Of a DNA stretch of 64,000 nucleotides, positions 1-64,000 are shown piece after piece. Origin of the DNA: Neoconidiobolus thromboides FSU 785 (taxonomy: Eukaryota > Fungi > Entomophthoromycota); the NCBI GenBank assembly GCA_025603075.1, contig MU626329.1, positions 1 through 64,000 of the forward strand, written 5' to 3'. Within the stretch, counting starts at the first letter, position 1; each line of letters opens with the position of its first letter. A model generated the notes under the pieces. That model had not been told where the DNA came from and ran no database searches. It saw only the letters and a program-made list of their open reading frames with translations. The position numbers and the translations under genes are program-made.

Positions 1-1229
1 ATATAGCTTGTTTATTATAATGATCTAGATTTATTGAATCTGGTCTTGTTCCTATTTCCATATTTTGTTTAAAATCTAAAATTATTATACAACTTTTGTT
101 ATTTAATTTTTTAATAGTTTCATTAAATGTGTTTTTTTGAGTATCAACACAGAATTTATGTAATTTGTATAATTTTTCTTCTTCATTGAAAACTACTTCT
201 TCTATCTTTGCTTTGTCTTTTGCTGTATTTATTTTATTTTCAAATAACTTTTTTCTAACTGTATACTGGGCACGTATATTACATAGATCCGTTTTTCTTG
301 ATGGATTTTTAAAATTACTTGGTATATATTTAAAAAATGTTGACCTAGCTACTGCTTTATCTCTTAGATCATTCAAATATTTACTATATATCATTCTTCT
401 ACTTTTATTTAATATATATATATTATCTGATGAATATTTACTATCGTTATTTTTTTTTATTAAATCTTGATGAAATAGTTGAATCATTTAGTAAATATTG
501 TATAATAGTTTCAATTTGGTCATCTTTAATTTTTTTTGTATTTTTAATAATAGGTTGTGACGTTGATATTTTATTATCATTGTTACTTGTTTTTGAATAA
601 TCATATTGATTTCTATTTATATTAAACCCAAAACTCTTACATTCATCAAAAGAATATACTGAAGCTATAGTTGATAATAACGCTACTTGCTGATTTTTGT
701 TTCCTGTTTCCCTCAAAGCACTGATTTTATACATTGCTTGATTAAGTTTATTATCGATAGTAAACTTTGATAATATATCTTCTGTTCATTTTGTTTTATT
801 ATAAAATTCCATAAACCTTGAGTTGTTATAAGTAGCTCTTAAAATTGATGTAAATGAATTACAATGTTTATATTGTGTACTCCTCCCTATCGTATTGAAA
901 TTTTCAAAAAATCCATTTCGAAGTTTAGTTATGAAAGTTTGCATTTTATTTTTATTTCAACAAAAAATAAAGTCAAATAAGTGTATTTATATAATTATAT
1001 AATCATATAGTTATATATCATATATCTGTTAAATATCTAATAGAACTAATATAAAATACATAATTAGGAAAATTATCTATTTAAGAAAAGGAAACAATTA
1101 AAATAAGTTTTAAATAGAGACATTTAACTTTAGGCTTTTTAGATTTAACCGTTATATTGGACACAAATTTAAAATTTTAAAATTTGGATTAATTTCTAAG
1201 TAAATTCTGAAACCAATTAGGACAGCCCC
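1..1229 (-). mobile_element. Decayed DDE DNA transposon (Sola-like), 5' part; runs off the window edge
   Basis: The minus strand starts GGGGCTGTCCTAATTGGTTTCAG, next to ATAT (1230-1233). ORF 447..734 frameshifts at the T-run near 450 into a stop-free frame to base 2: ...RSTFLKYIPSNFKNPSRKTDLCNIR...LHKFCVDTQ...CIIILDFKQNMEIG...HYNKQ. This fits the CxxC..H..Q..DF(x)xN layout before a first catalytic Asp. Homologous to 26100-26770. Confidence 0.7.
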
Positions 1230-1769
1230 ATATTCTTTTAATAAATGATAACTATTTTTAAATATAGTATGAGTTTGAATAAAAGCACTAATTAACATTT
1301 AAATTCAAGACAAAGTAGTAAAAAAAATTACTAGACTGGATAGTAATAATGATGCTTTAAAGTACAATGATGAGCTTAGAATAAAAATAGTTATCCTGAG
1401 GACTTTTTTAAAAAATAATATAGATTTTGGATTGTTGATGTTATAATAACTAGCAAGGTGGAATGTATAAATAAGTCAAGTCAAAGAACTTGAAAATAAT
1501 GTTGTCAGTTACAATGTTTATGACTATGATATGTACGATCAATAGAGAAGAATGAAATGTACAGTAATTCAACAATGATCAATAACACTATTAGTGAAAT
1601 GATTAATACAAAATAATGATATTAATAATATGGAAACAAAAGATAAAAAGCAACTAAAAAAGTTATTTTAAAAAGAACAGTATGATAGTTTTTATTATCT
1701 CATGACAAGTGATATATTAAACATTCAATAAAATAATTGAACTCTTATTTTATTTGAAAAAAACTATTT

Positions 1770-1867
1770 GAGGATGTATTTTTTATTTAAAAGTTTTATT
1801 AGCAATCTTTCTGTTTAAATAGCGCTTAGAAAATAGAAAAAGTGATGAAGCTAAAAAAAGTATCCCC
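1770..1867 (+). mobile_element. MITE copy
   Basis: GAGGATG...TATCCCC with the AAATAGCGCTTA core; ATTT on both sides. Confidence 0.85.
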
Positions 1868-1869
1868 AT

Positions 1870-2903
1870 TTTAATTTGGACATTTAAACATTTTTGAATT
1901 GATTGATGAACTAATAAAATAAAACAAGATGAAGTAAACCCTAGACAAAGCAAAAAGTAATTGGTCCAAATAACAATATTTATATTAGGATTTGTTTGTA
2001 TTACGCTTAATAAGGTTGCTATCAGATCTGGTGATAAAGATAATATATAGTCTACTAATACGACACTCATTTTAATGACTAATTTGGTTTTTTTAATCTT
2101 AATTGACTAACTATTGATGCCTGAGATTCATCTAAACATAGTTAAAGTATGCCTCTTTGCTTTTTTTGTGTTTCAGTCACTATTTTAATTCCTCTATTGA
2201 TTACAAAATAATATCGTACATCATTGTTAGTGATATCGCTATTAGATTGGTTGTTTCTAAGACGTAAACTTAATCCGTTAAAATAAAACCAAAAACAATA
2301 GAGGAGCCCATTATTCTAAGGTAAGAAAAAGCAATATTGGTATGAAAAAAAACAAACAAGTAATCATGGTGATATTCTTGATGAACTAATGACATAAAAA
2401 AGAAAAGAAAATTTATCATCTTTTCAATATTAATACTTGGTAAACGATAAAAGTTGAATTCTTGCCGTGTATATGAACTAAGTTAACATGTAAATCAGAC
2501 ACTATAATTAATGATGTTGGAGATAGTACTGATAATAAGTAATGATACATTGTATTTACTTGTCTATGTAAATAAATTTTACAGTATTCTATAGTACTTA
2601 AGAAGCCAGATAACTCAACAGAAATAATAATGGTAGTGCTTACTACACTAAAATTTAAAGGATAGTATCAAGTTGGATTGGATACTTATAGCTTACTATC
2701 GACTGTTATGTTGTTTTCAGAAATCATTCCACGTAAATGATGATTACATAGAAAATAATATTGTTAAACGTTAACATTGGTGTTAATATTAATTCTAAAT
2801 TGTTTTTTAGTGATGATTCAATTGGGATTATACTAATTATCAATAGGCTTATTAATAGAGAAATTACTGATATCGTCAAATAAATAATGAATTCTATATT
2901 CAT
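1870..2903 (-). pseudogene. Clade A 7TM receptor pseudogene
   Basis: ORF 2724..2951 gives TM1-2 (NIEFIIYLTIS...NNLEL). ORF 1783..2070 gives TM6-7 (LSPDLI...CLGFTSSCFILLVHQSIQ). The middle is frameshifted and the 3' end abuts a MITE. Confidence 0.85.
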
Positions 2904-2995
2904 TGCTATCATAAAGTTACAAGCATTGTTTTTGAAACTAATCTCATTCATTTATCAATGTTCTAATTAATTATGAGGGTTAGTTTTTTTATTCA

Positions 2996-3173
2996 TATAA
3001 CAATATAGGCAATTGATATAGACGGCAATAAAGTAGACTTTTATCAGATAGTCGATTTTGATTATATCTAATAATGAAGAGGATTCGAAATGCTTGATTT
3101 TGGCAAATCAAGATTAGCTATCTAATAAGGGTCTACTTTATTATCACCTATATCAATTGGCTATATTGTTATA
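2996..3173. repeat. Foldback element with ~55-bp imperfect inverted repeats
   Basis: TATAACAATATAGGCAATTGATATAG...AATAAAGTAGAC..TTATCAGATAG is mirrored by CTATCTAATAAGGGTCTACTTTATT...CTATATCAATTGGCTATATTGTTATA. Confidence 0.8.
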
Positions 3174-4301
3174 GTATCCTTTTAAATTAATTTAGGTCGT
3201 AAAAAAATTATGAACTGGTTTTTTATTGTATAATTGTAGCCTAAAATATGAGAATTCTTTGTTTTTAAAAATGCAAAGCCCTTAAGTTCTTATATAAAAA
3301 AGCAGTGGTTAAAAAGGAATGTAAGCTTCTATCTTTGAAATTTGGAATTTGGCTTATCAATTGCTCAAACAAGTTCATTTTCATATGAAACTCCTATTTA
3401 ACAAAAAACAGATATAGTATAGATAAGTTAGGTTTTCAAAGTCTTTAAAAAAATCAACATAATCTATTTGTTTAAAGACTAGATAAAAAGAGAGATATTT
3501 TTACATCCAAAAGCAGCTTATATTTTAACTTAACATCACTATAAAAGTATTGGCTAGAATCCTTTATATTTTGAAAGAATTCCAAAACCTTGAGTGATTT
3601 ATTAACAACAAATTGATGAATGTATCATAGGAGAGGAAAGAAACGTCATAAAATGAGCATTTTTTTCAATCTTCTTTCATCTAATCAGATTTTTGTTTAT
3701 TTGAAATTGCCAACCTAATCAACCCTTACTCCGCAGATAAAGAGCACACTGAATTAGCTACATTTCCTTCTACAATGGAAACGCTGACTAAAGTTTAGAT
3801 AAAGAAAATAGAACGTTGAAATTCAGTAACGAGTTTTATGATAAAGATGATCCTTTAAAAAATAATGGTAATACCAGAATGGATGTGATCCCGTTTGCCA
3901 TGTATGATAGCACACTCTTTAAAAAAATAAATAGTTATGAAATTATTAGCACTTATATTAATGACAAATAAAATGAAAGAATAGCGAGAGACAGACAAAG
4001 TAGCTAAAAAATAACCTATAAATTATTAAGTTCGTAGCCTCAAGATATTAAGTAAAAAATGGTATGTAATTTATGGGAGGTAATAATGGCCGATGATGAA
4101 ACTATTGAAATGATTCTAACATGATATTGATGATAGTAGTACCATATCAATACTAAATAAAAAGAAAAAATTGTATTGAGAAGGTCGTATCGTTGATATA
4201 ATTAAGCTATTTTTTGAGGAAAGATTACTATAAAACTTGTTTTTTTAAGGGTATATCCCAAGTATTTTACTTGCAAAAATAAACTTAATTAAAATGAGTT
4301 A

Positions 4302-4448
4302 ATACATACTTCCATTGATGGATGGGCTCCAATAAGTGAGATTTTCCTTCCAGTAAGCTTCTACTTAATAAAAGACAGATTCAAAAAGAGCCAATTGCTT
4401 TTATTTTGCAAAATGGTACCACTAATATATGTTAGTGGTGAGAATTAA
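4302..4448 (+). mobile_element. Possible hAT transposase remnant
   Basis: Reads IHTSIDGWAPISEIFLPVSFYLIKDRFKKSQLLLFCKMVPLIYVSGEN*. The DGW and SGEN motifs have hAT-like spacing. Confidence 0.4.
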
Positions 4449-4775
4449 AGGTAATATGTATATATGAATATCTTACCTGGAAAGCTGCAAAGCTTTTGTA
4501 AATGATCCAAACATCAGCCTAAAATATAAAAGCTTAAGAAAATAGATACACATAACTTAGATTTTTAAATATTTTTGAGAAATCATCTAACAAATGGATA
4601 ATAGATGAAAAAAAGTTAATGTATCTTTAGTAAAAAGAACTGTATGTAGATGCTAATGGGGAATAAGTAAACAATGTAAAAGTGTGTGAAAACCTACAAC
4701 TAAGTGAATAAAAATGAGGATTGATTTTTACAAAAGGACATGTGTTTATGTAAATAAGCGAATAATAGATCAATA

Positions 4776-5867
4776 TCAATGAGTCAATTTTAATGAGTTC
4801 AAAAAATATCTTTGAATAGGTTGATGGATCAATAAGATAAAACATGACGAGGTAAACCCTAAGCATAACACCAAGCAGTTGGAATAAAAAGCAATATGCA
4901 TAAAGTTCATCTCGGCAAAATTTAATATACCTATTATTAGATCTGGTAATAAACATAGTATATAGCTTATGACTATTACACTCATTTTTACAACCAGTTT
5001 GATTTTTTTAAACTTTAACTGGTCAGCTGTCAATAGATGAGATTCATTTATTTCTAGTTGAAGCATACTTTCTTGATTTTGTTGCGTTAATGCTAGCCTA
5101 TTTGATTTCCTATTAATTATGAATTTATATTGTGTGTTATTATCATTCTTATTATTCAGTTGATAACTATTGAAATAAAAATTAGAGTTTGTAGCAGTAA
5201 CATTAGACGTAATAACGGGGTTCATTATTTTAAAGTAAGCAAGGGTGATATTTATATAACAGAAACATATTGTAACTAAACATATTAAGATTCTCAAAGT
5301 GTAAATGCAGCAGTGAAATATAAGATAAGTCATATTGTTTTTTTCAATATTGGCACTCAATCCACAATAAAAGTTGGCTTCGTACCATGAATATGAATTA
5401 TAATAACCATGCAGGCTAGATAATACAAGTGATAATATAAATGATAGCACTGATAATAGATAATATTTTATTGGTATTGTTCGCTTAAACAAGCAAATTT
5501 TACTGTATCTTACAAAACTTAATAACGCAACTAGGTCAATGGAAGTACCAATGGTAGTAGCTACTATGCTGAGATTTAAAGTACAATACCAAACTGGATC
5601 GGATAGTAATAGCTCATTGTTGAAATTTATAACATTATACTCAAGCGCTATTATGTCAAATATAACATATATGTATAGAATGGTATCAGTGATTGTTATT
5701 ATTAGTATTAATATTGACTCTAAATTGTTTTTTATAGTCAGTTTAGTTATAATTATACTAGTTATCAATAAGTTTATCGATAACGAAACTACTGATATGA
5801 TTAAATAAATTATACGTTCTATGTTCATTGTTATAAAGACAATGTTCAATTTTTCTATTATCTCCAT
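4776..5867 (-). CDS. Class A-like 7TM receptor, clade A
   Basis: Intronless, 363 aa, 7 hydrophobic segments; WYC, LLSFVRY, FYC, LRIL..FCY, CLLPD, LLIHQPIQ. Confidence 0.9.
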   Translation of the reverse strand: MEIIEKLNIVFITMNIERIIYLIISVVSLSINLLITSIIITKLTIKNNLESILILIITITDTILYIYVIFDIIALEYNVINFNNELLLSDPVWYCTLNLSIVATTIGTSIDLVALLSFVRYSKICLFKRTIPIKYYLLSVLSFILSLVLSSLHGYYNSYSWYEANFYCGLSANIEKNNMTYLIFHCCIYTLRILICLVTICFCYINITLAYFKIMNPVITSNVTATNSNFYFNSYQLNNKNDNNTQYKFIINRKSNRLALTQQNQESMLQLEINESHLLTADQLKFKKIKLVVKMSVIVISYILCLLPDLIIGILNFAEMNFMHIAFYSNCLVLCLGFTSSCFILLIHQPIQRYFLNSLKLTH

Positions 5868-6092
5868 TTATCAATGCTTCAACTTAGTCATGCAATTTGA
5901 AATTATTATCTAAAAACTAATTAATTCCAGAGAGGGTTTACTGGTAGATTAGTATCGCATTTTGGCTGATATGCATATATTCCCTTTTATTATGGCTAAC
6001 AAGACACTTGGGGCTTTCGCATTTCAAAAGGGTAAAATACTAAAAAGTCAATTTGAATTAGGAATTATTACTAAAATATTATGATTTTATAT

Positions 6093-6193
6093 GGGGGTGT
6101 TTTTTTTTTTACTTCATTACTTTTTCCATCTTTTAAGCGTTATTTGAGCGGAAAATTTGCTAGTAAAACTCTTAAACACAAAAATACATCACC
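6093..6193 (-). mobile_element. MITE copy
   Basis: Reverse orientation; ATAT on both sides. Confidence 0.85.
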
Positions 6194-6531
6194 ATATCCT
6201 TAAATGAGGTAAAAAGCCTTTAAGTGCTTTATTAACATGTAAAGTAAAAAATTAATTAACATAAAGAAGAAAGCTCAAAAATGATAGCAAGTTTCTGCCC
6301 ATACTACACATCATTGCTCGAAGTAAGTTTTACATAAACTTGTTTTCCACGTAACTTTCATAAAGGAGTATAAAGTTTTACAAAATAATTTTCAAGTGTT
6401 ATTAAAAAAGTAAGAATAGGTGTTTATTTGGAAATCAAATAAAATGACATCTATTCTTATATATAACATGAGTTTGGATAAGAGTTTATTAGCAACATAA
6501 AAGCATCGATTGGGTTTTAAAGTCAATATAC

Positions 6532-6626
6532 GAGGATATATTTTTTTACTTAAGGATCTTACTAACAATCTTTCCGCTCAAATAGCGTTTAAAAAATAGA
6601 AAAAGTAATGAAACTAAAATATCCTC
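6532..6626 (+). mobile_element. MITE copy
   Basis: GAGGAT...ATCCTC; flanks ATAC/ATAT. Confidence 0.8.
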
Positions 6627-7113
6627 ATATAATAGTAAGAGGAGTTAATAAGCTAAACAATCATGCTGATGCTTCAAAGGGCTATAGTAAGGCTTTAATG
6701 AAAAATCATATCAGTCATAATCCGTTTTAAAATAAATATATTTACAAAATTGACATCTTTTATCTTAATAGCTGATAAGATGAAAGCAGCAAAAGAGAAA
6801 TATAGGATAGCCGAAAACTAAACCAATGATTTTGGAGTTTGTGACTTTGATATAAGAAAGAAATATGAAAGAACATATAATTTTAGTGATTGGATATTAG
6901 CTAATAATATTATTTATATAATGGTTTGTACAGTGATTTGTGCTTAATACTGACGATAATGGTATCAAGGTAGAAATAACAAGAAAGTAAATAAAAAGTA
7001 AACATAAAAAGTTAAGATAATATAATTTTATTATCTCAGCAGAAAAACAACTCATTCTAATAAATAAACAAAATTTACTTGTTACTCAAATAAGAAAATA
7101 GTAGTATTAAACT

Positions 7114-8172
7114 TTAATGACTAAATTTCAAGCATTTGAAGAAACACTTTTGAATCGGTTGATGGATCAATAATATAAAGCATGAGGAGGTAAACCCTAA
7201 ACATAGTAAAAAACAATTAGAATAAAAACTAGTATGTATATCATAGTTTGTCTCTGTTAAACTTAATAAAGTTACTGTTAAATCCGGTAATAAACTTAAC
7301 ATGTAAAATGTTACTACCAGGCCTATCTTTAAGGCTACTTTAATCTTTTCTAATCTTAATCGACTAGTTGTTAGTGGCTGGAATTCATTTAGATATATTG
7401 GAAGGATGGTGCCTTGGTTTTTTTGTGTTGTCATTGTTACCTTTATTTCGCGATTAACTACAATATCATATTGCACGTTATTATTATCGCTATTGCTATT
7501 AAACCGACTGCTATTAATAAATAAATTTGGTTTTGTAGTGTTGTCATCAAAGACAATAGAAGGGTTTAATATTCTAAAATAGGCAACAGCAATACTAAAA
7601 TAACAAAAGCAAATAACGAAAAAGCAGGGTAAAATTCTAAATGAATAAACTGAATAAAAAAATACAAAATAAATTGTATTGTCCTTCTGAATATCAATAC
7701 TTGGTAAGCAATAAAAATTCACCTTATCCCATGAATAAGAATTATGATAGCTAAATAAACTAGACAATACAAGCGACAACACAATCGATATTGCCATTAA
7801 TAAATGACATCTCATCGGCGCTATTTCTTTAAATAAACAAATTTTTACGTATCTTATAATTCCTAATAAAGCAGATAACTCAATGGAGGTAACAATAGTA
7901 GTGGATATAAGACTAAAATTTAAGACACAATACCAAGTTGGGTTGGATATGAGTAGCTCATTATCAACTGCAATTATGTTATATTCAACCATTGCTAGGT
8001 GTGAAATGACAGTTAAATAAAAAATAATATCGTTTATAGCTATTGTTGAAATCATTACCAATTCTAAATTATTTTTTAGTCTTAATTTAGCTAGTATTAT
8101 ACTGATTATTGATATGTTTATTAGTATTGAAATCGTTGAGACTATAAAATAAGTTATATATTCTATGTTCAT
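7114..8172 (-). CDS. Class A-like 7TM receptor, clade A
   Basis: 352 aa; same motifs (WYC, GIIRY, FYC, LLPD, LLIHQPIQ). Confidence 0.9.
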   Translation of the reverse strand: MNIEYITYFIVSTISILINISIISIILAKLRLKNNLELVMISTIAINDIIFYLTVISHLAMVEYNIIAVDNELLISNPTWYCVLNFSLISTTIVTSIELSALLGIIRYVKICLFKEIAPMRCHLLMAISIVLSLVLSSLFSYHNSYSWDKVNFYCLPSIDIQKDNTIYFVFFYSVYSFRILPCFFVICFCYFSIAVAYFRILNPSIVFDDNTTKPNLFINSSRFNSNSDNNNVQYDIVVNREIKVTMTTQKNQGTILPIYLNEFQPLTTSRLRLEKIKVALKIGLVVTFYMLSLLPDLTVTLLSLTETNYDIHTSFYSNCFLLCLGFTSSCFILLIHQPIQKCFFKCLKFSH

Positions 8173-9222
8173 TATTATTGTAAAAGTTAAAATTAATTAA
8201 AATTGCTACACTTTTCATTTATAAACTGTCTCGAATTATTGTATTCTCTTATTCACTTAGTCAGTCTTACTTTCGTATTTTGCTCCTTTGAGTGGTTTCC
8301 TCTTACCCTTATTGCTTTACCTTTTGATGTTTTTTGCATGAATAAAAAGTTATCATAATGGGTAAAAGCCGAAAAAATGTTTCAAATTGATAATACTCTT
8401 TAAAACTATAATTAAAAAGAAATTTTAGGCTATGTAAAACTTTGATTTTCTTATATTGGAAATATCGCTAAATAATTATATGATTTTATATTCTCAAGAA
8501 AGTTCAAATGGCTATTGATATATAGAAGCTGAAAGGACTATAAATTCAACGAAGAACAAGGGTTAAAAAGGATGACTTCCTACTATCATTGCTTATTATT
8601 AACCCAGTGTGGTTCCGACAAATACATTTTTCCTTGCAGGTTTCATTAAAAAGGATAAAATTTATATGAACTAGCTTTTTGAATACCAGTAAAAAAGCAT
8701 GGGAGTTTATTGTTTAAAAGCTAAAGTATACAGCTATTTTTACAAACAGAGTTAGTTTAAATAGAGACAGCAACAGAGGAATCAACTAGGATTTAAACCC
8801 AATATTAGTGTTAAAATAATTAACAAATGGATGAAGAGGATGCTCTAAAAAATAACGATGAAATTGGAACGAAAAGTCGCTATCAGTGATGTCACGCTTT
8901 TAAAACAAACATGGTTATAGAAGTGTATTTTTTAGTAGCTAAAATGAAGTTAACCAGAGAGAAAGGATAAAATACCCAGAAAATTAATCAATGTGTATGA
9001 AGTTTGTGACTTTAACATAACTAGTAAAAATAAGAACATGTGGATTTAAAATAATTTGATAGTGGTTGGCAGCACTCTAGTAGAATTGTTTGTGATATGA
9101 CATTGGTAATAATGCCATTACGGAAAAAAACAATAGTATTTTTTTTTTAATTGTTTCAGAAAAAATCTTATTGAAAGGCTTTAGTCAAGTAAAAAAAAAC
9201 AATAAAGGTTAACAGTAATACT

Positions 9223-10275
9223 TTATTTTAATTTCAAACATTTAAAGAAACACTTTTGAATAGGCCGATGGATTAATAAGATAAAACAAGAAGAAGTAAA
9301 CCCTAAGCATAAAATAAAACAGTTTGAGTAAAAGGTAGTTTGCATATTGAAATTCGTCTTTGTTAAACTTAATAATGTTATTGTTACATCTGGCAATAAG
9401 CATACTATATAACATACTATTATCAAGCTTATTTTCAAGATTAACATAACTTTTTTCAACCTTAATTGATTGACTGTTGGTGACTGAGATTCACTTGAAT
9501 TTATTTGAGTGATGCTTCCCTGTTTTTGCGATTCTACCATCGACTTGTTGCTTTCTCCATTAATTGTTAGTTTATATTGTATAAGACCACTACCCTCATT
9601 ATTAAGTTGATAGTTGTTAATGCGTGAATTTGAATCTATTGCTGTAGTGTTAAGAACAATCGAAGGGTTCATTATTCTAAAATATGCAATCATAATATTT
9701 GAATAACAAAAGCAGACGATGAGTAGACAAATCAAAACTCTTAGTGAGTAGATAGTGTAAAATAATGTAAAATAAGTTGTATTATCTTTCTCAACGTCAA
9801 TACTTGGTACACAATAATAGTCTAATTCGTACCACGAATAAGAGTTGTAATAACTGTGGAAACCAGATAATATAAGCGATAATGCCACAGATATTAATAC
9901 ACATATATAATAACGCATTGGTTTTACTTGTTTAAATAAACAGATTTTATTGTATCTTATAATACTCAATAAAGCAGCTAATTCAATAGAAGTAACAACG
10001 GTTGTGACTATCAGGCTAAAGTCCAAAGCACAATACCAAGTTGGACTAGATACTAGTAGCCCATTGTTAACTGAAATCATTTGAAACTCGACTCCTATTA
10101 TATGTGAGATGGCTACTATGGAATAAATAATGTCATTGATGGCGATTATTGATATTATTATTAGTTCTAAATTGTTTCTTAATTTTATTTTAAACAAGAT
10201 TATACTGCCTATTAACAAGTTTATTACAATAGATATTATAGATATTATTAAATAAACAATATATTCTGTTCTCAT
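9223..10275 (-). CDS. Class A-like 7TM receptor, clade A
   Basis: 350 aa; AINDI, WYC, SIIRY, YYC, CLLPD, LLIHRPIQ. Confidence 0.9.
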   Translation of the reverse strand: MRTEYIVYLIISIISIVINLLIGSIILFKIKLRNNLELIIISIIAINDIIYSIVAISHIIGVEFQMISVNNGLLVSSPTWYCALDFSLIVTTVVTSIELAALLSIIRYNKICLFKQVKPMRYYICVLISVALSLILSGFHSYYNSYSWYELDYYCVPSIDVEKDNTTYFTLFYTIYSLRVLICLLIVCFCYSNIMIAYFRIMNPSIVLNTTAIDSNSRINNYQLNNEGSGLIQYKLTINGESNKSMVESQKQGSITQINSSESQSPTVNQLRLKKVMLILKISLIIVCYIVCLLPDVTITLLSLTKTNFNMQTTFYSNCFILCLGFTSSCFILLIHRPIQKCFFKCLKLK

Positions 10276-10912
10276 TATTGTTTTAAAATAAAAACCCTAA
10301 AAAACCATTGTTTTGTTTATCATTTAAAAGTGCCTTATATTATCTATTCAAAATCTTGATTAATTTGTGTCGATCCTTTTATATTATAGTTGCTTTAGTT
10401 TTTTTGTGACTTATTTAATGGCTCATTTTAATAAAACTATTTTAAAAGTTGGTTCAAGTATTAATGGTCGATATTTAAAAAATCAGGTGTGTAAGTAATT
10501 CAACTATAAAAATTATTGTTAAAAAAGCCATAGAAGAGCTGCAACAGCCGTACTAATCATCACTGAAATTACTATTACTCTTTTATATCCTTAGAGATGA
10601 AAAACTTAAATAATTTGTTGAAAAATAAGTAAAAAAGAAATTAACAAAGAAGCGAGAGGGTTAGAATCTAGTATTTTTCTTTTTTTTTGCCACTTATTAC
10701 CAGTATAGCGTTTTTATCTTGATTTAGAATGTGAAATATTGTTGGTTAGTATGATTGAATCAAGCTTACTATTCACTGTCTGTATAAAAATTCTAGTAAA
10801 CTCAGCAAGCTTAACACTCAAATTGGTAAACAAATTATATATAGTGAAAAATTTAAAAAGTTAACAAAGTTAAAATGGAAGTGCTATATAATCATAGTCT
10901 AAGTGAATGTAT

Positions 10913-11010
10913 GGGAATATATTTTTGTGTTCAAGAATTTTATTAACAATCCTTCTACTCAAATAGTGCTCAAAAGATGAAAAAGTAATGAAATCAAAAA
11001 AAACATCCAC
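10913..11010 (+). mobile_element. MITE copy
   Basis: GTAT on both sides. Confidence 0.85.
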
Positions 11011-11747
11011 GTATAGTTAATAGGGTAGAGGAATTTTGTTTTAAAGCCAAACGAGAGAAAAACATGCTTTATTATAATTAAAAATAGATTTTATAGGATT
11101 TAGGGACATCATTGAGAGATTAAATATATGTAAAGTCAAGACAAATCAGTAAATGAACTAATAAACTAGATAATTAAAATAGTATCTAAGGAGTAACAAT
11201 GGGGCCAATAATAAAAAGTAGCTGTCTGTAGTAGAACACTTTTGAAAACACTCATCACAGATTAACATCACTTTTACTACTGATTAAAAAAGGCGGAAAA
11301 AGATAATGGATTACATGACTGAAAATCAAAATCATGAGTTCTAAAGTCTATGACATCAAGATAATAGACAAGTACTTAAAAGCTATAGTATCTAATGAGA
11401 CTAATGAGTTTCATAAACACTTTAATTAAAAGATTTATGATGGAATATTTATAGCAATAATAGAATTAAATACGAAAATAAAGAAATGAGACAAATTAGC
11501 ACCGTTAAATAATATTTCTCTTCTGTAACAAAAGCCTAAATTTAAAATAAACTATTGTCTTACAATAATTGTCTATACCTTGAAATAACATATTTCTCGC
11601 TCCTATTTTGCTTTTTTTCATAGTTCTTACTTTGCCTTTATTCGGGCCTTTTATAAGTAAAGCACCTTGAGTGCTTAATCTTTCAAGGATTAGAAAAAGC
11701 ATAAATAAATAAGGGAAAATAGAGATTAAAAATAGAGATGAAATAAT

Positions 11748-12809
11748 TTAAATTTTTAGTTTTAAACATTTAAAAAAAGAATTCTGAATCGGTTGATGGA
11801 TCAATAAAATAAAACAAGAGGAAGTGAGTCCTAAACAGAGTAAAAAGCAATTGGAATAAAATGAAGTGTTCATATTAAAATCTGTTTGGGTCAAACTTAA
11901 CAATGTTATAGTTACGTCTGGCAATAAGCATAGCATATAACTTATCATTACTACACTAATTTTCAAGATCAATTTGACTTTTTTTAACCTTAATTGACTG
12001 ACTGTTAGTGGTTGAAATTCATTTGGGTTTAGGTGAATTATGTTTTCCGATCTTTCGTGGATTAGTGTTCGTCTACCTGAAGTATTACAATTTATGATAT
12101 TAAATCCTATGTTATTGGTATTACATTCATTATGTTTATGTTTCTTGTGAAATAAGTTGGGGTTACCACAGGTAGCATTAACGATAACTGAGGAATTAAT
12201 GTGTTTAAAATAGGCAAACATAATGTTCGAATAACAAAAACAGATGGTAAACAAACACATTAAAATTCTTAGTGAATAAATCAAATAAAAAAATATATAG
12301 TAAGGCGTATTATTCTTCTCAACACTGATACTTGGTACACAATAAAAATCTGATTTGGACCATGAATAAGAGTTGTAATAACTATGTAAACTTGATAATA
12401 TAATAGATAAAATCACCAATAATATTATAAAGGTATAATAATTATAGGAATCTATTTTTTTAAATAAACAAATTTTGTTATATCTAATAATACTTAACAA
12501 AGCAACTAGTTCAATAGATGTAACTACAGTAGTAATCACAGCACTGAAATTGAAAGCACAATAACAAGTTGTAACTGGCAACAATAATTCATTATTAAAT
12601 TGAATTAAGTCATATTCAATTATTATTATATGGGAGATGGCTAGTAGATAGTAGATAATATCATTTATAATGATTAACAAAACAATTATTAGATCTAGCT
12701 TGTTTTTTGGTTTTAACTTGAATACGATTATACTACCTATTAATAAGTTTATTCCTATTGAAATAAGAGATATCAATAAATAAACAACATATTCGATTTC
12801 CATTGTCAC
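11748..12809 (-). CDS. Class A-like 7TM receptor, clade A
   Basis: 353 aa; CYC, SIIRY, FYC, CLLPD, LLIHQPIQ. Confidence 0.9.
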   Translation of the reverse strand: MTMEIEYVVYLLISLISIGINLLIGSIIVFKLKPKNKLDLIIVLLIIINDIIYYLLAISHIIIIEYDLIQFNNELLLPVTTCYCAFNFSAVITTVVTSIELVALLSIIRYNKICLFKKIDSYNYYTFIILLVILSIILSSLHSYYNSYSWSKSDFYCVPSISVEKNNTPYYIFFYLIYSLRILMCLFTICFCYSNIMFAYFKHINSSVIVNATCGNPNLFHKKHKHNECNTNNIGFNIINCNTSGRRTLIHERSENIIHLNPNEFQPLTVSQLRLKKVKLILKISVVMISYMLCLLPDVTITLLSLTQTDFNMNTSFYSNCFLLCLGLTSSCFILLIHQPIQNSFFKCLKLKI

Positions 12810-14299
12810 AATAATAGATCACTAAAGGTTATGTTTTTTTTGAATTTATAGCCCTTCCCAAATGTTTTGCATTAATTAATTATGCAAGTAAAACCTAAAA
12901 CCAAAGTTGGCTAATTTCACCTTCTATATTTCAAATTGAAATTAAAATTAAAATTAAAATATGAGTACTTTATACTAAATTAAGCTTTTTAATAAAATTA
13001 TCAATCGTTGATAACACTCTGTTTTCCTTATAACAAAACTTTATTTTCATTAAAATTAATTGTACTCAAAAAAACTTAATTTTAGTTAGCATAAATAAAG
13101 ATTAATCTGTTTCAAATTAAGTTTTATTTTAAGATAATTAAGTATTGTTTTTTTAATGTATTTATACTGAGGTATATACAATGATTCTAATTCAAAATAA
13201 AGGGATCTAAGCTGAGTTTCAGATAAGTAAGTTCAATTACCAGACCTGATAGTATAGATAGAGAGTTAGTATGTCGTCATTCGCATATAAATCTATCAAC
13301 TAGGTCTAAGACGTGTTTGTTTTCTAGTTAGTGAAGCTTTCTATCTTTTTATACTTTACTAATTTGTTTCGATTTACTTTTTAATAATACATTTAGATGT
13401 ATATTGGTTTGGATTATTAAAGTAATAAGATCTTATCTAACTTTTATCATAGCTGCATATTTATTGTATAATTTTGGGTATTTAAATAGATATTAAATAC
13501 AGTAATCAAAGTCATTACAGTAAAAACAATAATAAAATTAATACAACATATTAAGTTTTTAAATACTATTCTTCTACGTTTATGGTAGTAAGATTAGTAT
13601 ATTGATTTTTGTATAAGTCAAGTTCATTTTGACTAAGACTCTAGAAACTTCTATTGAATTACTTTGTATTTTGTTTAATTTTAATTTCAATTAGTATCAA
13701 AAAATCAAAATTTTGTCCAATTTTTATTCTACAATCAGTCATAATTAGTTTAGTAACTCTGTAAGAATCAGATTTTAAATAATGCAATAATATTTTAAGA
13801 TTTTGACTAAAATTTTTGAAAAGGTGATCAATTATAAAAAAACACATATTTTAATCAAAAGCTGATAATACTAATTTTGTTTTACTATTTACTCCCTTTT
13901 CACCAGTAATATTAAATATATGGTAAGTAGTGATAATGAAAAAGCTTGTTAAAGGGGCTTTAACCATAAGAATGACATTACTAACGCAGCAACCAAAAAA
14001 CAATAGGCTGAAAAAAAGGATAAGAGTTAAAAGAAAAATAGTAAAATAGTAAATCATGAATAAATATCCTATAATATCAAGAGAATATGAAAAGTATAGG
14101 ATTTAAGAGAAATAATGATAGTTAATATTAATATCGCTAACAAAATGATTATAAAAACAACAATATTAGAAAACAATAAAGAGGCAAAGAAGAGTAGTTA
14201 GTTTTAAAAAAAGTTAGTTTTAAAAAAAGTTAGTTTTAATACATATATCTAATATTTCAGGAGAGAGTCCTCAAGTTAAATGTTTTAGTTAAGTAAGGA

Positions 14300-15312
14300 G
14301 AGATAAATAAACTTTTCAATTAATAAAATAGAACATTAAGGGGTGAGCCCTAAGCAAAGTAAAAAATTATTGAAATATATAGTAATATGGGCATCAAAAT
14401 CTGCTTTTGCCAAAATTAATACATTTACTATTAGATCCGATAATAAGTATAAGGTATATTTTACCATTACTATGCTTATTTTCAAGATCAATTGATCCTT
14501 TTTAGACCTTGATTGATTGCCAATAACTAAGATTGGTTTAATTTTGGTTGAAAATAACTTGTTGACTTTATTGAGCTTTCAGTAGCTCATTGGATCCACC
14601 ATCAGCCATAAGGCTATACTGCTCCCTACTATCATTATTGTCATTAAAACGATAGTTACTAAGGCATAGATTTGAGTCCAAAGTGGCATTATTAAGAGCA
14701 ATACAAAGGTTCATTATCCTACTATAAGTAAAAGTTATATTTGTATAATAAAAGCAGATGGTAAGCAAGCAAAGTAAAATTCTTAACGAATAGATCAAAA
14801 AATAAAATAGATACTAAGACTTGTTATTTTTCTCAATATTGATACCTGGTAAGCAGTAAGAGTCGAACTCATCTCATGAACATGACTTATAAGAGCTATC
14901 CAAACTAGATAATACAATTAATGTTGTAGCAGATAATGTCATAAACATATAACAAGGAATTTGTGCTGCTTCTTTAAACGAGTGGATATTCTTGTGTTTT
15001 ATAATACTCAATAAATCAACTAGCTCAGTGGAATTATTAATGATACTATTTATTAAAACAAAAGTAAAGGAACAATACCAATTTGGACCGGATAGCTGTG
15101 GCCCATTATTAAATACGATTACGCCATACACAACTATGTTTATATACAAGATGACAATTAGATAAATGATAATACCAATAAAAGCGATCATTAATATTAT
15201 TGTTGACTCTAAATTACTACTTATGATTAATTTATATAGGATTACATTTAATATCAATGAGCTTATTAGCAACGAAATTGATAAGATTTTTAATTATGTT
15301 TTCAATGACCAT
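14300..15312 (-). pseudogene. Clade A 7TM receptor pseudogene
   Basis: ATG at 15312 (MVIENI). ORF 14874..15272 covers TM1-4 and 14568..14798 covers TM5-ICL3. A degenerate TM6-7 (FLLCLGLTP*) lies near 14340-14460. Frameshifts and stops are present. Confidence 0.85.
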
Positions 15313-16237
15313 TGTTATCTAAAAGTAAAAGTAAAACTTATTTTGCTTTATTTATTTACGTATTTTAAGTGACTATATTGTTTTAAATTATTAAAGTATC
15401 CTTTTAAACTAATTTTCAAAAAATCTGTTTTCTATCCTTGAGATTAAAAGGCTCCTAATATTCTATTAATGTATAAAAGTAAATTGAACTAATGTAAAGG
15501 AGAGCAAATAATAAGATGGATAACCACTTTTAACTCTACTACTTGCCATTAATCAGTTATAGTCTAGACAAGCTTATTGAAAAAGCAAGGCAGCCATTTT
15601 GTTTAAAATCTAAACAAAAGAAGAAGGACTATTCTTACAACCTAAACGAGCTTAAACAAAGATGTATCTTTATCATAGGATTTTAAATAAAACAGTTTCT
15701 TATTAATGATGTAAGGAGCTATAATCAACATAAAGATGTTGGTTGGAGTTCAAATAGAAGATAAAACATTCAAAACAATTAATGAATCAGATAATAGAGG
15801 TGATGGTTTAAAGAACAGTAATAAAATTTAAATGAAAAGTATGTATCAACGACAATAAGCTTTAGAAAACATTGTTTTAAAAATGTTACTGTTTCTTTTA
15901 CTAATTAATAAAAAAAGGACATGTTTAGTATTTTATTAAATAAAGCGAGAGTTTAAGATTATTTTCAGATTTTTGAAAAAATCATTAAGATAGAAAGGAT
16001 GAAATAAAGTATGAAATAATAAAAAACTAAATAATAAATCATGAGTTTGTGATTTAAGAAATTGAATAAATCGAAGAGAGATGCGACTTGAGTAAAGTGG
16101 TAGCACTTGTTAGCAAAACTATTGAAATAAAATATAATGTGTTACTGAGAACAATATTAATATAATAAAAAAATAACAAAGGAAAAAGAAAAGATTAGCA
16201 TTATTAAAATGAATCAACTATTTCCAAAAAAACATAT

Positions 16238-16336
16238 GAAGATATTTTTTTTGATTTCATCACTTTTTGCATTTTTCAAGTGCTATTTGAATGGAAAGAT
16301 TGGTAGTAAAGCTCTTGAACAAAAAAATACAGCTCC
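16238..16336 (-). mobile_element. MITE copy
   Basis: Reverse orientation, diverged; flanks ATAT/ATGT. Confidence 0.75.
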
Positions 16337-16924
16337 ATGTATTAAAAGACTTCCCCGTTAAACAAAAGGGGATGAGGAATCTAACATTACAATAAAAAAG
16401 GTTGCTACAAGCAATATCAATTTATTTTAGTTTGAAACAAATAAAGAGGTGTTTTCGAATCAGCTGATGGATTAGCAGAATAAAACATAAAGAAGTAAGA
16501 GCTAAACATAATATCAAACAAAGTGAAAAATAATGCAGAAACTTAGATTTGTGTCTGCCAAGCACAATAAAGTTACTATCACGTCTGGGAGCAAATATAA
16601 TATATACTTTATAATCACTACGCTTGTTTTAAAATTAATTCAACTTTTTTTAACCTCCACTGTGTAACTTTTGGTGGTTTAGACATGTTGAAATTTAGAT
16701 GAAGAATGGCGTGTTGCTTTTGCTACAACATCAGTAACCTACTCGCTTGTTTGCTTTTAAATATCATAGTTTACCCCACTGATATTATTACCATTATTAA
16801 ACTGTAAGTTATTATAACATGAATTTGAGTTGTGATAATTAGGTATATTACATAATACAAGTGATATTATAATGGATAATTTTATTAGCATACAATAATA
16901 TATTGATGTTACTTCTTTTTTTAC

Positions 16925-18470
16925 AGAAGTACGTATTTATGGTAGTGTTTATTTCGAAAGAAAGAAAAAATCTACTCAACAAGATATATTAGAGATAATA
17001 AAGAAAGGTAAAAGCTTTAGCATCAGTTGAAGCCTTTGGGTCAAAACGCCCTACTTCAAGAATTCTTCTATCAATTTTGGATTCATTCAATCTAAAAGTC
17101 ATTAAAAAGGGTTTACTAATAATAAAATGTTTCCGTTTGAAAATAAACAAAGCCATAAGAACTGAATCACACTTCTTTCTAAATGTCACTTTATAACAAA
17201 GTCTATTGATAATACAAACTACAGGTATTGTAGTAAGAGGGAGTTAGGGGTTGGAACAAAGTAGAAGCAAATTAGGAATGAAAGATGAGTTGTTGCCGCA
17301 CATGATGTCATCACTATTAATAATATTATCTACAATTTAAGAGACAGTTAGCTAAATTCTCTGGATGTAGGCGCAGTTGAAGAAATGGTGATCGGAACAA
17401 TCATTAAAATCCATACATTATAGGCAGGATGGAGAGGCAATATCATCATATGAAGCTACTTAGTAATATGTATAGAAGCCATCTTCTATGGTTCTCTAGA
17501 GCGCTAGGCCTAATCTGGGATTGGGAGTCTCGTTGTTAAAATTATATACCCCTCGAGATAAGATGGTATTTTTAGGAAGTCTTAAGACATTATAGGATCC
17601 TTTATTGACACGGACAATAAAGCCATTCAAGAATTTATAATCGTTTTTTTTGCAATTCTACACAATGTCTGATAACTTTTAATTAAAGCCTTGGATCATG
17701 AGGAAAGAATTCTGGATCCAGGTGGCGAATATAAACAGTTAGTGGTGCTTTTAGGAGCCTTTTTAATGGGTACTGCATGAGACCATAAGCCAACAAAACC
17801 TTATCACTAAAGTGCTTCAAAGCTATCTCCGAAGTATCTGACCCAGGATTTCTGAATCAACAAGTAATTCATGAATCAAGGAGAAAGAAACCCAAAGCCT
17901 TTATCGGTTTTGAATGTTACCAGTTTTCTAAATAAGATTTTAAATCGTTTATTATTCCGAATCAAGGAAGTGGCTACTTTTTTGATTTTTTTAATGTCTG
18001 GAAGGACAAGAAGGCAAATGTGAAGACAGTACCACAAAACCGAAAGAGTGTCATTGTTGATAAGCAGTACTCTTTCTTTTAATGAAACATTTTTAATATT
18101 CCAGCTTACTAATTTTGATTCAAAGCAGGAAATACAAGAGTTCATCATAAAGCTGTCTTTAATACCTAAGTGAGAAATATATATATCTAAGTGACCTATA
18201 TCATCTCCTTGATCACATACTGGTACATTATAGTCAAGATTTGGGTTAAAGTTTAGAGCCTGGGATTTATCTGTGTTTTTACTGCCCCTAATAGCTTTAG
18301 TAAATGATCGCCAGGTAAGTTCATTCAAACCAGAGTCACTTTAGAGCTCAGATCAATATATCTGTCCCCTGCAAAAGTGGCTACTTTAAACACCGAAGTT
18401 TGTGACAGAAGATGGAAGCCTTTTAAGTTATAATTAAGATAGCTAAAGATATGGTTTGTACTAATTATCC
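16925..18470 (-). mobile_element. 5'-truncated, decayed non-LTR retrotransposon (L1/Tx1-like ORF2 3' half)
   Basis: KVATFAGD is a degenerate Y/FADD. It is followed by KLVSWNIKNVSLKERVLLINN..LSVLWY...KTDKGFGFLSP and the zinc-knuckle remnant PKC..DHHFFNCAYIQRI* near 17350-17430. Confidence 0.8.
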
Positions 18471-18491
18471 ATATGAAAATTTTTAGTATAT

Positions 18492-18589
18492 GGGAGTGTT
18501 TTTTTGGTTTCATTATTTTTTCCATTTTTTAAGCGCTATTCGAGTGGAAAATTTATTAGTAAAGTTCTTAAGCACAAAAATGCATCCCC
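18492..18589 (-). mobile_element. MITE copy inserted in the receptor TM3 RY codons
   Basis: Flanks ATAT/ATAC; excision restores ACA AGG TAT ACT AAA (T-R-Y-T-K). Confidence 0.85.
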
Positions 18590-19894
18590 ATACCTTGTAA
18601 TCTTAATAAAGCAGTTAACTCGATAGTAATAATGAAGTTGTTTATTAAACTAAAGTTTGGAAGGCAATATCAATATGAATTAGATAATTATAGCTTTTCA
18701 TTAACTACAGTTACGCCATAATCAGCTAATGCTAAATATAATACAGTCGCAGGATAGAGAATGGTACCGTTGGCAGTTATTAATATTTTGATTAGTCCCA
18801 TTTGTTTTTAATTTTGTTTTAAAGATAGATATGGTAATTATTAGTAGACTTGTTAGTAGCAAAATTGTTGAGATTACCAAATAAACTCCATCTTCTATGT
18901 TGTTTACTATCATTATAAAATTAAATATAGTTTTCATTCATAGATGTTCTAAATTAATTGTGCTATTAGATATAATTATATAAATGTTTTTTTAAATTTA
19001 TTGAGGCTAAAAATAAATTAGCTCCGAAAATGCTCCACTAATGGGTTAGTCCCGTAAATTAACTGACTTGCATGTTTATTCCTCCGTATTGTAGCTAATA
19101 AAGTACTTGGTGCTTCGGCATTTATTTTTTTAAACCAAATGAATCGTGGTGTTTATTCATTATAAAAAGTTGGGCTTCAGTATTTTAAAAAATAAGGGCT
19201 CAATTAAAGAGTTAATTCATAATATACTATCACTAAGATATTATTGGTTCTATATCCTTAAATAAAGTAAAACTTTTAAGTGCTTTACCATATTACACAA
19301 AAAGAGGATTAGCACAAAGAAGGTTCAAAAAGAATATTACCTTTACATTTTTATCATTTACCACTTGCCCAATTGTAGCCTAGATAAATGTGTTTTCCCT
19401 ATAGAGTTTTTATCAAAAAAGATAAAATTTATACGAAATAACCTTTTAAATATTACTAAAAAGGCATAAAAATCTGATTGTTTAAAGCAATCAAGTAGGG
19501 CAGCTATTGTTACAAATAAAGTGAGTCAAAATAAGAATAAATTGGTAATACAAAGGCATTTATCGAGATTCAAAGTCAACAAAAAGTAGAAACATTTAAC
19601 AAACTGGATGATAAAGATTTTACTTTAGATAATAATGGCGAGGTTGGGACGAAATGAGTCTGTTACTAATAATACACTATTTGTAAAATTACGAGTGCCC
19701 ATACTGGTAACTAGTAAGTAGGAAAGCTTAACAAATGTACTATAAAATAATTAGGTAATGAAATGATGTACTATTTAGTTTATGGCTCTACAATGTTGAA
19801 GTAATATGAAAGTCTAGAAGATTTAGCGAGACAACTGCAACTGATAATATAATTATCGAAGTGATATATGATACGATGCTTAAAATGATGGTAT

Positions 19895-19987
19895 GGGGAT
19901 GTATTTTTGTGTTTAAGAATTTTGTTAACAAGTTTTCTGCTCAAATAGCGCTTAAAAGACAAAGTGATGAAATCAAAAAAAACTTTC
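19895..19987 (+). mobile_element. MITE copy
   Basis: GGGGATGTATTTTTGTG start; flanks GTAT/ATAT. Confidence 0.85.
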
Positions 19988-20150
19988 ATATTGTAACCAA
20001 AAATGTCAAAAAGTCATATAAAAGTTTGTATCTAAAAAATTATTATAATTAGATTTATTATCCTTGTAAAAGTAAGAGGAAAAAACCCTCTAATTAATCA
20101 ATGGAAGACTTTGTACTATTTAAATAAAAAAACAACAGTGTTAATCTTAA

Positions 20151-21206
20151 CTATTTAATTTTGAACATTTTAAAAAAAGAATCTTGGATCGGTTGATGTA
20201 TTAATAGAATAAAACATGCAGAAGTAAGCCCTAAGCATAATACTAAACAGTCAGAATAAAAAGTAGTATTCTTATTAAATTTTGGGTTTACTAAACACAG
20301 AAACGTTATTATTACATCCGGTAACAAACATAACATATAACTTATTAATATCACACTTATTTTTAAAGCTAATTTGGCTTTTTTTAAGCTTAACTGAGTA
20401 GCTGTCGACTGAGATTTGTTTGGGTTTTCTGAGAATACAGTTTCTTGCTTTTTTTGTGTGATTGCTAGCTTGTCAACTCTAACATTGTTTGTAAAGTTAG
20501 ATTGTAAATTGCTCTTATTGCTATTATCATTATCAAATTGATAATCAGTAAAACGTGTATTTAAACCTGTGGAATAATTATTAAGAATGATAGAAGGGTC
20601 CATTATTTTAAAATATGCAAGAGTGATCTTTGAATAACAAAAACATATGATGATTAAAGAAAGTAAAATTCTTAACGTATAAATAGAAAAGTAGAATAGA
20701 AAATAGTCCCTGTTGTTATTCTCAATACTGATACTTGGTAAACAAAAAAAGTCTAGCTCGTGTATTGAATATGAGTTATAATAACTATGTAAACCAGACA
20801 ATATAAGTGATAACATAATGGATAACACAACTACTATGTAATAATTCATTGATGTTACTTCTTTATATAAGCATATCTTACTGTACCTTATAATACTTAA
20901 TAATGCAGATAACTCAATGGAAGTAATCTCAGTAGTAACTACAGCGCTGAAATTAAAAGCACAATACCAAGCAGGAACTGATAGCGATGGTTTATTATCG
21001 AATTGAATCAAGTCATGTTTGATTATGATTATATGCGAAATGGTTAATAGATAAAAAACAATATCATTTATAGTAATAAATAAAATGATTATTAGATCTA
21101 ACTTATTCTTTAACCTCAGTTTGAATACTATTATACCACTTATTAATAAGTTCATCACTATCGAAATGAGAGATATCAACAAATAAATAGTGTGTTCGGC
21201 TTTCAT
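20151..21206 (-). CDS. Class A-like 7TM receptor, clade A
   Basis: 351 aa; WYC, SIIRY, FFC, CLLPD, LLIHQPIQ. Confidence 0.9.
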   Translation of the reverse strand: MKAEHTIYLLISLISIVMNLLISGIIVFKLRLKNKLDLIIILFITINDIVFYLLTISHIIIIKHDLIQFDNKPSLSVPAWYCAFNFSAVVTTEITSIELSALLSIIRYSKICLYKEVTSMNYYIVVVLSIMLSLILSGLHSYYNSYSIHELDFFCLPSISIENNNRDYFLFYFSIYTLRILLSLIIICFCYSKITLAYFKIMDPSIILNNYSTGLNTRFTDYQFDNDNSNKSNLQSNFTNNVRVDKLAITQKKQETVFSENPNKSQSTATQLSLKKAKLALKISVILISYMLCLLPDVIITFLCLVNPKFNKNTTFYSDCLVLCLGLTSACFILLIHQPIQDSFFKMFKIK

Positions 21207-22590
21207 TATTATTATGAGTGATCAATCAGTATTTTCTTGTTTTTATATTCTTTTTAATTCTTTTTGATTCTTTTGCATTAATTAATTCGCTAAAGATAGT
21301 ATAAACTAAGGTTTTAATAAATTCTCACTTTAGTATAATATAAATTTAAATTGAGATATTAGATAAATTCCTTTATGCTATTAATATTTACATACATGAA
21401 CGGAGGTAAATTGCCCATTATAATAGAGGGTGTTTTTAATCACTAATATAGTTGTGTTTTTTTAAATTATTCAGCCAAATTTTTCCTTTATTTGGAAAAG
21501 GCTTCTTTAGGTATCTCAAATAAAGGAAAATTTTGGTTGAATAATTTAAAGTATAGTTGTGAAGAGCAAAGCTATTCTATTTGAGTTTAACAGAATGCAC
21601 TTGTTGCTTTAGAACTTAAGGTTTTCAAAAAAGAACAAAATTATTCTCAACTAAAAGTAACTTTTTACTGCAGCTAATAATATGCCTATTTTTATATGCA
21701 TAAACATCCGTAGCATAAATGGACCTATCCACTATAATAAATTACAAAATTAGTAAACATACGCCTTTTCTGGAAACATTTGGCATGGTTTATAATAATG
21801 AAAGCATAGTTTTTATGTTGTTTTGTTGAAATATCAAATTTAATTAACAGATAAATATGAGCACCAAATAGTAGGTTATCAATAGATAAAAATAGTCTTT
21901 TTTAAAAAAAGGTTATATTTTCCCTACTGGTTGGAACTTAATTTCAGTTTTATTACAACTCCTTATTTAGTTCCTTAAAATCCTTTATTGTTTGTTTCTA
22001 CTGGAATCTGGGTCTTACATAGAATATTTTATAGTGTAAAATTCAAAGCTATTGACTTGTCACCCCTATTTTGGTCCTGGTTATTTAATGAAAAACATTA
22101 GCTTTTTGTGGAAGTAGGTATGCTTTCATTGTTGGTTCTCAAACTAAATATAGTCCTAAATAGTTATACAGCCATTTTTTTCTCCCTGAGGTTTTAGGAT
22201 TGACTTTTCTTTACATTCTTTTAGTTATGTTTTTTAGAGACAAATCACTGCTTTGCTTTTTAAGCATAATACGTTTTAAAAACAAGTGTATCTTCAAATT
22301 ACATTATTTGATTTAATTGAACTGTTATTTTATCAGACTAAAGTAAAATAAATTAATATTTCAGTTATATGGTGTGGTTTTTATTTGCTTTTCTTTATCA
22401 TATATTAAAATTTTTGAAATTATTTTTGTAGCTACTGTAATTTTAGATATAATTTAGTATCAATGGCTTTAAAGTAAAAAATACTAAAAAATTAGTATCA
22501 ATAAAGCTGATGTGATAAAACCTTTATATCTCAGGGAAAATATTTAATTTAAATGCTTTAAACAAATAAATAAAATATTTTTTTATTTAA

Positions 22591-23670
22591 TTAAAAGACT
22601 ATAGTATTAAATTTTAGTGATTTAACTTCAAACATATTAAAAACACACTTTTGAATTGGTTGATGAATTAATAGAATAAAACATGAAGAGGTGAGCCCTA
22701 AACACAGTATTAAACAATTAGAATAAACAGCAATATGTATTTCAAATTTTACTTTTGTTGAAATTAATAAATTTATTATCAGATCTGGTATTAAACAGAA
22801 CATGTAACTTATCATTATTAAGCTAATTTTTAACATTAATTTTACTTTTTTTGACTTTAATTGGTTAGCTGTCAATGGCTGAGATTTGGTTGACTTTTGC
22901 TTATAAATAGTTTTTCGGCTTTGTTGAGTTGTCATTAGCCTGTTAGATTCAGTACTGCTTATAAAATTATGTCGAGTGTTATTGCTATTGTTTTTAGCAG
23001 ACTGATAGCTACTAAAGCACAAATTTGAGCCCGTAGCATTCGTATTAGGACTAAAGGAAGGATCCATTATTTTAAGGTAAGCAAGGGTAATATTTGAATA
23101 GCAAAAACAATTGGTCAGTAAGCAGAGCAAAATCCTCAATGAGTAAATGAAATAATAAAATATACAATAAGGTACATTATTCTTTTCGATATCAATGGTT
23201 GGTAAATAATAGAAATTGAATTCATACCATGAATACGAACCATAATAGCTATGTAGACTTGATAGTACAATTGATGTTACAGCAGATAATGCTATGAATA
23301 TATAGCAGTACATTGGTGAGATTTCCCTAAATAAACAAACTTTACTGTATCTAATAATGCTTAATAAGGTAACTAATTCAATGGAAGTAGAAATGATACT
23401 AGCTACTAGGCTAAAATTCAGGGCAGGATACCAAATTGGGTTAGATAGCTGTAACTTGTTGTCAAATGATATTATACTATACTCAGTTAAGATTATATGT
23501 AATATGGCGATTAAATAGAAAATAATATCAACAAAGGTAATTGTTGATATTATTAACAAATCTGGGTTGTTTTTTAGACTTAGCCTATATAAGATTACAC
23601 TCAGTATCATTAAGTTTATCAGTAACGAAACTGTCGAGATTATCAAATAGATTATGTTTTCAGTGATCAT
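22591..23670 (-). CDS. Class A-like 7TM receptor, clade A (both disulfide Cys lost)
   Basis: 359 aa intact ORF; WYP replaces WYC and FYY replaces FYC. Confidence 0.85.
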   Translation of the reverse strand: MITENIIYLIISTVSLLINLMILSVILYRLSLKNNPDLLIISTITFVDIIFYLIAILHIILTEYSIISFDNKLQLSNPIWYPALNFSLVASIISTSIELVTLLSIIRYSKVCLFREISPMYCYIFIALSAVTSIVLSSLHSYYGSYSWYEFNFYYLPTIDIEKNNVPYCIFYYFIYSLRILLCLLTNCFCYSNITLAYLKIMDPSFSPNTNATGSNLCFSSYQSAKNNSNNTRHNFISSTESNRLMTTQQSRKTIYKQKSTKSQPLTANQLKSKKVKLMLKISLIMISYMFCLIPDLIINLLISTKVKFEIHIAVYSNCLILCLGLTSSCFILLIHQPIQKCVFNMFEVKSLKFNTIVF

Positions 23671-24629
23671 TGTTATTTTGAACTTAAAAACGAGCTTTAT
23701 TTCATTTTTTATATTATTTATTAATGTTTTAAAAATTATGCTATTTGAACTTATTATTCAAAAGTACCCTTTTAAATTAATTCAGATTGTAAAAAATTAT
23801 TATGGCTTTATATTCTTAAGAGAAAATGACTTCTTGTGCGCTATTAATGCATGAAATTAAGGTAAATTATTAACGCAAACAACAACAAATGCCAAAAAGG
23901 ATAACACTTTTTAAATTTTACTATTTATTGTTAGTCAGTTATGATCTAGACAAACCCACTTTCTTTTCAACTTTTGAAGAATGAAAGAACTAGTTTACAT
24001 GAACCAATTTTCAAGTAATGTTTAAAAAGGATTGCTATCTTATATATTTAAAAGTTGAACGAAAAAGGAAAACCTCATAAACAAATTTGGCTTAAATTTG
24101 GTTTATTTTTGTTGAATTGTTTATAAAACATTAACCCATTCAAGACCCAAGGTTTCCCTTAAAATAAGGACTTATTAGTACCATGAAGATACTGATTAAT
24201 ATTTGTATTTAAGTCAAGATTTTCGAAATACTAATAATCTAGATGACACCAGCAATATATTAAAACAGAATGGTATGGTTTTGATGAGAAGCGGTATCAC
24301 TATTGATGTGTTTTAAAGATCATTACTTTAGGTGAGCTATTATTTACATTATTAATTAGTAAGTGGAGATACATTCGATACTTTTTAAGTAAACCATTTC
24401 AAGGCCTAAAACTCTTTTGAGGTTTTTAAAAGCAACGAGATGAAAAGAATGGAAGACAAATAATAGAGTAATAAAAAATGAAGTAATAAGTTAGAGGTTT
24501 GTGACTTTAAGTAACTGAATAAATTTAAAGGAGATGTGATCTAAAAACAGTGATTTACAATATTAAACTGATATTATAATATTATACCAAAGAGTAATAG
24601 TAAAAAAAGCTAGTGCTATTAAGGCGATT

Positions 24630-25193
24630 TAGTTATCTTTGACAAAAAAGCCTACATTAAAAGTCTTAATGCAATAATCAAGTAAAACAATACGAAATAA
24701 GCCTTGTTATCTTTGTTGATATCAATATTTGGTAAACGATAAAAGCCTAAATTACACCAAAAATATGAGTCATAATAACAGTGTAAACCAGATAGTATTA
24801 ATCACAATATAACTAATAAAGCCCCAAACAAACAATCATGCGTTGATACCATTTTTTTATAAACAAATTTTATTGTATCTTATGACACTGAATAAAATAG
24901 CTAATTTAACAAAAGTAACGATAGTTATCACTAACTAACATTTGAATGACAATATCAGGCTGGATTGTATACTTGTAACTCTTTATTAGCTATAAATACC
25001 TTATAGTTAGCTAGCATTATATATAATATGACAATAAAATACAAAATGATACCATTGATGAGTACCATCAATATTATTGTTAATTCTAAATTGTTTTTAT
25101 GGTTAGTTTACAAAAAATTATATTTAACAATAACAAGTTTATTAGTAGCGATATTGTTGAGCTCGTTAAATAAGTTATGTGATCTACATTCAT
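24630..25193 (-). pseudogene. Clade A 7TM receptor pseudogene, 3'-truncated
   Basis: Starts MNVDHITYLTSSTISLLINL...NNLEL and degenerates through TM3-TM5. No TM6-7 found. Confidence 0.75.
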
Positions 25194-25598
25194 TATTTCT
25201 TAGATTTAATTGAAAATAGACTTTTATTTATTTTTTTTGTTTGGCGATATTAATACACCATTATTAAACATGGATTATCATATATATTGAATAAAAATCC
25301 TCCTTATTTCAGTAGTTTAAACCCAAGGGCTCGACTTTTTTCTGGTTTATTTGTTGCAAAGTTAAAAAGCAGGTATAAACGATACAAAAATGGTAGCTAT
25401 TTTTTATAAAGAAATTATTAAGTCTTATGGTTCCAATTTTTCAATATCACATCTCTATCCCAGATAGATAAAACATAGCAAAGTAGCATTTACTGGGTTA
25501 TAAAAACCTTTTTTAACTCGAAAAAATTAAAACTCTATCTCATTATCTGCCTAACCTCTTTCAAAAAAACATTTTAATTTAATAAAATATAATTATAT

Positions 25599-25696
25599 GA
25601 GAATCTATCTTTGTGTTTAAGGATTTTGCCAACAATTTTTCCGCTCAAATAACGCTTGAAAAATGGAAAAAGTAATGAAACCAAAAAAACATCCCC
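25599..25696 (+). mobile_element. MITE copy
   Basis: ATAT on both sides. Confidence 0.85.
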
Positions 25697-26099
25697 ATAT
25701 GTTAGAATTCAGTTACATAAACTAATTTTCTAAAACTAGTTTACATGTTAAAAATAAACAATTTTTTTTAAAGATAAATTAAACTTAAAATATACAATAA
25801 TAGAAAATGGATCTCATTTTGCCTTTCTGATTCTTTCAAAGATATGCAATCGTTGGGAATAATCCTTACTTTATTATACTATTCCTTACAATAGCCCAAT
25901 TCCTCAAGCTTACTGACTTGAGTTTCTAAATTTTTATTTTGGCTGATAAAACACTTGATACTTCAGTATTAGCATTGGCATTTAATGGATTTTTAATAAT
26001 AAAGTAGCTTTATAAGTATGGATGCATTTTGAATAGGTTTATATAATTTCCATCATCACCACAAACCATATTGAGTGGCAATTGAATTGAACACCAGAT

Positions 26100-26770
26100 G
26101 GGGATGTCGGAACTGGTTTCAGAACTCAGTTAAAAATTAACTCCTTTTAAGTTTTCAAATTTGTAAGTCCTTACTGTATGATTAGTTGAATTTAAAAGCT
26201 TAAAACTAAATAAAAAATTAACTCAAAAACTTATCTTAATTGGTTTTCTTTAACATAATTAATTTTTTTAATTATGCATTTTGCATTGTTTTTATCAAAT
26301 GTTTAATAGATGCATAATATATAAACGTACAATTATTTAACTTTGTTTTATATTAAAATGAAACAAAATGAAAGTTTCTATAAACTTCAAAATGGAACTT
26401 TTAAAAATTTTGATATAATAGGGAGAACCACACTATATAAATGTTGTAATTTATTTATATCAATTTCAACAATTGTTCATAATAACACAGAGTTTATAGA
26501 ATTTTATAATAAAATAAAATAAAATAAAATAAAATAAAGAAAAGACATATTATTAAAGTTTAATATTGATAATGATAAACTTAATCAAGTAGGGATGTAT
26601 TTTTGTGTTTAAAAATCTTACTAATAACTTTTCCACTCAAATAGCGCTTAAAAGATAGAAAAAGTGATGAAACCAAAAAAACATCCCCAAGTAATCTATA
26701 AAATTAGTCCTTTAAGGGAAACGGGAAGTAAAAATCAATAAGTAGCATTACTGTGTGAAATATAGTACTC
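26100..26770 (+). mobile_element. Second, truncated copy of the Sola-like transposon (5' end)
   Basis: Starts GGGGATGTCGGAACTGGTTTCAG after AGAT. Colinear with 690-1229 (minus) and encodes DKLNQVIYKISPLRETGSKNQ*VALL. Confidence 0.75.
26591..26688 (+). mobile_element. MITE copy nested in the transposon remnant
   Basis: AAGT on both sides; excision restores AAT CAA GTA ATC TAT (N-Q-V-I-Y). Confidence 0.9.
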
Positions 26771-28210
26771 AGTGTTTGGAGTCAAGAACAGCTATTGCTG
26801 GGTTGGCTACACTATAAGTCGAAAGGTCTTAGTTTATGTGACTAAGATAGACCTGGATTATGAGGAGTACCACGTAATAGGTTACAAGCTATATAAGACA
26901 AATAGAATAGATAATACTAATGTAAAATCTACATAAAATACTATTAAGAAACCTCAGTGGCTTTATTAAATGTTCGAGATATCAGGGAATAATTCAGTTA
27001 AAAAACCTCGAACTACTATACTCTGTAAACTCTTTTATACTCTGAAAAGTATAAATATCAGAATGAGAAGATGCTATTCTTTGAGACGAAGATAGAAATT
27101 CTCATAGCAAATCAAACTAAGAGCGTGGGATTGATTTTCTCTGAACTCGAGAACACAACAGCTTAAACAGTTGTTATGCTACAATCAATTATGGAGCTGA
27201 CAAAGCGATATTTCACAGTATGATTAATTCAAAGTTTTCTATTTTAATTTACTGTAAAAATATTCGCCACTTGATTATAAAAAACTCTATTTTTTTATTT
27301 TAATGTCCATATTTAGTAATTATAATAAAAAAATAATTACTATCATGTTTTGTATATATAACTACTCACTTAAAATATTTACAAAAAAAATTAATACAAC
27401 AATTTAAAGTTTTTTTGCTAAATTATTTTTTGATACTATATTTTATATAAATTTTATATAAATTTTATAATAACACTTTTTATTTTATTTGTTCACATAG
27501 TTTATAGCTTATTATATACTATTTTTATTAATTTAAATCTATCTTAATTATACAAAATAAAACTTTTTGATTTGTAGCTAGTTGATTGAACAAAAACTAC
27601 TTTTAACTCCAATTATTAAATACCAACTTTTATAATATTAAATTTAAAAAAACAAAAAAAAGGTATAAATATTTAAAAAAAATTATAAATATAGTATTGT
27701 TACCTATACTAAAAAGAAAAATAAAGTTGGTATTTTATTTTAATATTAGATTTTAATAATTGAATATCAAAGTTGTTTAGTTTGGTTTTTATAAAAGCTG
27801 AAAGAAACAAAATTCAAGAGTTTTTATACATAAGTAATCACTATGCTTATGAAAAAAATGATACCATCATGTCTCTGCCTAAAAGGATAAGTAACGTTTG
27901 TTAAAGCTTATATTATTCTATTTAAACTAATGATAAAAAACTATATAGAAGAAGCTCCCAAAATAGTACAAAGTCTAAGATCAAACCTTCCATACGTGCA
28001 AGGCAAAACTTTCAGTGCTTTACTGATGCTTATTTTTATACTGCTATTGCTATATCAGCTTTAATATTTAAATTTATGTCTGATATTTCTTAAGCTATTG
28101 AGGAGTTGAATTTAATTGGTTCTATTTTAAAGATAAAGAATTTTGGCATTAATTCCATAAATCACATAATTTGTAAAGAACTCTCTTCTAAATCAATGTC
28201 ACTTTAAAAA

Positions 28211-29959
28211 ATGAGTATAAATCAAAACATCCTCATTACTGCATTAATAAGTTCCATTGCCACTGGTTGTTTAATTTTAGGAGTCCAAAGTCTAATTAAT
28301 AAAAAATCGAATGCATCAACCAATTTCAAGCAACTAAAGCAGGATTTTAAAAAACAAAATGATGAGGAGCTCATCAAAGAACAATTATCCCGAAATACCG
28401 CCTTTTTCGGAGAAGCTAGTATAAACAAATTAAAGAACAGCTTTGTCATAATCATTGGTGTTGGTGGTGTAGGTTCTTGGGCATTCAATATGTTGTTAAG
28501 AGCGGGTGTAGGGAAGATTCGGATTATTGATTTTGATTTGATTACTTTATCCTCTTTAAACCGACATGCTACTGCTACTAGAAAACAAGTAGGTATTTCA
28601 AAAGTTCAAGCATTGAAGGACTTTGCAACTGAATTGATGCCTAATACTCAAATAGAAATTATTAATAGAATGTTTGAGGGTAAAATTGCTTCGGAATTGT
28701 TATATGGTAGGTGGTTTTTTTAATAGTGAAAGAAGTGGTTTATTGGTGTAAAATAATTTATTAGGAAAGCCAGATTTTGTGTTGGATTGTATTGATAATA
28801 TTGATACCAAAGTAGAATTATTAAAATATTGTTACGAAAATGAAATAAAGGTAATAGATTATACTGTAGTTTATATACTTTAATTGAGTTATAATTCTTT
28901 TTATAGGTTATATCCTCTATGGGAGCAGGTGCTAAAAGCGATCCAACTCGAATTCATATTTCGGATATTTCTAATACTTTTGGTAATTATTTAATATATT
29001 AATGAATTATATAAATTAACGATTTTTACTTTATATTATATTTTTTATAATAGAGGATCCATTAGCTAGATCCGTTCGACGTAAATTAAAATTGAATGGT
29101 ATACTAAAAGGAATAACCACTATTTATTCAAGTGAAAAACCAGGCCAAGTCAAATTATTACCTTTAGGTAAATTAATAATTATTATTATAATAGTGATGA
29201 TAATGATAATAATATAATTAGATGAAGAAAAAGTAACAAAAGCGGATGAATATGCAATCTTACCACAATTTCGATCTCGTATATTACCTGTATTAGGTAA
29301 GTTAATAAAACCCACTATTATTTTGTTTTATCTAATAGAATACTGATTTAATATATAACTTAGGTACATTACCAGCTATGTTTGGTATGACCATGGCCAG
29401 TTATATTTTATGTCAATTAGCTGATTATCCAATGGAGCCATTATCAATTAAATCTCGAACTGGATTATATAATAATTTATTAAGAGATTTACAAGTCAGA
29501 GAAAAAAAGATATATTTTAATGAGTAAGTATTTATTTATTTATTTATTATTTATTTATTTATTTATTATTTATTTATTTATTTATTTATTATTTATTTAT
29601 TTATTTATTATTTATTTATTTATTATTTATTTATTTATTTATTTATTATTTATTTATTTATTTATTTAAATAGAGAACCATTAGGCTTAAATAAAGAAGA
29701 AATTGGGTTTTTATTAGAAGAAATTTATAATGGGAAGTGTGCCTTAACAGAAAACAATGATAAATTAGCTATTGTTAGATTAGATAAAGACCTTCCATCG
29801 AAATTAAACAATTTAATTATTTTGGAGCGTAAACAAGCTCTGAAATATGATTTATTAGAAGGGAATAATGAAGAGTTCTTTGGAAATAGACTAAAATTTA
29901 TTAAAGATCGATTGAAATTATGTGGAGAGATATTAAAGCTTAAGGTCCAAGAGTTCTAA
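28211..29959 (+). CDS. TCD1: ThiF/UBA-family tRNA threonylcarbamoyladenosine dehydratase (Tcd1/Tcd2-like), 7 exons
   Basis: N-terminal TM, then GVGGVGSW, DFDLITLSSLNRH, DCIDNI, SMGAGAKSDPT and DPLARSVR. Exons 28211-28706, 28765-28850, 28907-28982, 29054-29167, 29222-29296, 29364-29523 and 29674-29959 splice in frame at GT-AG. Confidence 0.9.
29529..29668. repeat. (TTTA/TTA)n microsatellite in TCD intron 6
   Basis: About 140 bp of TATT/TAT units, read directly. Confidence 0.95.
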
Positions 29960-30322
29960 CAAGATAAGATTGAGTTCTAGAAATAATAAAGTGAGTTATA
30001 GATAGTATATTTGTATATTAATGTTATAATTTTTAGTTAATTTTAAAAACAATAAGAGCATATGATTAATCCATTAAACTAACTTAACTTCTAAAAACAG
30101 TCCATAGAAATCTAGTAAGTTTTTATAAAAGATTATTGATAAATTTATAATATACAAATTCAATAATTTAAATTTTTAATTACAACAAGAGAAGTAATTT
30201 ATTCAATTAATATTATTGCTGACAATTTATTTTATTTGGGATAATATCTTAATAACTTAAGTTTACTTGCTTTATACTTAGTTTGTCAACTAAAATATAC
30301 AAGCTTTTATGATCTAAGATAT

Positions 30323-30418
30323 GGCGATGTTTTTTTTATTTCGCTACTTTTCCATTTTTAAGCGCTATCTAAGTAGAAAAAGTGATAGTAAAATTCTTAA
30401 ACATAAAAACACATCCCC
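30323..30418 (-). mobile_element. MITE copy
   Basis: ATAT on both sides. Confidence 0.85.
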
Positions 30419-30569
30419 ATATTAATATTCATTTTAATTCTGTTAACTAATCATTACTTAGTAAATTAAAAAAAGCGATATTATTAATACTGATAGTTAA
30501 AAACGGGTATTTGAAAATAAAAGTGAAAAACAATATAAGACACAATCCATTTATTGAATTTAATATCAT

Positions 30570-30667
30570 AGGGATGTATTTTTTTGTTTAAAAATTTTAT
30601 TAATAATCTTTCCACTCAAATAGTACTTAAAAAATATAAAAATAATGAAATCAGAAAAAATATCCCC
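30570..30667 (+). mobile_element. MITE copy
   Basis: AGGGATG...TATCCCC; target duplication not clean. Confidence 0.8.
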
Positions 30668-31176
30668 ATGTTTTCAAGTGATTTACAAAAATAAGATTAA
30701 TCATTTTTAAACTGTAATTGATTATAAATATCCAATATTACAATTTTATATAAAACTCCTGGACTGAAAGCTGTATAAGCATTTATAAGATTAGATAGAT
30801 GAGGACCATTACGGAAAATAGCACCATTTATATGTTTAAATTGTAAATATAATATGATATTGTTACTATCATAAATAAAACTTTCATCCTCATATACTAT
30901 TAATAAAATTTTATTCAATTCATTATTAATAATTAATCAACAACACGTTAATTTTGATATTTGATCTTGAATTTAAATATAACTTAAACTTGTATGTTTG
31001 AATTTAATACTCTTTCTAAATAATAATTTAGCTAACTTAATTTATAGTAATTATTGTGTAGTTGAATATTACTTTATGTTTTAATAACAATACTTTCAAC
31101 TATATGGATTAAAATGAACTCCATCTTCTTTATTGATTAAATCATAAAAAGTTAGCATTTGTAATTTTTTTAATAC

Positions 31177-31271
31177 GAGGGGATGTTTTTTTTGATTTCA
31201 TTACTTTTTCATTTTTAAGCATTATTTGAGTAGAAAAACTGTTAGTAAAGTCTTAAAAAATACAGCTCCAC
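31177..31271 (-). mobile_element. MITE copy
   Basis: Reverse orientation, diverged right end. Confidence 0.75.
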
Positions 31272-31753
31272 ATGTTAAGCATCAAATTAGAGTAGTTTTC
31301 AAATACATTTGATAAAGAATTATCAATCAGTTTACAAATATCATTACCTTTTTCTATAGTATTTAAAAATAGTTCTTATTTAAAAGGTGAACATGGTAGA
31401 TTTCTACTACCTACTATTAGAAATTTTTTATCATTCTATTGTTATTAATTATAGTATTATGTATTATTTAGTAATTTAAATTTCGTTCAACTAATTAATA
31501 ACTCAATATTTGGTAAAATAATCTCAGGTAGCCAAAATGAATCCCTTAAATTTTGATATGAACGTATTCAATCTCTTAATAATACCTACGCTAAATTACC
31601 ATGTTAAGCAATTACAATATTATTACTGAAATAAATGGAATTTGGATTCTTACTATATTATCTATTAAACTATCTTGAACTCAATCATAATTTTGAAAAA
31701 TAAGCAAATTAACTAATAATTAATAGCTATATATTTATAGAACACATAAAACT

Positions 31754-32734
31754 TTATCTTCTTGGTGATCTAGATCTAGATCTTGGAGAATAACGACGAT
31801 AACGACGAGCATTTTGACGTCTATAAGATCTACCCCTATCGGATTCAGAACCGGATCGAATATCTCTATCACTTAAATCTCTGTCCTTAACCTCCCTATC
31901 ACTCAACTCCAAATCTTTATAATCTCTATCACTGATCTCATTCTCTTTATGGCCTCGGTGAAAATCTCGATCTCTATAATTATTACGACCATTATAATCA
32001 CGACGTCGATTACGCATACGTTCTCTATCATCGTACCTTCCACCAGTAAGCATTCGACTACCCTGTTTATTTTCTCGAGTTTCTTCTTCTTCACTACCTT
32101 TAATAAACGCAAAACTAGCTTTTAAGTTTTTATTTAAATACATTTGATTATCAACTCCATCCACGGCTGATTTAGCTTCTTCATAGGTATCATATTCAAT
32201 TAGAGCATATCCCTAAATAAAATAAGATCGTCAATCAGCTTTTTTTAAAAGATAGAAATGGATAGAAAATAAACAAAAACTTACTTTAACATAACCTGAG
32301 TTACGGTCTAAATTTAAGTGTAAATTCTTAACATTACCAAATTCAGAAAATTTATCCAAAACATCTTCTTCTGCTGCTTCATAATGAAACCCAGTCACAA
32401 ATATGGTCCATCCTTCAATTGCTAGTTTATATTATTAAAAATTTTGAATTTTTTGATTATTTTTATTATTAAAAATTGATTCTACTTACAACGTATAAAC
32501 TCCTTTCCAACTTCATCCGAGTGTAGCTGTCCTAAATTCGATTCTATAATATTGACTCAATTATTTTTTTTGCATTGATAAAATTCACAAATCCAAAGCT
32601 TACCATGTCCATTATCTAACTTTTTAAATCCACGACCTTTGCGTATAACTAAAAACAAAAATTGTTTAACTATATATTTAATCGGCTTTAAAATAGATAC
32701 ACTTACCCGCTGGTGCATCTCCCATATCGGACAT
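31754..32734 (-). CDS. RBM8A: RNA-binding protein 8A / Y14 (exon junction complex), about 5 exons
   Basis: MSDMGDAPA / RKGRGF / [45 protein letters not shown] / GYALIEY..., followed by a long RD/RS tail ending RSRSRSPRR. Boundaries of the small 5' exons are approximate. Confidence 0.9.
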
Positions 32735-33042
32735 AGTTGAAATATTAATAAATCTTAAAAAAAATAAGATGACTTTAAGAATTCAATTTGGTAAACTATC
32801 ATTATCACAATTTCAGTTCTCTTCTGATTGGTTCAAAAACTAATCTCATTTGATTGCAACTTTTGCTGAAAATGAATTTTTTCACTACTTAAAAATTAAA
32901 TTTGAAATAAGCAATTTAGTTCATTTTATTTCTATAATTACTCATAATGTAACTAGATCTATTTTTATAGCACAACCCGCGAGAGTAACTGTAACTACAA
33001 TCAATTTTTCAAAAATTGATCTAGTTAGCAAAAAAAACAAAT

Positions 33043-33139
33043 GGGGTTATGTTTTTGTGTTTAAGAATTTTACTAACAACCTTTCCACTCAAATAGCGCT
33101 TAAAAGATAGAAAAAGTGATGAAGTCAAAAAACACTCCC
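33043..33139 (+). mobile_element. MITE copy
   Basis: Flanks AAAT/AGAT. Confidence 0.85.
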
Positions 33140-33480
33140 AGATTGTATTAAAAAACATCACTGATTAAACCGACAGCCAAATAACGCTTTTCAATATAGT
33201 GTTAGTTTTTAATTTTCTGAACACCCTTTTCAAACCAAAAAGGTATACAATGTTTTGTTGTTCTTAATTGTAAAATAGAGTCAATTAATTTATAGTGAAA
33301 GTAAAAAACTTTAGATAGAAAAGAACTCTTTATTAAAATTTTAAAAAGCAAACTACTATTTAGCCTACAGCCTACTTTGCACAAATTAAAAAGTCAGATT
33401 ACTTAGAAATCGCCTTATAATATTAAACCTATCAAAAATTATAATGAGTATAATAGTTTATCAATTTCAATACAGACTAT

Positions 33481-33571
33481 GGGAGTGCTTTTGTGACTTC
33501 ATTTTTTCCATTTTTAAGCACCATTTGTGGAAAATTTGTTAATAAAACTCTTGAACACAAAAACACATCTC
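33481..33571 (-). mobile_element. MITE copy
   Basis: Reverse orientation, diverged. Confidence 0.75.
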
Positions 33572-33644
33572 TTTATGAAACCCAAGAAAATTGGTAAATA
33601 TTAGCTAATTATATATACTTGCACATTACTAAGATAAATAGTAA

Positions 33645-33718
33645 GCTCGTATGGCGCAATTGGCTAGCGCGTTCGACTGTTAATCGAGAGGTTGCTGGTT
33701 CGATCCCAGCTATGAGCG
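33645..33718 (+). tRNA. tRNA-Asn(GTT)
   Basis: Acceptor stem GCTCGTA/TATGAGC, anticodon loop CTGTTAA, GTTCGA T-loop. Confidence 0.95.
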
Positions 33719-34069
33719 TCTACTAAATGTAGTTGCTACTATTTTAAAAATGTTTTGTTAAATGTAAACTTTAAAAACGGTAAAAGTTTGCTGAATTTGG
33801 TATTATTTAAATTCAGCTATAAATCAAAAACGTTCAATTACAAGCTATTTTGATGCTTTTTAATAAAGTCTTTTACAAAAATACTTAATAAATCAAATAA
33901 ATAGTAATACACATTTTAGTTATAATATTTTTTATAAAATGTGAAGCAATTCAACTGAAAATAAGCAAAAAACTATTGAATCCGACTGGAAAACCCTGCA
34001 ATTATAAATATTCAATAAAATTTTGCTTGTAATGAATAGCAGCCATTAAACTGCACAACAAAAATTATA

Positions 34070-34152
34070 TGATCAGGATGGGATTCGAACCCACGCCTCC
34101 GAAGAGACCGCGGCCTTAACACGGCGCCTTAGACCAACTCGGCCACCTGATC
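34070..34152 (-). tRNA. tRNA-Leu(AAG)
   Basis: Acceptor stem GATCAGG/CCTGATC, anticodon loop TTAAGGC, long variable arm, GTTCGAA. Confidence 0.95.
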
Positions 34153-34756
34153 CTTTTATCTATTTAATAAAATAATACTATGTTATTAATTTTGTTTTTA
34201 ATCAAATTATTAAATCTTATTAAAGCTAGTATCTTTTATATTTGAGATAGTTTAAATGTATTTTATATAATACGTGCTTTTTCAAAAGTTTTAATACAAT
34301 AGAATAAATGCTAAGTATAAATTTATATTTAAAGTTTGAAGTTTATTATTATTCATCCAAGTGGTTGTAATATTTATTGTCAAGTCACTAACATTATTTA
34401 AAAGAACTCATAAGGATCAATAATTTTAATAAACTAAAAAATATCCTTATACTGTGAATCATTTTAACTAAATTTACTTCTATATCATTTGTTTCAGTAT
34501 ATAGGTCTAATATCACAACTCCATATTGAATTAAAGGTTGTTAAATTAATAGTAAATTAATTATTTTAATTGGTTATTCATATTTCAAAATTCAATAACT
34601 TCCAAATCCAAAAAATTAAGCATATAATATGAAACTCCACTTGAGTTCATTGTTGTTACATTTTGTTCATATTATTTAATTTGAATAGCTGCCCATAATA
34701 GTATTATTTAAGAATTATAGTTCAAAGCTTCGGAACCTTTTGATAAAATAGCATAT

Positions 34757-34830
34757 GGGAATGTGTTTTTGTATTCAAGAATTTTACTAATAATTTTTCC
34801 ACTCAAATAGCGTTTAAAAGAAACATCACC
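34757..34830 (+). mobile_element. MITE copy, internally deleted
   Basis: Both ends kept, about 25 bp missing; ATAT on both sides. Confidence 0.8.
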
Positions 34831-35712
34831 ATATCGTCTAGAAAACACTTTATGAAATCGAGTTATAATCCTAACCAAAGGGCTAAAGCTAACGCTTTAG
34901 CTCTAAAATAAGGTCAAGAAATATGCTATATAATTGATCTAAAAATTCAATATACATATTCTTATTAAAGTTCTTTATTCGTTTATTTCTATTACTAAAT
35001 TGAGTGTTACAATTCTTTATTTACTTTGATTTATATATTAACCTACTTGTTATACTCCATTTAGTTATTACTTTATCTTTAAAAAAATAATTATAGAATA
35101 TATATATCTAATATATAAAGATAACGATTAATGGGGGATAAGCAGATAATCTTCGTTGTCTTGTTAATATGAAATTAATGAATTTTTATGTCATAATTAA
35201 GATCCGGATTAATTTATTGTTTATAATCTAAAACTACAAGATACTCCATATAGTAAAGTCAAAACTACTCACTATGAATTAAAAATTAAAATAAAACTTA
35301 GTTTTACTAAGATGATAAGGAGATTGAAGGTATATTTATAACATCAATATATGAAGTATGAAATTGACATGCATTATTTGAATTTAAAATATTTAGGTAA
35401 GTTGTTTTGTTTTTGTATTGATACTGCTGCTTTATTATCATTTTCTTAATTACATATAACTAAAATTAAATGGGGATAAAGCTGTATTTAATTTAGTTAT
35501 TAATGTATAGATTATCTAAAAATAAAAAATCGAGAATTCAGAGGTCAGCTGAAATAAATAGATTCAGTGCACTTAGAAATAATTAACAAATTAAGATATT
35601 AATATCACATTAAACAAAAGCTCATAGCTTTGGTAAATTGTACTCATAAAACACAGCATTATAAATCAATTAAATCTGTCGCTTTTTATTTTTATTTTTA
35701 ATAATTAATATC

Positions 35713-36750
35713 ATGATTTTATCAATAGGACAAAGTATACAGGTGGTGGTGGCAGTTATAGGATTATTCTTAAATGTAATAGTTGGACTTGTTGTTAGTA
35801 TTGGCCTAGGTTTGAAATCAACTGATTTAATATTAATCTTCATTATTGCTCTTCTTGATTCTTACTATTACCTTCATAACATAGTGAGAATGATCTTAAT
35901 AGGAGTTGAATATTTAGTGGTAGACTCAAACAGATTAAACCCAGATCCTTCATGGTGGTGCCCTTTTGATGCTACAATTGATATGTCGCTTTATCTAGCT
36001 TGTATTGAATTAGTGGCCATCCTTAGTTTTATGCGATATTTAAGTATTTGTAGGAAAAAGAATCTGAGTCCCATTGTTTGGTATTCTATTGCTGCATTCT
36101 CTTTTTGTACCAATTTCATTTTTTCTTTAGTTTATATTGGTAATGGGTATTATAAGTGGTCTGTTACTGAATTAGTATGCGTTACAGGAAATGACCCTGA
36201 ATCTACTAATGTTGGTTACATTCGCTACTATAATTTTTGGTTCACTAGTTACACCGTACGGTCCTTTATTTCCCTTGTTATTATAGCATTTTCTTATTTC
36301 AATATGACTACTGTTTATTATGAGAAATTATCTTCATCAGGAGATATACTAATGAAAAACCAACTTAAATCTAAAGATGAAGACTTCAAGCCTCAGCATA
36401 CTTCGCAATATTTCAATACAAGTGGGATAGAAAATTATAATGTGCAAAGGAACCAAATTTATAAGCAAAAATGGTTCACAGTCCTAAAATTAATGGGTGC
36501 GATTCTTGCTTATTCTATTTGTTTAATTCCAGATATCACTTTTAACATCATTAGGTTGCTTCCAGATAGCTTCCCATACACAAACATAACTACCGACGTA
36601 TTCACAGCATCCAACTTACTTTTAAGTTGTTATGGGTTGGTTAATTCGCTTTTTGTATTACTTTCACATGATCCTTCTAAGCGATATCTCGCTTTTAAAT
36701 TAGAATGTTTTGTCAATAACGTTAAAGGATGCCTTGGTTTTGATTGTTGA
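35713..36750 (+). CDS. Class A-like 7TM receptor, clade B
   Basis: 345 aa intronless; GLFLN, ALLDS, WWCPFD, ILSFMRY, LVC, VRSF..FSY, CLIPD, LLSHDP. Confidence 0.9.
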   Translation: MILSIGQSIQVVVAVIGLFLNVIVGLVVSIGLGLKSTDLILIFIIALLDSYYYLHNIVRMILIGVEYLVVDSNRLNPDPSWWCPFDATIDMSLYLACIELVAILSFMRYLSICRKKNLSPIVWYSIAAFSFCTNFIFSLVYIGNGYYKWSVTELVCVTGNDPESTNVGYIRYYNFWFTSYTVRSFISLVIIAFSYFNMTTVYYEKLSSSGDILMKNQLKSKDEDFKPQHTSQYFNTSGIENYNVQRNQIYKQKWFTVLKLMGAILAYSICLIPDITFNIIRLLPDSFPYTNITTDVFTASNLLLSCYGLVNSLFVLLSHDPSKRYLAFKLECFVNNVKGCLGFDC

Positions 36751-38031
36751 AAGTTTAAAATAAAAGTATTAGATATGTCTTCTATCTACATATTATTTGT
36801 AATTGTTTAGACATTATTGAAGTTGATTTGGGTAAATTAAGAAATCACGTGTTTATATAGCTCAAAGATTTATACATGTGATGTTATAGCTCAGGTTCTC
36901 ATTTTACATCAAGTAAAATAAAGTAGTGCTATATCACTCATGAAAGAAACACTTATTCATAAAGCTTCCATGGTTATAAAATCTAGTACTTTGGTTCTAT
37001 TAATTAAAGAAGCATCCTTATAATAAGGCTATTTTTCCATGTATATTATTCATTTTGAACAAAAATATGCAAATGCTAACTTATAGTAATTATGCAATAT
37101 AAAAACCATGAATAGCTTTGGCTCACCAAAAAAATTTAATTATTCTAAGAAATTGTTATAATAACTATAATTTTAAAGTCATCCCATGATAAATGTATTT
37201 TGGATAAAACCAGATTTAGCGCCTTTATTACCATAATTATTCAATCTATATAAACACAAAGTATTGACGTTTTACATCTTTGTTCTTACTATACTCAAAA
37301 TAAGCTAAAACACCTTTTAGAAGCACCATGCACTATTATACATTTCATATGCAGAATATTTTCTTTGTAACTAGACATTCAAGCTAGTGTATTTTAATTT
37401 TTGCCACTTTAAACCACCACCAAAAGCTGTTCTATTTTATCAAACCAATGATAGTATAATATTAAATTTATCTTGAGATACAATTTGCTTCAGGATACCT
37501 TAACAAAATGGCCTTTATTTAGGCAAATCGTAAATTTTCGTAATCTAATAGTTTACGCAACTACTAATAATATACATAGTTTAAAATTTAATAAAGTATT
37601 TAGTATAAACTTTTACATATGTATATTAATTTACACTTATCTAATGCCATTCGAAATAGCTTTGATAAGTCACCCAGTTATACAAAATATGAAGGTCTAA
37701 AATCCGCTATTTACGCCCAATATGAGGATACCTTTTAAACTTTAATTGTGTAGCAGTTTACCGCTCATTTTAAAACATAAAAATAGAGAACTAAGCTACT
37801 ATCCAGTATAGATAACAAATCATTGATTATAAAAACTACTGGTAATTGATACACAATTAAAGTTAAAGAGCTGGAGAATAAATAATATGAATATGAAACT
37901 GAGTTATGATATAAAAAGAATAAAGTGTAAATAAAAACCACGAATATTTTTTTGTTTTTACTTGTTTTACTACATTTGAATATCACAATTAAAACTTACC
38001 TGGCCTATTAATATTCAACTCAAAGCTCTAA

Positions 38032-39078
38032 ATGATATTGACTACAGGACAGTGCTTACAGTTAGCTATAGCAATAATAGGACTTGTTTTAAATATAGCG
38101 GTGGGCCTTGTTGTTGGCTTTGGTTTAAAATTAAAGAGCCCAGATTTAAAGCTAATGCTAGTTATGTCAATATTGGACACTTATTATTATATTCATAATA
38201 TAGTGAGGATAAGTTTAATAAGTTTGGAATATTTAATGGTTGACACGATAGATTTAAATCCTGCACCACTGTGGTGGTGTCGTTTTGATGCTACCATTGA
38301 TATGGCGTTGTATTTAGTATGTATTGAATTGGTAGCCACCCTTAGCTTTATGCGCTATTTAAACATATGTAGGAAGGTAGATATAAAGCCAACTAGATGG
38401 TACTTAATTGGGCTCTTTTCTTTTATTTCCAATTTTTCGTTCTCGTTGATATATATTTATAATGGTTATTACAAATGGTCGTCAACAAAGTTGGTTTGCA
38501 TTGTTGCTGAAAATCCCAATAACAATTTAACCTTTAAAAATTACTATTACTTTTGGGTATCAAATTATCTATTTCGTTCTTTATTATCACTCCTTATCAT
38601 TTCTTTTACTTACTTCAGCATGACAAAAAAATATTTTGAGATAATATCATCAAGAGATGGTTTGTTTAAAGCTCAAGGGAGTTATAGTACTGAAAGGTTA
38701 AGCCATATACATGATAGTTCTCAATATTTACATACAGGTGTAAATGAAACCTATAGCTTGAAAGGTCCAAATTTATTTAAGCAAAAATTATTTACAATAA
38801 TGAAGCTTTTCGGCGCTATATTTGCTTACACCATATGTATTACACCAGATATTGTCCTAAATATACTAAGTCTTCTTCCAGGTGGGTTGGAGGGTTTTGG
38901 TGTAGATATTAGTCTTTCTGTATTTTCTAACCTTTTGTTAAGTTGCTATGGAATAATCAATGCTTTGTTTGTTTTGCTTTCCCATGATCCCTCAAAGCGA
39001 TATATTTATAATCAAATAGAGTACTTTGTGAAAGGCACCAAATCCTACAATAACCATCAGACTTTGATTCATCAATAG
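38032..39078 (+). CDS. Class A-like 7TM receptor, clade B
   Basis: 348 aa; WWCRFD, TLSFMRY, CITPD, LLSHDP. Confidence 0.9.
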   Translation: MILTTGQCLQLAIAIIGLVLNIAVGLVVGFGLKLKSPDLKLMLVMSILDTYYYIHNIVRISLISLEYLMVDTIDLNPAPLWWCRFDATIDMALYLVCIELVATLSFMRYLNICRKVDIKPTRWYLIGLFSFISNFSFSLIYIYNGYYKWSSTKLVCIVAENPNNNLTFKNYYYFWVSNYLFRSLLSLLIISFTYFSMTKKYFEIISSRDGLFKAQGSYSTERLSHIHDSSQYLHTGVNETYSLKGPNLFKQKLFTIMKLFGAIFAYTICITPDIVLNILSLLPGGLEGFGVDISLSVFSNLLLSCYGIINALFVLLSHDPSKRYIYNQIEYFVKGTKSYNNHQTLIHQ

Positions 39079-40529
39079 GCTATTGTATATTAATTTAAAA
39101 TTTTAGTATTAGAACTTCAGAAAGTTTAATTAATTCAAATATACTATAAATCACAAATAAAATTACACATATCTTCTTGATTTAAAACTTTGAAATATCT
39201 ACTCATCATAGCCATTAGTTTTATGTTATATACTATATATATTCCATATAGCTAATTAAAAAGCACTTTTAATCAAATATTCAAAGGTATATAATGAGAA
39301 GGATATGGTGATATAGAAAAGCGGTAAAGCCTATTTACAACGATGTTGGGCTATAAAAGTAATACAAGTGTTATTTTGATAAATATTAACGTTAAATTTA
39401 ACCCACATTCTATCAACTATTGTTAATATTCTGTTTACTAATAGAATATATTACCTGAATATGGCAATGTTTGTTGTTAACAGCGTGCTTTTTTATTACC
39501 GTAGAGTGTATTATATTATCCTGATTTTTGAGATAGAGATTAGACAAAATGAATATTTAGTAAATATTCAACAAGTTTAATGTAATTCTAAATTATTTAC
39601 TCAAATTTTTTGATTGAAATATGGGATAAGATTCATTCCGAAATTTTTTTATTTAGTGCTCTTGTTCACTTTTAATGTAGTATAAAATTCAGAAGAAATC
39701 AGTTAAATACTGAAACAAAAAGGCATTCATATATAATTGCAATGTTAAAATTAATTCATTAATTATTAATCATTTTAAATTTTCGTATATTCTTAAGCAT
39801 TTAATAATCCTAACAAATAAATAAATAAAAATAAAAACATAATACTACTTATAGAATATAACCCATTATTTTTTATAGTATTGCATCTTCAGCTGTGGTT
39901 ATTTTCGTTTCAGTTTAATAATAAATTAGTCATTTCCATATATTTGTTTATTTTCTAGATAAATCTCAAGTGGTAAGGATATAAAATTGTAATAGAGATA
40001 AATTTTTACAGCAAAAATATATTTGTCTTTGAACAAAGTAAACCATTATTCATTCAGATAAGAATTTGGTTTTTTTTAGTATAAAAAATAACCATGCATA
40101 TAGGATTGCCTTATAGTTTATTATACATTAGCCCAGCTATGACTCAAAAGCTATAAGCATGTACTTTAGTAATAACTTAAGTGTATTTAGATCCAAAATT
40201 GACTCTTGGCTAAACGAAGGTAACAATCCTGAAAGCAACCACATCAGGGTATCTTTAAAGCTGTATTTTAAGCACAAGGCCTTAGACTACTTGGTCGAGT
40301 TTACTTTTTAATTATGAAGATAGGACTTAGATTTCAAAAAAATACTATAGCAAAAAATGGTTAAATCTGTACTTAAATTTTATATCAAAAATAATATAAT
40401 GAATTTTATCTATAAACTAAAGGGCGGAGACTAAAAACATAGCTATAAACTGGATCTATCCACTAATTTATACATACTTTTCTTAACTAGAGTTTTTATA
40501 ATTCTATTACATAAAACTTTCAAACATAT

Positions 40530-40627
40530 GGGGGTGTTTTTTTGATTTCCTCACTTTCTCTATCTTTTAAGCATTATTTGAGCGAAAAATTCATTAGTAA
40601 AATTCTTAAACATAAAAATACATCCTC
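40530..40627 (-). mobile_element. MITE copy
   Basis: Flanks ATAT/GTAT. Confidence 0.85.
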
Positions 40628-41187
40628 GTATTTTTGTGATAACATAATCATAACAATGATACTTTATACTATTTTTTGAGGCTGTCAATTCATCATAAAA
40701 ACCATGATCCTTTAGATGGTGTTCTCGTTATACAAATATATAGACTCGTGGATTCTTTAAAGCGCCATATTTCTAGAATAGTAATTGTTGGTTAAAACAA
40801 TAACATTGAATATAATATTACATATTTTTAATAAAGTTATGTCGCTGAAACTTTTTATTTTTGTTAAATTCACCAATAAAAAAGTGGCTCGATAGTACTT
40901 AAAAAGAATTGAAAAGAACACTATCTTAAGAAGAGGAATAAGAGGCAGGTGACAAAGCAAAAATATATTATAAACGGACATAATCTATAGATTATTGCAA
41001 AAAAAGGAAGACACTTAATTCAAAGAGGCATATTTAAAATAAGAAAATTAATAGAATAGCATATTTGTGATTTAAATAAAGGGTAATTTTAAACTTTAAT
41101 TCATTTTTGATGAATATATAAAGGAAACTTCAGATTTTTTGTTAAACAATTTTTAGATTAATTTATTTTTAACTATTTAATTTAAAA

Positions 41188-42216
41188 ATGGAGATGCTTA
41201 GTGGTCAGATAGCAATGATAATAGCCTCAGTTATTGGGCTAGTTCTAAACTTGTTAGTAGGAGCGATTGTCACTATTGGTTTACAATTAAAAAGTATCGA
41301 CTTAAAAATGATAGCGATCATTTCACTCACCGATATCATTTTTTATTTTTGGAATATACTAAGGGTTATTCTTAACAGTACAAATTTAGTACCAATAGCA
41401 TTTGATATTTTACACCAAACCCCTACCTGGTGGTGCCCATTAGATTTTGTTATTACTATGACCTGCTTAGGCACGTCAGTGGAATTAGTTGCAATTCTAG
41501 GGCTGATTCGCTATACAAAAATTTGTTGCCAAAAGGAATTACCTTCATACGTCTGGTATGGTCTAGTAGTTTTGTCATTTTCGCTATCGATAGCCTTAGC
41601 GTTAGGAAATGAATATTATGGGTACTATTTTTGGTCAAGGACTCAAATGTTTTGCTTGGTAGCGATAAATACTAATATAGCAGAGGGATTGTTAAATTAC
41701 CAATATTATTTGATTTTTTATTGTTTTTATGCTATTAGAAGTATTATTGCTTTAGTTATTATTGCATTTTGCTATTTCAAAGTTACTACTGTCTATCGCC
41801 AAGCCCTTAAATCAACAATAACTATTAATTTGAAGAAGAAAACTCAATTATCTGACAGTATAATTAATCAAAATAATGATTCGGAATTCATTCCAAGTAA
41901 AGATAGCGTAGAAACATTTGAAAGTGAAAGTCCGGAAGAAACTGCAATAATGCATCGCAGCCACAATCTAAAAATAAATCGTAATTTTGCTACTATTAAA
42001 ATGATGAGTGCAAGTTTAGCATATATGATTTGCTTGTTACCTGATGTTATCCTTACTATTCTTGATCTTGGTTTTGATTCATACCCTGGCCCTTCTGTAG
42101 CGACTGCTTCTAATGTCTTACTTTGTTTTACAGGAGTAGTGTCTGCTCTCTTTGTCCTCTTATCTCATGCTCCTTCACGAGAATTTCTTGTGAGACATGT
42201 TAGATCAATGTTTTAG
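41188..42216 (+). CDS. Class A-like 7TM receptor, clade B
   Basis: 342 aa; WWCPLD, ILGLIRY, MFC, CLLPD, LLSHAP. Confidence 0.9.
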   Translation: MEMLSGQIAMIIASVIGLVLNLLVGAIVTIGLQLKSIDLKMIAIISLTDIIFYFWNILRVILNSTNLVPIAFDILHQTPTWWCPLDFVITMTCLGTSVELVAILGLIRYTKICCQKELPSYVWYGLVVLSFSLSIALALGNEYYGYYFWSRTQMFCLVAINTNIAEGLLNYQYYLIFYCFYAIRSIIALVIIAFCYFKVTTVYRQALKSTITINLKKKTQLSDSIINQNNDSEFIPSKDSVETFESESPEETAIMHRSHNLKINRNFATIKMMSASLAYMICLLPDVILTILDLGFDSYPGPSVATASNVLLCFTGVVSALFVLLSHAPSREFLVRHVRSMF

Positions 42217-42662
42217 ATAAAAATTGAAATAATATTTTTTCTTATAGTAACTATCTCTTTACTTTTTTTTCTAGGCTATCATAAAGTTACAATATTAATC
42301 TAATGAAAAACCCCAATTATTTCACTTATATCAGATTAATAAAGATTATCAACTTATTTCTATTAATGTATAATTAATGTTTTTCTTCATAGTATTAGAA
42401 ATTAGTTGGAACAATTTGAGATAAATCACCTGTTTTTTATTCTCATGAGTTTTTCCTCCAAAATAATTAATAAGGTAAAATGCTTAATGTGTAAAAGGTG
42501 ATATCAAACTATAATACAACAAATTTTTACGTGGTAGACTACATTAGTCAAAAACTTTGGATGCAAATGCCCTACCATGATATTTTTATTGTACTAAAAC
42601 CCATAATAGCATCTATTATGTATCATGTGTTTTTGTGTGTATGCAATTTAAGGTTTTGATAT

Positions 42663-42753
42663 GGGGATGTCTTTGTTTAAGAATTTTACTAAAAAATCCT
42701 GCTCAATAGCACTTTAAAAAGGTAAAATAGTTGAAACCTAAAAGGACACCCCC
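42663..42753 (+). mobile_element. MITE copy
   Basis: ATAT on both sides. Confidence 0.8.
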
Positions 42754-43607
42754 ATATTTATCTTTGAGCATTTAGGGTCATAAGCTTCAAATAAAAATTA
42801 ATTTTCAAAAATTACCATCATTAGCAATTTAGATAAAAAATATATATCTATTTAGTATTTATTGCTAATTCTTTAAAAGTTTTTTAAACCTAAAGTATAA
42901 AAACATCATAAATATGTATTTAATTTAGATTATAAATATATGGCCCTTTCAATGATATGTTTATCGCATAATAAGTACTTATTGTATAACACTAAAATAT
43001 AAATAACGTACAAATTAATCATCTGACCCCTTTAATCATTTGATCCGTACTGCCAAATTTACTGAATTTTTTGAAACCAAAATTTTCAATATAATAAGCT
43101 GGTGAATTAGTATAATGTTAATGTTCAAACATATATAAAGAAAGAAAGAAATATTACGATCTATTAAGAAAATTATATTTATAGCTTAGATACTTGCTGT
43201 TAACCATCGTTAGAATCATTTTGAAATTTAGCAATAATTGGTCAAGAAGGATAAGGTTTTGTAAAATTGAAGTTATTTAAAAATCAATGTTTCAGGAATT
43301 AAAATACTATACAATATAATGTAATATTGTATTGTATGTGCTAAATAGCTCTGCTCTATAGTTTTATTTTTACTAACAAAGATTCTTCACTAAATATCCT
43401 TATTGTTGTTTTATTTAACTTCATGCGAAAATACTCAAAACTTAGAATTAAATGATTAAAGAGACCAAAAAGATTAATTTGTACATTATTCAAATTTGTT
43501 GTAAGTTTTGAATTTCATTTAATTTTTTTACCTTTTTTCATTATAAACACTTTAAAATAAGCCCATTATTAATAATAAACATTTTAATAAATTAATAGAA
43601 ATTATAT

Positions 43608-43705
43608 GAGGATATATTTTTGTATTTAAGAGTTTTACCAACAATTTTACACTCAAATAGCGCTTAAAAGATGGAAAAAGTAATGAAGCCAAAAAAATCA
43701 TTCTC
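43608..43705 (+). mobile_element. MITE copy
   Basis: AAATAGCGCTTAAAAGATGG core; ends diverged. Confidence 0.8.
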
Positions 43706-43988
43706 GTAGAATCTTTTAAATTTTCTAAATGAATTCAACTCAAATTATGACATTCAAATAGGTATAACTACATTCTATCTATCGGTTAATTAAGAATATA
43801 CCACTTTTATATATATTTTAACCTTGGTAACTAACAAATGGCTTCCGCCTTGTCTCTTAGTCCTGCATTGTTTTAGCTTCATTAACAGAGAACATTTGCA
43901 AGCCTTCAACTTTCCACTTTAAAATAATCTTATTGAATCTATAGATTTTAAATAAAAATTATATAATTTAATTAGACAAACTAAAGGG

Positions 43989-44070
43989 GTCAATTTGGCC
44001 GAGCGGTCTAAGGCGTTGCACTTAAGATGCAATCTCGAGAGAGGCGTGGGTTCGAACCCCACAGTTGACA
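43989..44070 (+). tRNA. tRNA-Leu(TAA)
   Basis: Acceptor stem GTCAATT/AGTTGAC, anticodon loop CTTAAGA, long variable arm. Confidence 0.95.
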
Positions 44071-44253
44071 TAATATTTTATATTGTCTATTTTAATACTA
44101 GTTATGTATTAAAGCCACTAATAACTGACCGATATAATAATATGAGAAAAGATAGTGCTAATTTTAAAAATTATTCTTCATATTTCTTTATTAAAATAAA
44201 TTTTATTCTGAATATATATATAAGAGAAGAGTGTATCCTTTAGAAATAAAAGA

Positions 44254-45276
44254 TTAAAGTAAAGAATTTGTTGAAAAGATCTTATCAAAAGTATTAAAAA
44301 AATAGGTCCTAGTTGGAGCATGAGAAAATAACACGAATAGGGCAGAAACAATACCAGTGCAGCTACATAATGAATTGATTGCCGTTTTTGCACCAGTACT
44401 AAAGCTGACTCCCAGTACTAATACTGTAAAGGTTTGAATTGCATCGGGTAATAAACATAGAACATAAGCTAAAGTTGGTGCTATTAATTTTAACATTTGA
44501 ACTGCTCTTTTTATTCTACTACTTGTAGAACATTGGTTAATTATTCTTATATTTTGATTATTATCTTCAACGTTTAGATCTTCTTTAAATTGTGAATAAT
44601 CTAATCTATTATGGTTGCCTTGACTTGAATGTGTTAAGGATTGTCTTATTACCTTGCGATAGGCTCTAGATATACTAAAATAACAAAACGTAATTATAGA
44701 TAATGAGATCAAATATCTTATCACAAAAATAACAAAGTAGATGTCATAATATAAGACATTACTTAATTGGTTAGGATCTTCAGGGCCGGATGGTGTATAT
44801 GTAGTTGGTAAACAGTACATTTTCGTTGCTGACCAGCCATAATAGCCGTAGTAATGATGAATCGAAACTAACGTAAAAGAAAGTGAAACTAAAAATAAGG
44901 CCATACTATAAAATACGTAATTTGGTATTGGTCTATTTACAAAAATTTTGCAGTATCTCATTAAACTCAATACTGCAACTAAATCAATAGATAGCTCTAA
45001 TGTTGGTAAGGTTATAGTCACATCATAAATACACCACCATTTTGGTATTTGAATTAATGAATCGCTATTTACTAGTATTATATCGCTATTTGATAGTATA
45101 GTCCTTAATATATTGTTTGAATAATAAACAATATCATTTAAGGCGATGATTAAAACCAATATTAAATCGGAGTTGCTTAATTTTAAACCTATAGCAACAA
45201 TTGAACCAACTAACAAATTCAATATCAAACCTATCATAGATATTATTACTAACACAATTTGACCTAGATGTAGCAT
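44254..45276 (-). CDS. Class A-like 7TM receptor, clade B
   Basis: 340 aa; WWCIYD, VLSLMRY, MYC, CLLPD, LFSHAP. Confidence 0.9.
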   Translation of the reverse strand: MLHLGQIVLVIISMIGLILNLLVGSIVAIGLKLSNSDLILVLIIALNDIVYYSNNILRTILSNSDIILVNSDSLIQIPKWWCIYDVTITLPTLELSIDLVAVLSLMRYCKIFVNRPIPNYVFYSMALFLVSLSFTLVSIHHYYGYYGWSATKMYCLPTTYTPSGPEDPNQLSNVLYYDIYFVIFVIRYLISLSIITFCYFSISRAYRKVIRQSLTHSSQGNHNRLDYSQFKEDLNVEDNNQNIRIINQCSTSSRIKRAVQMLKLIAPTLAYVLCLLPDAIQTFTVLVLGVSFSTGAKTAINSLCSCTGIVSALFVLFSHAPTRTYFFNTFDKIFSTNSLL

Positions 45277-47498
45277 TATATATCGTATATAAATTTTAAA
45301 AAAAGTGAAAAGTAAAAATAAAATATTTTGCTTATTTTATATTTTAAATACTTAGCGAACCTCAACTGGTTTTTTGGTCATCAAGTCATATGAACAGAAA
45401 TTTGTATCTTCACTAGAATAATTTTTAATCAAATAAGAGTACTATTATTGGAGAAAGTTATAAGCTTATTAAATTTTGATGTATAATATTACTTCATTCT
45501 ATCAGCTATTTGATATATATTATTATGCTTATAAACGAAAGTACAGCATTAATTTTACAGCAAATTTTTTAATTGTTTATACAGATTTAGAAGTAACTTA
45601 CTAATTTACTCAATTAATCTTTAAAAAAAGAAATTTGAAAATAGCCATTTTTGCACATCAAATAAATTGAATTTCGAAAATCTGGATAATATTTCATTAA
45701 AAGATCATAATAAACATTGACCATATTCACCTTAATTTTCTATCATTAAATTAAGCATTGTCATAAATTTACCAAAGCACACTAATCTAAAACCTTGAAT
45801 TCAGCTGACATGATATTGAAGTTTATTCTATTAAAGCTCACCAGTTTATCACTTTTAGTAATAAATGCAACCCATTATGTTCTTTGAAATTGAGTCATGC
45901 AATGGAGTTATCTAAATTTATATTATACAGTAGGGATATGAAATGTTAAATTTATTAAACAAGATATTATCGAAATCAAAAGAGGTGGAAGTAAATATAT
46001 AATTTTAGAAAATATACTAACTTTTTCATCTACTTTTATAATAATATTTTATTATTTTATTATATGAATTTTGAACCCATTTCAAGCATTAAATTTTAAT
46101 AATTAAAAGTTTCTATCTTTAAAATAATCAAATATTGAGAAGCACTTAAGATATATAAATATATTATTTCATAAATTATCATATTACGGTTCCTTATTAG
46201 TTCCTGCTTTTATATTTTACATAAGGTTAAGTCAATATTTTATACAATTTGTAAAATTCTAATTTCTTTTACGTTTTAGTAAATTTACCATTAATATACT
46301 TTTTTGAAATATTCTAATTTTATATATTTATCCTATATAATAAGTTATTAATAAATGTATTAATAATATAAAAATCAAGTTGAATTTATATAATCAAAAA
46401 ACTAATACAATTTGAATGAGTTTCTTAAATTGTTTCAATTTTAAAAATGGTCTAAAAGTATATATTTAAGTCCAGACTTCTAAGGTGCAAAAAGTATTAA
46501 AACATTAGTGGTTTTTTCGGCAATTACAGTTGTTCAACCTAAATAAGCCTTAACTCAATTTGATTTTTTATATTACCTGCTATTCTAATGAATATCTCTT
46601 CTCTTCATCTTTTACAGATTTATGATAAGAAATCACTGGGTAAGTTTTTAAGTAAACTAGCTTTTTAGATATTTATGAAATTTATAAAAATTATTTATAG
46701 TTTAATAAAGCCGCTTTTAAGACCCGCTACAGTCAAAATAATATATAAGCTTTGGAGTGTCAGGATTAAAATAAGGCGTGTGGGTATCTTCACTTATAAA
46801 GATTCTACAAAAGATAAAGGCTCCAATTGATCGGTACCTCACTTTTGCGTTGGATGGTACATATATTGAAAAAAAAGGTGTTTGTTGAGGGATCAGGCGG
46901 CTAGGCATAAATACTTCAGATATTAAAGCTCTATACAAATGACTCATTAGCCCTTTTCAAAAATATATCCTCATTCTATAAACTACTTACTCATAATAGT
47001 GAGTTTATTTTAAAAAAAAGATATGAGAGCGTTTATTTTAAAATCTTGAAAGGTCAAGGCCCCAAGTGTTTCATTTATCAACATAAAAAATTATATACAG
47101 AGATAACGCTCCAGGGACAATATGAGGATTCATTTTTTTGATTATTCTTTCCTTTTTTATAATATAGAATTAAAAAATTGTCAGCTAAATGCTTAAATAA
47201 AAAAGATATTACTATTTTAAAACTAAAGTTCTTGTAAAATTCGTGTAGTTTAACTTCAATTAACTTAAATTACATTGTAACCGTTTAAAATTTAATTTCC
47301 TCCTATTTTGATTAAAAAATCCTTATACAAATATAACGCCATTTGTTATCTAATTCAATAGAAATAAAGATTTGAACCGTTAGGATTATTAATGATGTTT
47401 TTTTGAAATGAACAGCTACTTACAATAATTGTTTTCAAATGATATGACTATTTTTAAAATATTAATACAGTTTAACAGTATTACACAATACAATGTAT

Positions 47499-47592
47499 GA
47501 GGATACTTTTTTAGCTAAGAATTATATCAATAACTTTTCTATTCGATAACAGGTTAAAAACAGAAGAAGCAATGAAGTCAAAGAACATGCTC
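47499..47592 (+). mobile_element. MITE copy, highly degenerate
   Basis: GAGGATAC...AATGAAGTCAAAGAACATGCTC with consensus spacing. Confidence 0.55.
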
Positions 47593-47731
47593 ATCTTATA
47601 GTTTAGAGTTTTTAATATAACTACCAAAACACTATAAATCAAATTAGATGATCAATAATACAAAATCATAAAAATACGTAAAAAGTAAATGTTTAAGAAA
47701 CTTTATTAAAGAAAAGAAGGGTTTAAATAAT

Positions 47732-48508
47732 CTAAAGGTCTAAATCTAAAGCTGGATAAGTCTCTTTCTTTGAGTCATCCTTCTTAGATTCGTCTTTCTT
47801 TGGTTCATCTTTCTTTGGTTCATCTTTCTTTGGTTCATCTTTCTTTGGTTCTTCTACTTTAGGTCCATCCTTTTTAGGTTCTTCTACCTTAGGTTCATCT
47901 TTTTTTGGTTCATCTTTCTTTGGTTCATCTTTCTTTGGCTCGTCTTTCTTTGGTTCATCTACTTTAGGTTCATCTTTCTTAGGTTCATCCTTTTTAGGTT
48001 CATCCTTTTTAGGTTCATCATCCTTCTTTGGTTCATCTTTCTTTGGTTCATCTTTCTTAGGTTCATCATCCTTCTTAGGTTCATCNNNNNNNNNNNNNNN
48101 NNNNNNNNNNNNNNNNNNNNNNNNNNNNNNNNNNNNNNNNNNNNNNNNNNNNNNNNNNNNNNNNNNNNNNNNNNNNNNNNNNNNNTCATCCTTCTTAGGT
48201 TCATCATCCTTCTTAGGTTCATCCTTCTTAGGTTCATCATCCTTCTTTGGTTCATCCTTCTTAGGTTCGTCATCCTTCTTTGGTTCATCTTTCTTTGGTT
48301 CATCTTTCTTTGGTTCATCTTTCTTTGGTTCATCAGGTTTACCAGTTGGACCACCAGTTCCAGCTTCACAAGTACCAGTTACAGTAGTAGTAACTTCAAC
48401 AGTTTTTACAGTACGAGTAATAGTTTCAGTAACAGTTTTACATTTTTCGGCACTGATTAAGCTAATTCCAGCTAATAAAAATAAGGCAACTGGTAAACTG
48501 TATTTCAT
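47732..48508 (-). CDS. Secreted protein with (D)DEPKK tandem repeats; contains an assembly gap
   Basis: Signal peptide MKYSLPVALFLLAGISLISA, a Cys-flanked Thr-rich segment, then more than 25 DEPKK-type units. Confidence 0.85.
   Translation of the reverse strand: MKYSLPVALFLLAGISLISAEKCKTVTETITRTVKTVEVTTTVTGTCEAGTGGPTGKPDEPKKDEPKKDEPKKDEPKKDDEPKKDEPKKDDEPKKDEPKKDDEPKKDXXXXXXXXXXXXXXXXXXXXXXXXXXXXXXXXXXDEPKKDDEPKKDEPKKDEPKKDDEPKKDEPKKDEPKKDEPKVDEPKKDEPKKDEPKKDEPKKDEPKVEEPKKDGPKVEEPKKDEPKKDEPKKDEPKKDESKKDDSKKETYPALDLDL
48086..48185. other. Assembly gap (100 N)
   Basis: Run of 100 N inside the repeat gene; true length unknown. Confidence 1.
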
Positions 48509-48648
48509 TTTTTAAAGTGTTCTAAAACTTAAAAGTAATAATAAAGTGGTTTAATATAATTTAGTATAATAAAAGATTAATGGGTTTTATTTAGTTTTTA
48601 TATTATTTGATATCCTATTGATCTTCTATCGTATATTTTGAAAATTAA

Positions 48649-48689
48649 TTCTTTAACTGAGATTTTCTTTAACTGAGATTTTCTTTAAC
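48649..48689. repeat. 16-bp direct repeat x2.6 (TTCTTTAACTGAGATT)
   Basis: Read directly; lies between two divergently transcribed genes. Confidence 0.9.
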
Positions 48690-49256
48690 GTTTAAAGTTT
48701 CTTCCAAGTTTTCTACCTTTCAGTTGATATTCACTTTAAATTAAGATTTTTATAACTCCATAATGGTCATCAATTTCACCATTTTGATCTCTTTTGATCA
48801 ACTATTAAAGAAGACTATGATAAAATATAATATTAAACTCGGAATTAATTAATGTTAATTTTATAAAATATAAAGATAAAACAAATAATGAAAACGATAA
48901 ACTTGGCTTATCATTAAACTTCGGTAAAAATAGGAATTAAATAATAATAAAAAATTGTAATTTTAGTTTTTCTTGTCATCTTCTTTTTTTAAATTTAATT
49001 TTATTATTACAAGTATTACTTTAACATTTTGTTTTTTTCCTTATTCAATTACTTACTAGTATTATTATTATAGGTAGCTGGTGCTGCTTTTGGTTGATCC
49101 ACAAATACTTATTACACTAGCTTTTGATCAAGCTAAATATTACCTACCTTGTAGATTGAATCACAAGAAGCTAGTTAGAAACTAAAAATATAATATGTAT
49201 TACTTTATAGCATTATAATTTAACTTCATACTAATATAGTTTTGTTTTTAGAATAA

Positions 49257-50789
49257 ATGTACACCAATACCATAAATTTAATATTGATAGCTGCCATTCT
49301 GGGGAATGTAAATTCAGTAGTCCCAGATACAGAAACTAATAATGTTAGAAAAATACATCGTCATATAAGATATGGTTGTCATCCATACACTGAAACAAGT
49401 ACTATTGATTATACTGCTACCAATACCATAACAAGAACCGTTCCAGCTTCTAATTGTAAACCATGTACTAAAACCACTCTTACTTCTATTATACCAAAAA
49501 CAACTACTGAATATTATACCTCCACTAAATATCCAGAAGATTGCTCTCCACCTTGTATTAAGAGTATTACTAGATTTAATGATGTAACTATCACTAAAAC
49601 AATGACTGAAACTCTTCCTCCTCAACCACGTACTTATACTGAGTATGTTGATTATACTGTTAGTAAAACAAAAACGGTTACTTTACCTGCAGCTACTAAG
49701 ACAAAAACCATGTATAATGATGTAACTCATACGATTACTAATGTTAAGACGGTAGCGCCTGAGGCCAAGACAGAAACCAAATATGTAGACTTAACAAAGA
49801 CCCAAACAAAGACAAAAACGGTACCAGCAGCTGAAAAAACAGAAACAGAATATGTGGATATTACTACTACTGTAATCAAAACAAAGACGGAAGTACCAGG
49901 AGCACAAACTGAAACTAAGTATATTGATTTAGTTGTAACTAACGTTGTAACTAAAGTATTACCACCGATCACGGCAACCGAAACTAGTTACGTTGATGTG
50001 ACTCATACCAACACTATAACTAAGGAGTTACCTCCACCTATTGGAACGGAAACTACTTATTATGATGTGATTCACACCAATACAGTTACCAAGGAGCTAC
50101 CAGCACCTACCGCAACTGAGACTAGTTACTATGATGTAACTCATACTAATACCGTTACTAAAGAGCTACCTCCAGTAACTGAAACTGAGACCAATTATGT
50201 TGATATAACTGAAACTAAGATACAAACTAAGACCATTGAACCAAATCCAAGTTCAACCACTGTTTATGTTGATTTAACAGCTACAGTAACTACCACAAAG
50301 ACAGAAATACCTGGGGCTCAAACAGAAACCAAATATGTTGATTATACTCATACCAATATAGTAACTAAAGAACTACCTGCAAAAACTGAAACGGAAACTA
50401 CATATCTTGATGTGACTCATACCAATACAGTAACTGAAAAGTTGCCAGAGATTACTTATACCGATATTAAATATATTGATTTAACAACTACCAAAACCGT
50501 TACTGAATCACTTAATGCACCCATAGCTACTGCTACTGAAACTGTATCATTAACAGCTACTTCCACATTAACTAAGACTGTTTATCCAAAGGTTACTGTC
50601 ACTAATACTATACCGATTACAAAAACGGAAACTGAAAGAGTGACTGTTTATCCAACTGAAACCCGAACTGTTACTGAAGATGTTACGTATACTAAAACAA
50701 GAACAGAATCGGTTGTACCAACTACTTGTACTCCTATAAAGAGATATTATGATGATGTTCCACTTTATGAGTATAACTTTGATGAATAA
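49257..50789 (+). CDS. Secreted Thr-rich repeat protein (mucin/adhesin-like)
   Basis: 510 aa, N-terminal hydrophobic signal, repeats of TETxYxDVTHTNTVTKELP. Confidence 0.85.
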   Translation: MYTNTINLILIAAILGNVNSVVPDTETNNVRKIHRHIRYGCHPYTETSTIDYTATNTITRTVPASNCKPCTKTTLTSIIPKTTTEYYTSTKYPEDCSPPCIKSITRFNDVTITKTMTETLPPQPRTYTEYVDYTVSKTKTVTLPAATKTKTMYNDVTHTITNVKTVAPEAKTETKYVDLTKTQTKTKTVPAAEKTETEYVDITTTVIKTKTEVPGAQTETKYIDLVVTNVVTKVLPPITATETSYVDVTHTNTITKELPPPIGTETTYYDVIHTNTVTKELPAPTATETSYYDVTHTNTVTKELPPVTETETNYVDITETKIQTKTIEPNPSSTTVYVDLTATVTTTKTEIPGAQTETKYVDYTHTNIVTKELPAKTETETTYLDVTHTNTVTEKLPEITYTDIKYIDLTTTKTVTESLNAPIATATETVSLTATSTLTKTVYPKVTVTNTIPITKTETERVTVYPTETRTVTEDVTYTKTRTESVVPTTCTPIKRYYDDVPLYEYNFDE

Positions 50790-51688
50790 GTCAGTTTATA
50801 GTCGAATAATTTTTTAGATCTTAAGTGATTCTTGTTTCCCTTTGCTCAAACCTCTCTTGGTCTTTGACTACTAGTTTTTTTTATCCTCCTCCCCTACACT
50901 TTGATATTATTATGGTCTCTTTTATTTCAAATATATTTTTATTTATTAGCTTAGCTAGATTGTTTATTATTTTCTAATCTTTTGTTGGTTAGCATGTTAT
51001 TATAATAGATAATATTATGTTATATTTATTAAACTCATAATTTATAATAGTTACCATCATGCTATATCACTAGGACCATCTATTATTATTATAGATAGTG
51101 TCATACTGTATTAAATTTATACATTATTATATCATTTCTAGCTAGGTTGATCTCTTAAGATAGCTATTAATGCAATTAGATGATTTAAAAGTATAATGAT
51201 AATTAATAATATGAATGATAAATTTACTCATTTAAAAAACGAAATAACGATTTTTTGTTAATTTTAAATAAAATTTAAATAAATTTAATAAAAAATTCAA
51301 AAATCACTAGATTGTTGCAATAATTTAAAATATAAAATATAATTTTTGTCAAATATTAGACTACAAGCGTTCATTCTAAAATATTATAACTTTAAATAAC
51401 GTTACGTTTGATAAAAAAGGGGCTTCAGAATACCTTAAACAGCCTTATATTTGAATATTTTTTCTTATATCTGTTGTAAAAGATTAAACCTACTGATAAG
51501 ATTTCGATTTTATATCTAAAGAAACAATCAAAAAAAAGTAAATAGCTATTCCTATATACTCGTAATAAAAATAAATTTAACACATGAGCCCAGCTCATAG
51601 CCTACCTGATATCGAGAAGATTGCATCCTACTAGTTATACTGGATGGATATATTTATTAAAATACATTTATTGATAGAGACTAAAAAT

Positions 51689-51760
51689 CTCTCGAGCGGG
51701 GAATTGAACCCCGGTCTCCCGCGTGACAGGCGGGGATACTCACCACTATACTACCCGAGA
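51689..51760 (-). tRNA. tRNA-Asp(GTC)
   Basis: Acceptor stem TCTCGGG/CTCGAGA, anticodon loop CTGTCAC. Confidence 0.95.
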
Positions 51761-51932
51761 CTTTATATTCTGTTGCTAAAAAATATATATAACATTTTTG
51801 ATTTGTTATAATATCAAAACGAAACCACCTGAAGTAGAAAGTTTATGACAGATTCTATCTGACAATTTTAAGTCTCACGTTTTCTATAACAAACGTAGAA
51901 TTCAGTAGCAATAGATACAAAACTATAAATTT

Positions 51933-52016
51933 AGGGATGTATTTTTGTGCTTGAATTTTATTAACAATTTTTCCACTCAAATAGCGCTTGAAATGATAGT
52001 CAAAAAAAACATTCCC
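51933..52016 (+). mobile_element. MITE copy, short internal deletion
   Basis: ATTT on both sides. Confidence 0.85.
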
Positions 52017-52631
52017 ATTTATATCATATTTTCAATCACACACTTTTTGCCCATCAAAAAATAATAAATTATGTCCGTGACTGTATTTTTATAGAAATAA
52101 GAATATGAATTTTATGCATAGTTTAAAAAGAACAAATAATCGGTATATCTAAACCAATATTAGCGCTTATGTACATCTTTGTCTCTTTAAACTAAGTATT
52201 TAAGCTATAGTTATTAGATATATGTATGCTACACCTTTATAGTGAATGAAAGCTGATCAAGAGTTTAGGCTAAAATTCAAATTAAATCCCAACTCAATGG
52301 AAAGGGATACTGTTCTGAGGTCAACCGCTAATTCATTGATTTATGAAGTTAAGAAATGAAATGTAAAGCTTATTTTATAGGATTTTTTGAACATCATCTA
52401 CACAATAGCTTTTTGCATGTTTTTGGTGTAAATGTTTTTGATGTAAACATTTCAATATATTAAAAAGCTATTCTTAGTATTATATTTGAAAATACATAAT
52501 CACAGTTTTATAATTTTATTTAAATCAAAATACAACTAAACACAATGGGTCAAACAACTCAATGAAGTATGGTATTTGAATAATGAAATATTAAAGATTA
52601 AAAAAAAGTTAGTTTATTTTAATACATAAAA

Positions 52632-53678
52632 TTAATTATAAAAACACAAGCCAAGGCAGGTTCGAATATCAGATACAAAACATTCAATTTTAAAAGAAAG
52701 ATGGCGTCTAGATGGTTCATGAGATAATAAGACAAAGAGTGCATTGACTAACCCACAACATGTTAATAAAAGATTAGAACCAGAAATGGCAGTGAGATCA
52801 AAAGTAAAATTATAGGTACCCATTAGGATTAAATTAGTAACATTTAAAAATATATCTGGCATTAGACAAACAGAATAAGCAAAAATTGCTCCTATAAGCT
52901 TTAATGTTGTGATTAACTTTTGTTTCCTTACTGCTTTCTTTTGCGATTTGTAGTCATCTACAATGTTAGTCCCGGCTTCATAGTATTGGGAACTATCTTG
53001 GCTATTGATTACTTTAATACTGGACTTGATTTGTGCTTTTAGAATTATATCTCCAGAAGATGAAATGATCTCATAATATTCATTAGTCATATTAAAATAT
53101 GAAAAAGCAATAATTATTAAAGAAAGGATTACACGGATAATATAATTTGAAAGCCATACATAATAATATATCTTAAATACCTTATATGAAGAATCTGGGT
53201 TGTCACCAGGTATACATATCAAGCCACTAACTGACCATTTATAAAATCCGTTATGTAAATATACAACTGCGAATATGAGGTTTGTAAAAAAAGAAAAAGA
53301 AGCAATAGAATACCATATAAATCCATTGATATTTTTCCTCTTACAAATACTCAAATACCTCATAAAACTTAAAATCGCTACCAATTCGACACAAGAAAGG
53401 AATACAGTCAAGTTGACTGTTGAATCATAAGGGCACCACCATGATGGCTGTGGATTTAATTTATTTGTAATCACAAGGTAATCTATATTAATCAAAATTG
53501 CTCTTACAATATTATGAACATAAAAATATATATCGATCAATGATATAACTAGAATTAGTATTAGGTCAATGCTCTTTAGCTTTAACCCAAAGCTTACTAC
53601 CCCGCCTACAATTAAGTTCAATATTAACCCTACTATTGAAATTATAAGCTGAATTATATGCGCTATACTTAAGCCCAT
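52632..53678 (-). CDS. Class A-like 7TM receptor, clade B
   Basis: 348 aa; WWCPYD, ILSFMRY, LIC, CLMPD, LLSHEP. Closest to the 35713 and 38032 genes. Confidence 0.9.
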   Translation of the reverse strand: MGLSIAHIIQLIISIVGLILNLIVGGVVSFGLKLKSIDLILILVISLIDIYFYVHNIVRAILINIDYLVITNKLNPQPSWWCPYDSTVNLTVFLSCVELVAILSFMRYLSICKRKNINGFIWYSIASFSFFTNLIFAVVYLHNGFYKWSVSGLICIPGDNPDSSYKVFKIYYYVWLSNYIIRVILSLIIIAFSYFNMTNEYYEIISSSGDIILKAQIKSSIKVINSQDSSQYYEAGTNIVDDYKSQKKAVRKQKLITTLKLIGAIFAYSVCLMPDIFLNVTNLILMGTYNFTFDLTAISGSNLLLTCCGLVNALFVLLSHEPSRRHLSFKIECFVSDIRTCLGLCFYN

Positions 53679-54834
53679 TTCTTTTCTTACTTATACAATT
53701 AGAGTTATAGGCTAAAATATAATACTGAATATGTTATAAATGATTGTTTTATATTTAAAAGTTTACAAAAAATAGCAAAAGAAGCTTTTGATAGAGTTAA
53801 TGTTTTTATATCATATAATATGTTTTAATTGTGCTTGTAATGTAATCGAATTAGAAAATATTTGGAACTTAATAAATTGCTTAATTCACATGAGTTATGA
53901 CTGGGCTATATATATTTATTAACAGTTTAAAGCATAAATGTGTATAAGATGACCTTATGCATATATCTAATTCTAAAAATAAAGTAATTTTGGATATTAT
54001 TTTCATGCTTTTCAAAAAAACACATTCAATTATTATTGTATCGCTCCTCTCTTTTTTGCTTTAAAGGTAAAGAAAAACATAAATGATAATAATGGCTAGA
54101 GCCTTATTTAATTCAATATCAAATGAACATTTCAGGTACTATATCAAATATTTTTAAAAATCCTGGATTACAAAAAGCATGTATAAATTGTCTAGAATAC
54201 CATAAAACTAAATACATAAATTTACATTAAACTAAAAAGAACATGACTTATCCATAATTGAGGTTTAATTTTTATAGAACTATTAAGTGTAAAGATAGGT
54301 TATTTTTTTAAATTATTTGATTGATGCTGAAATTTTATTTTTTGCTCGATCACATATTTAGGACTGACCTTATTTTAGGACGACAATGTGTTTTCATTTA
54401 TTATTTTGATTCCTTCTATTATCAACGATAGTGTAATTTCAAGATGTACATAATATACCAAAAAGCTCATTCAAAATTGAGTTATCAAGTTATTAAATAA
54501 GCAAAGTCATAACAATATGCCATCTATACCATTTAATAGCCTGCCATACATAATTTAAATTATTTAGCCTTTTTTACTGTCTTCCTGAGACGAATTATGG
54601 GGTACTAAATAAAATTAAAGATAAATTATACACTTGTCATAATCATAGTCGTTTTAAAATGAACTAACATAAAATTTTAATATCTCATTTGTGTAGTGGA
54701 TTGATTTATGAAACCAATACATGGTTCTAATCTAATATTACAAAACAGTCTTCCTTTATCATTTGAATTTAACATTATCATAAGACTTTATGTAAAATGT
54801 GTAATAAAGAGGTGATTTATTGCTATAGCCATAT

Positions 54835-54929
54835 GAGTATGTGTTTTTTTGTTTAAATTTTACTGATAGCCTTTCCACTCAAATAGCGTTTAAAAATAGA
54901 AAAAGTGATGAAACCAGAAAAATATCCAC
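54835..54929 (+). mobile_element. MITE copy
   Basis: Flanks ATAT/ATAA. Confidence 0.8.
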
Positions 54930-56143
54930 ATAAAAAATTAGGATTTTCTGTTAGGTTAATTCTCTTAAGTATGATATTTATTCTTTTGTATGTAATTTTA
55001 TGTCTTGAATTTAACTTTAGATTTTTATTTGTAAACTGTCTAAAAAACTTATAGAATCATTAAACACTATTTTCTAAAATATATATAGCGCTTAAATAGG
55101 ATTTTAGGATATTTTTATATTTTTATCCTTGAAAGAACCAAACGACTCCTAGGTGGTTATTGAAAAATGAAAATAACAAAAGCAGTAGAGAGGAGAGGAG
55201 AGCTACAAAACAAGGAATTTTCGCTCTGTAGCATTATATGAACAATTCATGAAGGAGGTTGAAATTGAATAAAAAATCTCATTTTTGAAATTATAGCTTA
55301 TATTTAATAATAATACAATTATATCGATTATAATTAAATTAAGTGTCATTTCAGCAATTTTTAAGTTAAATCACAGTATAATTTTTAAATTTTGATTACT
55401 ATAATTGTTTTTGCACTGCACTTTCCAAACTATTTTTTGGGCGATTGTATTATATTGGGCAATTATTTTTGACGAGAAATCTAAAGATTTTAAAAAGGTG
55501 CAAAGATTACTGTTACACAAAAGAGTTCGCTGTAGAAGACTTTATTTTAAATATAGTTTTATAACGACTATTTTGGTTTGGTAATAGCTACATGCAGAAG
55601 TTAAAATTCATAGTCATAATACTCAAAGCTTATTTTTAGCCCTTTCCTTTGGATTATTATATAAATAAAAAGATAGATTAAAAATAAACAGTTTTAATAC
55701 CTCTCCTGTAAAACCCGAAAAAGGTTAAAGTAAATTCTATTGTATCCTTAATTTGCTTTTTTTAATAAAATACTTCTATAAGACTTTTTGACATTTAAAA
55801 ATAGGGGTGATCTGGGAACTTAGAATAAATTTTGTGTAGTGAATTGAAAGTTAAAGTATGGTTATGTTGTACAAATCAAGTACTTTGAAAAAAATTAAGA
55901 ATGATGCAACTTAAAAAATTAAATTAACTTTTTGTGAATTTTAGGAATATACTAAATTATTATTCGTAGAAAATCCAATTTTAAAGCTTGGATTAATATA
56001 ATATATTTAATTCCATAATACACTAAAATAACCCGGGAGCCTAAAGTATACCAAAAAAATGTTATTCTTCTATCCTAGAAACAGGTGACGAAATTAAAAA
56101 TAGACCAGGTACTTAAAGGTGGGAGGTTAAACCGAAGTTAAGG

Positions 56144-56151
56144 TATAAATA
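56144..56151 (+). promoter_or_regulatory. Candidate TATA box of the CAP gene
   Basis: TATAAATA in a locally GC-richer context about 80 bp upstream of the ATG; weak evidence in AT-rich DNA. Confidence 0.35.
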
Positions 56152-56229
56152 CTCCAGGATTGCATCTAAAACAAAATAACTCATTTGGTTCTCTTTATAC
56201 AATTACGTTGATATCCATCTCATAGCAAA

Positions 56230-57162
56230 ATGAAGTTGTCTTTTGTCTGTTTTCTTATTGGCTATATCAGCAGTGCTGTAGGACATGTCGAGCAAATTGG
56301 TGAAAACGAGAATACTCAAGGCCAAGTTCCATTTAAAGCATTAAACAAAAGAGGCTATCAAGATTCCCCTAAACCCGTAACCGTATACCAGTATAAACCA
56401 ATGGGGTATGTTACTGTCACCCAAATAAGAGTAAGCACTGTGATAAAGACAGTAACCGCAACAAATGATATGTGCACTCAAACCTCTAATGGCTCAAAAC
56501 CAAAACCAAGTGAGCATTATACCTCTTCAGTCCCTACCTTATATCCTTCTTCCGTACCAACAAATGGTAAACCCAAACCAAGTCAGTATTATACTCCTTC
56601 AATCCCTATTTTATATCCCTCTTCTACTTATACCACCTCCACTCCTTCTAAACCAAGTAAGACCGTTTCTGATTACAAACCTAGTGAGACTGCTCCAAGT
56701 AACAATGGTAGCTTTGATGAAAGAAGTATTGAAATGCTGTGCAGAGTCAATGCTTTACGTGCTGAAGTAGGAAAAAAGCCATACAAATTTGATAAACGTC
56801 TAATTGACGCAGCTCAAAAACATTCTGAAGATCAAGCAGCTCAAAAGCAGATGTCTCATACTGGAAGTAAAATTCCATATTTCCTCGACCGTATAAAGGC
56901 AGCTGGGTATCCAGCTAAAGATGGATCAGAAAACGTTGCATGGAACCAAAGAACCGTTGCTTGGGTAGTTGATTCCTGGAGAAAATCATCAGGACATTAC
57001 CGTGCTATTATTGGAGATTATGAATGTTTTGGTTGGGGTGAAAAGAACTTTTATTGGACTCAGACTTTTGGTAGCGGTGCTGCCTGTTCTGAGGCTGTTG
57101 TTCCATATTGTAAAAATTACCCAGCTTGGAATCCAAACGACATTTGGAATTATATTAAATAA
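56230..57162 (+). CDS. Secreted CAP/SCP (PR-1-like) protein with S/T/P-rich linker
   Basis: Signal peptide, KR site, then VNALRAEVG...AAQKHSEDQ...MSHTGS...SENVAW...WRKSSGHYRAI. Confidence 0.9.
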   Translation: MKLSFVCFLIGYISSAVGHVEQIGENENTQGQVPFKALNKRGYQDSPKPVTVYQYKPMGYVTVTQIRVSTVIKTVTATNDMCTQTSNGSKPKPSEHYTSSVPTLYPSSVPTNGKPKPSQYYTPSIPILYPSSTYTTSTPSKPSKTVSDYKPSETAPSNNGSFDERSIEMLCRVNALRAEVGKKPYKFDKRLIDAAQKHSEDQAAQKQMSHTGSKIPYFLDRIKAAGYPAKDGSENVAWNQRTVAWVVDSWRKSSGHYRAIIGDYECFGWGEKNFYWTQTFGSGAACSEAVVPYCKNYPAWNPNDIWNYIK

Positions 57163-57949
57163 ATATAAATAATCTATTTGTAAATTTAATAATATACATT
57201 TTAATTCCTTCAGACATATTTTTTAGAAAAATTTCCTTACTAAAATGCTACTTTTTATATAATTCCATTTGTGAAGCAAGTAGTTAAAACTTTACTAATT
57301 TCACTATACTTTTTTTGAGGGATTAAGTGCTTAAAGTAATGTTTGTTAAAAGTATAATATCAACTGAAATGTATTTACAGGAAAATTAATGAGGAATCAC
57401 TGTAGATAGTAGCCAGGGGTTCTACGTACTTTTAATTTTATTATGGGCTAGAACATCAACTTAACTGTATTTCTATTGGATTTCTTATAAACGATGCTAA
57501 AAATTATTGAACTAGTGTTCATGTTATCGATTTTATTGTTTCAAATGAAAAACTCATAGAAGCTTTGGGGGGGCAATCTAATTAGCAAGAATAGTAGTTT
57601 GCAATCCAATTAAGCCTAATAGTTATTCCAAGGCTCCATACCACCCATGAAATTAACACTGTATCCTTCATTAGAAAAAAACACCTATTCGCCTATTAGT
57701 ATCACTTATAATTAGTCGGGTATAAATTTGATTAAAAATACAAATGAGTTTACTATAGGCTTGCATAGCCGAGTAATATAAAAGGACTAGAACAAAGTAC
57801 TGAATTTAGATTTTTTATGGGTTCCTAATTTGAGGCCCCCTTACATAGGCCTCCTGTTTATCTATTGTTATACTCATTTGGTCAATAAGATATTTGCGTT
57901 TTTGAATTTTGAATATTCTCAAGCTTTTAATCCAAAAACAAGATTATAT

Positions 57950-58044
57950 GAGGATGTACTTTTATGTTTAAAATTTTTACTAAATTTTCTGCTCAAATAG
58001 CGCTTAAAGGATGGAAAAGTGATGAAATCAAAAAAAACATCACC
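57950..58044 (+). mobile_element. MITE copy
   Basis: ATAT on both sides. Confidence 0.85.
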
Positions 58045-58320
58045 ATATTTTATTTGCTAAAATGGTAGGTAATAAAAATGAGGCTCCAAAATAGAAATCA
58101 TTTCTCTTAGGTAAGCCAAAAACAAAATTTAGCAAATTTTAGTCAATAAAATTTAATAATTGGGAACTATATAAGAATTACATCTTTTCCAAAAGAATCG
58201 TTAAACAGTAAACAATTAATAAGATACATTTGAAAACTTAGAGTATTTGCAATAGTTTCACCTCATCCTGTTATCTAATTGTTATTCTGTTTACGAAGGA
58301 GAATATTAAAAGTTTGAAAT

Positions 58321-58364
58321 CAATAAAACAAGAGCCAAAATTCAATAAAACAAGGGTCAAAATT
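58321..58364. repeat. 22-bp direct repeat x2 downstream of the ML gene
   Basis: CAATAAAACAAGAGCCAAAATT / CAATAAAACAAGGGTCAAAATT. Confidence 0.85.
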
Positions 58365-58416
58365 TAAATAAGATGTTTTTTTGTAAATTAATGTATGACT
58401 TTTAATCAGCGGTTAA

Positions 58417-58926
58417 TTAAAGAGCAAGTTTAAGTTGAACACGTAAAACTTGCTTCTTGTTTGGAGTAGTTACAACACCATCAACGAGGTAGTTACCACC
58501 CGGAATGTTAGAAGGAATATCGATGACTTTAGTAGCAGTGAGTTCACCCTTTTGAATTGGGCATTTAACTTTATCATCCTCAACGTATTGGCAGAAATCA
58601 TAATCTTTATCAATAACAGTGAAGATACCAAGCTTGGCAGTAACATGAGCGTTGGTACCTTTGACAATGTCTTCTTTAACAGTACCAGTAAGGGTGACAG
58701 TAAGCTTTTGTCCTTTCTTTGGTACACGTGGGCTAAGAGTAACACTCTTAAGTTGGAAAGTATCGGTGGTAGAGCCACAATCATAGACTATGTTATCGGT
58801 GATTGGACGGCAAGCAGCAGAAATGGCGAATTTTTCGCCATCAAAGTAGGCATCAAACTTTGGTTCAATGAAAGCAGAAGCGCTGCTAGCAAGAGCAAAG
58901 AGAGCAAAGACTTGGGTGAATTGCAT
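58417..58926 (-). CDS. NPC2: ML-domain lipid/sterol-binding protein (NPC2 / PG-PI transfer protein-like)
   Basis: Signal peptide; DCG, VTLSP..PKKGQ.L.V.L.G, D.C...CPI.KG, IP..IPGGNY. Confidence 0.88.
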   Translation of the reverse strand: MQFTQVFALFALASSASAFIEPKFDAYFDGEKFAISAACRPITDNIVYDCGSTTDTFQLKSVTLSPRVPKKGQKLTVTLTGTVKEDIVKGTNAHVTAKLGIFTVIDKDYDFCQYVEDDKVKCPIQKGELTATKVIDIPSNIPGGNYLVDGVVTTPNKKQVLRVQLKLAL

Positions 58927-60345
58927 TTTGTATAGATTGTTTGTACAGCTAAAAGTTTTAGTACTTTTGACCTTTAACTATGACTTGAATCGTCCTTTTT
59001 ATACTTGGTTGATGTCTTACTTTTGTAGGTAGTGTCAAATCTTAAAAGTGTGATGAAATCATAATTCTTTTTAAAAAGTTTGTTATGATGAAGTAGCATA
59101 ATATTATAATAAATGATCTGATCATTTATACAAAAATAAAATAAAATTTTCTTTAATTGATATATTTACTTGAAAACCGAAATTTATCTTACTATTTTAA
59201 GAAACCTTTAGATATATATTATATTATTTTATATAGATTTACTATACCTAATTGAAACTAATATCCTATAAGCTATAAGCAACCATTTTAAAAAACATAA
59301 AATAGCAACTGATTAGAGGCAAAATATTTAATAGTACATTGGTAAATAAAAAATATTATCAATTTAGGCATAATAACCAAAAACAGGGATAAAACATAAA
59401 AGTGTGACCAAAAGTACCATGTGCTAAATGCAAAAGAAATGTTGGATGCAATTGCATCTCGTTTTATCATAATAAAATTTACTTAAATTGGTAGCTGTTT
59501 TTTATGAAAGTGAAAATAAAATTAAATCCCACATATTATCTTGACCAGGAACTCAAACACTTAGACGTCAAATAACAACATGATGGTATTTGGTTGCAAG
59601 TATCATGATAAGTTGAATGCGCAGTATACAGTCTACAAAAAGTATTGGGCTTGAAATGACTTGAAGTTAACATGGTTAAAAATGAATGAAAATTTAAATT
59701 CATTGTTTATTAAAGTACTTTATTCTTTATAAAAAAGATCCTTATAGAAGCGTGTATTATTTAGTAATAATTAATAATGACATGTATTATTAAATGTAAT
59801 ATAATACTTATAGTAATTAACTAATTACTGTACATATCTGTGTTTTAATCTTTTTTAAAACTATGATTATATTGTTGGACTATCGTATTGAATAATATAA
59901 CCTTTTTACAGGTATTCTTTTATCTACTTAAAAGCTTTGACCTAATCTCAATATAAATATTTTATGTATAGTTAAAATTTAAAAGCTCTTTATAAGTCAA
60001 TCATGTAATAACGAAAGCTAAAACCTGTTGGAAAGAAACCGAGTTTATAACTTTAAATCAGAAGGTATTTAATTCTTAATTACTCTTTATTTAAGATTTT
60101 TTACTGAGTTATTGGAACAATGATTTTTTATAGTTGAATTCGATTCTTTTAAACCAAACAATCTCTTTTTTATTTAGCATAAATATTTACATTTATATCA
60201 GAGCCCTTTGCACAGCCATTCAACTGTATTTACTAAAATCTTTTGTAAAATGAAATTATTCGAAGCACTGTTTAAAGAGTTGATCAGTTAATCTCGTTTT
60301 TTTATTTGTGAATATGTTTAAAATGAGCTATTTAAAGTAATATAT

Positions 60346-60441
60346 GAGGATTTTTTTTGGCTTAACTACTTTTTCCGTCTTTTAAGTACTGTTTGGGTAA
60401 AAAAATTGTTAGTAAATCCCTAAACACAAAAATACATCCCC
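60346..60441 (-). mobile_element. MITE copy
   Basis: ATAT on both sides. Confidence 0.85.
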
Positions 60442-61031
60442 ATATAAAAATTTTAGCTCACTTCAATTTCTTATTTTTTTTTAAAATATCTTACTAAGAC
60501 TATTTTGCATTCTATAATAACTATTTGTTTATTCTTATCAAAATAATCTGATTTATACGATTCGTTCTCAAAATTAGTTTGTTTTTGTATTTTTAATATT
60601 AGTAGATAGTTAGAAGATTCTTTAACTTTAAAGATAAGTGATTTTTTTAATATAATTAATTACAACAATAAAAACCGCATATTTTATTCTCACTAAATTT
60701 ATGCAAAATAAATATTCATTTATTGTTAATAATTTTAAGTTTTAAAGTTAAATCAAATAAACAAGCTTTTTAACTATAAGTTTTATACTAGTATTTTAAC
60801 ATATATAGTTTTTCAGTTTTTAAAAGGCATTAGAATATCCAAACTTTTTTGATACATATGATCATATTATCTGATTTAGATGTTTCATTTACCACTTATT
60901 TTATAAGCTCTGCCCTTCAATCAACCTACTATTCCTATTGCGTTTTTTTAGACAAAAATCCAGGTATAGGCTCACCTTTGCCCTACTCTACCTTAATATT
61001 GAACAGCAAATTTTCTGTCTTGATAGGATCT

Positions 61032-61131
61032 GGGGATGTATTTTTGTGTTTAAGAATTTTACTAACAAATTTTCCACTCAAATAGCGCTTAAAAAATGGA
61101 AAAAATAATGAAGTAAAAAAAAAACACTCCC
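61032..61131 (+). mobile_element. MITE copy (near consensus)
   Basis: ATCT on both sides. Confidence 0.9.
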
Positions 61132-61990
61132 ATCTTCTGGAACATTAAATATTGAGATTTAATTTCTGTAGTGCCAAGGTCATATCCAAACTATCATATG
61201 GCCTATATCAAATCGTTATTTTGCATAACTTAATAATATATTTGCTCTTATGGGCGCAAGGTTTTTTTTAGAAAATTGCAAGTTAAGATTTTTTGAATTT
61301 ATTTTCCAACTATAAGGAACATATTTCCTAATATCCTTGAACACCAGAAGATACAAATATTTTTTTGGAGCATCTTCAAAGCAGTGAAGTAAATGTTAAG
61401 CATAAATATCAATTTTTTAAATTAGAGTATTCATTTAGAAACTTATTTTAAATAATCCTTAGTTTTTTTAGCCAAGGACTTTGTTACTTCGTGAATACAC
61501 TTTGCGAAGACAAAAACCTCATATAATGGTAAATATCTTTATAAAAAACCACGTAAAAAATATGTAGAGCCATCAATTTTTTACAAAATTTGATTAGCAT
61601 AATGAATTTAGTTAATATCTATATTTTTCTACTCCGCATTTCTTACAAAAGAATTTCGAGATACTTTTTTGGATTACTCTAGATTTCAGCTATTTAATCT
61701 TAAAAGATAAGTTGATTTAAAAGCGTAGAAAGTTGAAACTAACAAACTTCAATAACATTACTAGACTTCATTTAAATATATAGATGATTACATAAAGTTT
61801 TACCAAGGTCTTATATAAATTTCTTAAAACTTTTATAAAAAACTACAACCTTTAGGAATGTCAGTTAGCTTCGGGGTTACCAAATTTAGAACTAAAATGA
61901 CGTTTAAAAGAAACTATTAATTGGTTAATTTAAAAAAGACTCCACGAATTTAAGATAATTATTTTTTATTCATTCAACATTTTATAGAAA

Positions 61991-63136
61991 ATGTCTGTTA
62001 CTTTAGATCCGCCATCACAACTTTTCTTTGAAAGTAATGATTGACCTGTGCTTAAAATTATTATTAACGTTTTATAGGACCTCTTACCAGATCAGCAACT
62101 GAAATTTTAACTTTAAGTAATAATGATTCTGAAGTGGTCACTTTTAAAGTAAAAACAACAAGTCCTAAGCAATATTGTGTACGACCCAACTCGGGTAAAA
62201 TTGAGCCAGGACAAAAAGTGGAAGTAGAAAGTAAATATTATTTTATAAAAATAAAAAATAGTTAGTTTAATTTTCATTTAGTTCTTTTGCAACCATTTAA
62301 AGAAGAGCCACCAGTCGATTTCAAATGCAAAGATAAGTTTTTGGTGCTTAGCGCTGCTATTCCACCAGAATATTCAGACTTTCCATTTTCTCAATTGGTA
62401 ATTAAAAAAGCTCGAATTAAAAGTTTATAATTTTAATTGTTATTTTTAGTGGTCAATTTTGGAACAGCAAAACAAAGGTGCAATTAAAGAAAAAAAGCTT
62501 CGTTGTGTTTTCCTCCCACCTTCAGATTTACCTAAGCCAACGATAAATACTAAAGTATGTTCAATCTATATTTAATTAACCTTATTTATTTTTAAAGGAT
62601 GATTCTTCTCCTATTGCTTCCCCTGAACCTTCCCCTAAATTCAGTACTGTTCGTGAAATTCCTACAATCAAAAGACAACCTGAAGAGAAAAAGAATTTGC
62701 TTCCTAGTTATAACTCAGTAGTTAACAGTCCTCCGCTTAATACGAGTTCTGTAAGTATATTTTATTTGTAAATTTAGTGACGCAAAAATTAATATAAAAA
62801 GAGTGAAGATAGGGAATTAGAATCGGTTAAAGCGGACCTCGAAAAGGTAATTCATTTTATATTGATTCATAATTTATAATTGAAAATTAGTCCAAATCCA
62901 TGATTAAACAACTTGAAGACGATTTAGATGTCTATAAAAATAAACTCAGAGCAAGTGAATCGAAGGTAAATGAGCTTTTATTATATTAAAGTGATAATTT
63001 ATCCTATTTTTAAAAGAGCAATTCAAGTCCACAAGTCACTTCTAACAATCGTGTTGCAGCTAACCCAGACTTAAATATACAAATCTTAGGGGCCGTAGCT
63101 TTGATCTCCTTTTTAATAGGATCTTGGCTTTTTTAA
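61991..63136 (+). CDS. SCS2: VAP/Scs2 MSP-domain ER membrane protein, 8 exons
   Basis: FKVKTTSPKQYCVRPNSG signature, KDKFLV, coiled coil and C-terminal TM. Exons 61991-62033, 62078-62230, 62282-62397, 62450-62554, 62598-62750, 62802-62846, 62891-62965, 63017-63136. Confidence 0.92.
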
Positions 63137-63489
63137 AATAAGTACTGCGATTAAACAGTTTCTACAGTATGATTGAATTTAATGCTGGTTTATTTTATGT
63201 TTGTATTAATCCGATTCTATTATCTATTGCCCTTAAATGTTAGCAATATACTACATAAACTGTTTAAGTATGCCTATAAAGTTAATTATTAGCAAGAGTA
63301 CACTGTTTTTACTTTTTGTTTATTTTTTATAGATATAAAAACTAAGAGTGTGATTCTCATTAAAAACATTCCTTTTTTCGATTTATTACAATATGATATT
63401 TTATTTGTGTAAAATCATAATAATAATTTTAATGTTTTATTAGTTTTACTTAATTCATAATTAATCCAAATTTATTCACTACATAAGAG

Positions 63490-63579
63490 TACTTTAATTT
63501 GTTTTAGCCTTCTATCTACTTTTAAGCAGCTTAAAACTGAAATAATTGTTAGTAAAATCTTTAAATAAAAAAACATTCT
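63490..63579 (-). mobile_element. MITE copy, degenerate
   Basis: TTTTAAGC...TGTTAGTAAAATCTTTAAATAAAAAAACATTC matches the reverse consensus. Confidence 0.55.
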
Positions 63580-63796
63580 TATGTTGTAAATAATTTTATA
63601 ACCTTATTCTACACTAAGCTTGTATTATTTTCAATTTTCAGTTCTTGATGCTAATAAGGTTAACCATAGACGATAAAAGTATCAAATAAAAAGATCCCTT
63701 TGTCCTTAAATCAATGTAGCAAATCAGAGTGCTTAAATTTAGCATAATGTTCGATTTTTACAAAAAAGGAGGTTGCTTTTTCTATACAAATTTAAA

Positions 63797-64000
63797 ATGA
63801 TGGATTATGATCATGATAATGGAGATTACTATCAATATGGTGGATACACTGATGATGATTCTGATAAGTAAATCCATACTTCGAAACATATCAAATAAGC
63901 TAATTTTAAAACTAGGATAGATAGTGAGACCGAGGAAGCATTGCAAAGTTATTTAAATTACAATAGCTTTTCAGCAACAAATAAAGTAGCAGGAAAAACT
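63797..64000 (+). CDS. 5' end of an intron-containing gene (possibly Air1/ZCCHC7-like)
   Basis: MMDYDHDNGDYYQYGGYTDDDSD, an intron at about 63868-63915, then KIDSETEEALQSYLNY... The frame stays open to the window edge. Confidence 0.55.

Follow-up and report, generated by a model that had tools for sequence, protein, structure and literature searches.

Old tandem duplicates of very divergent rhodopsin-family (class A) receptor genes in the entomophthoralean fungus Neoconidiobolus thromboides

Rhodopsin-class GPCRs have been described as 'markedly concentrated in Entomophthoromycotina', and 26 of them were counted in Neoconidiobolus thromboides FSU 785 (PMC12842992; also in the preprint text), a strain for which the same survey lists no Ste2, Ste3 or Git3-type receptors and in which the rhodopsin class is the main GPCR class. 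In Conidiobolus coronatus, 125 GPCRs, mostly class A-like, have been counted (PMC12387763). These rhodopsin-type receptors, proposed as fungal 'class 15' (PMC12842992; PMC12387763), include P0008 (KAI9292293.1), which belongs to the same genome and subphylum as the receptors treated here, and relatives in this genome already carry the name 'family A G protein-coupled receptor-like protein'. No functionally characterised fungal rhodopsin-class receptor was found in the literature on them. A preliminary description of the DNA analysed in this work had taken its receptor array for an undescribed system, a claim overturned by the published expansion, which includes this very strain. As a system the array is of a known type, and expansions like it have been published for this fungal group; one branch of the expansion, here called clade A, has been overlooked by the published counts.

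The window, i.e., the whole stretch of DNA that was analysed, comprises positions 1 to 64,000 of contig MU626329.1 from N. thromboides FSU 785, an insect-pathogenic fungus. Ten paralogous receptor loci lie on its minus strand between positions 1873 and 25193 (Table 1), as identified by tblastn with the intact proteins together with a list of open reading frames (ORFs), and the same-strand tandem layout described earlier, with six intact and four broken copies, is thereby confirmed. The intact copies span 350-363 codons and share 50-57% mutual identity; along the ten loci, each start is followed by the next at 1.5-3.7 kb. A1 is 350 aa long if started from the ATG at 5828, which agrees with the start of the other copies. 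Since the window contains 26% G+C, about 8-9% of random codons would be stops and, thus, six ORFs of 350 codons cannot be attributed to chance. The transposable-element insertion that had been described is borne out in the third pseudogene (psi3) as an insert containing a MITE-like repeat; the rest of the inserted DNA is unique in the window, with only a weak reverse-transcriptase lead to a LINE identity. Moreover, the genes are intronless as previously stated in the sense that their coding regions are uninterrupted, although the A1 mRNA carries an intron in its 3' UTR. Introns in neighbouring genes are likewise found, since the ThiF-like gene is clearly split (its first ORF spans just profile positions 2-107 of 238) and the model of the RRM gene requires one intron, in partial agreement with the 4-7 introns given earlier.

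Table 1. Features of the clade A receptor array in the window.
Feature	Positions	Strand	Details and evidence
psi1 pseudogene, clade A	1873-2951	-	at least 4 frame changes; tblastn frames -3/-2/-1/-3/-2 and ORF list
A1 spliced mRNA	3242-6018	-	contig from RNA run, 2725 nt, depth 71.7, zero mismatches, one joint
A1 intact receptor ORF	4776-5867	-	363 aa; ORF list, tblastn
A2 intact receptor ORF	7114-8172	-	352 aa; protein used for structure model
A3 intact receptor ORF	9223-10275	-	350 aa
A4 intact receptor ORF	11748-12803	-	351 aa from ATG; ORF list begins at GTG, 12809
psi2 pseudogene	14312-15272	-	frameshift near 14550; first ~23 codons unrecognisable; tblastn
psi3 C-terminal part	16425-16936	-	~residue 109 to end; several frame changes; tblastn
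Insertion splitting psi3	16937-18597	.	1.66 kb; at ~residue 105-109, the TM3 RY motif
MITE-like repeat within psi3 insertion	18462-18592		at least 14 copies in window
psi3 N-terminal part	18598-18937	-	TM1 to TM3; ORF list and tblastn
A5 intact receptor ORF	20151-21206	-	351 aa
A6 intact receptor ORF	22591-23670	-	359 aa; both TM3-ECL2 cysteines lost
psi4 truncated pseudogene	24655-25193	-	residues 1-182 only; frame change near 25096; tblastn

The same window contains a neighbouring receptor clade, termed clade B. At least seven intact clade A genes and five clade B genes are present at the two loci examined, and their 12 proteins form the comparison set used below; about a dozen clade A loci were seen. 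In the public annotation, genes of both clades are truncated, fused or missing: the C-terminal 95-aa ORF of psi1 (1783-2070) has been entered as a gene, the models of A2 and A3 are truncated to 292 aa (N-terminally) and 285 aa, respectively, and no gene model is listed at A4. Furthermore, none of the 12 proteins matches any Pfam family at E<=1, and none of them, taken singly, passes the 7tm_1 gathering score, which is the criterion used by the published surveys, unlike the fungal relative P0008, which passes 7tm_1 with 39.7 bits (cut-off, 30.5). Pfam-based surveys therefore miss both clades, the count of 26 for this strain is an underestimate and the proteins are to be filed at the superfamily or clan level, as a divergent subfamily.

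Although single copies escape Pfam, profile comparisons establish their relationship to 7tm_1. HMMER searches with the clade A profile reach 7tm_1 proteins at E 2e-10 to 9e-4 and P0008 at E 2.8e-35, hhalign against five animal 7tm_1 proteins gives 98.8% (E 9e-17) over TM1-TM5, and 7tm_1 clusters rank first in a language-model search. Among 1.84 billion proteins, the profile matches just 26 cluster representatives, the distant ones being Pfam 7tm_1 proteins; clade A itself was found in N. thromboides only, with relatives in the same genome, and no characterised orthologue was found. Clade A and its fungal relatives form one well-supported fungal group apart from animal class A (100/99). The array proteins are thus rhodopsin-family (class A) 7TM receptors, albeit very divergent ones.

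Structure prediction leads to the same family. The AF2 model of A2 (pLDDT 79.8, pTM 0.79) is a predicted class A seven-helix bundle with helix 8 and an ECL2 hairpin, features common to its best structural matches, the animal receptors GALR1, SSTR1/2, 5-HT1A/1E and AT1/AT2 (TM-score by target 0.7-0.8), despite only 11-17% sequence identity. Foldseek returned at least 500 PDB matches at E<=1e-3, with TM-scores by target of up to 0.80, and the top 50 all belong to class A (GALR1, SSTR, 5-HT1E); searches of Swiss-Prot and AFDB clusters agree in placing class A first. TM1, previously placed at about residue 5, indeed starts very early, at residue 2 in the model, and leaves an N-terminal tail that is almost absent. 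This end is predicted to lie outside, in keeping with Lys and Arg contents of 1-4 of 46 residues on the outer side versus 4-9 of 27 on the inner side. It is extremely unlikely that the array belongs to another 7TM family, i.e., Dicty_CAR, Git3/Gpr1, Ste2/Ste3, PTH11 or opsins. The rhodopsin family stands close to that of the cAMP receptors, and Pfam models mistake one for the other around the point where the two separate (PMC3251606); in addition, insect opsins appear among the best Swiss-Prot fold matches. However, no Pfam match to any of those families exists at E<=1, the relative P0008 matches 7tm_1 only and class A receptors occupy all the top ranks of the fold searches. A cAMP receptor is rejected by the invariant R-Y of TM3 in place of N/S-x-Y (criterion of PMC3251606), together with the lack of a Dicty_CAR match at E<=1, and an opsin by position 7.43, which is Leu or Ile in clade A and Ser, Cys or Thr in clade B, so that the Schiff-base Lys for retinal is missing.

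The hallmarks of class A listed in the preliminary description (TM1 Asn, TM2 Asp, the Cys pair, TM3 Arg, TM5 Tyr and TM6 Pro) are all present in the motif table. N1.50, D2.50, R3.50-Y3.51 and P6.50 are invariant in the 12 proteins, C6.47 occurs in 11 of them, and the Cys pair joining TM3 (C3.25) and ECL2 is found in six of seven intact clade A and in all five clade B proteins, the exception being A6, where both cysteines were lost together and replaced by Pro (3.25) and Tyr (ECL2). Clade A also shares S3.39 and Y5.58 with animal class A. Unlike animal receptors, clade A lacks W4.50, P5.50 and an acidic residue at 3.49 (Ile or Val; Ile, Val or Met across the 12 proteins), W6.48 is replaced by Leu (Leu or Ile across the 12 proteins), and an Asp at 6.51, adjoining P6.50, is invariant in both clades. 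NPxxY is gone as well, with S-S/A-x-x-I in clade A and N/S-S/A-x-x-V in clade B, and an L-L-x-H motif specific to these fungal sequences replaces the animal one at the TM7/helix 8 junction. Fungal relatives such as P0008 resemble clade A in N1.50, D2.50, R-Y, P6.50, L-L-x-H after TM7 and a short N-terminus, whereas they have NPxxV/L, so that N7.49 and P7.50 are additional losses of clade A. Since published fungal rhodopsin-family members carry 'NPXXX' instead of NPxxY (PMC3251606), the absence of Y7.53 is a general fungal trait, and NPxxY does not define the fungal branch. A further difference from the relatives is the ICL3 of clade A, of about 65 aa, rich in Asn, Ser and Thr (14-22% Asn) and, as noted before, the most divergent part of the protein (32% identity). 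On the contrary, identity rises to 81% in the inner half of TM3 and to 91% in that of TM7, and these cytoplasmic ends, like helix 8, are strongly conserved.

Because an acidic 3.49, W6.48 and NPxxY are missing in every copy, canonical G-protein activation cannot be assumed. There is hence a real, though minor, chance that these proteins are of class A ancestry and do not act as GPCRs, either using other partners, e.g., via the long, fast-evolving ICL3, or working as non-signalling 7TM proteins (transceptors, scaffolds or membrane organisers); the substitution of L-L-x-H for the animal motif fits such a role. However, R3.50-Y3.51, Y5.58, P6.50, D2.50, N1.50 and helix 8 are strongly constrained, surface conservation is highest at the cytoplasmic ends of TM3 and TM7, the docking region of G proteins and arrestins in class A receptors, and the loss of Y7.53 is not peculiar to clade A.

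The duplicates are old and have remained under purifying selection, with pairwise dS of 1.0-2.2 (saturated) and dN/dS of 0.15-0.33 between array copies. Nucleotide identity between them (64-72%) is restricted to the coding region, terminal branches in the star-like DNA tree measure 0.23-0.54, and no young duplicates occur in the array, all dS values being at least 1. The second pseudogene is sister to A6 (97/95, DNA tree) and A4 groups with A5 (92/95, protein tree), and the two pairs stand in parallel order along the array. As for expression, A1 is transcribed as a spliced mRNA with a 151-nt 5' UTR, the receptor as its longest ORF and a 3' part of about 1.5 kb, in which an intron of 55 nt (4422-4476, GT..AG) with an ACTAAC branch-like site is removed. 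In the single RNA library, A2 and A3 show background-like depth, transcripts of A4, A5 and A6 were not detected, and pseudogene and intergenic stretches reach a depth of 2.6-5.5 versus about 72 for A1; thus, one of the six intact copies is well expressed. Of the outcomes that the preliminary description named as refuting its interpretation (a predicted fold outside class A, silence of the intact copies, characterised orthologues in a non-sensory role), none was observed.

Four dead copies among ten, little or no RNA from five of the six intact ones in that library and the disulfide-free A6 could be taken to mean that the array as a whole is a relic in decay, its intact ORFs being unbroken so far but functionless. 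This is very unlikely, since the dS and dN/dS values speak against it and six ORFs of 350 codons could not have stayed open so long in DNA of 26% G+C without selection. Moreover, pseudogene branches in the DNA tree are visibly longer than those of intact copies, A1 is well expressed and spliced, and the A5-A6 stretch has nearly identical copies in three other DNA data sets.

The array had also been likened to animal olfactory-type chemoreceptor clusters. Same-strand tandem order, single-exon coding regions, a large share of pseudogenes (four of ten) and lineage-specific expansion are shared with vertebrate OR/TAAR and nematode serpentine receptor arrays, and the expression of one in six copies in one condition is like that in such clusters. 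However, young births are absent, no hypervariable pocket is demonstrated and the clade A loci seen number no more than about a dozen. ECL2 is fairly conserved (62% identity), and the outer TM halves of clade A are not significantly more variable than the inner ones (55% versus 62% identity, p = 0.11), unlike those of clade B (40% versus 55%, p = 6e-4). The analogy is therefore weakly supported, and the ECL2 and TM-half contrasts give no demonstration of ligand diversification in clade A.

Taken together, the array probably represents a lineage-restricted clade of class A (proposed fungal 'class 15') receptors whose members would sense ligands and have a cytoplasmic side that is conserved. Clade A may have arisen by old tandem duplications, partly of two-gene blocks, in the Neoconidiobolus lineage, after which six copies would have been retained via purifying selection and four would have decayed by frameshifts, truncation and transposon insertion. 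The products may be plasma-membrane sensors for extracellular small molecules or peptides and, since the N-terminal tail is almost absent, the ligand would have to bind within the helix bundle or beneath the ECL2 hairpin. Inside the cell, all of them would act on the same partner, for which a heterotrimeric G protein is the likeliest candidate, while ligand and timing of expression would differ among copies; with the acidic 3.49, W6.48 and NPxxY gone, activation must differ in detail from that of animal receptors. A bolder and rather improbable extension of this proposal regards clades A and B as belonging to a chemosensory repertoire of fungi that is still hidden and exceeds the published counts, in which Asp 6.51 would serve as a shared acidic pocket anchor and the receptors would, thus, sense cationic cues (host or cuticle amines, basic peptides), with one or a few copies switched on at once. 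A fungus would then have evolved its own olfactory-like system independently, using a class A scaffold whose activation switch has been rewired; host sensing is, at this point, speculation.

The rhodopsin family supplies the principal class of GPCRs in entomophthoralean insect pathogens, and whole subfamilies of it are invisible to Pfam-based surveys. Clade A constitutes a natural experiment in which R3.50-Y3.51, Y5.58, P6.50 and D2.50 have been kept, while NPxxY, W6.48 and an acidic 3.49 have proved dispensable, and A1, the expressed copy, is a concrete candidate for deorphanisation.

Neoconidiobolus thromboides, formerly named Conidiobolus thromboides, is an entomophthoralean fungus (Zoopagomycota) outside Dikarya, and the contig MU626329.1 comprises 97,101 bp; the protein of the ORF 9223–10275 maps to identical coordinates on it. 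In the window, whose G+C content is about 26% throughout, ten paralogous receptor loci (clade A) were delimited by the list of open reading frames (ORFs) and tblastn with the intact proteins, all on the minus strand between 1873 and 25193. Six copies (A1–A6) are intact and encode proteins of 350–363 aa with pairwise identities of 50–57%, and four (psi1–psi4) are pseudogenes; the coordinates, locus counts and lesions of the preliminary description were all correct. Stops represent about 8–9% of random codons at this base composition and, thus, ORFs of 350 codons are not due to chance. The loci examined were those of the window and one further, small locus (L001) on contig MU626259.1, where one copy is intact and the other is broken. 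A second array, clade B, extends from 35713 to 53678 with five intact receptors of 340–348 aa on both strands, which share 23–31% identity with clade A, have no Pfam match and are full-length in the public annotation. Four likely secreted proteins are also encoded beside the receptor arrays.

Receptor loci, neighbouring genes and repeat copies in the window (intact clade A copies from the ORF list and tblastn)
Feature	Coordinates	Strand	Details
psi1	1873–2951	−	at least 4 frame changes
A1	4776–5867	−	intact
A2	7114–8172	−	intact
A3	9223–10275	−	intact
A4	11748–12803	−	intact
psi2	14312–15272	−	frameshift near 14550 and degraded start
psi3	16425–16936 and 18598–18937	−	1.66-kb insert at TM3 R-Y motif, plus frameshifts
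Repeat segment of psi3 insert	18462–18592		
Other repeat copies (examples)	61031–61161; 26592–26689; 25596–25700; 19890–19991		
A5	20151–21206	−	intact
A6	22591–23670	−	intact
psi4	24655–25193	−	ends after residue 182
Clade B receptor	35713–36750	+	
Clade B receptor	38032–39078	+	
Clade B receptor	41188–42216	+	
Clade B receptor	44254–45276	−	
Clade B receptor	52632–53678	−	
DEPKK-repeat protein, likely secreted	47732–48508		broken by 100-N assembly gap, 48086–48185
Thr-rich repeat protein, likely secreted	49257–50789		510 aa; zero Pfam matches
CAP (cysteine-rich secretory) family protein, likely secreted	56230–57162		E 2.4e-11
ML-domain lipid-binding protein, likely secreted	58417–58926		E 3.6e-23

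A short repeat, probably a MITE, that occurs at least 14 times in the window (about 100–130 bp, 74–87% identical) makes up one segment of the psi3 insert. The remainder of the insert has no match in Pfam, and a language-model search gives only a weak lead to RVT_1 (reverse transcriptase), so that a LINE identity was not adopted. RNA depth is very high at 6031–6227, which suggests another repeat.

Clade A is detectable only by profile, profile–profile and fold methods. Single proteins hit no Pfam family even at E ≤ 1, sequence and profile searches of the PDB found nothing, and a word-indexed homologue search returned three matches with a single protein and six with a 23-sequence profile, since this method is too insensitive for low-complexity, AT-coded membrane proteins. 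Nevertheless, four independent lines of evidence agree that these proteins belong to the rhodopsin (class A) family. Firstly, in an exhaustive HMMER search of 1.84 billion proteins, the clade A profile recovered only 26 cluster representatives, the near matches belonging to N. thromboides, Massospora cicadina, Entomophthora muscae and Conidiobolus coronatus, and the far ones being animal rhodopsin-family receptors that are themselves strong matches to Pfam 7tm_1; an N. thromboides relative annotated as a family A G protein-coupled receptor-like protein (KAI9292293.1) is hit by the profile at E 2.8e-35 and itself exceeds the 7tm_1 gathering score. Secondly, when the profile of clade A alone was compared with that of five animal 7tm_1 proteins, the match had a probability of 98.8% (E 9e-17). 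Thirdly, 7tm_1 clusters rank first in a language-model search. Finally, an AlphaFold2 model built from a 28-sequence alignment (pLDDT 79.8, pTM 0.79), superseding a poor one from six sequences (pLDDT 60), displays seven helices, helix 8 (H8) and a hairpin in the second extracellular loop (ECL2), and all its best fold matches are class A receptors, whether among PDB entries, Swiss-Prot models or AFDB clusters. Moreover, the distribution of Lys and Arg obeys the positive-inside rule with an N-out topology.

The motif table bears out the class A hallmarks listed beforehand. In class A numbering, N1.50, D2.50, S3.39, R3.50-Y3.51, Y5.58 and P6.50 are invariant in all copies, while C3.25, its ECL2 counterpart and C6.47 are retained in nearly all. 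TM1 lies almost at the N-terminus, as had been noted, starting at residue 2 in the AlphaFold2 model. The acidic residue at 3.49 (replaced by Ile or Val), W6.48 (by Leu) and NPxxY (by S-S/A-x-x-I) are lost, W4.50 and P5.50 are also missing, and N7.49 is kept in three of the five clade B copies. Specific to clades A and B are Asp at 6.51, which never varies, and a His where TM7 meets H8. A6 lacks both cysteines of the TM3–ECL2 pair, with Pro at 3.25 and Tyr at the ECL2 site, and its pairwise dN/dS values (0.15–0.33) fall in the range of the other pairs; this joint loss indirectly supports that the two residues would pair in the other copies. Membership of another seven-helix family is unlikely: position 7.43 is Leu, so the proteins are not opsins, and TM3 carries R-Y where cAMP receptors have N/S-x-Y (PMC3251606). 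The other fungal GPCR classes were also rejected as the identity of clade A.

Constraint is unevenly distributed along the protein. The Asn-rich third intracellular loop (about 65 aa, 14–22% Asn, dN/dS about 0.5) is indeed the least conserved part, with 32% identity, and the most conserved helices are TM7 (77%) and TM3 (67%), with identity rising to 91% and 81%, respectively, in the cytoplasmic half of each. Outer helix halves vary more than inner ones, significantly in clade B (p = 6e-4) and not in clade A (p = 0.11). Judged from sequence comparison, this pattern is compatible with an intracellular partner that the copies would have in common and with greater variety on the extracellular side. 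It is moderately probable that clade A proteins act as surface receptors with a ligand site in the helix bundle, an output through cytoplasmic TM3, TM7 and H8, and a switch unlike that of animal receptors. The ligand would bind beneath the ECL2 hairpin, since an N-terminal domain is absent, close to an invariant acidic residue at pocket position 6.51, and the signal would leave through the conserved cytoplasmic ends, most probably towards a heterotrimeric G protein. The main rival, that G-protein coupling has been lost and a different partner is used, is less probable.

The array is old. Intact copies show saturated pairwise dS (1.0–2.2) with dN/dS of 0.15–0.33, their DNA similarity (64–72%) is essentially restricted to coding regions, and homology in the flanks never exceeds about 300 bp and thus falls short of 1 kb (E < 1e-10, at least 150 bp). 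The DNA tree is star-like, with terminal branches of 0.23–0.35 in intact copies vs 0.39–0.54 in pseudogenes. It pairs psi2 with A6 (support 97/95), and the protein tree pairs A4 with A5 (92/95), a parallel order that would fit a duplicated two-gene block. In the protein tree, clade A is monophyletic (100/100), its sister group holds clade B together with a Massospora cicadina protein, and all these fungal proteins stand apart from animal receptors. Overall, the tandem copies arose in an ancient burst and were then long retained and slowly lost; this is not an array of rapid turnover.

RNA evidence comes from one public data set of the same organism, used as assembled contigs. A contig of 2725 nt (depth 72) matches 3242–4421 and 4477–6018 with zero mismatches, skipping 55 nt (4422–4476) that are bounded by GT..AG on the minus strand and contain an ACTAAC site. 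Its longest ORF is the A1 receptor and, thus, A1 is made as a spliced mRNA with an intron in the 3' UTR, so that the description of these genes as intronless holds for coding regions and fails for the A1 mRNA. The intron lies about 300 nt past the stop codon, within a 3' region of about 1.5 kb that may be a single UTR or a merged neighbouring transcript. Introns in such positions can target transcripts for nonsense-mediated decay. With contigs placed over 1500–12900, A2 and A3 show patchy cover at depths of 2.6–4.4, the same as psi1 and intergenic DNA, and A4 has zero coverage; A5 and A6 were judged by word share, and none of their sampled words occurs in the RNA run (share 0.00). The reading of clade A as a wholly dead array was rejected as unlikely, given the low dN/dS at such high dS, the longer branches of the pseudogenes and the spliced A1 mRNA. 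Furthermore, 82–97% of the 31-letter words of 20151–23670 (A5–A6) recur in three further DNA data sets that carry the labels of two other organisms; this implies roughly 0.1–0.6% divergence over this stretch and, therefore, an array nearly unchanged in other isolates.

A 2012 paper described rhodopsin-family receptors from early-diverging fungi, namely Blastocladiomycota and Chytridiomycota (PMC3251606). Across 1,357 fungal genomes, a survey found rhodopsin homologues 'markedly concentrated in Entomophthoromycotina' and proposed them as fungal class 15, and its supplement assigns 26 of 33 GPCRs of 'Conidiobolus thromboides FSU 785' to the rhodopsin class and none to Ste2, Ste3 or Git3 (PMC12842992). 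The genome paper of C. coronatus describes 125 GPCRs, mostly class A-like, linked to host range (PMC12387763). Both counts rest on Pfam or CDD matches, and the survey additionally demands seven predicted helices per gene model. In the first 20 kb of the window, public annotation provides only four models for clade A loci (285, 292, 149 and 95 aa), the first three with N-termini cut back to internal Met codons; intact A4 has no model, the psi1 tail (1783–2070) is annotated as a gene, and at L001 (10001–12682) on MU626259.1 two adjacent copies are fused into a 466-aa model. Since clades A and B have no Pfam match and these clade A models are few and short, both are absent from the published counts. 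The observations of the preliminary description are thus confirmed and its interpretation holds in part, as regards class A; the 'undescribed system' does not stand, because the expansion in Entomophthoromycotina is already published (PMC12842992, PMC12387763). What is new is not a system but a hidden, more derived subfamily of these receptors and its genomic layout.
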